DNA of 64,000 nt, from assembly GCA_003971905.1 (NCBI GenBank), contig RSEE01000027.1, positions 558,001 through 622,000 of the forward strand. Direction: 5' to 3'. The notes beneath the pieces were generated by a model. That model saw only the letters and a list, made by a program, of their open reading frames with translations. It was not told the origin of the DNA and did not search any database. Origin of the DNA: Moniliella sp. 'wahieum'. Its lineage: Eukaryota. Numbering within the stretch: the first letter of the stretch is position 1; each line of letters opens with the position of its first letter. The translations under genes and the position numbers were made by a program. Below are positions 1 to 64,000 of this stretch, one piece after another.

Positions 1-2699
1 ATTCAAGGCTATGGGCATAACAACGGACCGCGAAATCATCGAGACGGTAGCTGGAACGAAGGAGGCATTCCGCGAGCTGTTCAACAACTCGATCGAGGAG
101 GGATGCCGACTCAAGGTATTCACTCGAAGGCAGGCGCTCGACTACATTGGACGCAAGGTCCGTCGCATGATGCGTCCAGGCGTTCCCCGGCGGCCAGCGC
201 ACGAAGAGGCGCTAGAAGTGCTGGCCACCGTTGTGATAGCTCATGTGCCAGTTGAGAAGCTGAACTTCCGTCCCAAGGCGATCTATCTTTCCACGATGGT
301 ACGCCGCGTACTGGCCTTGTCCTGGACCCGAGCCAGGTCGAAGATCGAGACTACGTCGGCAACAAACGTCTCGAGCTGGCGGGGCAGTTGCTCTCGCTAT
401 TGTTCGAGGACATGTTTAAGAAATACAACTATGATCTCAAGATGTCCTTTGACAAGGTCATGAAGAAGCAGCACCGTGCAACTGAGTTTGATGCCAATCA
501 GCACCGCGCCTACCATGCCGACAACATTACTTCTGGTTTTGTCCGCGCCATCAGCACGGGCAACTGGAGTCTCAAGCGTTTCCGTATGGAGCGTGCAGGC
601 GTCACTCATCTTCTCTCTCGACTCAGCTACATCTCTGCCCTGGGTATGATGACACGCATCTCGTCTCAGTTTGAGAAAACGCGCAAGGTATCGGGTCCGC
701 GTGCATTGCAACCTTCACAGTGGGGAATGCTCTGTCCGTCTGATACGCCCGAAGGCGAAGCTTGTGGACTGGTGAAGAACCTGGCCCTCATGACCCATAT
801 CACGACTGAGATTGACGAAGCGCCACTCGAAAAGCTGGCTTATACCCTGGGATGCGAGGACGTGGCGCTGCTGACTGGCGCCGAAATGCACCACAAGGGC
901 AGTTTCCTAGTATTCCTCAATGGCCGAGTGATTGGCTTGACCCGCGCACCCACTCGCTTCATCGCCGCATTCCGCAAGTTGCGACGAACAGGCAAGATAT
1001 CGGAGTTTGTCAGTGTGCACACCAACACCCAACAGCAAGCTGTGGTGATTGCCTCTGATGGTGGGCGAGTGTGCCGCCCGATGATCATTGTCGACAATGG
1101 CAAGCCAAGGGTCAAGGACAGTCACATCGTACTCCTTAAGCGGGGGAGGATGTCGTTTGACGCCTTTTTAGCAAAAGGGTTAGTCGAGTACTTGGATGTG
1201 AACGAGGAGAATGACAGCTACATTGCCCTTTATGAGAAGGACATTCTCCCTGGGTATACTACCCATCTAGAAATTGAGCCGTTTACCATTCTTGGTGCGG
1301 TAGCCGGACTGATCCCATACCCCCATCACAACCAATCTCCTCGAAACACATATCAGTGCGCCATGGGTAAACAAGCCATTGGGGCAATTGGCTACAACCA
1401 GCTCAACCGGATTGACACATTGCTCTACCTGATGGTTTACCCCCAACAGCCAATGGTCAAGACCAAGACGATTGAACTGATTGGGTACGACAAGCTGCCT
1501 GCCGGTCAAAATGCGATGGTAGCGGTAATGAGCTACTCGGGGTACGATATTGAGGACGCGCTGATCATCAACAAGAGCTCGATTGACCGTGGCTTTGGGC
1601 GGTGTCAAGTGATGCGCAAGACAACCGTGCAGATCAAAGCGTACCCCAACGGACGAGTGACCGGATCGGAGATGTGCCCCAAGACGAACAGGGCAACGTG
1701 CCCTTCCGTTACCAGGTTCTAGAGGATGACGGTTTGGCCGCCGTCGGAGCCGAGGTGAGCGACGGGCAGGTGTACATCAATAAGCAATCGCCTGTCTTGG
1801 CCGCGGGCACGGGCGATATGGACCCGGGCATGGGGCGAATCCGGTGGTGATGGATACAAGGGCACCGCCCCAGCTACAAAACCAAAGTGCCTTCCTATGT
1901 TGACCAGATCATGATCACCGATAGCGATGGAGACCAGCAAATCATCAAGGCCCTCCTGCGCCAGACCCGCCGCCCCGAGTTGGGAGATAAGTTTTCATCC
2001 CGCCACGGGCAGAAGGGTGTATGCGGGCTAATCGTACGACAAGAAGATATGCCCTTTAGCGACCGGGGGATCTGCCCGGATATTATCATGAACCCCCACG
2101 GTTTCCCGTCGCGTATGACTGTGGGAAAGATGATCGAATTGCTTGCGGGCAAAGCGGGTGTGATCAGTGGGGAGCTCCAGTACGGCACCGCCTTTGGGGG
2201 CTCCAAGGTGGCAGATATGTCACGCATCTTGGTTGAAAACGGCTACAACTACGGTGGCAAAGAGTACATGACTTCGGGCATTACCGGCGAACCGATGGAG
2301 TGCTACGTGTACTTTGGCCCGATCTACTACCAGAAGCTGAAGCACATGGTGCAGGACAAGATGCATGCGCGTGCACGTGGGCCCCGTGCGCTGCTAACGC
2401 GCCAGCCACCGAGGGCCGTTCCCGCGATGGTGGCCTGCGTTTGGGAGAGATGGAACGGACTGTCTAATTGGGTACGGTGCCACCCACTTGCTCTTGGAGC
2501 GACTAATGATCTCTTCCGATACATTCTCGGTGGACGTGTGTCAACTTTGCGGCCTGGTGGGCTACAATGGCTACTGCGGCCATTGCAAGACGGGGGCGCA
2601 AGTGGCCAACATCACGGTGCCGTATGCGACTAAGCTGCTGTTCCAGGAACTGATGGCGATGCAGGTTGTGCCCCGCTGGTGCTGGAAGACTCAGTGTAA
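1..2699 (+). CDS. RPC2: RNA polymerase III second-largest subunit (5' partial, frameshifted fragments)
   Basis: ORFs 11-463, 388-1722, 1887-2633 and 2488-2703 carry second-subunit motifs ([64 protein letters not shown]-terminal CxxC..CxxC). The motifs are Pol III-type. Probable stop TAA at 2697-2699 (..VLEDSV*). Confidence 0.95.
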
Positions 2700-3036
2700 G
2701 TGATGTCCCGTCTGTCGATGTCGCGTATCTTCAAACCAAAAGCCTGTCAACCAACAACACATGTACTCTACTACATCATACACATACCATCCCACACTAA
2801 GCAAGACGAGCACATCCCAGATATCATATCGCATCTTCGATCTCATAGCGCCCCCGCCATTTCATCCAACACATACATGTCGTGCGATATCAGCTGTGGC
2901 GTTTTGCGATGTCTTGAAATGGGTTACATCGGATGTGAGCCTAGGAGAGGATGGGTATAGGGTGTAGGGTCGTAGGTGGGTTTTTATGCATCTGCGGGGC
3001 GCACTTGTCGCGAGCGGCGCGTCATGGGGCCTGTTT

Positions 3037-3052
3037 AAAAAAGAGGCAAAAA
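3037..3052 (-). terminator. Pol III oligo-T terminator of the tRNA gene
   Basis: T5 and T6 runs on the minus strand about 20-35 nt downstream of the tRNA 3' end. Confidence 0.6.
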
Positions 3053-3070
3053 TAGGACGCCCTGTCGGGT

Positions 3071-3151
3071 CGAACGACGCAGGGGTCGAACCTGCAACCT
3101 CCTGATTACAACCAGTCGTAGTCAGACGCGCTACCATTGCGCCAGCCGTCC
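3071..3151 (-). tRNA. tRNA-Arg(ACG) with a 9-nt intron (3107-3115)
   Basis: Reverse complement reads GGACGGC TGGCGCAATGGTAGCGCG TCTGA CT-ACG-A [CTGGTTGTA] A TCAGG AGGTT GCAGG TTCGACC CCTGC GTCGTTC G. The cloverleaf folds, A and B boxes are present, and the intron sits at the canonical 37/38 position. Confidence 0.95.
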
Positions 3152-3623
3152 TCTGTGTCCTCACTCTTAGCTTTCCACTTGGCTCCGCATACCCCTTTCG
3201 TGCGAGAGACGTGAAAATGCTGCCGACTTTTTCGTGTTGCCCTCATTTGCCCTATACCGCATCTCCATATCATTGACAGACAGCTTAAGGTAGAGACAAA
3301 GAAACGCTACCCCTATCAGTTGCGCTCATCCGGCGGGTGATGTTTGCTCGTGCCAACCCAATTAAGAGACCACAGTGGAGTCGCCAGCAGGTCGGGACGC
3401 GCGTTTTTAGTATATCGAGACGAGACGAGATGTTATCACGAGAAAAACGGAAAAGATTTAATGTATGTTTTCTCAAAAGGAAAGGGAGAGAGCGCTATAA
3501 CTTCATGTGCGACGTGGGATGTGTGAAAGAAGTGTACCGAGAGACCCGCTCCTTTGATGAGAAAAGTGTGCCGAAAAAACCCCTGTTTGGTGCTGTGCGA
3601 ACAGCGTTTGAAAAAAATACAAA

Positions 3624-6600
3624 CTACGCCATGGTATATGAGAGGACATGGAGGCGGTAACTAATACCGGTTACCGGCGAAGAAAGAAGTGGAGATACCA
3701 TAGGATGACCACGCTTGGCAAACAAGTAAAAGGAGAGAGAAACCAAACTGAACCCCCATCCCCAAGCCAGCCTGTGGTAAACGGGAAAGGCAAGAAGGGA
3801 AGACACAAAGCCTCCCAGCCAGAAGAAGAGAAAGAGAAGGCTCACTTTGCTCATGTCGTGCATGGGCACCGCGGTAACCCATATAATGTGTGATGAAGAC
3901 ATGGGATATGAAAAAGGGGATTTAGTAGTGAACCTCGGATATATGGTACCAAAGGGGGCAACGTACGCTTAGCAGTAGGGCCATGGTGACGAAGCATCCG
4001 AATCCGAGTACACCCGATCCTATGTCCACGGCGATCCAGTGGCGGTGGTGCTGTGCCGCCCATCCGAGGATGAGGAACCCTCCAATTGAAGCAGAACCCC
4101 AACGAGGGCCAACAGCAAATATGGGAGATGATGGCCTACTGTTGGAAGGCGTGTTCCCGTATTTCCGAAAGAATTGTGCCAACGTAAAAAGAACGATAAT
4201 GAGAGCGCACCTAAGAGGAATGCGATGATAAAGGGATGTAGTGAAGGACGACCAGACCCATGGAACGATAGTTGTACACTACAGGGTAGAGGAAAACCAG
4301 CATCAACAGAATGACCACAAAGACAGCAGACAGAAGGGACAGGCGAAAGATACGAGAAGGACGAAGTAATTCTTATGAATCTGTGCAAACGGTTGAAGGA
4401 GAAAATGCCTAATGGGCTTGGTTCTTGGTGTCGTTGACGACGTGGGGCTGATCATGGCACTGCGATCAGCAGCATTGTGAGGCAGCTGCAAGCGGCAAAA
4501 TCGACAGAACGTCTCGGGGAGGAAGAGAAAGGTGATGCAGAAGGCCACGCCCCAGAAACGGGCAGTAACGACGAAGATCCAGCGCCAATGGGGCTGGAGA
4601 TGGTGTGGATGTAATCGATCGACCATCCAGCCGGTGAGAAGAGGCGAAATCACTAAACCAAGCAGCAAGGAGAGCAAAACGAATACATCACCAAACCCGA
4701 GAGGCGGGAAGGAACAAGTCCCCAACCACCCCTAACACCACTGCCATCCCCTCCTCCCCCCAATCCAGCCAAAAAGCGAAAAAATCATTCTGGCCACGGA
4801 CTTGGTCCAGATACAAACCAGGTTGAAAACGAGGAAGATCACACTGCTGATGAGGAGCGCAGGACGGCGGCCATGCCACTCTGAAATCGCCCACCAGAAT
4901 GGAGTAACTGGGAAGAAGAAGGGTTAGTCGATGTATGCTAAGACCAAAGTGAATACCCTTTGGAAGTAAGTAACATACCCAAGGATATCCCAAGTGGAAA
5001 AACACAAAATATCAGGATCTGCCGAGGGTCGCCCTGAGCAAGCCCATAGTAACTGCCCATCAAAGCAAGGGCTGGGATGACCGAAGTACAAGCGAGTGAG
5101 ACTGTGAAAAGGATGAAAAGCATGAAACAAAGGGTAAAAATTTTGTAGAGCAACGGCCAGTTGCAAGGCAACTCAGGGTCAATGAAGGGCTTGGGAACAA
5201 ACGAGGGAGTATACAGGGATTGATGTTTCGCCTCTTCGCCAACAGGGGGCTCGATGATCAGAGTGCTGACTTTCCTGGGCAAGGCCTGGACTAATAATGG
5301 TGTTACTGTGCGAAGGAGACACATGAGGAGGTGTATCTGGGTTCCCTTCCATCTTGGCGGCTGGCTCAGCCGTTAAATAAGTTGGATCCACAGTGGAGGC
5401 AGGCGGTTGAGTCCCCCACAATAGATCCGTGAGCTGGAGTAGTGAAGAGAGCTAAAGTGGGATCACTGATGGACGTATCGGTCTTGGGGGTCACGGTTGC
5501 CTTCAAGCTCGAGTTGCGGTGCGTTGTCCCTGTCATTTTGTCCGCGCCTCTCTCATGACGATTACCATTAGTAGGAATAAGTTTCTCCTCACTCTCCCCG
5601 CTTGCTCCGTAATAGAAGTGCCTTCGCGATGAGAAGAAATTGGGACGGAGAGCAGACTAGTTTTCCCCTTTTGGGTAGGCTCACCAACAGTCGTCACGGA
5701 ATCCACACACACGAGTGTCTGTTGCGGGAGAGACAAGAGCTCTGGAGCGTCACCGTGAGGGCGCTCAGAACGTTGGACATTAGTATAGGCTTGCCGCACC
5801 TTGGGCCGAGTAAAGGAAGTAGAAGAAACGACATCTCTGTTGGCAAGGGACTGATCCGACGGTTGCTCAAAATTAGCGAATGAGTGGGCGTCCCCCCTCC
5901 GGTTACAACAGCATTTCCTATCGTTTGGTGCTCAGTAGAGAATAAACGGGATGGGGTGCTGCCGCTGGCATTGCCCTCACGAAGGGAATGCTGCATATGG
6001 GGGTTGCTCGAGGCTTGGTTGACCCCCATTCCCACCTCCGTGGCTCTGTGTGGAGGGATTTTGTACAGTCCAGGTTTGGTATACGACCGGGGATCCGTCA
6101 TTCGACCTGTTGCTCACCGTTGAGGGTCCCGCGGTTTGAGCCAGGTTTGGACTGGGGACCACATTTCCCGAGCCTGAGTGTTGGAGGTAGACGACATGCT
6201 TCTCAGGTGTCCCCTCCTGTCCCTGAGAAACAGTCCGGGTAATCACATCAGGGGGGCTTTGGGTGGGTAAGAGTTGAAACTGGGTGCGGCTCGCGTCCAG
6301 CTGGCCTTGTGGATGGGGCTGCTGCTGCGGGTTGGGGAGCACCTGAACATGCCTCGATGGGAGGGTTGCTGAATGGTGCGGTATTCCACGTGGGGGGCAC
6401 TGGGAGCTTGGCTTGGGAGAACGTGCGTGGTTGTGCTGATGACGGTGGGGCTGTCTTGCCCAGAGAGGGGCTGAGAGCGAGGGGGGCGAGGCGCCTGGGA
6501 TGGACATTGGATCCGAGGGTGGCCTGGTCCGTGAATGCGGTCTGGGCGGGTGGGGCGATCCATAGGTCGTTGCGGGGCGGAGGGTGGCTGGGGCAGGTGG

Positions 6601-6670
6601 TGGGGATGGACTGGGCGGTGGGCCAGAGGGGTGGTGGAAACGCGCGAGAGGCACTAGCAACGGACTGCAT
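3624..6670 (-). CDS. Divergent MFS transporter (DHA1 drug:H+ antiporter-like), probably with a long low-complexity N-terminus; many frameshifts
   Basis: DPELPCNWPLLYKIFTLCFMLFILFTVSLACTSVIPAL resembles the DHA1 DPxNPxNW motif plus TM1. Also GLVISPLLTGWM..WRWIF..FLFLPETF and further hydrophobic segments down to 3624. Joining the upstream Pro/Ser/Gln-rich ORFs (5533-6670) is inferred. Confidence 0.65.
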
Positions 6671-6815
6671 CTACCCGGCCAGCTGCAAGGGGCGTGCCGA
6701 TGCCACGCGCGGTGGGCTGTGCTGCCGTCCCAATTCCCGCCCTTGGCGCCCGGGCGCATGCAGGCGACATATAGAACGCAGCTCTATCCAGTGCACATCA
6801 TCCATTCCTGTCCGA

Positions 6816-9311
6816 CTACAATGCCAGGAGAGGCGCCAGGTGTGGCGCAGGTGCACCAGTGCCTGGGCGCGCCTGTCGACCAGCAGGCGCGCGGTGCGCT
6901 GGTCGCCGCGCACCCGCGCCCGGCGGCGAGGCCAACGCCAGCGGCGACGCTCGCTCCAAGCACCGGATGTCCTCCAGCAGATCGTGCAGCAGCGCCTTGC
7001 GCGCCGCCTTGCTGTGGCGCGCCGTGCTCGTGGACGCGACCAGCGCCGGCGCCACCGCCCGCAGCGACGTGAGGTCCAGCAGCAGCGCGCCGTGCACGTA
7101 CGCCCCTTCCGCCTCGCCCTCCTCGGGTCCCAGCGCCAGCAGCGCCGCCTCAATGCCTCGCACAGCCCTCCATGCCGTGAAGCGTGCTGCCTCGGCACGC
7201 GACCGAGCCGAGCCCTGCCCCACCCCCGCCACTTGCTCTCGCAGCCAGGATTGCGCGACGTACAGGATCCCCAGCGCGGGGCTGAGCCCCACTGCCCCCA
7301 ACACGAGCTGCTGGCTGGCCAGCAACCGGTCGATCCCATTCATCGCTAGTTCCAGATCCACCTTTGCCTTTTGCAGTGAATCAGCGCCGGGCGCACCAGC
7401 GATCCCGTCAGGAGGTTGTACATGGGCGACTAGGTGTGGGGGTTAGCTTCATGACCAAATCAGTGCCATCAGTGCAGAAGGAAGCGGGCAGCACGTACCT
7501 TGAGCTGTTCCTCGTATACAGTCATCACCGGCGACAAGTCTCCCATCTTGACCCTCTGGGCCATCTCGTTAATCTGCTCGGTGGAGAGATTGGATGTTAT
7601 GCTGGAGGCGTGGGGTGGTGGCGCATATCCTGTGCGAAGGCAGTGACCATCCGAGCCAACGAAGCTTGGTCCGACTCGAGCGAGAGTGGCGCAGTGAGCG
7701 TTTGCCCCCCGCACCGTTGGAGCGTACGAACAAAATTGGCCACCGGGTTCCCAGATCCAATTGACGATCAAACCCCTTCGCCGTGTCCCACGCAGCCCAC
7801 ATGGTCGACTTGAGCGTAGCGCGATTGGCATGACAAGGCGGTAGGTGGTATACCCGACTAAGGGGTAGCCCAACAGCTTGATCCAGATCCGGCTCCACCA
7901 CGCGGGCACACTCAAGCCCAAGGGCGCAGCGTTGTACAACCCCAAAGCCCTGGCAGCCGTGGTCTGCGCTATGCCTTCGGTTCCTGCGATGTTTAATCCC
8001 GTGGTCAAAACCCCTTCAGAGCGTCAAGCGCGGTCACCGCAACCCCCCATTCTCCCCGAAAACGGAGACTGCCTCCGTTTGCGCGGAAAAGAACAAGGAT
8101 CGCAACTGTTGTGCTTGGCCCAAGCTTAGAGCAAACGGATCCTCGTCACTCGAGGCAACGGAGGATCCCACCTTCTGCAAGCCAGCGGCCGTGTAACCAA
8201 TGGCGATAGCGAGTTGACGGATGTGGTCTTGCAGCGCTCGTTCCTTGGCCCTGGCCTCGTCCCGCATCAGGCGCAGTGGAAGGGTCAAGAGCGAACGAGG
8301 GTCAGCAGCATCCGACGCAACTCACGGGTTGCTTTTCCCACACTCCGTGCCACCTGAGCATCAAGCCCTTGACCTTTGGAGCCACATTGTCCAAGTAGTT
8401 GGACAGCCTGTAACCGACACACCGTCATCCTCGGGTCGGAGAACGGAGCGAAGGTCAATTCCGGCATTCCCCATCCGATAAGCAATCGACCTTTCTGGGG
8501 CAGCCCAGAGCCCCGAAGCCGAGCTACCTTGCTGCCCGGCCATGCTCCAAGGGAAAAGGCAAAGAGGATGACTGCAGGTTGCTTTTTCAGCAGGGTAAGG
8601 GTACTTGTCACCTCGTCGAGCCTCGGAAGGGGTACTCTCGGCCTGTGGTGCGACAGATGCGCTTCTCAAGCTTTGGGATGCGCTTTCATGTCGAAGCGGA
8701 AGGAGGATCAAGCCCGCAAGTTGGCGTGCTGCATCCATACATCGCACAGGCAACGTTTGGGCAAAGTACACCAATGTTGATTGGGTCTCGTCATGGATTG
8801 TGCGCCAGGTCCAATTGCGTTCCCTCGAAGCATGCGCTTCCGACAGCAGAGACTGCAGCACAAGAGCATGCACCACCGCACTGAGTCGTTCCAGCGCATC
8901 TCCCGCACCAGAAGCTGTAGTAGAGTAGGCCCCTGAACCCTGCACCTGTTCGAGCCGAATGAAGATGTTTCGAAGCTGGTCCAGCGCAGCCAAAGTTTCT
9001 GCTCCCCAGGTAAGGACTTGCGATTGGCACCGAGATCCAGCGCGAGGGAAGCCGTCTTGGGCGTCTTGACTTCCTCCTCCAGTGAGGTGACAGATGCTAC
9101 GTCCTGCCCGATCGGCACGGAGGAAGGGAGAGTCGCTGTAGATCAGCCAGGATACTGGCCAGCTCAGCATCATTTCCCCCCGAGTGGATGATAAGGACGC
9201 GACCGCGCCCACAAATGACCCCGTACGAGCCTCGATGCGCGCGTCTAGACGCACCCCCCGTCTCGAAGTAAGTCGAGCGGCAGAGATGCCATGGGCGATG
9301 GTGGTGGGCAT
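6816..9311 (-). CDS. NCA2: Nuclear control of ATPase protein 2 homolog (intron 7430-7498)
   Basis: QKAKVDLELAMNGIDRLLASQQLVLGAVGLSP, GDLSPVMTVYEEQLK|SP and IVNWIWEP match the NCA2 family. The intron has GTACGT..GCTAAC..TAG signals. Confidence 0.85.
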
Positions 9312-9636
9312 GTGGCAGGTATTGGCTACTGCATAATCAACCTCGCTCTCCTATCATCGTCGGCCCAACAATTATTCCGGCCCCCAAACCCTAATGTTCG
9401 TGTCGGGCCTGGGCCTCTTCCAGCGCTTGTTCGTTCCGCGCTTTTGAGCCCGTCCTCAACCGTTGAGCAACATTTCGAGCGTCTTGAAGGCGTCATCCAC
9501 TCTACCCACCCATATCTGTCCGGATCTTCTACATCCCATTGCGCGGCTATCGCACCACACTTTCAAGCCCACAAGAACGTTACGGCTATGGCTAATGAAT
9601 GATTTGGGGCATCGCTCTCATTTTGCACGAAAACTT

Positions 9637-11497
9637 TTAGGCCAACAGCAAAGACTCGAACCGGGACTCGGTCTTGATCGTCTCGATGGCCTGCTGCACC
9701 TCGAGCCGGGTCCGAGCGGCAGCGAGCCAATCCTGGGCAATCAGGGCAGGCCATCCCTCGAGCCCCGTGAGGCAGCGGTAGCAGTCGCGAGCTGGTTGTG
9801 CTCGAGGGCGTTGCGAGCAACAGCGACAGCATTCGCAGTCTGGTTGTTCCGCGTGAAGGCAGCGTTGTACGACAGCAGTGGTCCGAGCACTGCAGATGTA
9901 GCATGTGCAATGGGACCGGCTTCGGGAGGACCAAGGAGGCGCTGAGCAGCGCAGGTGCCACACGATCCACAAACCATACGTTCAAGTACGGCGCCGAGGC
10001 CACCCCCGTGTCCGGAGCCGATTGGCTGTCAAGCCAGTCGAGCAGAGGTGTACAGGGCCTCCGTCTTGTGCGCCTCCCCATCCGTCTTCCCCACCGACAA
10101 GACAGCCTCCTTGAGCGCCCGCAGCTCCTCCCGGAACGGCTGGGGCGGTGCAGCAGCCGACTCGCCTGGGGTGAGAGTGGCATGCTCCAGAGCGCTCGTG
10201 GCGTTCTGCAGCTGCCGCAACCGCGACGCATCGTCCCGTGCTTTGGCCTCGGCAGCCGTAGCATCTTGCAGGTTGGAGACCTGCTTGGCCAGGTCGTTCA
10301 AGCGAGCCAGACGTCCGCCGCGTTCCTGCTCGACCCTCTGGCCAATCTCGTCGATCCACCGTTTCTGAAGGGCCACACCCAGGGCAACGACCTCGTTGTA
10401 CAGCCGCTCGTGGATGAGAGCGGCCTGGCTCGTAAGCTCCGCCTTCAGCTTTTTCTCCGCCTCCGACTGCAGTGCCTTGGACTGGGCCTGGAGACGTGCC
10501 TCCCATGCTGCATCGCTCTCACCTGCCTGGCGCACTGCCGTGTCATGCTGCGCCTTGAGCTGAACCTCGTACTTGGATTGCAAGTTCTTCAGTTCCTTAT
10601 CCAGCCGCTGTTGTTCTGCTGCCGCCTTGATCTCATCCACGCGGGCGGTGAGTTTGCGCAAGTCGGCCTGGGCCTCGCGCAGCGCACCGGCCGCACGCGT
10701 GCTACCCGCCTCGCCGGCCGGGGTGGCAGCTACAACCCGGCAAGCTCATCGATCGTCGTAGCCAACTCGCGAATGATGGGTTCGGCCGGACCCGAGGTCA
10801 CACTGCCTGCCAGCGACGGTAGCTTAATCGCTCCTGTGGGGGGCGGAGACTGGCAGCAGGGCGTCTTCGGGCTTAAGACGACGGTCGCTCGGGCCTGGAG
10901 AGTGAGCAACCAGGCCGACTGGCTTCTTCTCTCGGGCTTTTCCGCACTCAATTGGGCCTTGGCCTGAGCTGCAGCCTCCTGCGCCTTGGCCGCGAGTGCA
11001 TCCACCTTGGAAGCCGCAGGCTCCTCCTTTGGCGCCGGCGGAGGGGGCGGCTCGACGCGCAGGTCGCCCTTGGCAACATCCTGCTTGGGAACCGCAGGCC
11101 CCTTAACCTTGACAGGTGCGATCACGACGGCGTCCTTGTCATCCTCCGCCTGCTCACCCGTGAGGTATGCGTACACGCTCTTGCCCTTATCGTAGATAGA
11201 CTGAGCGCCCTCCGCAACGGTCCGCACAGCAGCCACAGCATCGTCAATGTTGTGGTCTCGAAGAAGTCGAGAGTGCGTGCGCCATAGGGCACATTCTCCG
11301 CAAAGAAATCGGCGTAGCGGTCACTCTGTGCGCTGGCCACGACAGACAGGCCGTAGAAGGCCGTCACGCCGGTCAGGGAGTAGAAGATGAAGCGGCGACC
11401 GGTCCTGCGGGCGCAGGGGCACCAGGCGTGGAATAGGCGCGTACACCAGCACGCAGGGGAGCTACAGCACCGCGCACGCGCAAGAGGCAGCACTCAT
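9637..11497 (-). CDS. MIC60: MICOS subunit Mic60 (mitofilin)
   Basis: Arg-rich presequence, then a TM segment (RFIFYSLTGVTAFYGLSVVAS) and DFFAENVPYG, a long coiled coil with VEQERGGRLARL, and a C-terminal mitofilin motif (GLEGWPALIAQDWLAAARTRLEVQQAIETI). Start codon approximate. Confidence 0.9.
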
Positions 11498-14400
11498 CGT
11501 CGGCGGCAATCGTCGGTGTCGTCGTCGTCGGGACAGCCCCTCGGCTTCCAACCAGGTGGCCCGGCTGAGCGTTGATAGACGCTGGCCATCTCGGCCAAGA
11601 CCGGGTGCGAGACTGCCCCCGTGCCGTGTGCATTGGCTGACGTAACGCGATGAGAAATCCAATCCAGCCGGCGTGCAATTTCATTCACACGTCGCAGGCC
11701 TTATCACGCATGCCACATAACCCTCAGGGCGTCAGGCGATCTCGTGTCCAAGTTCAACGTGTTCGATTGGGCGTTCGGTACGTGGAGCTCCACAGAGGCA
11801 TATCCATTCTAGCCATCGTACCCGAACCGTCGTATTCGTTCTGGGAGAAGGAGAGCTGGCACCCGTGCAATGGGCGCTTTGTTCTGCTGGCTTTGCTTCA
11901 TAGAACGGGATGTGGCCCAAAGGCAGGTAGTTGGGCCAAAGTATAAAAGAGTCCGCCGGCCCCGGGCCGGGAACTGCCTGAAAAGCACCGGTGCTCGGAA
12001 GATTGTGAAAGATCGGAGAGATCTGTGACATGTGATTTTTCGATCTGAATTCTGCACACGAACAACACAACCTAACCCTACCGCTTGCCGCTCGGTGTAT
12101 GCTCTCGTACGTTGTACGCCCACCCATATACTGTGGTATACACCTGATATACCCTCCATGCTGTATAATCATGGCGCAGTACCAGGCAAATACTCCATGA
12201 GTTGCTTCGGAGGCAACATCCCGTTTGTTGGTTAAGAGAAGTTACAGGTCACTGCGGGCTGGCTCGCCTAATGAACAACCCATCTATATTACTCCGTCCA
12301 TTATAATAGTCGCGCCGAAACGGAGCATGTTTCCACATTGATATGTTTGCTGTTTACGTTCTTACTGAGAGCGGAGAACCTACCCATTACTTTATTGGCC
12401 TTTTGGTCATGTTTGACTGTTCCTGTTCCTAACTAAGTGTATGAACATTTCCTACTTGAACTGTGCTTCTTTTGAGAGCCATTCACCTTCATTTTCCTCC
12501 TCTTTCTAGTATCACGCGCTGTTAGTAGTTGATTCCTCAAAGCTCATGTATGTATACTTAGCCTTGTTCTAGTAAGTCTTGTTCTAAGTTCTTGCCCCTA
12601 GCGGGTCATTTTATATCAACATCTGCTTGCGAATCCATCCTTGGCCACCAGGCAACAGCTGCGTCACTCCCTAGTTCACCAGCATCCCAATGATCTGGCT
12701 CCAGCGACCACCTCTTGGTCTTTCCGAATCCTTTCGACCACAGGCATCCTTTGCCGTCAGTTTCTCTGCAGCTTTCAGTCTTCTCTGTTGGTTTCTACAT
12801 AAAGTCACCAGGTGGATGAACGTGATGAATGAACCCTTGATCTGTTCTATTGGACCCTGTTTGTAAGCTCACAATGCACAGCGCCCACATGGCTCACATT
12901 TGAAAAAGATTCGGCTGAGGGCAATCAACACCTTCCCAGGACGATCTATAGGGGGAGGACGAGTAATCGAACACATGTGAGAGCCTCTATAAACGTTAAA
13001 CCGCGATTGTCCCTTAACGTTATAACCGAGAGGAGATATATAGTAGCTCCACGCTCTCCAGCTAGGGTCGAGAGCACCTGTCCGGGGCGGAAACAATCAG
13101 AGATAGCTTCAAGCTTCATGTAAGCTACTGATGGTAATCCCCGACCTTAAGCGCAAAACAGGGAGATGAGGAGAGAAGGAGGGAAACGAGGCGCGACGGT
13201 ATTCAATGCGGAGTGCGAGTCGCAAACACTGCAGTCGCACTTCCGCTTCCACAGTCACTTGGCCGACAAAACCGGCAAAGTGGTATCAGTCATATGGCAC
13301 TCTCCAACAACACTATGCCCCGACGATCTCATATGGTTCAACGCTGCTGGCATCAGAGTCCTGAACCTTGTCCGAGGTACATATATTACTTCGTCCCTCT
13401 CCAATCCATGAATGTACGATTCCCATATATCCTCCCTCATGCTACCTCATCTTGATCATCTAACTCCTGCTAGAATAAGGACTGATGGCCTCACATATGA
13501 CCAGACATATACGACAATAAGCAAACCAAAGGGTATGCTATTGGTGAAGAACTCGAAATATGATCAGCACCTCTCAAAATCCTGACCTCGACGTTCTGAT
13601 CGGTTCTGATGCTTGAATCCTTTTGCGGTTGTATAACTGGGTGGACAACAGTCCAGGCGGGATGCTGCCAGTGCTGCCCAATTTCATCAGAAGGTTGCCA
13701 GTCTCCATCTGTAGGGGGGGGTATGCGCGTTATTCCCTCTCACGGTGAATGGAACCAGAATAAGCTTGCCAGACGCCTCCTCATCCTTCGTTGTCATCTT
13801 TCTCTTTGGAATGTCTGTTGAGTATATATACCATTCGAGGGCACCGTGGACCGTCTCTTACGCCCTGCAGCCACCACTAATATGAACAAGGACCGTAAAC
13901 CGACCGTGGCGCTACAGATCGGGACAGCATCAAACTAGGCTTGGAGTCCGCGCATAGACCTGATCTGTTCGAACCCGGCTGATGAGGCAGAGGACATCAA
14001 GAAGATTGAAGCCTTTGAGACCAGTTGGGTTATTTTGCAGCCCATCCTCCTAGATGCCGAGATGCGACGGTGTCCGCTAAGCCCTGGTCAGAGTGACTAT
14101 GCGACCATCCCCCTCCCCCACCCGCCCCCCCCTTCAGTCGTGAGCACGATATGATATGCAATTCCGTATTCTTCAATCCAAAGCACGTATCAACCTTTTC
14201 ATTATTCTCATTATTCTTGGGATATCAATACTAAGATTAGCCCGTTTTCATACTGTAATATAGTCCCTCAATAAGGAAGCGAAGCACTGTAGGCTGTGTG
14301 TGGGATATAGTCAGCACGGCGACGCCGATGCTATTCCTCGTCTCTATGATATCTATGTACGCACCCACAGTTCAATGATTAAGTCCCCTCATGACATCTT

Positions 14401-15914
14401 TGGAATCTGTGGGACTACTGATCTCGCTAAAATCCTTGACCCCTCTCGATAACATGATCGCTCGGGAGTTCTGCATGCCAAGCCTATATCCATGCCTTCT
14501 TCGAAATTCTCGATGCCCTCCCCATCTATGACCTCGCCGGAATTCTTGATTTTTTTTCCTTTTTTCCACTCATGAGCTCCCGAAAGCTTTGAGGTGTTCA
14601 CTGCCCACAGGATTCCGCTGAAAAATGCCTTCCTTCTCGGGCAGTCTGCATATCGCCGAACAGCCTGAATCACTGATGATAACCCAGCCCCTCTGATTAG
14701 CTGACTTCAGAGGGATGGGGGTCGCAGCCGGGGAGGCGTTGATAATTTAATCACTGTGGTAGTTATATTCGATTGGGATCCATGGTGAATCATTATAATC
14801 ATGCCACCACCTTGCAGAGACGGGTTGGAGCTTTTTGAAGCCTATTTTGTAGCGAGACTTGGAACAACACATCTCCTGTCAGAAATGAGGCCTCAGTACC
14901 TCAGTTAGTGACTAGTGAAGGTGAGGGAAATTATAACCTGTTTTGACTCTCGAACGTCCGCAAAAACTGGGCTGTATTATCCCCCGGGACGCGGGACGAT
15001 TCAATTGTCGGGGCCTGGGCAGACTTGGGCACCCTCTGTGGAGTGAGACTTTTGCTATGAGCTGAGGCGCTGAGAGATGATGGCAGTGAGGACTGAGCGC
15101 CTGTTGAGCCTGAGGGCCTGAGGGGCCTGAGCCCTGAGCAGGCCTGAGGGGGGAAGCGAAGGAAGCCGCCTCGGGAAAACGCAAGTGAGCAATTGATGAA
15201 AGTCAAGCGTTTACCGTTAAACGTTAAATTCATTCACAGAAAGCTAGCTAATAATACACAAACGCCTCCCACACACTTGAACAGTGACTTAGTGACATGT
15301 TGTGAGTACTATGTTGTCTCATCGACTCATCTGCCACCGACGTCCAACACCCTGTAATCTGTGACTTCGCCCCCCCCCCCGACGGAGAGTCTCACGCGTC
15401 ACGAGAAACAGCATGAAAAAGCACCCTGCCAGCAGAGGTAAGCGGCATCCTAAAAGTAGGCGCAGTCAAACGCTTTTAACGGGGAAGGCACTGGGAGTCC
15501 ATGGGATGCCAAAAAAGAGAGGGTGTGTGCATCAGGATGTATCACCCCCTTCAACCTGCTGGCTTTTTACGGATGAGATTGAGATGAGATGCAAACTGAA
15601 ATCCGTCTCCGACAGTCGTCAAACGCGGTAATCGGGTCACGAGAACTGCCGGCGACCTCCCGGCAACCTAAGGCCGACCTACTAAGAGCTGAGCGAGAGC
15701 CACAGTCACAGTGATTGGGACACGAACCCGGACCTACAAACACTATAAAGGGGCCCGAGCCTTTAGTTGTTCTATCTCGGCTGTGTAAATCGGACATCAT
15801 TTGCCTCATCTCTCCTGCTGGCCTCCAGCCTCTTCAGCGTTTTTCAACACCCTCAGACCGACCATCTGTATACCAACGTTCAACCCAGTCAGCCCACCTT
15901 CATCGCGATGAGAT

Positions 15915-15935
15915 ATTAGCGCTTAGCGCTTAGCG
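15915..15935. repeat. (TTAGCGC)3 heptamer array
   Basis: ttagcgc ttagcgc ttagcg read directly. Confidence 0.85.
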
Positions 15936-17929
15936 GCAATCATTAATCAATCCCCAGGCCCCATTTGAGCACCATTTATTCACAGTGGGTTATCTGGACT
16001 ACCATGTCACCTCCACGTCTGGTTGCGCCCTGTAGCTTTTGCACTGCTGCAAGTAGCTGATGCAAGGCGGGTCGGAGTACGATGAGCTGCGTGAGATCTG
16101 AGAAGAGAGATCACGATTATAATGGCTGCTCCGATCTTAAATGACGTTAATGACGCGTGACCGCGTGACCGCGTCAGCAGAGTACCGCACACCCCGCAGA
16201 TCACAGTTGGTTCTCACACAACAAATCATGCATGGTATCATGCATCTTGCAACGTGCCTCCTCGATCAGTACATGCATGTCACAGGTCACCCGGTCACAG
16301 GTCACATGCAAGGTCACCGTCGCCAGCGTCACGTGGTGTGTCACGTTCAGGTTCCAGCCTGTTCCAGTTGTATTCGGACTTGTTCCCTGTACCAGGTTCC
16401 CGGGTCCGATAGGGTCCAGCAGGGTTGGACGCGCTGCGATGTGTTTCTATATATACACGACGGAGGTGCCACCTACTGTGACAATTGCCCAAACTACGGA
16501 TATGGCAGTGACTAGTGATCGAGCGCTAGTGATCTAGTAATATGTGGTCCTCTCTGTTATAGATTCCTTGGCGGAGCCGTGGAACAGGGGGGTTATTAGC
16601 CGCAACCCGCCCTCATTAATCATTCAGATGGTCTGGTTCGAAATAGGTATAGCAGTCATGCTCATCCGCAACAGCTGTGCCCTTCTGCAGATGGTTTGCT
16701 TAATGGCACTCGCTTATGATCGTCGGCATCCACGGTTCGGCCATGGTGTGCTGACAGGGAAAGCCAAAGGCCGCATTTAGAGCATCTTCCGCATTCCCTT
16801 TAACCGCAAGCCAACGACGATGCAACAATGTTCTCGAGCAAGGGGAAGAGCAAGGATGGCGGGCTCCGTATTAATGTGAAGCACGACCCATTTTTTCTCA
16901 CAACATTCTCACGCCCCCGCACAGGCTGCTTCTTATCAAAAAGGACATTGAAGTTCTCCTTTGCTGTACTATCGACTATCCCTCTGTTGTCTAAGCCCCA
17001 TCTCACTGCTATGCTAATGAACGTTGACATGAACGTTGAGACATATTGACGGAGCGAAGCAAGTACGCAGTCGAAGCCTGAAGTTCCCTGCGGCACTAAT
17101 ACTATCCCGATAGCACTTCCTCGGGTATCATGTCCCATCCTTCTCTTCTCAAAAGTCGGGTATGTACTGCGTCTCATATCGCGTCGCAATCTTCAGTAAT
17201 ATAGTACTGTAAAAAAACAGGCACGACGAGAGCAGGAAACTATATGATAAAAATAAGACGATGAGGGAAACGACCACCTCTCTCCTTTGCGACGCCAGTG
17301 AAGCACAGAAGGGTGACTAGCCGTCGCACACGCGGTCTACAGCGCCCTATTAATAGCTGTTACACAGAGCTGACAAAAGGGCAAAGGGAGGACGGAAAGA
17401 GTCTGCTGCAAGCTCCAAGTGCCAAACTCCAAAAGCGTCAAGCTCAGGAGGCCTTTTAGGCTCAAAAGGGCGAGAGAAGATCGGTGATATATGATAGACG
17501 AACAGGAAGATGGCAAGGACGTTGAACACTCTCGTGCGTCCCTCTCGTTTTTGTTTCCATATTATAGTGGGCATGCAGTCCGACTTGTGGCTGTAAATGT
17601 AAAGCTCCACCCAGTCACATTGTTGACAAACACATCGACTGACGAGGCACTATAGCCAGTCAAAAATGATATTCACTAAGTATAATAGTCACTAGTCACT
17701 GTGCCATGTGACTAGTGACTGTGGACTGGCCGCTTATTCCAATCCCTGCCTCATCTTGGTGTGGCAAAAGGCTTAGACGGAACCAACACCACCGCGATTG
17801 CATTGCTCAGCGGCTCAGCGCTCAACATCCCCGAGGTTTTCACTCAAATCCTTGGGTTCCTCCAGTCTTACAGAGTGGCCTTAAGCTTGTCAATGATATG
17901 GACGCAGAGTAGTCGCTCCAAAAGCAACA

Positions 17930-17968
17930 TCACGCGTCACGCGTCACGCGTCACGCGTCACATGTCAC
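17930..17968. repeat. (TCACGCG)4 + TCACATG heptamer array
   Basis: Read directly. Confidence 0.9.
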
Positions 17969-18005
17969 ACGCAATGATTAAAGCTAGCTTATACTAAGGA
18001 TGATC

Positions 18006-18033
18006 TCGATGATCGATGATCGATAATCGATAA
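18006..18033. repeat. (TCGATGA)2(TCGATAA)2 heptamer array
   Basis: Read directly. Confidence 0.85.
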
Positions 18034-18245
18034 TGGATGCTCGGACCCGTACCCGGACCCATGCCCGGATGCCGGTGGTCGTGTGGTTGGAGAACCAAAA
18101 CACGTCGGATATCGCTCAAGGAGACCACATCGATTGCAGATCTTATATCCTTAGGCCTTACGCGATGCCACAAAAACGCGACAGAACAGCTATAGTTCCT
18201 GGTCTAGTTATATGTTCCTGGTAACTTTCGATCGATAACCAGTTA

Positions 18246-18319
18246 GTTACTAGTTACCGGTTACCGGCTATTAGTTACTAGTTACTATTAGGCGCGTTAC
18301 GCGTTACGCGTTACATGTT
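18246..18319. repeat. GTTAC array with TA/CG/GC/AT spacers
   Basis: GTTAC starts at 18246, 18253, 18260, 18274, 18281, 18296, 18303 and 18310. Confidence 0.85.
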
Positions 18320-19278
18320 CCACGGTACGCCGCGGGGACACAGTTCATTACGTTCATTATGAACAGTGTGATCGCGTGATGTGTGTTAGGTGCTAAGTGA
18401 TTTATGGGTGCATCATGTATGTCACCCGTGCCGCGTGGGACGTGGCATGCATGCCGCATATCACATGTCACATTGCTGCTTTTGACATTATTTGATTTGG
18501 CTGCCAATACTGAGTGTACTCATTAATTGTACTCATTGAGTACTCAGTTGAGTAGTACTGAGACTCGGTCGAGTGGTTGAGTACTCAGAAGCTGTGAGAA
18601 AATGTGGTTAGTGGCCTACCCAGCAACACGTACTCAGTCGGTGCACTAGCTGGTACCAGGTACTCCGCCCTCGGTGTCTTGCGGACTAGCAAACGCGGCA
18701 CATGTCACAGCCGTCACAAGACCGGAGCCAGCAAGCCTGGCAAGCCTCCCAGCAACTCCCAGCTCCAAAGGTTTTGCGGACTAGGGCGGGTATCACACCC
18801 CCGAACTGAAGCCGATGATCGATGATTAATGATTGGGGTGGTGCTGATGGTGACTGTGACAGGTGACGCGACGTCCGTCTCGACGGCCACGCCCCACGCT
18901 CCAAGGCCACCCAGCAATCCAAGCGCATATATATGGAGGTGAAATTTGATGTTTGAAAACGGTAAACGGCAACTGGTAGCCGGTAAACGTAAACTGACGT
19001 TTGACGTTCAACTGAGCGTTCAGCGAACTAAGCGCCGAGCCTCAGCGGTCAACGCGGTAAACTCTCTCAGGCCTGACTCGGGCCTGGCCTCTCAGGATCA
19101 CAGCGCCCTTCGCACTGTCCACACCCGCCGCCCTCACTTCCACTTCCCCTCCTGCCGCCGTCGTTCCCACCGCCGCCCCTCATCTCCCCTCTTCCTTCTC
19201 CCCCCCTCCATTTGCTCCCAGAACCACGCTCCCGCCAATAGCAACCCTCGCGTTCTCCCTCTGCCATCGTTGCCACCC

Positions 19279-21354
19279 ATGCCAGCTCTTCCCTCGCCAT
19301 TTGGCCCTTCCGCCCGCTCACGCGCCGATCCACATGTGACCGACGACCTGTGTGCCCAGGCGTTGCGTGACGACCCTTTGCTTCTGTCAACATGCAACCC
19401 CTCCCCCTCGCAACGCGGGGGGAGACAGGATCCTACGGCCCTTACTCCCCTCGCCACAGGCTCTCTTCTCGCCCCGGCCCGTTATACGCAGCACCGCGTC
19501 CACCCCATGCCGCCTACCCTACCGCTGGCCATTCCTCTGGCCCTAGCATTGCCCTGCAACCTGCGTTCGCGCCCAAAGAAGAGAGGAATGTGGTACCTGC
19601 CCAATCTGTTGGGGCCTCATCCTGCCCTCCCGCCAGCGTCGGAATGGTTTCCGACGTCGTCCCGGCGCAAGTGCCGCCCACCATGCACCAGTCGAGTATC
19701 CACTACGGCTTCCTCTCGCCCCCTCTCCCCGCCCTGGACTCAAACGCAGATGCCCTATTATGATCGGCAGCAAGCACCGCCCCATCCCGCTTCCCCCACC
19801 GGCAAGAGAGCGTTAGAGGAAACCACAGAGCATGGTCCTCCCTTGCACCGCCGACGACAATTCAAGTACCTCAGTGACGACCCTGCTCCGGCACCTAATC
19901 CCAAAGATATGTCTAAGCTGCCAGAGCAGCCCGAGTCACGCAAGAAAGTCAAACGGGCGTGTGTGTACTGCAAGCGCAGCCACATGCCCTGCGACATATC
20001 CCGTCCCTGCAAGCGCTGTGTCAAGCGGGGCATTGCAGATCTCTGCAAGGACGAACCGCCTACTGAGGCCACTGGCCCACTTAAACGCAAACAGTCCTCT
20101 CAGCGGACCAACTCGGCTCGGATCAGCGCGCTCGATCCCATTCCGAGTCCAATTCGGACCCCCCATGCGTCGCTCCCGTGCCCAAAGAGGACCAACCACC
20201 TGCCGAATCTAACCCCAAAAAGGCGCCCACGCGGATGATGCCCAATCTCCCTGATGATGAATGCCCCCCTTCGAGTTCAGATTACCCCGTCCAACTTGAC
20301 GCCTCCCAGCCTAGCTGGCTCGAACGACTCGCAGGATCGTTCGGCTAAAAACGAGCAATTCGATGGTTTAGTTGAGGCGGAAAAGCTCATGGACATGATC
20401 GATCCAGAAGACTTGAATCTGGTAAAGGACATCCTGCTCGGAAAAGGGGCCCAGGAAGGGTACGTCAACTCTCTCCGTTCTGATAGGCCACTTACTAACC
20501 CGTCATTCTTATTACAGAGACGTCCCCCCAGCAAGTTTGAAAGGCAAGGAGCAGCAGGAGGACGAGCAGACCCCGGATCCGTCAGATGCAATTGGATCCA
20601 TGAAGAACGTTTTCCAGGAAGAGGCGCTAACTCTGGCCATGCTGCGGGGCCACCCAGACGATTCTTGGGCGTGGGGGTATGCCAAATTGGCCCATTGGAT
20701 GAAGGAGAACTATGACTACCAGACGGCCAGGAAGATTGACTCTTACCTTGGCTCTGTCCGCCTCGCCTACCTCCGCAAGAGCTTGGGCATGACTCGAGAT
20801 GAACTGCGCGATTTTGAGGAGGCGGCTATGCTGGGCATTTCGCACTACCGCCTAAGTGTGTTTGAGTCGGTTCCGCATGCCATGTGCGTTTTTACTCGTA
20901 CGGGACGCATGCTTGCTGCAAACCAGCGGTTGGCGCAGTGGACGCAACTCCCCTCGCACACATTTTCTTCCGGCAACTATTTCTACTTCTACATGCTTTC
21001 GGCCCCACAGATTTTGCCGGTCGCGGAATCGTATTTATCCATTGCCTTGAACCTTGAATCCTCCGAGTCAAGGACGAAGAAAGCCACGATGCTCGCCTGG
21101 GGAGTGTCAACGGGATGAATTAGCAAGTGTCGTGCATATGTTTGATGTCGACCGGTCGCGCACGTTACGCAATACCCCGCTTGGAACTATACGGAGGAGG
21201 ACTACCTTCCCAACGCCCCCACCGTGCTGGACGATGGCACGCGTCGGTCGTGCGTTTCAAGGGCCTTGTCACGCTACAGGCCCGGATGCACGAATCGAGC
21301 CAAGGAGTGCCCCTCTTCCTAGTTGCCTACATTTCCGACCCCCCTGTCATGTAA
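19279..21354 (+). CDS. Zn2Cys6 transcription factor with C-terminal PAS-like domain, AcuM/Rds2-like (intron 20460-20517)
   Basis: RKKVKRACVYCKRSHMPCDISRPCKRCVKRGIADLCKDEP is an Rds2/AcuM-type cluster. GYAKLAHWM and FESVPHAMCVFTRTGRMLAANQRL match the C-terminal region of that family. The intron has GTACGT..TACTAAC..CAG. Start and end are approximate. Confidence 0.8.
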
Positions 21355-21402
21355 TAACACTTTTTGTCGGGTTTGCCATCACCATTAAGTGACTCCAGTT
21401 AC

Positions 21403-21580
21403 TGTCCGAATGACTAAGCTCGCTCCAATTTCCAATTCCGCATCCTGTGTCTCTCGCTCTTCCCTTCCCTTTTGCTTCTGTTCTCTGCCTGATGCCTTCT
21501 GTTTCCTCCCACGAACGATCTTGCCTTTCCCCCCGCCTCTGACAGGACCTTGGTCTCCTCGTTTAGCCCCGACTGTTACA
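21403..21580 (+). mobile_element. Solo LTR (178 bp) related to the neighbouring chromovirus LTR
   Basis: TGTC...TTACA ends with a perfect 5-bp TSD, GTTAC (21398-21402 and 21581-21585). Shares ctcgctcc.atttccaatt, cccacgaacgat, tggtctcc and ttagccccgactgt.aca with the LTR at 27607-27787. Confidence 0.85.
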
Positions 21581-21756
21581 GTTACCGGTGACCGTTCTCT
21601 CTGATTCCTCCGTAGTTGCACTCTCTTGCAAAACTTCAGCCGCGATTCAACTCACTCATGTGGCCATCCACCTAGAAGGCCAATGGTGGCACAAGTTTAG
21701 TAGCAAAAAAGTGACTGCGCCCAGAATCGAACTGAGAATAACAGAGCTGCTGGAGC

Positions 21757-22027
21757 TGTACGATCGTGTACCCACAATCTGACGTGATACCTTTTCACCA
21801 CGCATCGTTGATGATCAGCGGAGTGACCATTTACATATCCAACAAAGAGTATAAGCTCGTTCCGTCCATCCATCGTACCTGTCCAACTATATCAGCTCCA
21901 CACACAGACATACCGCGCCCTTCTTACTATGGACAGCTCGTCGGTCGAGCACGCCTGCCTTCAGTTACCGGTGGCCTGCCATGCTTAATTATCTGACGTG
22001 AGCGCCAGTACTATGCACACCGTGACA
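21757..22027 (+). mobile_element. Possible degenerate solo LTR of another family
   Basis: Near-inverted ends TGTACG...CGTGACA, flanks GGAGC/GGAGG (4 of 5 match) and an internal TATAAG. No second copy in the window. Confidence 0.35.
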
Positions 22028-22392
22028 GGAGGTGGAGGTGGAGGAAAGGAGACTTCGGTGGTGATCATCATAAATTCATCGAGGGGAAATCAGGCTTGGA
22101 GGAATATATGTACCTCATCGGATAAGAAGAGAACTGATTAATGGTTAATGATTCGTGATGAGTACATAGAGATTCGATGTGCATACTCCCACATCATGCC
22201 TCTTTTCTCCCGAAGTATATGCATATGCATACAGCATCTGTGGTGGTGACGATCATGGAGATGTGTATGAAAATTCAGTTGCTTCCCTTCTCCCATTACG
22301 TTTTTTGCTATGCTCCCTTTATGCCCCACGTGACACCCCTGTGCCTGCCCCACGGGCCACACGCTTCGTGTGGACCTCATCTACGTTGGTTG

Positions 22393-22493
22393 TGTCATAG
22401 TTTGGCTGATCTCGCTCCCATTTCCAATTTCTTCGTCTCGAGCGTCTCGCTCCTTCCTGTTCCTTCCACTTCGCACCATGTCCTCTGTCTTGC
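22393..22493 (+). repeat. 5' LTR (truncated, ~100 bp)
   Basis: Near-identical to the first ~100 bp of the 3' LTR (two 1-bp indels), then switches abruptly to gag-like sequence. Confidence 0.9.
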
Positions 22494-23556
22494 CCAGGAG
22501 GACAGCGCCGCGCTTTCGAGGATGAGCAGAGGCGAAGCGCCGCGCTTTCGAGGATGAGCAAGAGGCGAAGCGCCGTGAGCACCGCCTCCGTCAGCGGCGG
22601 GAGGAGGCGGCGCTTGCCGCGGAAGAGGCCCGGTTGGCCGCCTCGGTACGGGAGGCTCAAACTGGCGTGGTGTCCTCGGCCCCCGCCCCCGCTCCCGCCC
22701 CTGGCCTTATGGTGATCTGACTGCCATCCCGAACACGGTGTCGGAAGAGCCTAAGATGTTCGAGCCCGTTCGTTTCCGCCCGTCGTCTGGTGCGAATCCC
22801 AACTCTCGTGACCGGGTCCAGGCCCAGCACGTCGTCACCTCCTTCGAGATTACGCGCGCGTCGCCCTCACGCATATGGGCGCGGCGGCATGGATCGACCG
22901 CTTCATGGGCCTGCTGCAGGGAGAGGCCCTCACTTGGGTCGAGCAGTTCGGCTCGGAGGTGGCCCTTCCCCTGGAGGCGCGCACCACACCGCCCTCCAGT
23001 CTTGGCCTGCGTTTCGCGCAGCTTTCCTGGAGCAGTGGGGCGAGCGCAACCCGGCGCTGAAGGCGTTTGAGGAGTTTCGTCGTCTTCGGCAGACAGGATC
23101 TGCAGCGGACTATTCCGCTACGTTCACGGTTCTGCTACGTCGCTGAACCCCAACGCGTCGGATGAGGACCGCTACTATTACTTTCTGTACGGCTTGAAGC
23201 CGCGGGTGCGTGACGCAATCGCCTCCCGCGGCGAGTCGGCTCACTTTGGACGGATCAGTTTCGAACAACTGCGCACAGCGGCCATTGACATCGACCAATC
23301 GCAATCGCTGGGCGCTCGTGGTACCGCAACCTCCCCGGGATCGGGCGGCAATCATTGGTTTCGGCCCTCGTCGCCCGAAGCCGAGCCCATGGACCTCAGC
23401 GCAGCCACCGCCACCGCCGAAGCGGCGGCACGGCGCACCGAGCGCCGCGCTCAAGGTGCGTGCTTCTACTGCGGTTCCCGTGACCACCTCATTGCCGAGT
23501 GCCCCACGTCCAGGTCTCCCCGCCGCCTCCTCGGCCCCGCCGCTGATTCTGTCTGA
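22494..23556 (+). CDS. gag: Gag (N-terminus missing, frameshifted) with CCHC zinc knuckle
   Basis: WPAFRAAFLEQWG..LRQTGSAADYSATF (retrotransposon gag domain), EPMDLS and CFYCGSRDHLIAEC. Confidence 0.85.
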
Positions 23557-26500
23557 GGCGGCAGTGGGGCCCTGTCCCCCCTCCTCTCGGTCTTTCACGG
23601 TACTCGCCCATCTGCATCCTGGCCCCTCGTCTCCGTCTCCCTTTTCCCCGATCCCGGTCACCGCCTTGGTCGACTCTGGTGCGAACAGTATTTTCATGGA
23701 CCATGGTTTTGCCCGCCAGCATGGCCTGGTTCCTCGCACGCTGCCGTCGCCCGTGGTCGTCAGGGTGGTAGACGGGCGTCCCATTTCCTCGGGTCTGGTG
23801 ACCCAAGCGGTGAAGGCGCCTGTCGTGATCGGCTCCCATGTCTCAACTGAGGAGTTTTTCCTCACTTCCCTCCATCACCCCCTCATCATCCTCGGTCTCC
23901 TTTTCTGGAAACTCACAACCCCAGCACCGACTACCCCTCGCACACCCTTTACTTTGATAAGGTGCAGTGCCGTGATCACCATATGCCTTCCACGACTGTA
24001 CCCCGGCCTCAGCCCCAACCAGCCCAAGCACCAGAACCCCAAGCACCAAGACCAGCCCAAGCACCAAGACCAGCCCAAGCACCAAGACCACCCAAGCACC
24101 AAGACCAGCCCAAGCACCAAGACCAGCCCACACCAAGACCAGCCCAAGACCAAGACTACGCACCAGCACCAGCACTCGCCCGGGCCCCGGCCCAAGTCCA
24201 CCTCCCCACCTAACCCCATCTCGCCCCCCTCTGTCAACTCGATTCCTTTTCCCTCCTCGGTTCCCTCCCAGCCCGTCCCCTCCTCCCCTCCCTTGCCCAC
24301 TTCGTCCCACCCCCCTTCGCGCGGTACGCAGCCTCTTCCCCACACCCCTTCCTCGGCGCCCTCTGGCCCGGGTCCCTCCTTGCCTTCTCGGTCTGGACCG
24401 CCTATTGACATTCTCTCTCTGGAGCAGTTTGAGCTCGAGGTGGTCAAGGAACCCGAGGCCATGGTAAACGTCGCCTTTCCCCCTGAGCCCGAGTTGGCCG
24501 TCTCGTCCGTCGCGGTCGCTGGCGGTCCCGAGCCAATGTTTCCCGACGAGTTTGACACACCCGAGTACCTCGAGCACGTCCGCCAGACAGTCCCTCCCCG
24601 CTACCACTCCTTCCTTAGCGCCTTTTCCAAGTCAGGGGCTAAGACGCTCCCCGCCCATCGTGCCGCCGATCACGCCATCGACCTTGTCCCCGGCGCCGCC
24701 CCCACCTTCACTCGCCTCTACCCCTTGTCGACGGGCGAAATGCAGGCCTTGTCCCAGTGGCTCAAGGAGAACCTGGCTGCCGGGTTCATCCGTCCGTCCA
24801 AGTCCCCTTCGGCGCGGGCGTCCTGTTTGTCAAAAAGAAGGACGGCTCGTTGCGCCTGTGCGTGGACTATCGTGCGCTCAACTCGGTTACGATCAAGAAC
24901 CGGTTGGCTCTGCCTCTGATTAGCGACTCGTTGGACCGCCTCTCGGGGCCCGCATCTTCACCAAGCTTGACCTCCGTGGGGCGTATAACTTGTTGCGGGT
25001 GAGAGAAGGCGACGAGAGTAAGACTGCCTTCCGCACTCGGTACGGACACTTTGAATCCCTTGTTATGCTCGTTTGGCCTTTGCAACGCCCCTGCCACCTT
25101 CCAAGCTGTGATGAACGACCTCCTCCGCGACCTCCTCGACGTCTCGGTACTGGCATACCTCGACGACATCCTCATCTTCTCGACTAATGAGATGGAGCAC
25201 GAGCGCCACGTTGCCGAGGTCCTCCGGCGTCTGCAGCTGGCCAAGTTCTACCTCAATCCCGACAAGTGTCAGTTCCACACACGCCGCACCGAGTACCTGG
25301 GCTACGTCGTTTCGCCTGACGGGATCGGGATGGACCCGTCCAAGGTTGAGTCGATTCGGTCGTGGCCAACACCCAGAACCTCTCGCCAAGTTCAAGTCTT
25401 CCTCGGCTTCGCCAACTACTACCGTCACTTCGTCCGTTCTTTTGCCCGTATCTCAGCCCCCTGTCCGACCTGACACGCAAGGACCAGCGGTTTTCTTGGA
25501 CCCCAGCCTGCGAAGCGGCATTTGCCGAGCTCAAGCGCGTCTTTGCCTCGCCCCACCTCCTCTGCCACTTTGATCCCACTCGCCCCCTTCGCCTCGAGAC
25601 TGACGCGTCGGACGCGGCGCTTGGTGCGGTGCTCGCCCAGCAGGATGTTCACGGTCGTTGGCGGCCGGTCGCCTTCCATTCTCGCAAGTTCACCGCGGCC
25701 GAGCTGAACTATACTACGTCCGAAAAGGAGGTGCTGGCCATCGTGGCCGCCGTGGAGGTGTGGCGCCATTACGTCGAAAGTGTTGAGACTGTCCAAGTGC
25801 TTACGGACCACGAGGCCATTGCTACGTTCCGCCGCCCCGCCTGTTGAACCCGCCGCCAGGGCCGATGGCGCCAGACCCTGTCCCCCTACCGCCTTGCTAT
25901 GGTGTACCGTGCCGGGCAGAAGAATGGTGCAGCCGACGGGTTGTCGCGCCGTCCCGACCTCGCGGAGGGGTCCCGGCCCGCTGACGCGGCACCTCAAGTA
26001 CTGGTGGAGCCCATGTCCGAACGTTCTGCCCGCCGCCCTCGAGCTCATGGCGGCGGACCCCGTTACGCCGGTGGTGGGGCGAGTGTCTGCCGACGAGATT
26101 CGACAGCGCATCCGCCAACTCGTGCCTCGTGACCCTCGTTGGTCCCTTGCTACGGCTCCACGCCCACCCCGCCATGCTTTGACGGTCCGCGACGGCCTTT
26201 TGTGGCACGGAAACCAGGTCTACGTTCCCAGCGACCCGCCGATCCGTGCTGCCATTCTCCACCAAGCCCACGACTCGGCATTGGCGGGCCATGAAGGGCG
26301 CGACAAGACGTTGGCCCGTGTCCGCGCTCAATATTGGTGGCCCCGCCTGTCAGCCGACGTGTGGGCCTACGTGCGCTCGTGCGACCGCTGTCAACGGACC
26401 AAAGCGCCTCGCCACCAACCCGCTGGACTCCTTCAGCCCCTTCCCCCTCCCCAAGGCCCCTGGACCCACTTGACGATGGACCACATTACCCAGCTTCCCC

Positions 26501-27596
26501 GATCCAATGGTTACGACGCGATTCTGGTGGTGGTGGATCGTTTTACCAAAATGGGTCACTTCATTCCCGCCCACACGACGGACACTGCGCCCCAGCTCGC
26601 ACGCCAGTTTGTACACCATGTCTTTCGCTACCATGGCCTTCCTCGGGATCTGGTGAGTGATCGGGGACCGACCTTCACAAGCCACTTCTGGCAAGCCTTG
26701 TGTGCCGACTTGGGCATCAAGTCGAGCCTCAGCACCGCGTACCACCCCCAGACGGACGGCCAGACTGAGCGACTCAACCAGATCCTCGAACAGTACCTCC
26801 GCTGCTACCTCGACGAGCAGCAGTCCAACTGGTTCGACTCCTCCCCACGGCCGAATTCGCCTACAACTCGTCCTCCCACTCGAGCACCCACCAGTCCCCC
26901 TTTGTCCTCACCTATGGTTACTCTCCCCGGGGGGAGTTGGAGCCCTCCACTTCGCCCGTGCCCGATGCTGCGTCATATTTGGAGGACTTGCGCTCGGCCC
27001 AGGCGGTGGCCCGCCGCACGCTCGCCGCGGCCCAAGACCGCTACAAGCATTATGCCGATCAGCAGCGCACCGAGGCGGCTTCCTTCACTGCTGGCCAGCC
27101 TGTCTTGGTCCGTCGGGACGGCTATGTGGCCAGCCAGCGGCCTTCTGACGGCCTCGACTATCGCTACCTCGGCCCCTTTCCCATTGTCCGCGCCGTGGGC
27201 CGCGCCGCATACCAGGTCCGCCTCCCCGACTACCTACACCTCCATGACGTGTTCCATGTGTCCCGCTTGCGAGCCTACACCCCTGGTGACGTGGTCCCTG
27301 CCCGCTTGATTGAGCCCCCGCCTCCTCTCCCCGAGTATGCTGATGATGGTGCGGTTCATCACGAGGTTGAACATGTCCTCGACTCTCGCCGCAAGGGTCG
27401 TGGTGGCCGCATTGAGTACTTTGTTCACTTCCGGGGCTATCCTGTCCACGAGCGGGAGTGGGTACCCGCTGCGGACATGTCTCATGACGCCGAGCCAGTG
27501 GTCCGTTTCCACGCCCTCTACCCCGATAAGCCTGTCTCCCATGCCCGCCGACTCGCCCTCTCTCGCCTCCGTCGCCGCCCGGGAGATGAGGTCTGA
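23557..27596 (+). CDS. pol: Pol polyprotein: protease, RT, RNase H, integrase, chromodomain (frameshifted)
   Basis: ALVDSGA (PR); [11 protein letters not shown] and [10 protein letters not shown] (RT); [14 protein letters not shown] (RH); [17 protein letters not shown] and [10 protein letters not shown] (IN); [25 protein letters not shown] (chromodomain). Confidence 0.95.
24020..24156 (+). repeat. 18-bp minisatellite (CAGCCCAAGCACCAAGAC, ~8 units) in the PR-RT linker
   Basis: Read directly; translates as (QPKHQD)n or (PAQAPR)n depending on frame. Confidence 0.9.
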
Positions 27597-27606
27597 AAGG
27601 GGGCAA

Positions 27607-27787
27607 TGTCATAGTTTGGCTGATCTCGCTCCCATTTCCAATTTCTTCGTCTCGAGCGTCTCGCTCCTTCCCTGTTCCTTCCACTTCGCACCATGTCCTC
27701 TGTTCTTGCTTCTTCCCCACGAACGATTGCTACACCCCTTGGCCTAGTCCGATCCTGGTCTCCCTCGCCTTAGCCCCGACTGTGACA
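27607..27787 (+). repeat. 3' LTR (181 bp)
   Basis: TGTCA...TGACA inverted ends, preceded by the PPT and followed by the TSD. Confidence 0.95.
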
Positions 27788-28120
27788 GGTTGCGTCGCTT
27801 GCGCGCCATCTTTCTGCTCGGAGTAGGGCGTCGTTGTCTGTCCCAAGAGACCTTGTACACCAAAGGATCCTCCCCTGTGGTCCTCGGTCTCTCTTTTCCC
27901 CGCAACTCGATTCGTGGCTGAGTCTCTAAGTTACTTGGGCAATTATCTTTCAAGAAGCGAGCTACAGGCTGTATATTAAAGCATCATCGTAATTGAGGTC
28001 TCTGAGTGTGACTTCTTCCGATGGATAAAAGGGGCAATCTACTATATACTCCTACTAGTAATGAGATGGTGTAAGAAAAGCTATACGTACGTGAGGTTAT
28101 TAATAATACCGTATAGAGCG

Positions 28121-28250
28121 TATACGAGATAAGAAGTAGATGCAACGAGATAAGGGAAGGTGAAACGAGAGAAGAAAAGGGGAAACGAGGGAACAGGTGC
28201 AACGAGAGGAGAACAATTTGCAACGACCAAAGAGAAAAAGGTGCAACGGT
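28121..28250. repeat. Degenerate ~20-bp purine-rich minisatellite, core TG(C/A)AACGAG
   Basis: Cores at about 28141, 28161, 28181, 28198, 28219 and 28242. Confidence 0.6.
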
Positions 28251-28460
28251 CCATGTAATAGACTTGAGGGGTGGAAACTACATCAGTGTTGGAGAACTCG
28301 AAAGAAAGAAAAAACGCGATATCATGTTCTAGCCAGAGAGGACAGGACAAGAGAAAAGAGGGATAGATAGCAATAATACAGCTTTCGTGATGCTCGAGGT
28401 GGCCTTCTCCTATACAATAGATCTTGAGTTGACTGGGGAAAAAGCCAGGGAAGAGACTAG

Positions 28461-30524
28461 TCACGCTCTTAATATTACTCGTTTCCAGCCGACACGGGAG
28501 TAACCCACGCTTGACGACACTGCGGACACGTCCCGCGTCCCTGGGCCATCCAAGAAAGCAGACAGCGGGTGAGCACCGTGCCGACAAGGGGAGAGGGTGA
28601 CCTCCCTGGTACCCGTTCGGTCGTTGGGAAGCGGGGGGCTGGTCTCGGCACCGCGCACCATGGGCTGAAGACAGCCTGGGCAGGAGTGCCAGTTGAGGCA
28701 GTGGGCCTGCACCTTGGCGCGCTCCACAGCCCACAGTCGACGGTCAAACGCCGTCCCCTCCAGCGCAAGCAGGAGCGCCATTTGTTCCCGCTCGGACAGA
28801 CGCGAGGTACGGTGCTGGTACCGGTCAATCACACTGACTATAGGCGGAGAGGAGGCAAGCTGGTCTCCGCGTCTGGCAAAGTAGGGGGTGCGCAAGAACG
28901 GTAGGCATCAGGCAAATCAAGCCACACTCCCGCGCCAGACTCGGGCTGGGTGGGAAAGCGGATGCGATCGGAGGCGAGGAAGGGGCACTTGACGCCCAAG
29001 GGGAAACGGGTGAAAGTGCAGAAGAAGGTGCATTCCCTCCTGATCGACGGTACTCCCCCCCATTTTCAGATTGGGAGGCAAGCCATTGAACCCGTTGAGC
29101 GAGCGCGGCAGCCTGGCTTATTGCGGAATAGGAACGATTTCCCGAGCGGCCGGCAGGGACAGGGGCGACGGTTTGGACTGGCAAAGTTGTGGTTGGCCGA
29201 CGCTCCACCAACGTACTTTGTCTTACCGTGGGGACCGCAATTGCCTCCAGGTAGGAAGGAGGCGGATCCACGCTCTCCTCGAATGGCGGCGGATCCACGC
29301 TCTGCTCAAATAGTGCAGGGGCGGTGGGACTCCATGACGAGCGGTCCGGTTGGGCACCAAGGGGAGCACCAACCGACCGAGTTGCGTGCTGAGGAGAAGA
29401 TCGGCTTCGGGCCATCATCAATGGGGCTGAAAGCGCTGGTACATGAGGGCCTGGTGAAGTTTCCCGCTGCGCTGGACCGGGAGTAGTAGTAGCAATAGGG
29501 GATTGAACGTGTTCCCTTGGTTCGGGGGTGTTGGGAGTGCGGGTGGGATGGATTGTTGGTGTAACAGCGTTTCAAGCGAGAGGGTTCGGGCAGGCGCAGC
29601 CTAGGAGGATGGGCCGCAGGACGTTCCGAAGGCAATGGTACGGTTGGATTGGGAAGTACCGCTGTGCTGGCAAAAGGAGTTGACCCCTCTTCCGGGGTGG
29701 GAAGACCAGAGCTTTGCGAGGTGGGAGAGTAGGGAGCGGAGGAGCCACTGGATGACCTCCATCCTCGCCCAGGAAAGTGATGGGAGGTATTACTTTGAGA
29801 ACGTCGGTGGCGTACAGTGGCGAGAGATTCAACTTGGGCAGGCTTTTAGTAGGAGGAGGGCAATACGTGCATGTGGGTGTGAGTGGTACTGGGCGAAAGG
29901 GAAAGTGGGAAATTACGCACCAGCTTGACTGCTTCATGCAGACACTGCCCGCAAATGGGATAGTCGCCACGCTCTTCGTTTTCCATCTGGATCCCTGGGC
30001 GGTAAGCTTGGCAGACATTACACCACACCTCGAGGGTACCATCCGTTCAAGTGGCAATGGTTTGGGCCGTCCCGGGGCAAAAGCCAAGGATGTTCGGGAG
30101 TGGATTGTAGCCGAGTGGACCCGATGGCCGGCACGATTATTATCAGTTGACGAAAGGGGCGTGCCTGCTCACACTGCACGTGGGGAAACGACCTTGCCCT
30201 GACTGATGGGGCTGGTTGCGGCTGAGTGCGCTGATATCGTGCGGTGGCGGAGGAATGGGTAAGACCCTCAACAGTTGCAATATGCTGCTCTTTGACCTGT
30301 GCTGAACGAGCAACGCGGATGATGAATGGCGGAGTGGTGGGGTGGTTCTCGCTGCTGGTGTTGTTGCTGGCGCCAGTATTGCCGATGGGATTGGCGGAAG
30401 AGCGGTCTAGGCATGCCGATGCCAGAGATGCTGCGTTTGGGTGGACAGAGACGGGGACGGGGGATGAGGCGGACGTGCGACGGCCGACACTGAAAGCAGC
30501 AGAGCGCGGAGAAGATGAGGACAT
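28461..30524 (-). CDS. Hypothetical protein, low-complexity with Cys-rich (IBR/RING-like) segments
   Basis: Chain of minus-strand ORFs from MSSSSPRS (30524), including CNVC..CGQC, ECGLIC and HCLNWHSCPGCLQPMVR..CFLG, which resembles an RBR-type IBR/RING2 motif. Joining the fragments is inferred. Confidence 0.4.
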
Positions 30525-31770
30525 GTCGTGAGGTTGATGGAGGCGTTGGGTAGGAAAGAGGTGGGGGAACTCCGGAGAGAGGCGGAGAGGCGGAGACGAT
30601 ATATAAGAGCCCTCTGTGGTCCAAAAAAGCAAGAAAGTGCCAACCGTGTCGATAGTGGGAGGCAAGGGAGGGAGTTCCAGAGACCTTATAAAGCCACTGT
30701 GCCATACAATACAAGCAAATGGGGCCGATGACGTTTGCCAAAACGTCCTCTTTCATGTAGCTGGCGCTGGCGGCGGCGAGGCGGCGGCGGGAGGACTGTG
30801 GTGGAAAAGGAGGCCCCATGTGCTGTGTCTCAACCTGGCGGCAAAATGAGAGCGAAGATCCAAGGACGGTGTGCCAGATCGGGGCAGCACATATAGCGCT
30901 GCTCTGGTCTCACCTTCATCCCCCCGGCCGTTAGGCCTTATTAGGGGCGCCTTAGGTTCAGGCCCCGACCTAACCTTGCTGATGGAACTATATAGAATTA
31001 ACGTTTGACCTCCAACGTCCTGTACCCTGCTCAGCTCGCGCTAGGAGGCTCAGCGGCTCAGCCTGAGCCCTCAATTGAGCGCTGAGCCTGAGGCTCAACT
31101 TGTCCCCCGTGGTTCCAGCGTCCTAGCTCCGTATAGCCTCGAGCGGTGTGCGCCTCTCGATCGGCACCGCAACGCATCCCCTCGCCCATGACGGTGACGC
31201 GGTGACGGACAAGCGGCTACCGGCTACCGGTTGGAGGTCACCAATTATTAATTGCCGGGCCCTTACCGCTTACGTACGCATGCGGGATGCATATCGGAGT
31301 AGTGATGCGTGATGGGTGGTGGAGGATGGATGATGCGCATACGGGTGCGCAGGCAAGAAACCCTCTTTTGCCGGCACGAGGGCACTGGGCGCTAGGTACT
31401 GCTGACCAATTTGCCGACACGCCGGGGAAGCACATCCGCCGCACCACGCCACACTCGGCCGCACACCGCCTCTCCGCAGCTGACACCCTTGTTTCGCATG
31501 GGTCGTGTGCCTATGATGCGTGTGTCTCTGGGTGCGTGCAATGCGTACGGCCTCCGTCGTCCCTTCTCCTCTTGGATCTTGGATCTTACTTTCGTCTTAC
31601 TACTGCCTGTTGTGGCGGTGGTACAATTCCCCCGTCACGCGTCACATGTCACACAGCATCCACGTCCCTCGTACCCCTCAACTCAGCACACTCAGTAGCT
31701 CACCAGGTTCCAGTTGCCGATTCTTGTGCCTCGGTCGGCCAAAACTGTCAACCGCCAACTTTAATTCTCG

Positions 31771-31802
31771 TGATGCGTGACGCGTGACGCGTGACGCGTG
31801 AC
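31771..31802. repeat. (TGACGCG)n heptamer array
   Basis: tgatgcg tgacgcg tgacgcg tgacgcg tgac. Confidence 0.85.
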
Positions 31803-32000
31803 TACACTGCCCTCCCACCCCCTCACTGGTTACGGTGACTCGTCACGCGTCACGCATCATTAATCATTCTCATCCCGGCAGCATTCCCTCGCGCCCAGCT
31901 TCGTTCCACGTAACGCATACGCAAGGCCCAGCTCCACACGCGACATATGTCTGTGTTTTTGGTGGAGTGGTGCACCCGCCGACGGTTTCCACGTGCAAGA

Positions 32001-32045
32001 CGTTCAACGTTCAACGTTCTTCAAGCTTCAAGCTTCAACGTTCAA
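32001..32045. repeat. TTCAA array with CG/GC spacers
   Basis: TTCAA starts at 32003, 32010, 32020, 32027, 32034 and 32041. Confidence 0.85.
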
Positions 32046-33557
32046 CCTTTCTTGGCAGGCACAAGAGCACCCATGCACCACCGCGCGCGAGTCTCGTCAA
32101 CAATGATAATAACCTGTAACACCCCCTTTTCCACATATGCTTTTGTCTTCCCCCACATGTACTACCTTCAGAGCCGTTCTTTCCCCCCCGCTTACATCAC
32201 AACATTCTTCTTTCCTGGCGCGACCAATAGGGGGGACTCGATACCGTTATCCAACTCGCCACAGCAGTGTGTGTATATTCTATGCCACAGCGGCAGGCGC
32301 CGCTCTACCATATTTGTTGTTCTCTTCTTCTCTCAGATCTCAGTCGCCGCCTCTCACACACCTCCAGCAGGTAGAATATCACACGCTCCCGACGGGTACG
32401 CTCCCTTCTTTCTCCCCACCCCCTCGACTGTAGCTTTTCCCCTAGTCTATTTGACATGTTGACACCCCCTTCCTGATCCATAATCGATAATCGCTAACCC
32501 CTCAGCGGCCGATGAGGATCGCCCCCCTCCGGCTGAGAGTCACGGCAATTCCATGTCATCAGCTGTTAGTGGCATGCTAGCTGTTAGCATCATCGGCAGA
32601 GCGTGAGCACGGTGGTTCGGCTGGGCGCCCACAATTAAAACAAAACTCAATCCACAAAAGCTAGTTAGTCCCCCCTTTTCTTGGCTTGGTGTGTGTGCTA
32701 TACTTTTGGTTGCCGGTCGCGCCTCTCCCATCTCAAATACCTCAAACTTGTCTTAATGCAAGGACGTTTCCCCCATCATACATGCATCATGCACCAGGTC
32801 GGATATTATGCAGCATGTTTCATCCTACCCGATCCCGTCGCGATGCCCACCTGTTTGCGTCCCCGTGGACAACTCAGTACTCACTATGGCACATGAATAT
32901 GGCAACTGCGGCCACCACACCACGCTACGGCTCGGTGACTTTCTCTCCCCCTCCGAAAAAGCGCTCATATCCTCCCGCGTCCGGCCCGGTGGGTCGGACG
33001 CACACCACTGGTAGCGTCGGGTTGGTTTCATGACTTGAGTTGCACAAGCGGTCTCACCATCTCCGATCTCCTCATCTCATCAATCGGAGCGCAGCCGCTC
33101 CCGGCTCCCAGCTCCCAGCTCCGTCTCCGGCTGCCACTCAGTCTTGCTATCGAAAAGGAGACAGACAAGTCCATTGGCCGACCCCGGCGGTCCAGCGCGC
33201 CGTTCCACGCGATCTGCCAGTCGAGTCCGGGCACCGAGTCGGGCCGTGGCTGAACCTGAGCGCAAAGGGGACTCTCTGCTGCACTGTACCGCACCCAACC
33301 GGGTCCTAATTGGACCTGCCGGGCGCACCCGCGACGGCTGCCGACTCGTGAAAAAACTGGGAATCAATGACACATGACATGAAACGGGAAAAGGGGGAAA
33401 CAGAAAAGGGGGAAACAGCGCGCAACACAGGGCTCAGCGCTCAACGTATACGTTAACGTTCAACGTTCAACATAGTAGTCGGTCCATACAATCGGGATCG
33501 GGGGGAAAGGGGTAGGAGTAGGGGAACGGGGGGAGGGAGTACTACCAGCAGTCGATC

Positions 33558-36500
33558 TTACTGGCTCGGGTCTAGCTTGAACAGCGTGCCTTGGCGCATG
33601 GTCTGGATGAGCTGTCCCACTGGCCCGACCGACGAGTAGATCATCAACAGCGAGGCAATCACCAGTGCCGGCAGCCAGAACAGCGTCAGCATGCGGTCCT
33701 CCTGCCATCTCGAGGTGGCGCTCGGGGTCGCGTTGCGGTCAGAGGGGGGTCGGACTGGGGGTCAGGGGCGGGGAACGGTCCTCGTCCACCTTGCCTCGGC
33801 GACGGCGCCGCGCTTCCGCCCCGGTTGGGGACGGTGGTGTTGAGGCCAACGTCGTGGATGGGTAGGTACTAGACGAGGTGACGAGGAGGCGACGGCAGTT
33901 TCGTAGGCGGGGGGGCAGGCTCGGGTGGGCGTAGGTCCGTGCTTTCTCCTTGGCCTGCGTGGCCTTGGAAGACGCCAGCTGGTCTTCGGAAAACGTAGGC
34001 GCCGCTTGCTCCACCCGATACACCGAAAGCGGCGCCGCAATCGTGTTCTTCAGCACGGCCGGGAGCAAGAACCGGTTCAGCCCGCCCAGGTTGAACTTGC
34101 GCTTCTTCTCGCTCGCTACTGCCCCGGCCATCAGTTTCTTCTCCTCGGCCGAATCACGCTCCCACCGCACCTTGTCCTCCATAAGACTTCCTTCGTCGCG
34201 CGCACAGGCTCGTCGCATCCGGCACCGCTGGCGTTTCGCCGCTAACGCAAGTTTCTCACCAAGCGCACCCTTCTCACCAGCTCAGAGGTAGATCCAAGTT
34301 CCTCCTCGCTCTCTTCCTCCTCGCTCTCCGACGCCAAGTCGGTCCCGGAGGAAAGATTGTCTTCGTCAATGGAGGCGACGGCCAGGGGGACGCTTCTTCC
34401 TCCTGCACCCGTCTTCTCCTCCTTCTCTCTTCTCCTCTCGTCCTCCTCGTATTCCTCCTCGTATTCCTCGTATTCCCCCTCTTGCCCGCCTGCCGGCTGC
34501 ACGTGCGGGCAAGCAGGGCAAAGTGCTGTACCAGAAGCTCGACCGAATCGTCCTGCCCGGCCATGCGGGCCAGCTGGAGCGGCGTGAACCCAGCGCGGGT
34601 CTCCATGCGTGGATTGGCAAACGCACGGAGCAAGCGACGTGTCACGCCCGTGCGGCCATGCAGCGCAGCGAAATGCAAGGGCGTCAAGCCGCTCTGGTCC
34701 CGCGCATTCACCGGCGCCCACGACGCAACAGCTCCTCCACCAGACGCGAAAAGCCAAGCACAACAGCAAGGTGCAGCACCGTCTGTCCCGCGTGGTTGGA
34801 ACCGCAGCGCGTCCTGTCTCCGCTCCCGAGGCAGGTGGGCGGCAGAAGAGAGTGGCGCCTCGGCCGGGCCGGACCCACCTCCTCGTCCGTCAGCGCGAGA
34901 GCGAGACGAGCGTGTCTTGGAAACTGAGCGGCTTGTGCGTCCCATCGGACCCGGCACGCGACAGAAGAGTATAGTGCGAGTCGGTGTGGGAGAGGAGAGG
35001 AGACCAGCTGGTCTGTCGCGCCTCCCTCGGCCGGCGCGGTGCCGGAACCGGTGGCCGCGCGGAAGTGTCTCGCCCCACCACGCGCATCGCCACCTCCCGC
35101 GCCGAATGTACCTGCCCAGTCATCTTGAGCCCCACCACCTGCAGCGCCAGCTCCATCAACCCGCGATCGGTTTGCTCCACGTAGGTAAAGAAGGCCATGG
35201 CGAACTTTCTTCCGGTTGGGCCGCGGGGCACGAGGGGTACGCAGGCTCACAATCACCGGGCCGGGGGAAGCCGCAGGAGGCAGGACACACACCAGCGTAT
35301 TGCTTGCCCACACTTTGGTGCTGATCGCAGGATGGTCTCCAAACAGAACCGAGATCCCCGGCTCAAAGTTCTCCCCGAGTACCGTCACCTCGGTCCCGCC
35401 GGTGGTTGGGCCCTCACGAGGAATCAGCTGCGTGACCTTTGGTACCGGCACGGGCACAGGCACGGGCAATGGCGGGGCGTAAGCGGCGTCATTGAGTTGA
35501 GCATGCCCGGTGTGCCGGCGCTGGAGCCAGAGCCAGCAAAGAACAGGTTGGGCTCGTTGGGCTGGGAAGCGCGTCCATCGGGCTGGAGGGGAAGGAAGTA
35601 CTGGAGCTGGGCCAGCGCATTGGACTTGAACTCATGCCCTGCATCATTGACATCATCGCCGCGTACAGTTGCGGCGGCGGCTGGGCATGGTCTTGGAACA
35701 TGACCGAATTCCCCGTCGATGCCTCGGTCTGCGACCGGGCAAACATGTAAGCTTGCATCAGCATGGCCGGATCCATGCCTCCTGCAGACTGGGTCGCTCC
35801 GTCGGCCGCCACAGGCTGCAGCGTGTCGGACGACAAGTCCCCCTGGAACGACGATAATGGCGCCGGTCCGGCGGGTACCGTGCCCTTGCTGGGGATGGAG
35901 AGACCGCTTCGTGAGGGGATACCGAGTCGCTGATACTCGCATGTCGGTGATGCGACAAAGGAGAAACGTTCTGGGAAGCCGACGTAGCCGGCTCGCCCGT
36001 CACTCCGTCCCCGGGGACAGGAGACGAGCCATCGACTGGCCCCCGCGAAAAGGAACGCTGGGAGCGGATCGCACTGGAAGCCGATTGTCTCGCGTACGGC
36101 TTGCCACGTGCCGTAGTACTCTTTCGTCGCTGCTGGCCAAGGCGGCCGGCGGTGCTGTCCTGCAAAGGGGCTGCACCGCCTTCCTCCAAACTGGGCGGAG
36201 ACGGCAACGGCGGGGGTTGCAAGCCAATTGGTTTGGATGGCGGAGTGTGCGCCGGGTTGGGACGGTGGGTCGCGTTGATGGCATTGGCACGTGTAAGGGC
36301 CTCGCTCAAAGCGTCGGCTTGGGCTTGCATCAGCGCCTGGGCCTGCGGCGTCTGGGACGTCTTGTGGTCGTCGGTGATCATGATGGGCGGGGTGGTGCCC
36401 GTGGCAAGCAGCTGGCCCGTCCAATCCCGCAGCGTAAAGATGACGCAGAACCCCAGTTTCTCCTTATGGTGGCGACAATAGCATGTAATCCGGGTCGGAA

Positions 36501-37752
36501 GAACTGCCTCACCATTGTGGAACTCAATATAGTCGTCCGTGTTGAAGACCACAACACGAGCCTTGGCCCGTTGTTCCCGCGTTTGCAACGCCAGTTCTTC
36601 CGCGCCTGGTGCGGATGGATCAATGCCCAACGCTTGGATCTCCTCCCGGGTGAGAACATCCTCCTTCTCCGGCGTGCCAAGGTCGCTGTCTTTGCCCTTG
36701 CTTCCTCGCCCCTTCATACGCAATACACGCTTGCGCTCCCGCACTCTGCACCCATCGCAGACGCTGATCTGGGAGTGGGGTGCGGTGGCGGTGACAACGG
36801 TGGCATCGAGGAAGAGTGTATGTTGAGGGTCCACTTGGGGCGCTTTGTATTTGCGGCTTTTACGCCGTGTGCCCGTTCCGGGAGGCAACTTGATGTGCGA
36901 GAAGCTGCCAATCCGCTGCCACAGCTCTGTCGGGCCAAATCTAGCACGCGCCGTGCTGAGCGCCTGCGGGGAAATGATTCCCATATCTGGTGCGGCTTCT
37001 TCCCCAGCATGGGGGTCAGGACCACCAGGAACGGAGGAAGGCGTGTTGCGCACCAACTCGATCCTCATTCGGATCTGGGTCTCGACGCGGCTCTTGGCCC
37101 CAATGAGCGAGACACCATGCACGTGCACTTGGAGCTGGCCCAGCTGGTCCTTGGGCGGGCGCACAATGGTGGTAGCCGTGTAGCCCAGGTCGGCATCGCT
37201 CGTGTGGCTGTAGTGCGATCCAATGCCAAACTGGGCGGGGTTCGGTTGCAGCTCCATTGGCCGTGCCAGTTGGGCCGGATGTGTGGCGACTGCTTCGTCT
37301 TGCGAGGCCTGGGGGGCTGCCTGGCCACGGGACCCAGGTTATTTGCAGCGGGTCTGTCGGATGCAAAAAAAAATAACACAGTTAGCATGGATTGGCGAAA
37401 ATGCAGCAGAGAGACGACCAAGGGACGTACGCGACGTTGTCGGTACAGATCATGCGATCGAATGTGGCATCAACCGTGGCGTGATCCAAGGCGGATGGAG
37501 GGGCGGTGGAGGGCGGCAGGGCGTGTGGCTCGGCCTGAGCCGTGAGCGGGAGGATGGCCTGGAGGGCGAAGGGCGAGGAAAAGGAGGGGGCTGGGCGTGG
37601 AAGAAGGGCTTGAGGTCGTGGTCGTGGTCGCTGGAGGGCGCTTCGCTGGTGAGGGGGGCGGAGCGGGGGGGACGGCGTGCTGAGCGAGAGCTCGGGGGGC
37701 GAGCCGTGGAGGGACGGGGGGAGGAGGAGGAGGAGGAGGCGGAGGGCGGCAT
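33558..37752 (-). CDS. MGA2: SPT23/MGA2-family membrane-tethered transcription factor (IPT/TIG, ankyrin, C-terminal TM; intron 37354-37430)
   Basis: KSRVETQI, RITCYCRHHKEKLGF, PIMITDDHK, IPT domain (LIPREGPTTGGTEVTVLG), ankyrin (NARDQSGLTPLHFAALHG) and C-terminal DRMLTLFWLPAL TM segment. Confidence 0.92.
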
Positions 37753-38731
37753 GCCGACGGATGGGTGGGCGTGGTGGGGGGGTGCGCATGCGTCCCAGGC
37801 AGCGGCGGCCATGGGGGCGACACGTGGGCGGAGATGGAGGGCGGTGGGAGGAGAAAAGTCACGGGTTGCTGCAACAAGCAAGACGCGGTGTGCTGCCTGC
37901 TGTGATGGGTGTGATGTGGCCAATGCTGGCGGGGGCCGGGCAGATTGCGTGCATGTTGCGTGCATGCAGGCGCCAGGAACCGAACTGCGGACACTACGAC
38001 CGAGGACTCGGTGTATGCACCGTACACCACATGCATGCAGACAGACCATCGATGATCGAGCATCGCAGATCCACACCCCTGCGGCCTGCTGCGTCCCATC
38101 ACCCATCGCCCTCGTCCCACCCGGGCGGTTCTGCGCGGCACCGCTGCAGGCCGCTGCGCGTCCAGTGCGCTCCCCTGCCGCGCCTGGCGGCACCGCACCA
38201 GACCCGTGTGCGGCGCGCCGATTGTTGGGAGCCGCCTGCGCGTCTGAAACGGTGCAGCAGAGCCAGCTGCGTCTGCGTTGGGGACAATCACCCGTCCCTC
38301 ACCCATCCATTTTCCTGGTGCACACCAGCTCCCTAGTCAGCTCACCACACGCTCCAGGCGATGTAGAATCCTACGCGCTCACCCAGCGCCTCGTCCACCC
38401 CCGATGCCCAGATGGCGTGGCCATACCCACTCGCATCGCGTCCTTGGGCCTTGTTGGCGACTGCCACTTTCCAACCTCACCGGTCACCGCGGTTCTGCCT
38501 CTGCGTCTACGTGAAGGCACCCCTTCAGTGTCTTTCGCTTCGCATCCCCCCATCCAATATATCTTTCCCACCTTGTGCATTTTTGCGTCGCCGTTGCCTC
38601 TCGTAGGCCTGCCTGATGACGCTTGCTCACAAGCTAGGGGCCTGCTCACCGGCGGCCACTCTACTGTTCCTCTGAGCCCGCGCACAGCACACACCTCTCT
38701 AGGGTCGACTCCTGCTTTTGCGGCACGCGGC

Positions 38732-40841
38732 TTACTGCCGCATAAGCCAGCGCAGAGCGACCTTGTCGTGCTGGACGAGGGGTTTGAGCAGGCGCTTGCA
38801 CCACTCATTGTGCTCCCGCAACCACCGCTTCTCATCTGGTGCCAGCAGGGCATAGTCGACCAAATGCGTATCGATGGGCGCGACTGTGATCCTCTCAAAC
38901 CCCAACCACCCGGCGCCTCGCTCCACGACCAGCATCAAGCTTTCCGTGCGCACCCCAAACTCGCCGGGGTAGTAGCCGGGCTCGTTCGTCAACACCATCC
39001 CAGCCACCAGCGGAACGGGTACCATTGCGCCCCCTGAACTTTGCGAAAAGCCCATGGGCCCCTCATGCACGCCCAGGTAGGAGCCCACCCCGTGGCCCGT
39101 ACCAGTGGCGAAGTTCATCTTGTCCGCCCACAACGCCTGGCGCGCAAGCACGTCCAGCATCGGCCCCGTCGTGCCCGCTGGGAAGGTGGCACGGTCCAAG
39201 GCCATGTGGCCTTGGAGCGCGCGCGTGTACCCTCGCTTCTGCATTGCCGTCGGTTTGTATCCCGGCCCCTCAAAGAAAACCGTACGGGTCGTGTCAATCG
39301 TGCCGTCAAGGTACTGCGCACCACAGTCGGCTAGATAGGGCGTGGTCCGGTCCAACACTTCGCTTGCACTGGCCGTCGGCTGGTAATGCGGCAAGGCGGC
39401 ATTGGGGCCTGTCGCGCTAATTCTGCACTTCCCGTTCGTCTTCCAGTTCTCTCAACACAAGCATGGGGGACGGGGTAGGGGGACGGGGGCGGACGTACGG
39501 GGCATAGGACAAGCCCGCATATAGGGGCAACTTTTTGCGCTCATCGTCCAGCCGGACGGCGGCTTGCCACTCGGTGACCTGTTTACCGAGCAGCACGTCG
39601 TGCTCCAAGTGGGCCGCCCAGATGGTCCACGCTGCACCGTCACGCAGGTAGGCGTTCTTAAATCCTTGGATCTCGCCCGCGTTTTTCACCGCCTTGGCCA
39701 ACGCCACTGGGTTGTCCGCACCCAAAATCGACAGGGTGCCCTTCCATGCCCGCGCTGCTGCAAAACTAATCTTCTCCCCCGACAAGAGCACGTTGTCTTC
39801 CCCAGCGGCGGCGAGGAACGGCCATAGGGCTTGGTACGCCTGCACCTCCACCCCAAGCTAGCGAGGTACCCCTGCACCTCGGCTACCAACTCCGCTTCCA
39901 CAAACATCTTGACCCGCACCTCTTCTTCCTCCACGTCCACCGCCACATAGGCGGGAAAGACGGGCGTGTGCGGGACGTAGGCTTGGCCTCGCAAGTTGAG
40001 CAGCCACGCTACTTCGTCCAAGGCGGTGACGAGGTAGGTGGCGCCGCCGCGTGCGAACGAAGGTTGGTCCGCCTCCTCCCTCTGGGTGCGAATGTAGGCG
40101 CGCACCCAGCTGGCCAACTGGGCCAGCTTAGCCTCTGCCGGTTTGCCTGCAAATTCGAGGGGGTGCGCGTGCACGGGGTTCATCACAGGCGCCGGCTTGG
40201 AGGTCCAGATCTGGTCAACCGGGTCCTGCGCGGGGAGGTACACATCTGCGCCTTTCTTTGCCAGCGCAGCGACCAAGGCTGAGCCAGGACCTATGTGCTG
40301 CCGGGTCAGTGTGGTGGTGGGGAGGGGGGGGATGCGAACGAGGCACGTACGGTAGGGTAGGAGATGAATTGCGGGTTGAACCCGACCTTTTCGCCCTTTT
40401 TCGCTGTGGAAAGTAACCACTGGTCCCAGCTCGCGACGCCCAGCGCGCCGACCTTGTGCAGGGTCCAGTGGTGGTCTAGCTGGCGCTGGGCCTGCACCCA
40501 GTACCGGCCATCGGCAAACAAGTGCGCGCTCTCGCGTCCGACGATCACGGTGCGGCGCTACCCGTGAAGCCCGAGATGAATGCGCGACGTTGATCTGGCG
40601 GCGCCGTGTACTCACTCGCATGTGCATCGTCGGAAAACACCACAAACCAATCTGCCTTGTGCTGCAGCAGGTTGCGCAGCGCAGCCAGCTGCTCCCCGCT
40701 CGGCGTTGGCGTCGGCGTCGGCGTCGCTTGCTCCTTGCCTGGTTTCGCCTCCTCGCGCACAGGCAGCGTCGAGGAGCGGCTGAGCAGCGAGTCGGTATCC
40801 TGCTCACGACGGAGGAAAGGCAGGCAAGCGGCGAGCCCCAT
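38732..40841 (-). CDS. Xaa-Pro aminopeptidase P (M24B; introns 40291-40350 and 39423-39498)
   Basis: DAHASEY..RRAFISGFTGSA, DGRYWVQA, LDEVAWLLNLRG, DCGAQYLDGTIDTTRT, GTGHGVGSYLGVHEGP and NEPGYY. Confidence 0.95.
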
Positions 40842-41208
40842 GACGTGGTGCGAGGTGCGAGGTGACAGGTGGGAGGAAAAACAAGAGAAAAAATAAAGTG
40901 GGCCAACCGGGCTATATACAGGTAGACAGACGATTAACGATTGCTGGGCCAATCTGTGGGGTCGATATAGAATCTGGCTACACGGCCCCCTATCGCTCTG
41001 AGCGCCTGAGCGTCGTATATCGCGATCATCGATCATGGCCATCTTAGATCTTAGATCGTTTATCGCATGGAAAATCACGTGGCTTTTCTCGATCAGTCTA
41101 GTAAGTACCGACGGGTACCCGCGCGCGCTCGGCTGGATAGATACACCGTGTCCTGGCCACCAGGGCGCGCGCCACAGCAGCAGCGCTCCTGGCGAGGAAG
41201 ACGATCGA

Positions 41209-41243
41209 TCGATAATCGATAATCGATAATCGATAATCGATAA
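41209..41243. repeat. (TCGATAA)5 heptamer array
   Basis: Read directly. Confidence 0.9.
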
Positions 41244-42609
41244 CCGCCAGTACTGATTGTGGCCGGTGCATTGTGGACCCAGTGGCCGGGTGACCGCCAT
41301 CCTCTCTCCTCCTTTTGGACGGGGGCATAGCACGCCTGAGGTCCTACTCTGCTCGTTCCACGGCAGGGGGGGGGAGCGAAGGCAAATAGAGTAAACACTC
41401 TGACGCAATGCGCAATGTACCGTCCCACCACGAAGTGAGGAAATCGAGCCTGTCTTCTTGTCCCATGTGGAAGAGTGAGTACTGAGTACGCTAGATAAAG
41501 CGTGAAACGAAGATAGGACCAACACGCCCTAGGCTTGCTGCCCCAAAGACAAGTATGCACCACGGTCTTGAGACTGCAGCATCGCGCACGACTGATGCCC
41601 CGGCTGCCGCCACCGACCGGCGCCAAACATCGATTCTCTTCCAACGGCTGCTCCTGCGTTTATTTCGCGCTCGATGGACCAGCAAAGACGGGACGGGGAA
41701 AACGAGGATGCATATGATGGGGCGCGCGCGCTACGCGCGTTGAGTGAGAACGTTCGTGCTGGTTTGCCGGCCATAGATAGCGCTCCATCGCAACAAGCAT
41801 CCAACACACACACTGGTGGCCTGTTGCGAGGAACGAGAGAAGCTGCCTCGAAGGGGGGGGGGATCTATGCGCTCATGTATTGCCCATCAGATTCCACATG
41901 AGTGCATTATCAACCACAAGCGATGGGAGTGGTGTGTACCGATTCGGTGTGTATATCGAGTTTTCTCCCCTAGATCGCAAGACAGGGACGATACGGGCAA
42001 GCGGTAGTCAGAGCGTATGACAGCCAACGCGACTGACTGCGTGCTCCGTCTCGCCATCGTAGGCTAGCGTACACTTATAATACTCGACCTAAGATAGATA
42101 CAGTATGAGACGGAAGAAGGTGACAGAGGAAGAAGAGCAGGAATCGTATCTTTAGCCGATTGCAAGCTGGATCGGGCGCCGAGCGTACAACGGTGTCTTT
42201 TCCCATTGTCGGCGCATGGACTGACAAAGGAGAAGTTCATGGGCAGTAGGAGGCTCCAAAAGTGACACGGAGGGGGGGGGGCATATCCCTAATCCGCGCC
42301 TATTTTATGGTGGCCCTTGCGCTCTACCAGGTTCTTCCCCAGAGCAGGCAATTGGAATAACTGACTTTTGTACCGCCATCCAGAGGGGCAAAGCGCGAGG
42401 GAGACAAAGCGGGACTCGAGGTGGTCCAAGCACCGAGCTTTGAGCTTCAAAGCCCTGCCCCTGCCGCCCAAGTCGATGCGCATTGGACCGCGGGCGAAAA
42501 AGAGGTGGATGCGGTCCAGAGATTCACTGCATGTCGGATTGGGCCAAGCGAGGGAGGATGAAAGTTGCACCGTTGCAAGCCTGGGCTGAATTGACCATTC
42601 AAGTATTGC

Positions 42610-42630
42610 AGCTTGAAGCTTGAAGCTTGA
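42610..42630. repeat. (AGCTTGA)3 heptamer array
   Basis: Read directly. Confidence 0.85.
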
Positions 42631-42810
42631 AAACTAAAGGCTTGGCACCGAATCGGGTCGGTGCAATCCGACCCGCACGTGGGCAATGATGCTACGGGAT
42701 TGGCCCTGGGGCCTAGACCCAGTAACGACACCTACCATGCGTTACCGATTTGTGCCGCGCGTTCTGCCCTCCTTCCCTTGGCGTTTTCATCGCCCATCGC
42801 CCATCGTGCA

Positions 42811-43428
42811 TCATGCACCGTGCCTCATGACCGCCCAGTAGATTGAATGGATGCGAGCTGACGCTACTAGAATAGGCAACGCGAATGAAGGGGAGAAGGA
42901 AAGGATAGCAAGGAGCGGAAGGAAAAGGGTGGGTTCTTGGGTATCTGACAAGCCCAGCCAGCTTGCAACAACTACGTTTCTTGCTTGGGGGGGCAAGGTT
43001 CGGCGGTTGCAACGTGGGCTGGCCGGTGCCCCCTGGGAGAAGCACCAGCGGATCACAGTTCGTCGTGAAGACTGGCAAGCGGGTCGGCTTGTTGCGAGCC
43101 ATCCAGCCGACAAACTTGCCAAAGAAGGGCACGTAGAGCACCATCTGTCCGTCACCCAGTCCACCGCGCCCTTTTCCTCGGCCTTGACGAGGAAATGGGC
43201 CATAACGACCGGGCCGAGCACGACCAGGCTAAAGAAGGCGATCAGACCCAGCGCAAAGCGCCACTCGCGTCGCCACGACCACGGCTCGAGGTCCTCCGGC
43301 CGCACCTTGGCTGCGGCAGCAGGACAGGCGGCGGGGCGGCGCGCCTTGGTGGCGGGGGCATCGGCCGCTAGCGCGTCCAGCTTTTGCGAAATGTCGGTAC
43401 GCTTGGGGGTGGACTTGGCGTCGGCCAT
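42811..43428 (-). CDS. Small hypothetical membrane protein
   Basis: ATG in a good context (gccATGG) with TATAA upstream and a hydrophobic helix (FALGLIAFFSLVVLGPVVMAHFLV). The 3' end is uncertain because of a frameshift. Confidence 0.5.
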   Translation of the reverse strand: MADAKSTPKRTDISQKLDALAADAPATKARRPAACPAAAAKVRPEDLEPWSWRREWRFALGLIAFFSLVVLGPVVMAHFLVKAEEKGAVDWVTDRWCSTCPSLASLSAGWLATSRPACQSSRRTVIRWCFSQGAPASPRCNRRTLPPQARNVVVASWLGLSDTQEPTLFLPLLAILSFSPSFALPILVASARIHSIYWAVMRHGA

Positions 43429-43765
43429 GGCTGGAAGAGGTGGTGGGGGGGGGGGCGACCACTTGATCGGTGCTGCCAGTTATAAGCAGGCACAACCACT
43501 GCGGGGAGGGTAAACTTTGAAAGTGGAACGCTGCGGAGGCGGAATCGGGGGGTCGAGCGGGGGGGGTGATGCAGGCGTCACACGTAGTGTGACATGTGAT
43601 GGGCTGAGCACGAGGAAAGAAAACGCACAGCGCAACTGTTGCAGCCCAAGGCAGCCAAGTCCAGCCTCACGCGTCACGCGTCAGGGCGACCGGCTGGAAG
43701 TGAGAGTGAGGTCACTAGTCAAGTCACTCGTCAGCTGGACTCAGACTGCGTTACCTGGCGAACCT

Positions 43766-43787
43766 TGAAGCTTGAAGCTTGAAGCTT
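43766..43787. repeat. (TGAAGCT)3 heptamer array
   Basis: Read directly; (TCACGCG)2 lies nearby at 43667-43683. Confidence 0.85.
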
Positions 43788-43835
43788 CACAGCGCCTGCC
43801 CATCTCTCCCTCCCGTGCCTGCCTCTCCCCCCACC

Positions 43836-45930
43836 ATGGCCGAGGGCTACGCGCACCCGCCCCCCCTACGCCCCACGCTGCCCCGCCGCCCCACAGGCCT
43901 ACGTCTACCCGCGCCCCGTCCCGCCCTCGGAGCAGATGGGCGCCTACCCGCCCCATCCCTCCGCGCCCTCCCCGCCACCGCAGCAGCAGCACCCGCCCCC
44001 CCATCACACCACACTCCTCCCCACGACGGCCTCCCCCGCGGCCCGCCCCACGACGTGCCCACGCCCTACCCAGCTCCCGCCCCCCAAGTACCAGAGTACC
44101 ACCCGTCCCAGATGCCGGCCTGGTCTGCGCCCCCGCCACGCCCGCGTCCAACATGATCCTTCCCTCCGACCCATGTACCGCCCGATGCCTATGGACAGCA
44201 TCCCGCCCCCATGGGTACTAGTCTTGTTTCTGCCCGATGCCACCGCCGTCGCGCGGCCCTGCCCAGTGCCCGCTGCCTCGGCGGCTGCCGTTGCTGCTCC
44301 GACCCAACCCCCCGCCCCCGAATGGAAATCGGTCGGGAGGCAAGCCTCGCGGTCGAAGCGGGGCGGCCAAGGCGCCGCGCCGCAAAAAGCTGAGGACCGC
44401 GAACCTCGTCGCCGCCGGCACGCAGGGAGGAGGCAGACGAGACGCGGAGCGAGGTGCGTGCGCCGGCTCCCCATCCCGCCATGCCCCCCGCCGGCGAGAG
44501 CAAAAAGGACAAGAAACGAAGGGAGGTGCTGGAACGAATTCAGCGGCACTACCGCGAGTCGCACGATAATCGTGACCTGTACGTCCCGTTCCGTCCCTAG
44601 TGGAGCAAGAGGGCACCCGAACAGCACGAGGAACCAGTTGAGTACTAACGTTTGTCTCTAGTTTGACCGCCGAGCTGCTCCGAGAGACCGGGGCGAGCCA
44701 CACAAGGTTAATGCTGACCCCCACGTCGGAGCGGGAGTACCAGCTGGCAGCCGCTCAGCTGACGATTGAGCGCGACACGCTGCTACGAAAGGTTCAATTG
44801 TTCCACGAGTATCTTATGGAGCAAGCACAGGCTCAGTTTGATGCCGATCTGGCCCGGTGGGATGAGGAGGCGAAACAGGCCCAGCAGCGCATTCGGGACA
44901 AGCTCCTCTTTTCCGTCGAGGAGAAGCGGGGCCAGCTCAAGTCGGAAAAGGAGAATGGCGAAGCAGCTTTTGGTACGTGCTAGCCCTTGGCCAAGAGCGA
45001 CGGCGTTGCGTTTGTACCAACTTACCTGACTAACCCTTTGACCCCCAGCCGAATCCCTGATGGAACAGCAACGCCAATCCACCCGCAAGTTGCGCAACAA
45101 ACATTCTGGCCGTCCCACCCGTGGCTCTTTTTTGGACGACGATTTGGAAACTCCTTCGGGCGGCGCACCCACACGAGCGGACGCTCACACGGCCCAGGGC
45201 GGCAACGCAGGACACCATGGTCTCACCTCGGGCACGGGCGCGCTTGGCCTCAACTTGTCTGGCAGCCTGGTGCAGAGCATGGGCTTCTCCTCTCCGACTT
45301 GCTCGTGCTCACGTCCGCAGGCCGGTTGGGCCTTGCGTTCCCCTCCCGCTCCCCCTCCTTATCCTCATCCCAATCTCCCTCCCCTCCGTTCCGACGGAGC
45401 GGAGAGGAACCAAGCGCCCAGCCGCCGACGAAGAAGAGTTGATCTCGGAACTGCTCACGGGACCTCTGCACCTGCGTCTGGACCCTGCCACGGTCCTCGA
45501 CCTACTCGGATTGGGGGGAGCGTCGCGGCCCCCTTTGGCGGGGGCGGGATCATGACCGGTCTCGCCGACGGAGGCGCGGGGGGCGAGCAGGGCGTAGTCA
45601 TCGTTGGACCAGGTGCCAACAAGGGCAGGAAAAGGCGCGCCAGGGTCCCGGCGCTGCAGCGGCGGCGGCAGCAGCAGCAGCAGCAGCCACGGCAAGTGGG
45701 TTAGGGGATGTGATCGACAGCCCGTCGGGGCACTTGGCCGCTGGCACCGCTGCCTCGGCCGCAGTCTTATCGGCGACCATAGGCGCTGGGCCTGTGGGGC
45801 GGCTCAAGTGGGACCAGGGCAAGTCGCTGCAGGCGCTTACCCCGGCGGCGCCGGCGGATGTCGAGTCGGACCTGGCGCGCATCCGCAAGGCGGTGGGCGC
45901 GAGCAAGAGGCCGCCGCCAAGCGCAAGTGA
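43836..45930 (+). CDS. Sds3-like Sin3/HDAC complex subunit (introns 44579-44661 and 44973-45048)
   Basis: Pro-rich N-terminus, coiled coil (ERDTLLRKVQLFHEY..RIRDKLLFSVEEKRGQLKSEKE), TRKLRNK and C-terminal DVESDLARIRK; canonical intron signals. Confidence 0.7.
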
Positions 45931-46612
45931 GGGGGGCTATTGGATGGAGTTGCATTGTGTGTGTGGATGGCCGTGGGTTGGTACCGGACGGGCGTGGGAC
46001 GGGGACAGTCGCTAGTCGTGCCAGGCGTGGCTCGTGGGGGCGGCCGACGCCTGCCACAGCGGGCACGTGCAGCACGTGACGCGTGACGCAGCGTCAGTAC
46101 CAATATCAATATCAAGACCAGCTGGGATGCAATGGGAATCTGCTGCGCTGCTGGAGCTCCGACGCCGCTGCCATAGCAAGTGCTCGTCCGTTCGGTGCAA
46201 TGCGAATGGGACGCGCTCTGCGCTTCGGCGTGGTTCCAACCCTAGCGTCCATCGGGCATACTGGCGCCATGCCGCTGCTCCCCCTCGGGGCGCCCCAGGC
46301 GGCGCACACTGCCGCGGTGCGGCAGGTCGTCCCAGGGCACGTTTCCACGGGTCGCACGGCGCCGCTGTGGGCACAGGCGCAAATTTTTTTCCTTCTTCCC
46401 GGCCGCACATAGCACAGCACCAGTGCTAGCCAGCCAACCCCCGCCCCCCACCCGGATCGGCTGCCTATATGGTGCTGCCGCCCCCCCCCCCGCCTCTCGT
46501 TTCGCCACCACCACTGCTCCGACAGCAGGAGCCGTTGTACTACTGGTACGCATCCCTTCTCTCTCCCGCCTCGGCCCGCCGCCCTAACCCCCACCCGCCG
46601 CTGCAGTCCATC

Positions 46613-49600
46613 ATGTCTGTCAACGAGGCACTCTTCACCGACTCGTCTGCCGTCCAGGCCCTCGTGGCCGCCGCCAAGACCGGGGGCCCCAAGGCGCTTG
46701 CCGGCTTCCCTGAGCTCGTCCAGAAGGGCCTTGCCGACAAGAAGGACGTGGCCAAGCGTGTCGGCGCTGCGTCCCTTGTCAAGGCCGTCTGCGACGATGG
46801 CGCTGGCAAGGACGCTGAGGTCTACATGTTCCCCACCACCTACCGTGCCCTGGTTGACGCTATGGGCGACAAGGACAAGACTGTTCGCGAGGCTGCGACC
46901 AACGCGCTGATCGCCTTCTCTGCCGTCCACAGCTCGTGGGCTGTCCCCCAAGCCCTCGAGGTCATCCTCGACCAGATCCGCACCGCTGGCAAGTGGCAGG
47001 TCAAGACGGGCCTCGTCAAGGTCCTCCTCCAGCTCGTCAAGTCGAGCCCGGACCGCATTGCTGCTGCCATGCCCGACATTATCCCCGTCATGTCGGAGGT
47101 TATCTGGGACACCAAGCCCGACGTGCAGAAGGCGTCGCGCGCTGCCCTGACGGACCTTTGCTCGCTCATCTCCAACAAGGATATCGAGCGTTTCATTCCT
47201 GCTCTGATCAAGTCGCTCATCTTCCCCGTTGAGGAGGTGCCCAAGACCATTGGTGTGCTTTCTGCCACCACTTTTGTCCAGGAGGTCGACTCGCCCACCT
47301 TGGCCCTCATGGCCCCCTTCTCCAGCGCGGTCTGAACGAGCGCCCTACGCCCATCAAGCGTAAGGTGGCCGTCATCATTGACAACATGGCCAAGCTCGTC
47401 GACAATGAGCGCACCGTCCGTCCTTTCCTGCCCAAGCTTCTCCCCGGCTTGATCAAGGTCGAGTCGACCATGGCCGACCCTGAGGCTCGCTCCGTCGTTC
47501 AGCGCGCCATCAAGACCCTGCGTGACATTGGCCACGTTTCGGGCGACGGCTCGGACATTAAGCCGCTTGAGGATGTGGACTACCCCACCGTTCTCAAGCT
47601 CGTTACCGAGCAGTTTGCCGAGAAGAAGCTCGACTCGGACAAGGCGCTTGTTGCCTACGTTTCCACCCTCACGGCCAACCTCACCAACGCGCGTGAGTTT
47701 GAGCCCTCGGAGTGGGAGGCCGCTCTCCACGCGTACATCCAGCGACAAGAAGGCTACCAAGGAGACGTCGCACGAGATCATCATGGCGCTCCTCAAGTCT
47801 CTCTGGCCAAGTCGTTCGGCGGCGAGGTTGAGGTGTTTGACGATGAGGAGGAGGGTGTCGACCTGTGCAACTGCCAGTTCTCGCTTGCCTACGGTGCCAA
47901 GATTTTGCTCAACACGGCCACCCTCCGTCTTAAGCGTGGCCACGCGCTACGGTCTGCTGGGCCGCAATGGTTCGGGCAAGTCGACCCTGATGCGTGCCAT
48001 CCAAAACGGCCAGGTCGAGGGCTTCCCCTCGCCCGAGGAGGTCAAGACGTGGTACGTCGAGCACGACCTGGACGGTTCCGAGGGTACCACCCGGTTGTCG
48101 ACTTTATTGTTGCGGACCAGCGCCTGCAGATCACCAAGGAGGAGGCTCCAAGACGCTCAACGAGATGGGCTTTGACCAGGAGCGCCAGGACTCGCCTGTG
48201 GCCGGCCTGTCTGTGGTTGAAGATGAAGCTCGCCCTGGCGCGTGCGATCCTGTTCAAGGCGGACATTCTGCTGCTCGACGAGCCGACGAACCACTTGGAC
48301 GTGGTGAACGTCAAGTGGATCACGGACTACCTCAACAGCCTCACCGAGACCACCTCGATCATTGTTTCGCACGACTCGAAGTTCCTCAACGACGTGACGA
48401 CCGACATTCTCCACCTCAACCGCTTCAAGATCAAGCGTTACCCGGGCAACCTCGACGCGTTTGTCAAGCGTGTCCCCGAGGCGCGGTCGTACGTGGAGAT
48501 CAACTCGGGCGAGGACTACTCGTTCAAGTTCCCTGAGCCGCCTCTGCTGGACGGTGTCAAGACGAAGGAAAAGTCGCTGCTCAAGATGCGTGACGTGACG
48601 TTCCAGTACCCCGGCACGCCCAAGCCCCAGCTGCTCGGTATCTCGATGCAGGTCTCGCTCTCGTCGCGTGTGGCTATTCTCGGCCCCAATGGTTCGGGCA
48701 AGTCGACGCTCGTGAAGCTCATGGTTGGTGACACGGAGGCGGCGACGGGTGAGGTGTGGAAGCACCCCAACTTGGTCATTGGGTACGTGGCCCAGCACGC
48801 GTTCCACCACATTGACCAGCACTTGGACAAGACGCCTCTGGAGTACATGCTGTGGCGGTACCAGACCGGTGAGGACTTGGAGGAGTTCCTCAAGAACTCG
48901 TCCAAGGAGCTGTCGGAGGAGGAGAAGAAGATGCAGAAGCAGGGTGAGGTGTACATTGTCGAGGGTGTCAAGCGTCTGATTGAGTCGATTGTCGGTCGTA
49001 AGAAGTTGAAGAACTCGTTCCAGTACGAGGTGTCGTTCAAGAACATGTCGTCGGCCGACAATGTGTGGATTCCGCGCGACGAGCTGATCAAGCGTGGGTT
49101 TGAGAAGAAGGTGCTCGAGTTTGACTCGAAGGAGGCCCAGCGTCTCGGTATGAACCGCCCGCTGGTCCGCAAGGAGATTGAACAGCACTTTGAGGACTTT
49201 GGTCTGGAGCGCGAGTTCACGTCGCACAACACGATGCGCGGCCTGTCGGGTGGTCAGAAGGTCAAGGTCGTGCTTGCTGCGGCTACCTGGCGTCGTCCTC
49301 ACATTATCATTCTGGATGAGCCGTCCAACTTCTTGGACCGTGAGTCGCTTGCTGCGCTGATCAATGCGCTCAAGGTGTTTGAGGGTGGTGTGTGCCTGAT
49401 TACCCACTCGATCGAGGTGTCGGAGGGAGTCTGCTCGGAAGTCTGGGCCATGGACGGCGGTGTGCTGCGTGCGTCGGGCCACAACTGGGTCGAGGGCCAG
49501 GGCTCGGGCCCGCGCATCGACAAGAAGAAGGACGAGGAGGAGGAAAAGTTTGATGCGATGGGCAACAAGATTGAGGTGGCCAAGAAGAAGAAGGCGCTCA

Positions 49601-49692
49601 CCTCCAAGGAGGCCCGTAAGGCCAAGAAGGACCGTCTCGCCAAGAAGAAGGCTGGCACCTACGACTCGGCCGACGAGCTGGACGACCTTTAA
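46613..49692 (+). CDS. TEF3: Translation elongation factor 3 (5'UTR intron 46546-46606)
   Basis: HEAT region ([16 protein letters not shown]), [18 protein letters not shown], two ABC cassettes ([25 protein letters not shown]) and a Lys-rich tail. Confidence 0.96.
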
Positions 49693-50658
49693 GCTTGTCA
49701 GGCCCCTCCGCTCCCCCCCCCTTTCCCCCTTTCCACCGCGCCCATCTCTCCTTTACCATCCACACCTGCCATGTCGCTATGCGTCCATGTACCAAAACCG
49801 TGCAGAGTGCTCCTCCGTTAGCCTTGCTTGACGGCCCCCATTTCTGCATTCCGTTCGTTCTGCGAATCCACCAGCTCTCCCTATCTCGTATTGTATTGTA
49901 GTACCCTAGGCAGGCAGAGCGGCAGCTGACAGGGGGGGACGGGGACAGCCTTATCTAGATAGCTAGTAGCTGGGAATGATTCCATTCTATTCCATCCCCT
50001 TAATGAGACGCGTGAAAGAGATTGCATTGGGTGCGGGGGGCTTAGTACTTGGTGAGAAACCGAGCCAACTGTTCTGTACTCGTGCTGAAAAGCGTTCCAA
50101 TTCAGCTGAATTTTAGGCTGAACCCTCTGCTGCAGGCTGCTGGTCTTGGCCCCTTAGTACCCATCAACAACACGCCTTCCCTGGTTCGTGGTGGCAACGA
50201 AGCATGACTTGGGCACCCTCACAACCTCGTTCTGCACAAGTGAACGCGAATGAGGGGGTTGGGTTGGGTTCGGCCAGGGGGAGAGGGGGATCGCATGGCA
50301 GAGCCACGGGTGTGAAGAACCAGAGAGAGGACAGGGAAGCACGTACGTGCCTCCATACCAGGGGGAATTGGTCGATCCGATTGGATGTGCTGGAGGGGTA
50401 CTGAAGCGGGATGGCTGACGCGGAGGGCTGGCGGTTGAGTTGAACGTTCAAGTGCTGGTTGGCTGGCGTAAGCGAGTAATCCGATTGGGTGAGGGCGGGT
50501 GGCGCCAGCCAGGGGGAGCATGATGGGTGAGGGCGACCGGTGAGCCTGCGCTTGGCTTGCTTATTCGCTGGGATCTCAGTCTGAGAGCCGCTGCGGCCGT
50601 GGCCGCCATCACCGCCATCAGCAGCGCCACGACCCCCACGCCCACCGCCACCGCCACC

Positions 50659-51866
50659 ATGGCCAGCACCAACATGCCGGTACGCGGTGCGTCCCAGGCA
50701 TCCACCTCGTCCTTTAGCCTTACTTCCCAGGGGGTCTATACCCTCGCCGCGCGGTTCCACACCTTGGAACGCGTGCACCTGTCCTACTGCGAACAACTCA
50801 CCATCCCACCCATCTTTGATCTGCTTGTCTCCTTGCCGCACCTGACCCACCTAAGCCTGACTGGCATCCCTGCCTTCCGCCGTACCGACTTGCAGCAATT
50901 CTGTCGTCCGCCTCCTAAGGACTTGACCTCGGGTCAACGCGCCATCTTCTGTGTCTACTCGGGCCCGGGCATCCCCGCCCTACGAGAGTACATGAAGACC
51001 CACGTCTTCCCCGCCGGCACCGATGTCATCCTCCGTTCGCTCTCGCTCCAAGACAAAACCGAGTTCCTCGACCAAGCTATGGCCTCCACCACCATCCCCT
51101 TTGTCCCGGGCTTCCTGCAAACAGCGCGCTTGGCCACCCAACGCACGCCGCCCCGGCCAGCCCAACCTCGCCCCGGGCCTCGACTGGCCCGCCCCAGCCG
51201 AGGAAGAAGACGACGCACACGTACGCGCCGTCGAGGCGGCCCAACGCGACCAAGCCATCTACAACCCGCTCGAACGGCCCTGGTCCGCCGCACGCAGCGG
51301 CGAAACCGTCGCTGCGCCACGGGACGCGTGGACTCCGGCGCCCCGGCCCCGGCCCCTGGCCGAGCGCGATGCCGATCCCGATCCCGATGCTGATGCGGAT
51401 GCGGATGCGGATGCTGATGCTGATGCTGATGCTGATGCCGATGGCGAACGACCAGCGGCGGCAGACTGACGCGCCGCACCGCACCGCTCCTGCGTCTCCC
51501 ACGTGGGCCCAGGAAGCGGAACCTATGAACGTGGACGAAGCGCCTGGCGTGGAAGCTTCCGCTGCCTGGTCCGCCCTGGATCTACAGGTACCGGTGGCTG
51601 TGCGGACGAGTTTGGACGCGGACGAGGACGCGGCGGCAGCTGCTGCGGCGGCCTTGGGTCCGAGTGCCAGTGCTTCCCCTGATGCCGGTCCGTCCTCCGA
51701 AGGGGGCACTAAGCGCAGTGCCTCGGTCCCGCGCGCCGCGTCGCCCCCCCCGCGCAAATCGCCTCGGCGACGCGAGTCGGTGTTGGACCCGTGGGGCGGC
51801 AGGGCCGGCGCGTCGCAGGACTCGGGGGAAAGAGAGAGCCAGAGCAGGGAGGAGCAGGGGAGCTAA
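50659..51866 (+). CDS. GRR1-like LRR protein, only the terminal LRRs present (no F-box seen)
   Basis: LERVHLSYCEQLT..LTHLSLTGIPAFRRTDLQQFCRPPP..QRAIFCVYSG is the GRR1 C-terminal signature. It is followed by a low-complexity tail with a (DA)n run. Confidence 0.75.
51368..51442 (+). repeat. Coding (GATGCN)n hexamer repeat, poly-(Asp-Ala)
   Basis: Read directly. Confidence 0.85.
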
Positions 51867-52033
51867 CATTGCATGTTGGAGAGCTACGATTGGTGCATTG
51901 CGAGGGCGAGGCGGGCTACAGAACAGAACAGACAACCACGTAGCGTCGCGGGTCAACGCGCAAGCAGACGGGGAACAGAGAAGGATATGAGATACGGGCA
52001 GGAGCAGGGGCAAGCGGAGGCGCAGGCGCAGGG

Positions 52034-55000
52034 TCAGGCGGCCGCCTCGTTGGACGCCAAGTTGCGAAGGAGGAGCGCCAGCAGTTCCCCCGACACCACA
52101 TCGTTTGTCGTCCGTAGCGTCAAGCGCGCCAACTTGATTTGCGGGTTAGGTTCGAAGCGCAGCAGACAGCCCACTTTGCCCGTTTGGCTCGTGTGCAGCA
52201 CCGCTGCGCCGACCACATTGGTCGGGTTGGCATCGATCCCGTCGAGCAAGCCAAAGTGGGCGCCGGAGATGATCTTGCGCGTGCGCTCGGTATCGATCGT
52301 GCCGTCTTTGGTCAGTTTGAGGGGGAAAATGCTCTGGGCCTCGCGTGGGGCAGGACCAATTTGCCGCCAGCGCTCAAAGAATTCGTGCGAGGAGCGAAAC
52401 GGGGGCGAGGAACTTGGACAGCACAATCGGCAGCCGAACAGTGAGCTCCACCAGGGTGCCAGCCAAAAAGGAGATGTAGAGCGCCGGCACACCGTCGGCG
52501 GCATCCCCAGCGTTGAGCGAGTTGGCACTTCGGAAAGGCGCTTTGCATTCCACGTCCAAGTCCACACGCACCTGCTGTAGCGCCTCGACCGTCGTGGGCG
52601 GGATTCTGCGCAGCGACGTCTTGATAGCATCTGGTGCCGTGGTGCGAGCTGCCAAGGTGAAGGACTGCAGCGGCACGCGGACCTTGTTGCCAACAAACAG
52701 CGACACCGTGCCCGTCGCACCGGAAAACTCCGACTTGAGCCCCACTTGAATCTCAGCGTCCTCGTACAGCACACCCTCGGGCATGAAGCACAGGCGACGG
52801 AAGAGGCGGTCGTAGCCAGGCGTGATCGGGACAGTAGAGGAGGTACGGGGATTGATTCCGGTCGGCATCGGGACCAGGGGAGTCTTGGGCGTAGGGGTTA
52901 AAGCGACCAGGGGCGCAGCGGACTCCCTCCGTTCGGAAACGGAGAGTAACAAATCGTCCCCATCCTCGACGGGGGGAGAAGAGATCCGCAGCCCCGCCAG
53001 ATCGCCCATGATCTTCTCTGCGGCCTGGCTACCCTGTCGGGTTCGGCTGACCTCGTCCTGCTCCTGATACGTGTCCTGCAACGTCTCCTGCTCGTCCGAT
53101 ACACGGGGTAGCGCCCCACCATTTGCCGGGCCGCGGGCTAAGCTCTGCAATCGCATCGCGTTGCGGTCCCGGTTCGTGTCCTTCCCCCCATACACCCAGG
53201 TGCGCTTGTCCTCGCCATTCCCGCGCTGCTTCTCAAGTCGGGTGAGTAGCAATGCTTGAAAAAAAAAGTCAGTCCAGATCGTCGCAAAACACAAAAGCGC
53301 TGACATGACGTACAAAACTTTTCTGAAAAGGGAGGGATCTCATCGCACACTGCCTGGAGCAAGACGTCATCCGAGCGTGTGGCAAGCGCGTAGTACTCGC
53401 ATGCACGTTGCTGCAGCTCGGCATCGAGGGCGTGACGGAACCGGTCAAGGACAAAGAGGATCTGCTCTTTGATTTCAGGGAAAAGATTGAGCCATTTGAT
53501 GTAAGAGGGAGGAGGGCGCGAGTACGTTGGGAGGCGGAATGAGAGCGAGTATGGAGAATGTGGAACTGTTCAATGGGAGATGCCCCCTCCTGGTTGGCAA
53601 TCAGGTGGCCATATTCACCCAGCACATAGGCCCCGATCTTGATCAGGTTCTCATGGACCGAGGAGAGCTTGAGGTACTCGAGGCACTTTTTCGCCGCGTA
53701 CTCTTGTACATCTTCGTTGTTCACCACAATCTGCACCACGCGGAACCAAACTTCGTCCCCAACATTGTCCCCCGCGGAGCTGAGGAGCTGGAGGATGGTG
53801 TCAATGTACCACTCGTACTCGGTCGCATACTTTTCCGTCAAGATGGCAATCTTAAGCACCAGTTCCTCCCGCATCGCCCACTCGGCAGAGGGGAGATAGG
53901 ATAGAGTTCGCCGACAATCTGTTTCGAGTTGGACGTGTCGACCATGCTGTAGAGCAAATCCAGCGCTCGCCGACGGACACTAATGTCGCGATCTTTCAGG
54001 CCTTGGAGAATGGTGGCCTGGTGGGCTTTGATTGGTTCCAGGCTTTCTACACAAGCGGCCAAGTGGGCCATCGTGTCGAAACCGAGATAACGGACGGACG
54101 TTGGTCTCACGGCTTTGGATAAACCGGCCGAGCAGGACGGCGGCCCAGGCGACGACGCGCGAGGAGGCATCGATGTGGATCGCGAGGTTGATCGCTTCAA
54201 ACAAGATGGCACGTTGGGCATTGTTCTTTTGGATGTTGCGACTGGATTCCTGGGAGGACTGGACAATCGCCTCGAGCACCTCATTGATCGTCGCATTCAC
54301 TGCGTCGTCTTCGCTGGGGGGTAGTACTGCAGCAGACGAAGACATTTGACTTGCAGCCACGGCACAGGCACACGGTAATAGACAAACTCGTTGGTGTACT
54401 CGCCCAAGAGAACATCTTGGCCAAACGATTGACAGCTTTTGGTAGCTCAGCACAAACGCATCGGGATGTCTTGGGCCAGGGCGAGGACGAGGGTAGTGAC
54501 GGCCAGCGCGACCGACAAGTTTTCATGATCCATCGTTGCCACGATCCGAGCGGCCCAGTCGTCGACAGGGAAAATGGCGGGATGCTTGCGATAGAGACGA
54601 AGCAAGGTGAGCGCGGCCTTTTTCTTGACAAAGCTGCGCGACGTGGGGGAGAGCAGACGGTAGACGTCTTCCATCAATGTCTCAGCCATCTCTTCCCCGC
54701 CCATATTGGCGATCGCATGAAGGGCAAGGCAGTTGTTGACCTCGTCCATGTCGTCCAGGTCCTTGCGGATCGAGTTGACAACCAAGCGGGCCAGGTCGGA
54801 GGATTCGTTAAAGAGCAACGTGATGGCCAAGTAGCCAATCTGCTTTTCGCTGTACTTGGTGCTTGCCAGCAGACTGATCGCCTCCATGTGGCCAATGTCG
54901 ACGGGATAGCCGAGGATGTAGGTAAATGCAATCTTGGCAATGTACTTCTTCTTGTCGTAGCCGGCCAGATGACCGTCGCGGAACTTGGTCCGGATCTTGG

Positions 55001-55108
55001 CCATCTCCGTGTTGATTCGCTTCTCCTCCATCTCGCGCACGCGGGCCTGACGCAGGTCGGCAATGTACTGCGTCAGGCCCTTCATCTGCGACCCGCTTTG
55101 GTCGCCAT
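52034..55108 (-). CDS. APL3: AP-2 complex alpha-adaptin (intron 53255-53313)
   Basis: MKGLTQYIADLR..EEKRINTEMAKIR, YSEKQIGYLA, MREELVLKIAILTEKYA, ear domain (EGVLYED..GLKSEF) and KVGCLLRFEPN. Confidence 0.96.
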
Positions 55109-55375
55109 CGCCAAGGACGCCAAGGACGGGCACAGTCACAGCGGCAGCGAGCAAGAGGGGGCGGGGGGAGTGGAGGACGGAGGGGGGGTGGGGTGGCCTC
55201 GCCTCGCCTCGCCGCCTCGCCCAGCAGCCCCACCTGGCCCGCCGGCGCAGCCAGCCGCCCCGCTGTTCCGCCCCGCCCATTCCGCCCTCGCCCAACCCGC
55301 CGCGCCCTTCCTCCCCCATCGCGTGGCGACGGCCGCGCCCTTCCCCCCCCCCACCCCTACCACCACCACCATACC

Positions 55376-55712
55376 ATGGCATTTACGCCGCTCACGCCCA
55401 AGCCCTTCCTGGCGCAGATGGGGGCAAGAAGGTGGTCGTGAAGCTCAAGTGGGGCCTCGAGTACAGCGGTACTTGGTCAGCACCGACAGCTACAGAACGT
55501 CCAAGTGCGTCCTCCTGCTTTTCGTTTCTTTTTTTTTGCTTTTGGTTGGCCAGCGGCCGTAGGGCCCCCGCGCTAACTGTTCTCCCGCTCGCTACCAGTT
55601 GACCAACACGGAGGAGATCCAGGACGGAGTGTCGAACGGCATGCTGGGGGAGGTGTTTGTGCGCTGCAACAATGTACTCTACTTCCGCGAAGTGGAGGAG
55701 CCAGAAGCATAA
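55376..55712 (+). CDS. SMX3: snRNP core protein SmF (intron 55505-55598; one frameshift)
   Basis: Manual translation: [72 protein letters not shown]. The intron has GTGCGT..GCTAAC..CAG. Confidence 0.93.
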
Positions 55713-55883
55713 CCCACCCCATGCCAATTCTACGGTTCCTGCACGCTATCAACATGGGACAATCGGGGAAACAAGTGTAGAACCTAGGTCAGAACAGGTG
55801 GTCCGGGGCAAGGGGGAAGGAGGAAGGGAGGAAGGAGAAAGGGAGGAAGGAGAAAGGGAGGAAGGGAGGAAGGGAAGCAGGCG

Positions 55884-56743
55884 TTAGGCCGCCTCCTCGG
55901 CCGCGCGGGTTCGGCCGCCGGCGCGTCGGCCGCCGGCTCAGGCGGCTTGGTCTCGGCCTCCTGCATGTCGGACGTCCAGAGGGTCAAGTTATCGCGGAGC
56001 AACTGCATAATCAGCGTCGAGTCCTTGTACGATTCCTCCGACAGCGTGTCCAGCTCGGCAATCGCATCGTCAAACGCCTGCTTGGCCAGGTGGCAGGCGC
56101 GGTCGGGCGAGTTGAGAATCTCATAGTAAAACACGGAGAAGTTGAGTGCCAGGCCGAGGCGGATGGGGTGGGTGGGCGCCAGGTCGGCCGTGGCGACCTC
56201 CGAAGCTTTCTGGTACGCCTCGAGCGACTGGTTGGCGCTCTCCTCGCGCGTCGTGCCCGTAGCAAACTCGGCGAGGTAGCGGTGGTAGTCGCCCTTCATC
56301 TTGTAGTAGAACACCTTGCTCTCTCCCGACACAGCCGAGGGAATGAGGTGCGTGTCAAGCACCGAGAGGATGTCCTGGCAGATCTTGGCCAGCTCAGCCT
56401 CAATCTTTTCGCGGTACGTCTTGACCAGGCCGACCTGGGGCGCATGGCCCTTGCTTTCCTCCTTCTGCTCGATGGAGGACACGATGCGCCACGACGCACG
56501 CCGAGCACCAATCACGTTCTTGTACGCAACCGAGAGCAGGTTGCGCTCTTCGACCGTCAGCTCCCCCCAGTCGAGGCAACAAGCTTCATGTGCTCCACCA
56601 TTTCTGGTCAGGGCGGAGAAGGGGGGGGGGGATCAGCGCTCCGCGGGGGGGAGAAGACAGCAAGGGAGGGACACACCGTCGTACCGCTCAGCCTGCTCGG
56701 CGAGCTTGGCAAGGTAGACATTGTCCTCACGCGGGGCAGACAT
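55884..56743 (-). CDS. BMH1: 14-3-3 protein (intron 56604-56676)
   Basis: [58 protein letters not shown] and [18 protein letters not shown]. Confidence 0.97.
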
Positions 56744-57606
56744 GGCGAAGGCAGGGGGGCAGGCGGGAGGGTGGTGGCGGGGGCTATCGGGCAGCGGGCG
56801 AGGCGAGGCGGAGGGCACGCAAGGGCGAGGGACTAGGCAGGCGAGGCACGCCGTGGCGCACGGCGCGGCAGGCGCGCATGGGCCAGAGCGGCAGTGTGGG
56901 CGGCGCTGGGCAACCCTAGCGGGCGTCTCCGTACTGCGTCCTCAGTCCACCTCGGGTGCTCGTCTGCCTGGGCGCGGACACTGGCGCCGGGCGGCGGGAG
57001 GCGGTAGGGTTGCTGCTGGATCCGCGGCGCGTGGCGAGGCGCGCTGGCAGTGGGCTAACGCTAACAACGCTTAGCCCAGCTGAGACGCGTGACGCCGCCA
57101 ACGGAGACGATCGATTATCTTTCGCCATCATCCGTCCCATTGTCAGCCCCTGACGCCTTACGCCTGACGCCTCCCACGCCGCTCGCTGGCCACTGTGAGC
57201 CGACAGACGATACATACCATCCCTCGACCCAGTGTCCAAGCTCAGCCATTGCTATTCACCGTCCCAGTGGCGCCCAGAACGTACCGTGTGCCGAGCGTGC
57301 TGAGACCCCCGACGCCCTCTACGTGGCAGCGGCAATCGCAATACTGAAGCTGAAGCCCCAGCCCAAGCAGACGCACAGGCAGACGCACAAGCACAAGCAC
57401 AAGAATTACAAGCATGGGATTGAACCAATAACACGGAAGGTAGCGCCAGCTCAGCTTAGGTAGCGCGTAGCCACAGTAGCTAATAGCTAGTAACTTCCCA
57501 CAAGCGAAGCGTCAAGGAAAAAATGCGAATGAAGATCATGCAGAGTCGTGCGCAGGACCCGAGGTTCCAACCAAGCAGTGGGTGATGAGTGGCGTGGCCT
57601 AACGGC

Positions 57607-57664
57607 CCTGAGGCTCCGGCCTGAGGCTCCGGCCTGAGGCCAGGCCTGAGGCCAGGCCTGAGGC
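57607..57664. repeat. CCTGAGGC x5 array (12-13 bp period)
   Basis: Copies start at 57607, 57620, 57633, 57645 and 57657. Confidence 0.85.
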
Positions 57665-57731
57665 GCCTCAACGCCTCAAAGTTCCTCAAGGACAGGGCGT
57701 TTGCCCCCCCCCCTCTTTCCTGGTCAAGGCA

Positions 57732-58655
57732 TCAAGCGTCCTGGTGTTGATTTTTGAGGTGGCGGAGCAGGCTGTCGATACGGGAGAGAGAGAGGCCGCA
57801 GACGGTGCACACGAACCGGCCGTTCGAGGCGCGCGGCGAAGAAGCGGTAGATACCGAGCTGGACTGGGACGGACTAGTGAGCGCAGGAAGACCCAATGGA
57901 CCCAGACCAATGTTGCCCCCCGCCGCCTGGACCTGGGTGGGATGTTTGCGCTTCATGTGCCGCGTCAGGCTGTCCATTCGGCTCACCGTGATCCCACAAA
58001 AGACACACGCAAACGTGCCCTTGGCCCGAGCCCGCCCACCCGCCGAGGCAGCATCGACAGTGGTACGCGCCGCCGAGCGCCGCGGGGCGCGCCGAATGGG
58101 GCCAGCGGGGTCCGGCAACGCGGCGGCGGGAGCCACCAAGGAGGGTACATGCATGGCTGGCACATCCATCGCTTGACTGGTTGGACCGGTTGAAATAGCG
58201 CCCCCAGAGAGCGAATTCCAGTAGCTTGGATCGTCAAAGTAGCCGCCCAGCCATTGCAGGGTAGTTGTCGCTGGCTGTTGCTGCTCCTGTGGCGGCGGTG
58301 GCGGCGGGGCCGGGTGCGTCGATGGCAGCGGCTCTGCAAAGGGGGTGGTCTGCTGTGGGGCAAACGCAAGTGAGGAAAGCGGGAGGCGGTCGGTCGGAGG
58401 GGGCTTCGGTGGTGCGAGGGAGATGGAGAGGGTGGGTAAGCTTGCGCTGCAGTCGAGCGGGGAGGAGGAGGAAAGGGGTGGCTCGGATGCTTTGTGCACC
58501 AACGACGGAGGGTCGGGATCACACGAGTAGGCGGCCCGGAGCGCGTCTGCGGCCAGGGCTGCTTCAGCGGCCGAGGGGGGGGCGACGGTCGTCCTCGGGT
58601 CCAAGAAGGACGTAGCAGACGGCGGCGCGGCCGGCGATGGTAAGGTGGTGAACAT
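57732..58655 (-). CDS. C2H2 zinc-finger protein, two fingers (probable 5'UTR intron 58668-58738)
   Basis: FACVFCGITVSRMDSLTRHMKRKH and FVCTVCGLSLSRIDSLLRHLKNQH in an intact 307-aa ORF. Confidence 0.88.
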   Translation of the reverse strand: MFTTLPSPAAPPSATSFLDPRTTVAPPSAAEAALAADALRAAYSCDPDPPSLVHKASEPPLSSSSPLDCSASLPTLSISLAPPKPPPTDRLPLSSLAFAPQQTTPFAEPLPSTHPAPPPPPPQEQQQPATTTLQWLGGYFDDPSYWNSLSGGAISTGPTSQAMDVPAMHVPSLVAPAAALPDPAGPIRRAPRRSAARTTVDAASAGGRARAKGTFACVFCGITVSRMDSLTRHMKRKHPTQVQAAGGNIGLGPLGLPALTSPSQSSSVSTASSPRASNGRFVCTVCGLSLSRIDSLLRHLKNQHQDA

Positions 58656-59620
58656 GAAGGCCCTTTACTGTGGCGGCGGGGCAGCGGTTAGCAGCAAGCG
58701 CCTCGGATGTAGGGGCGGGGGCGCAGGGGGCGACGTACGGTCGGCACACACGGGGTCAAGCTGGAGGGCAAGGCAGGGAGGGAGGAGGAGGGGTGGGGTG
58801 GTGGGCGGGGCGGTCGGGACCAAGGTCGGCCAGGCGGGGTGCGTCGGCGGCCCGCTGGGTTCGATGAGCGGAGAGGCTGGGCCAACCCGAACGCTCAATT
58901 TATTAGCGAACGGATTACCGGATTAGCCAGCGATTGTGCATTGCCGAGCCCCAGGCGCGGAGCAGCGCAGCTGTGATGGCGCATATCACATCCGCGCGCA
59001 CAAGCCCACCAGCAACTGGACGTGCCTCCCCATCCACTATCCACCCCAGCGCTTTGCCCCAGCCCAGCCCACGCCAGGTGACCGCAGCAGCACCACCCCC
59101 GCTCCTCTGCCCTCTTCCTGCGCCCTCCATTGGCCGTGGCGATCGGGCCTGTGCAGTCGGCTACGCCCGAGTCCCCCCACTTCGGTAGCACCTCGATCGG
59201 CGATGAATGAAGCGGTATAGACTCCCCCAGCCGGGACGGCCAATTAGGACAGCCACAGCCTCCAAGCACGCAGGCCTTTGGCCTTGCCTCTTACTACCCC
59301 GTTGGGTGCGGCTGCCGTGGGACCCCCAGTTAGTTTCCTAAGCGAGACCTTCCCTCTCAGTGCATTTCGCACGTGGCTGAGCTGTGGGAACCTCAGCGCA
59401 ATGTCACTACTCTTCCTTGTCGCCTCTACCTGAGCTCTCCCACCTCTTCTGCCCAAGAGGGTAAAACGCTGGACCACGCTAATAATAATATAGTAAGTAG
59501 AACGCACAGCGTGGCGCACAAGGTAAAAAAAACGGAGAGCGTCATTTGCTGTGTTGAATACGTTGAATACAGAGTCGCACAATCGATATATCTACACGTT
59601 GCCCCCCCTCGTTATGCCTC

Positions 59621-61883
59621 TCATCCCAGCCTCGCCGCCTTGCTACGAGGGAAAGGGCCATTGAGCAGGAACGCAACACTGGACCGATGTTCCTCCACCT
59701 TCCTCTCCGGGGAGATGGGAGCAGGTGGGGGCGCACAGCGTGCCGTCCCGCCGCCCTCGGGCTCCGGCTCAACAAGGTGGTAGGAAGCCAGGGTGAACTG
59801 GACCGAGCCCGACTCGTCCCGTGCAGGCCAGGGGGGCAAGTCGCGCTGCTCTGAGACCGAGTGCTTCCCGATCGGCACAGGCGCACGGTCCTGGTCCTGG
59901 CCGTGGCGCGCCTGCAAAAAACTCGCCGAGCATAATGGAATTGCGTCGGGTCAAGTCGGGTGCAAAGGCGTGCGGTCCGGCGCGCTTGGACGGTCGCTTG
60001 ACCGAGCCTTTCCTTCGCCCGCGGCTGGTAGAGGTCTTGGCGTGCGCGGCGGCAGCGGGGCGCGCCGCCGCTCCGAAACAAAGTCCGGATCCGTAAACGT
60101 CGGCGCGGTACGCCATCGGAACAGCGTCAGAGGGACCTGCCCAGATGGGGCAGCGGGCGGTGGCGATGTGGCTCGGGAGCCAGAGCCGGAGCAGGTCCGC
60201 CAGGCGCACCCCGCCGCGGTCAAGCGGGACCACTTGTTTGCACTCCTTCCACCACGGCAGCGCGCTGGGCGGCACCCCAAAGTAGACTGGGTCGAAAAGA
60301 GGACGAGACCGGGGCCGGCGAGCAACGGCGAAGTGAGCCGCAACTCGCTCAAACTGTCTCCTGGAGAAGAGAGACGAGGTGGTTGGCCAACGGCCGTGCC
60401 AAGTCGTCTCGACCGTCGTGAAGGAGGTGGACAAGGTGGGCGGTCTGTCCCAACAGGTAGTCAAAGTAAAAGCATGCCTCTTCCCGAGACAGCGGGGTCT
60501 GCTCACAATACGCCTGCTCGAGGATCCCTCGGACCTGAGCCAACTGCGCCTTGCTCGGGTCGCGCCACGCTGCCGGCAGCGCCTCCGCCACGCCTGATAG
60601 GTTGCTTCTGCTTGCGCACGTCCTCCGCGAGCCATCATCGTAGCCCCGGCAAACGCTGCGGCGCCCATTTGAAGCGCGATTAACCGCTGTCTCCTCCATT
60701 GGCAAAGAGGAAAGAGCGGTCGAGAAAGTGCAGAGGAACGTAGGCGTACAGCGACGCGCTGACCAAGGTGCCCACCAAGCTGATCCCCAACGTTCGGCGA
60801 AGGGTATGGGTGCAGGGCCCTTCTTCTTGCGGGGTGAAGTGAAGACGGCGCTGAGTGCGGGCGAGCGCAACCTGACAGCGTTTGCCGTCCCGTCTCGCCC
60901 ATGGAGAGGTAATATTGCGAGAGAAGGACATGTGCACACGCAGCCAGCAGTTCCTCCTCGGAACTCGGCACACCGCCTCGGTCATTCTGCAGTTGCGACG
61001 CGCATATTCGGCCCAGTGGTGGCCCATTACGCCCAGCTGATACGACGTGTCCTCGTGCCACCGAGGAAGCGCCATGTCCTTGTCTGACCCGGCGGAAACC
61101 GGATGGGCAAACGGTTGCAACTTGCCAGCCGTGACGAGATTCGTCTCGAGCACAGCGGCCAGGGCCAAGACGGCGTACTTGGTCGCGACTTGCGTCCCTG
61201 TTTGCATCTTGGGAGGGGGGAGCGAATCGATCCGGCTGCGCGGCACAGCCAAGGAGAGAGGGAACGCGTAGCGCTGGTAAATGGTGAGCAGATGCGCTTG
61301 GTGCTCAGGGCCGACGGCAGGTTTGCTCCATCGCCAGCACCGGCGGCACCGCCATCTCTTCGGTCCGCATCAGGGTCGCATCGTACGTCTCGTCGAATGG
61401 TTCAGACTAGTTCACAACAGCACGGGTCACAGTCAGCCATGGTTGGGATGTGCACCATCAGGGGCGTGTGGGGGAGGGGGGGGGGTGGGGGGGGGTAAGT
61501 GGTAGAGAGGTAGACGTACTTGTATCGACAGACAGAATGGCTCCCCTGTCCTGGCAGTTGAGCAGGGCATGCCGCCATCACAACCGCGCTTGCGCCCGGC
61601 AGGGATGGCATGCCAGCGTGGCGCGCTTCTGCTTGTTGCAGCGCTGGGAATCCGGCGGAACGTCATCCTCGTGTTGGGAAAGATCGGCTGGGGTGCCTGG
61701 GAGGAGGTCGGAGGCTTCGGACCGGCCCTCCTCGTGCTCGTGCTCATGCTCGTGCTCGTGCGGATGATGGTGAAGGTGGGGGAGGTGCTCGGGCTCGGGC
61801 GAAGGTCTTCCGGGCGCGGACGCTTGAGGGAGCGGAGGGCAAGGCGTGAGCAAGGTGGAAGAGCCCGCGCTGGATATGGACAT
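59621..61883 (-). CDS. Zn2Cys6 fungal transcription factor (frameshifted; boundaries approximate)
   Basis: KRATLACHPCR..CDGGMPCSTC..VC across frameshifts at ~61520-61630, a GTACGT donor right after it, downstream helical ORFs, and a VAFLLN motif near the 59621 stop. Confidence 0.7.
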
Positions 61884-64000
61884 GGGGGCAAGCAGACCGT
61901 GGGGGACGGCGGGGTGGTTGTGGGGGTGGATGTGGATGGAAATGGAGATGCGGAGGCAGTCGCCGTGGCGGTGGCGGTGGCGGTGGCGGTGGCGGTGGCG
62001 GGGCGGGGGCAGAATGGGAGGGAGGACCGAGGGCAGGAAGAGCGGTGGTGGCCAGCAGGCCGCGGGCGTAGCGCCACTGTGGAGGCCGCAGCACTCCAGC
62101 CGGGGATGGCAGGCTTAACCCCGCTGCGGGCGCAGAGGGTCGACGGACGATGGGCAGGCACACTGCCCCGCGCCGTCCCAACCCCCACACGGCAGCCGAG
62201 GCCGTCGCTGCAGACGCTGCGGCCCTTGCAGGCCCTGGCCAGGCACCGCAGACATGCGGCCTGCGGCCTGCTGCCTGCTGCCTGCGCCTCAGCAGCCGGC
62301 GCATGTGCCCCGCCTGTGCGCGCAAGTGCCCCGCATGCACGCCACCACACCGCGCCGTGCCCGCACGCGTCCCTGCGGGAGTGTTCGCGACGCAGCATCT
62401 CTCGCATCTGCATCTGCATCTGCATCTGCATCGCACATCCTACATCGCCACCTGGTGGGGCCGGCGGGAGTGCAGCCGAGGCAGCACAGCAGCACAGCAG
62501 CACAGCCGCCCCGCGCAGCACAGAGCCAGTATGGATGCGCCGGTCCGGTGCGCGGGGTAATATGCTGTGGCCAACCCAGTGGAGGAAGCGTGGGAGGCGG
62601 GGACAGCGCTGCAGTGCGTGCTTATCCTGCGGCTGGCTGACGTCATGGCCGTATGGCCCAGGACGAAACGCCGGCGCTGGACCGGCGAGAGAGTGTGTTC
62701 CCCGTTCCCCAGGTCTTACTGCGCTAAACGTAAACGTTAATCCCATTAACATCGCCACCCGCCACCGCCGATTCTTAGCAGCGCTACCACCCGTTTACCC
62801 CCGCCGGCGTTTAGCCATCGACGTCCCCTGCGGACGATGTGCCCGCTCCACGCATCCCAGCACACATCCACGCTCTCTGGCTCTCTGCCGTTTTGCCCGC
62901 GTCCGGGGCACAGGGCCTTGCTGCCACAGCCAAGCCAAATCAAAATGTGGGAGAAGCTCGCGTCCTGTTGGGTAATAGTCTCCTGTGTCTCCAGCAAGCC
63001 GGCATCGATCATCACCAGCCCACGGCCGCACAAACTGATGCTGCATGGTGGCAAAACTCAGTACTCCTCCCTCCCCACACCACCCGCACAAAAGCGTCGT
63101 CTCACTCTACCAGCCAACGCGCCTGGGTTATGTGGAAACAGAACGAGGGCCCTTGCCTTCTACCCCAGCTCCCACGTTGCCGCTGTGGGGTATAGTGGTC
63201 CCACGTGCTCCTGCCCCCCTCGAACGGATATGTTTCCTCGCGCCCAGCATCTCCGGGTTCGAACACAGAGGTGCTTAGTGCTCCAAAACACAGTGCGTAT
63301 ACGGTGGAGATGACACTTACTGCCTTTTTTTGCCAAGCCGGCTACCCAACTGTCCTTGCGTTTCCCCGCAGCGGTGCTCGTCCCAGCACTTTTTCGTACA
63401 GGACGTGCGCGGTCAAGGTAGTTTAGATGAACCGATTTGGGCGCCAACCGACGTAGTCGTCCGCTCCAAGTGCGTTGCGCAAGGGGCGGGCCAAAAGCTA
63501 TGGAACAAAGTGGTTCCTTTTGACACCAAGTGCGGGCCGTGGGGGAAAAGGATGAGATGTCCATCTGCACTGTAACCAGCCATGAGATTTCCATCTGCAC
63601 TGTCACTAGCCAACCGGAATGGTCCTGGAGCTGTTCCATTTGTGCCACTGGATGACGCGCGAATGGTCGTCTGGTCACAAACGGGTACCATTGTTTCTTC
63701 ACTCCCCCAGGAAGTTGCGCTGAAAACGCGCTACGACGCTGCCTTCACTTACTGTCGTCATACTGTTCCAAGAGGGGATCCGATCGGGTCTCAGGCCTCA
63801 GGAGCTCCCAGAGCTGAGTAGGGACAGAGCGAACGAGCACTCTGCCTACAGAAAGAACGATTCGAGATGCCGGAGGATCACTGCCGAAAGCGCATCAGGG
63901 GTTAGTATAGCAGCGGCGAAAAGTGTGGAAGCCAACGGCATTTTATACCTGGGCTTTTGAGTCCGCGAAGAGAGAATAAGAAAAGTACAACGGCAGGCGA

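What the first reader, a model, noticed from the sequence alone, without database searches (positions are those of the whole stretch)
15060..57670. One grammar behind many intergenic arrays: X-TNA-X' pentamers joined by self-complementary dinucleotides
Seen: arrays that look unrelated follow one rule. Examples: (TCACGCG)n at 17930, 31778 (reverse) and 43667; (TCGATAA)5 at 41209; (TGAAGCT)3 at 42610 and 43766; (TTAGCGC)3 at 15916; (TCAACGT)n at 32004 and ~33455; (CTTAGAT)2 at 41043; (GTCACTA)n at 17688; CCTGAGG arrays at ~15110 and 57607. Each unit is a 5-bp quasi-palindrome centred on T-N-A plus, usually, a 2-bp palindrome, giving a 7-bp period and a 6-bp A....T palindrome. I saw them only outside coding regions. 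Slippage alone would not predict that so many different heptamers share this symmetry. Inference: (a) stacked insertion/excision footprints of a cut-and-paste element with a TNA-centred target, since hairpin opening or retained TIR ends are known to leave palindromic filler between TSD copies; (b) a fold-back/template-switch repair process; or (c) transcription-factor site clusters. I know of no described cause, and no transposase is visible in this window.
Basis: partly seen in the sequence, partly recalled or inferred. Interest (0 to 1): 0.75.

Follow-up and report, generated by a model that had tools for sequence, protein, structure and literature searches.

The report
Seven-base transposon excision scars, culprit identified
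The many short 7-base repeats between the genes of this smut-related fungus are most likely scars left each time a CACTA-like jumping gene landed on a T-any-A site, duplicated 7 bases and cut itself out again through DNA hairpins, and copies of such an element, with that unusual 7-base duplication, still sit in the genome.

Summary
The pattern is real: 26 of 43 exact heptamer arrays in the window and 239 of 475 in 852 kb fit, against 2.5% of random 7-mers. None of 60 scars lies in conserved coding DNA.

The true rule is a 7-base insertion at T-N-A: five bases copied, plus two bases that mirror the flank. Haplotype pairs show empty and filled alleles (7 of 28 clean 7-bp indels fit exactly). A rarer scar keeps both whole 7-mers around two mirrored bases, fixing the duplication at 7 bp.

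Elsewhere in the genome I found a TIR family (CTCACTG ends, broken EnSpm-type transposase). All 16 checked ends sit on NN-TNA-NN, and 4 of 5 two-ended copies have a perfect 7-bp target duplication.

Best reading: excision scars of a CACTA/EnSpm-like element with RAG-like flush hairpins, later stacked by re-insertion and slippage. The excision step is inferred. The surviving copies prefer narrower targets than the scars show. It differs from described CMCT elements (2-5 bp duplication, CA ends).

The scan noted this pattern and three of these elements before, on other DNA of the same genome.

The parts
15109..15148 (.). CCTGAGG cluster; includes a whole-target joint (7-mer + 1 mirrored base + 7-mer) at 15109-15123, decayed further right
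15916..15935 (.). TTA + GCGC array, two +7 junctions
16140..16174 (.). two whole-target joints (+9 with 2 mirrored bases at 16140, +8 at 16156)
17686..17719 (.). two single +7 scars with core ACTAGT (TCA at 17689, TGA at 17709)
17930..17968 (.). mixed array at TCA: four left-type fillers (CGCG) then one right-type filler (CATG)
17999..18034 (.). +9 whole-target joint at 17999 followed by TCGA-filler scars at TGA and TAA
18244..18314 (.). three neighbouring TTA sites with fillers CTAG/CCGG, CTAG and CGCG
18813..18833 (.). mixed array at TGA (TCGA then TTAA filler)
31634..31652 (.). mixed array at TCA (CGCG then CATG); each filler matches its adjacent flanking base
31775..31867 (.). TGA+CGCG array (4 copies) and two further single scars at 31843 and 31857
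32000..32045 (.). two adjacent TCA arrays, ACGT filler, then AGCT, AGCT, ACGT
33434..33471 (.). single scars at TCA (GCGC and ACGT fillers)
41023..41057 (.). two single scars (TCA+TCGA, TTA+GATC)
41208..41243 (.). TAA+TCGA array, 5.1 copies
42610..42631 (.). TGA+AGCT array
43667..43787 (.). TCA+CGCG array at 43667 and TGA+AGCT array at 43764
46075..46089 (.). single scar (TGA+CGCG) upstream of the eEF3 gene
57607..57663 (.). CCTGAGG array of period 12-13: whole 7-mers separated by 5 mirrored bases (2 from the left end, 3 from the right) at 57633 and 57645

Best explanation
Write a target as L W T N A Z R, with primes for complements.

(1) An EnSpm/CACTA-like cut-and-paste transposon with 5'-CTCACTG ends inserts at T-N-A and duplicates the 7 bp centred on N. 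[Shown for surviving copies.]
(2) On excision each host flank is sealed into a flush hairpin with no base lost, as with RAG/Transib. [Inferred from the even-centred palindromes.]
(3) A host nuclease opens both hairpins 2 nt past the tip, giving 4-nt 3' overhangs Z R R' Z' and W' L' L W. [Inferred.]
(4) The overhangs are joined fully overlapped, so one strand reads TNA-ZR-R'Z'-TNA-ZR and the other LW-TNA-W'L'-LW-TNA: a +7 scar of right or left type in equal numbers. [Products shown; joining inferred. Opening 3 nt past the tip and joining on the T/A microhomology gives the same products.] Less often both whole 7-mers survive around 1-2 mirrored bases (+8, +9). [Shown.]
(5) The scar keeps TNA sites, so re-insertion adds units and gives arrays with a left filler then a right filler; slippage probably lengthens uniform arrays. 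[Array grammar shown; history inferred.]
(6) Frameshift selection, and probably open chromatin, keep the scars out of exons. [Exclusion shown; cause inferred.]
For: Rule: 646 of 887 TNAZR duplications at period 7 carry the mirrored filler, 55 expected; periods 5, 9, 11, 13 give 65/215, 6/119, 1/18, 0/17 (662 kb). On 852 kb: 792/1092 at TNA; ANT 10/326, CNG 15/508, GNC 14/627.

Periodicity extends exactly 2 bases on ONE side: (0,2)=74, (2,0)=79, (1,1)=8, (0,1)=9, (1,0)=7 of 556 junctions, so single scars are not plain 7-mer duplications.

Alleles: 7 of 28 clean 7-bp indels in four haplotype pairs are exactly empty site versus L or R scar, none of the 7 a plain duplication; 7-bp indels (28) exceed 6-bp (14) and 8-bp (8).

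Whole-target joints: 63 of 86 TNA-centred 7-mer pairs 2 bases apart have mirrored filler; controls 4/20, 4/68, 9/85.

Arrays: at most one filler switch in 126 of 127 chains; in 18 of 27 one-switch chains with one N, both fillers mirror their own flank.

Agent: 17 pattern matches, 16 fetched and confirmed as TIR ends, all 16 on NN-TNA-NN (TNA background 0.038). Exact 7-bp duplications at C20 (378-bp MITE), C23, C34, C35. The C11 copy has about 78-bp TIRs, 11-bp subterminal repeats and colinear EnSpm-type transposase pieces in three frames (E 0.009, 2e-7, 4e-9; none of 10 shuffles under 0.05). One end (L123) sits directly on a left-type scar.

Chemistry: Artemis opens hairpins 2-3 nt 3' of the apex, and wild-type P additions were at most 2 nt (PMC2715118).
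Against: No excision was observed: no allele pair shows element versus scar at one site, and indel polarity is not fixed by an outgroup.

Target spectra differ. Surviving ends have A/T then G/C at +2,+3 in 15 of 16, against 103 of 294 (35%) of +7 scars (background 28%) and 63 of 124 half-sites (51%) of +9 scars. This one family may not have made all the scars.

One of five two-ended copies (C11) has non-identical flanks. 19 of 28 clean 7-bp indels fit neither the rule exactly nor a plain duplication. 30 of 127 chains change N. The +8 class is weak on its own (61/70, but 14/20 in the ANT control).

No intact transposase of this family was seen; only one copy's interior was read. About 17 ends face an extrapolated 40,000 scars. 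No copy of the family lies in the window or the other DNA held.
Confidence: 0.8

Rival explanations
1. Same scar chemistry, but most scars were made by another agent: lost sister families, a Kyakuja or hAT7 element (both make 7-bp duplications in basidiomycetes), or one of the TIR-less EnSpm-type genes at C17/C62 and C34 acting on cryptic ends.
For: Scar targets are broader than those of the surviving copies. Kyakuja and hAT7 with 7-bp TSDs are described (PMC12730594). Two further EnSpm-type loci without recognisable TIR or TSD exist. KDZ families were not searched.
Against: The CTCACTG family has the exact length and TNA centre the scars require. The hAT-type odd-centred joint is not enriched (144/578 vs 144.5 expected), and PF05699 gave no match (a weak negative since the control genomes did not ring either).
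Confidence: 0.12
2. A replication template switch or flap fold-back (small inverted triplication type) copies A-Z-R forward, back and forward again, with no transposon involved.
For: The +7 scar can be written as a 3-bp DUP/INV/DUP. Such events are described in FEN1/rad27 mutants (PMC13334657, passages). Scars far outnumber elements.
Against: Described SITs have median arms near 150 bp, a 30-bp spacer and 6-bp junctions; here the turn has no spacer and one fixed length. Only TNA centres are used, although CNG and GNC would pair better. It does not predict whole-7-mer joints with mirrored filler or elements with a 7-bp TNA duplication.
Confidence: 0.04
3. Clusters of transcription-factor sites kept by selection (ACGCGT, ATCGAT, AAGCTT and similar).
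For: The arrays lie between genes, often upstream of them. Some cores resemble known motifs, such as the MCB box ACGCGT (recalled).
Against: All 16 palindromic cores occur; the filler is set by the flank; scars differ between haplotypes; the motif extends on one side only.
Confidence: 0.02
4. Long-read sequencing or assembly artefact.
For: The assembly has frameshifts in conserved genes, and no raw reads were listed.
Against: The same arrays recur in separately assembled haplotype contigs; the pattern avoids coding DNA; it matches the geometry of real elements.
Confidence: 0.01

Closest known systems
EnSpm/CACTA transposons, CMCT clade (Kojima 2025, PMC12730594; CNIRT6 and CNEST of Cryptococcus, PMC12810828)
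   Same: Long TIRs with subterminal repeats; transposase with C(2)C and H(3)H motifs and the final catalytic E; non-autonomous MITE derivatives; CAC near the end.
   Different: Ends are 5'-CT..AG-3' with CAC two bases inside; the duplication is 7 bp on a strict TNA centre. The paper gives CA..TG ends in most cases and 2-5 bp for the clade; CNIRT6 3 bp, CNEST TA.
V(D)J coding joints and Transib excision (RAG-type flank hairpins opened by Artemis)
   Same: Palindromes centred between two bases at an untrimmed flank end; P additions of about 2 nt.
   Different: Transib and RAG duplicate 5 bp (recalled). Here one joint class dominates and has accumulated genome-wide.
Ac/Ds (hAT) excision footprints in yeasts and plants (PMC5873905); hAT7 of rusts
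   Same: Flank hairpins, P nucleotides, one or two dominant footprints; hAT7 has a 7-bp TSD.
   Different: Ac/Ds palindromes centre on the complement of the base next to the element (odd centre); that class is not enriched here.
Muta1 (MULE) flank hairpins (PMC5499845)
   Same: Hairpin on the host flank holding both full strands (43+43 nt).
   Different: 8-9 bp TSD and over 90% precise excision in yeast.
Kyakuja (KDZ), 7-bp TSD (PMC12730594)
   Same: 7-bp duplication in basidiomycetes.
   Different: No TIRs, CA..TG ends, different transposase. Its presence here was not tested.

Membership tests
EnSpm/CACTA (CMCT clade): the CTCACTG element | EnSpm/Tnp2-type DDE transposase with C(2)C and H(3-4)H motifs | tested here: met
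   colinear pieces with CxxC, HxxxH and E against a profile of 41 relatives of a PF02992 protein; tblastn E 2e-13. The copy is broken, the N-terminal part is missing, and its longest piece has no Pfam hit.
EnSpm/CACTA (CMCT clade): the CTCACTG element | TIRs with subterminal repeats | tested here: met
   inverted arms of 83 nt at 93% (5 nt are flank), 11-bp repeats; for the other copies.
EnSpm/CACTA (CMCT clade): the CTCACTG element | 5'-CA..TG-3' termini | tested here: not met
   Ends are CTCACTG..CAGTGAG, fixed by the direct repeats next to them.
EnSpm/CACTA (CMCT clade): the CTCACTG element | 2-5 bp target duplication | tested here: not met
   Exactly 7 bp in 4 of 5 two-ended copies, 0 in the fifth.
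EnSpm/CACTA (CMCT clade): the CTCACTG element | Phylogenetic placement inside EnSpm | not tested
   No tree built; only one decayed interior was read.
Flush-hairpin (RAG/Transib-type) excision joints | Even-centred P nucleotides next to an untrimmed target copy | tested here: met
Flush-hairpin (RAG/Transib-type) excision joints | Covalent hairpin intermediate made by the transposase | not testable with these tools
   Needs an in vitro cleavage assay.
hAT / hAT7 footprints | Odd-centred palindrome on the complement of the base next to the element | tested here: not met
   144/578 vs 144.5 expected; centre base equals the complement in 52, the same base in 56.
hAT / hAT7 footprints | hAT transposase in the genome | tested here: inconclusive
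   PF05699 no match, controls silent too.
PIF/Harbinger footprints | 3-bp TNA duplication alone | tested here: not met
   Scars carry the two bases beyond TNA in both copies, and whole 7-mers in the +9 class. No Harbinger transposase search was run.
Kyakuja (KDZ) | KDZ transposase, 7-bp TSD, no TIR | not tested
   No KDZ family search was run.
Small inverted triplication (FEN1) | Arms near 150 bp, 30-bp spacer, 6-bp junction | tested here: not met
   3-bp arms, no spacer, fixed length.

The most novel reading that the evidence does not exclude
An undescribed EnSpm/RAG-related lineage with a 7-bp TNA target has acted as a long-running promoter mutator. It left tens of thousands of stereotyped scars, returns to its own scars, produced about half of all heptamer repeats, and keeps writing 6-bp palindromes (ACGCGT, ATCGAT, AAGCTT) into regulatory DNA, some now used as binding sites, perhaps driven by a host-retained TIR-less transposase (C34 or C17).
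Probability: 0.2. Interest if true: 0.85.

Novelty: new variant of a known kind. Interest (0 to 1): 0.66.

Why it matters
It would widen the CMCT clade beyond its stated 2-5 bp duplication and CA ends. It would give sequence-level evidence that an EnSpm-type transposase excises through flush, RAG-like flank hairpins. It would also show that excision footprints alone can be a main source of one microsatellite class and of palindromic motifs in non-coding DNA. Because the scar can be read back to the empty site, it is a countable record of past transposition and of hairpin repair in a fungus, and it makes a precise prediction for a yeast excision assay.

Tried and rejected
- Pentamer as the duplicated target, or filler from TIR ends: rejected; the filler mirrors the flank and uses all 16 cores.
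- Plain 7-mer slippage as the origin of single scars: rejected.
- hAT-type odd hairpins: not enriched.
- EnSpm-type loci C17/C62 and C34:513-517 kb as the agent: no TIR or TSD found.
- The 9.2-kb CAC..GTG element on C3: TA duplication, not 7 bp.
- Plavaka PF18759 and hAT PF05699: no match, uninformative.
- TIR scan of about 850 kb of held DNA: no convincing element with a 7-bp duplication.
- Sequencing runs: none was listed.
- TIR pattern in metagenome contigs: 0 matches.
- Word-index protein searches for longer relatives of two transposase pieces: none; weak evidence.
- Literature searches listed no description of this scar pattern or of a 7-bp EnSpm-type element. The library lacks most subscription papers and Repbase, and I did not open the supplements of PMC12730594, which list termini and TSDs.
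Full report
Setting. The window is fungal. Its eEF3 is 88% identical to that of Tilletiaria anomala, with Tilletia and other smuts next. The assembly holds 69.5 Mb in 223 contigs and several related copies of the genome: pairs such as C3/C61 are 93-96% alike, and the window's contig is 72-89% alike to them in genes. I analysed the window plus fetched stretches: 662 kb, and 852 kb. The sample is not random: it holds the window, 198 kb beside it, 200 kb of C61 and 39-40 pieces of 10 kb at round positions.

Every named array is present. 26 of 43 exact heptamer arrays in the window and 239 of 475 in 852 kb fit, against 2.5% of random 7-mers. With conserved tblastn blocks as a proxy for exons, 0 of 60 events are coding, although a third of TNA sites are. 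The window has 66 junctions at 47 loci.

The real rule. Write the site as L W T N A Z R. A single event is TNA-ZR-R'Z'-TNA-ZR (right type) or its mirror (left type). 646 of 887 period-7 duplications of TNAZR carry the mirrored pair, against 55 expected, and no other period comes close. The repeat extends two bases on one side only (74 and 79 cases, against 8 for one base on each side), so single scars are not tandem copies of a heptamer. ANT, CNG and GNC centres show no excess, so TNA is a requirement of the cutting enzyme and not just a repair aid.

Alleles. In four haplotype pairs, 28 clean 7-bp indels were found. 7 are exactly empty site versus scar (4 left, 3 right), 2 are plain duplications and 19 fit neither; several of those lie inside arrays with a substitution (examples). 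In C61/C3 there are 4 exact cases beside 3,311 mismatches, about one per 800 substitutions. Polarity is not fixed by an outgroup.

Length of the duplication from scars alone. Among TNA-centred 7-mers repeated 2 bases apart, 63 of 86 have filler made only of mirrored bases (controls 4/20, 4/68, 9/85). At 1 base apart it is 61 of 70, but the ANT control is 14 of 20. Both copies of a 7-bp target therefore existed before the joint formed.

Arrays. Repeated events at one TNA should give left fillers, then right fillers, with one switch. 126 of 127 chains have at most one switch, and in 18 of 27 one-switch chains with one N both fillers mirror their own flank; 30 chains change N. Uniform arrays may also grow by slippage, which I did not test.

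The agent. A pattern search (100 of 412 matches listed) gave a facing pair on C11. That stretch is a 4,849-bp element with about 78-bp TIRs, 11-bp subterminal repeats, an LTR remnant and a broken EnSpm-type transposase. A search with the TIR plus seven flank places and three mismatches returned 17 ends. I fetched 16 and all are TIR ends on NN-TNA-NN; the 17th looks like a chance match and was not fetched. For the nine ends with at most one mismatch the pattern had room to lose T and A, and no such end appeared. Leaving out the two C11 ends, which were selected for TNA, these are four independent sites at a background of 0.038 each. C20 (378 bp), C23 (4,968), C34 (4,945) and C35 (4,856) have exact 7-bp duplications; C11 has two different TNA-centred flanks. 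One end sits on a left-type scar (L123). The lengths of C23, C34 and C35 plus 14 equal those of notes e1-7649017, e1-7649671 and e1-7649681.

Mechanism. A palindrome with no spacer at an untrimmed end is what hairpin opening gives. Ac/Ds joints centre on one complemented base (PMC5873905, passages), and that class is absent here. Flank hairpins are shown for hAT, Transib, RAG and Muta1 (PMC5499845, passages). Artemis opens hairpins 2-3 nt from the apex, and wild-type P additions were at most 2 nt (PMC2715118, passages). That RAG and Transib cut flush and duplicate 5 bp is recalled. Opening both hairpins at +2 gives two 4-nt overhangs, and their full overlap gives exactly +7, right type on one strand and left type on the other, matching the equal counts. 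Steps 2-4 are inferred.

Against this reading. No element-versus-scar allele pair was seen. Surviving ends have A/T then G/C at +2,+3 in 15 of 16, against 35% of +7 scars (background 28%) and 51% of +9 half-sites, so lost sister families or another 7-bp element may have made many scars. Kyakuja was not searched. No intact transposase was seen. About 17 ends face some 40,000 scars, extrapolated from 487 loci in 852 kb over all genome copies.

Other fungi. In 26 eEF3 loci of at least 5.8 kb from metagenomes (about 390 kb by my sum, many redundant; 54 shorter loci left out) there are 7 events, against 613 in 852 kb here and 16 and 9 around this genome's own eEF3 copies. The pattern looks lineage-restricted, but no close relative with flanking DNA was available.

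Known systems. Kojima 2025 (PMC12730594; abstract, section 3.1 and passages) gives CA..TG ends in most cases and 2-5 bp duplications for the CMCT clade, and 7 bp for hAT7 and Kyakuja; its supplements were not opened and may list similar termini. CNIRT6 (3 bp) and CNEST (TA, CACGG ends) are in PMC12810828 (passages). Rice excisions are heterogeneous, with 8 of 94 perfect (PMC4423477, passages). Pack-CACTA leaves varied footprints (PMC6379663, passages). Small inverted triplications are far larger (PMC13334657, passages). Searches listed no account of this pattern; Repbase and most subscription papers are outside the library.

Verdict. It works like RAG/Transib excision by an EnSpm-like element, but it fails two defining features of described EnSpm families, so I file it as a new variant and not as a member. 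I had the rule and the 7-bp hairpin model before the first look-up. The scan has noted the pattern many times in this genome; those notes are not independent support. Interest 0.66.

Noticed in passing
G000:C3:296138-305342 (L104, L040): 9,205-bp element with CACGGGCGG ends, subterminal repeats, a TA duplication and a distant EnSpm-type transposase; absent from the allelic site on C61, so recently mobile; CNEST/ESTA-like.
   Followed up: partly
L107:4100-7200 (C17) and L109 (C62); L108:3259-6872 (C34): Two EnSpm-type transposase loci between host genes with no TIR or TSD found; the C34 one is single-copy and covers most of the profile with a few frameshifts. Possibly domesticated.
   Followed up: partly
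window 22390-27710: Ty3/gypsy-type retrotransposon (protease, RT, integrase pieces, frameshifted), with a repeat of about 100 bp near 22393 and 27607.
   Followed up: no
whole assembly: Several genome copies: pairs at 93-96% identity (C3/C61, C6/C80, C58/C60, C17/C62), with the window's contig at 72-89% to C3/C61; hybrid, polyploid or mixed assembly. Two eEF3 loci per set.
   Followed up: partly
L110:134-140 and 4990-4996 (C11): The C11 element has two different TNA-centred flanks and the same end type on both sides; possibly recombination between two insertions.
   Followed up: no
L114/L115 (C34) and L116/L117 (C35), also L118, L122: Independent insertions share the same 7-mer target or its reverse complement, pointing to a strong target consensus S-W-T-S-A-W-S in the surviving family.
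   Followed up: partly
C61 stretch near 157660-158110; L107:2440-2660 and 3116-3555: Solo LTR with a 5-bp duplication, polymorphic between haplotypes; a second repeat of about 440 bp has dozens of copies.
   Followed up: no
PMC12730594 section 3.2.2: PlavakaB termini (CATCA..TGATG) resemble the target consensus here; the direct-repeat flanks show the letters are host-derived, so probably coincidence.
   Followed up: partly
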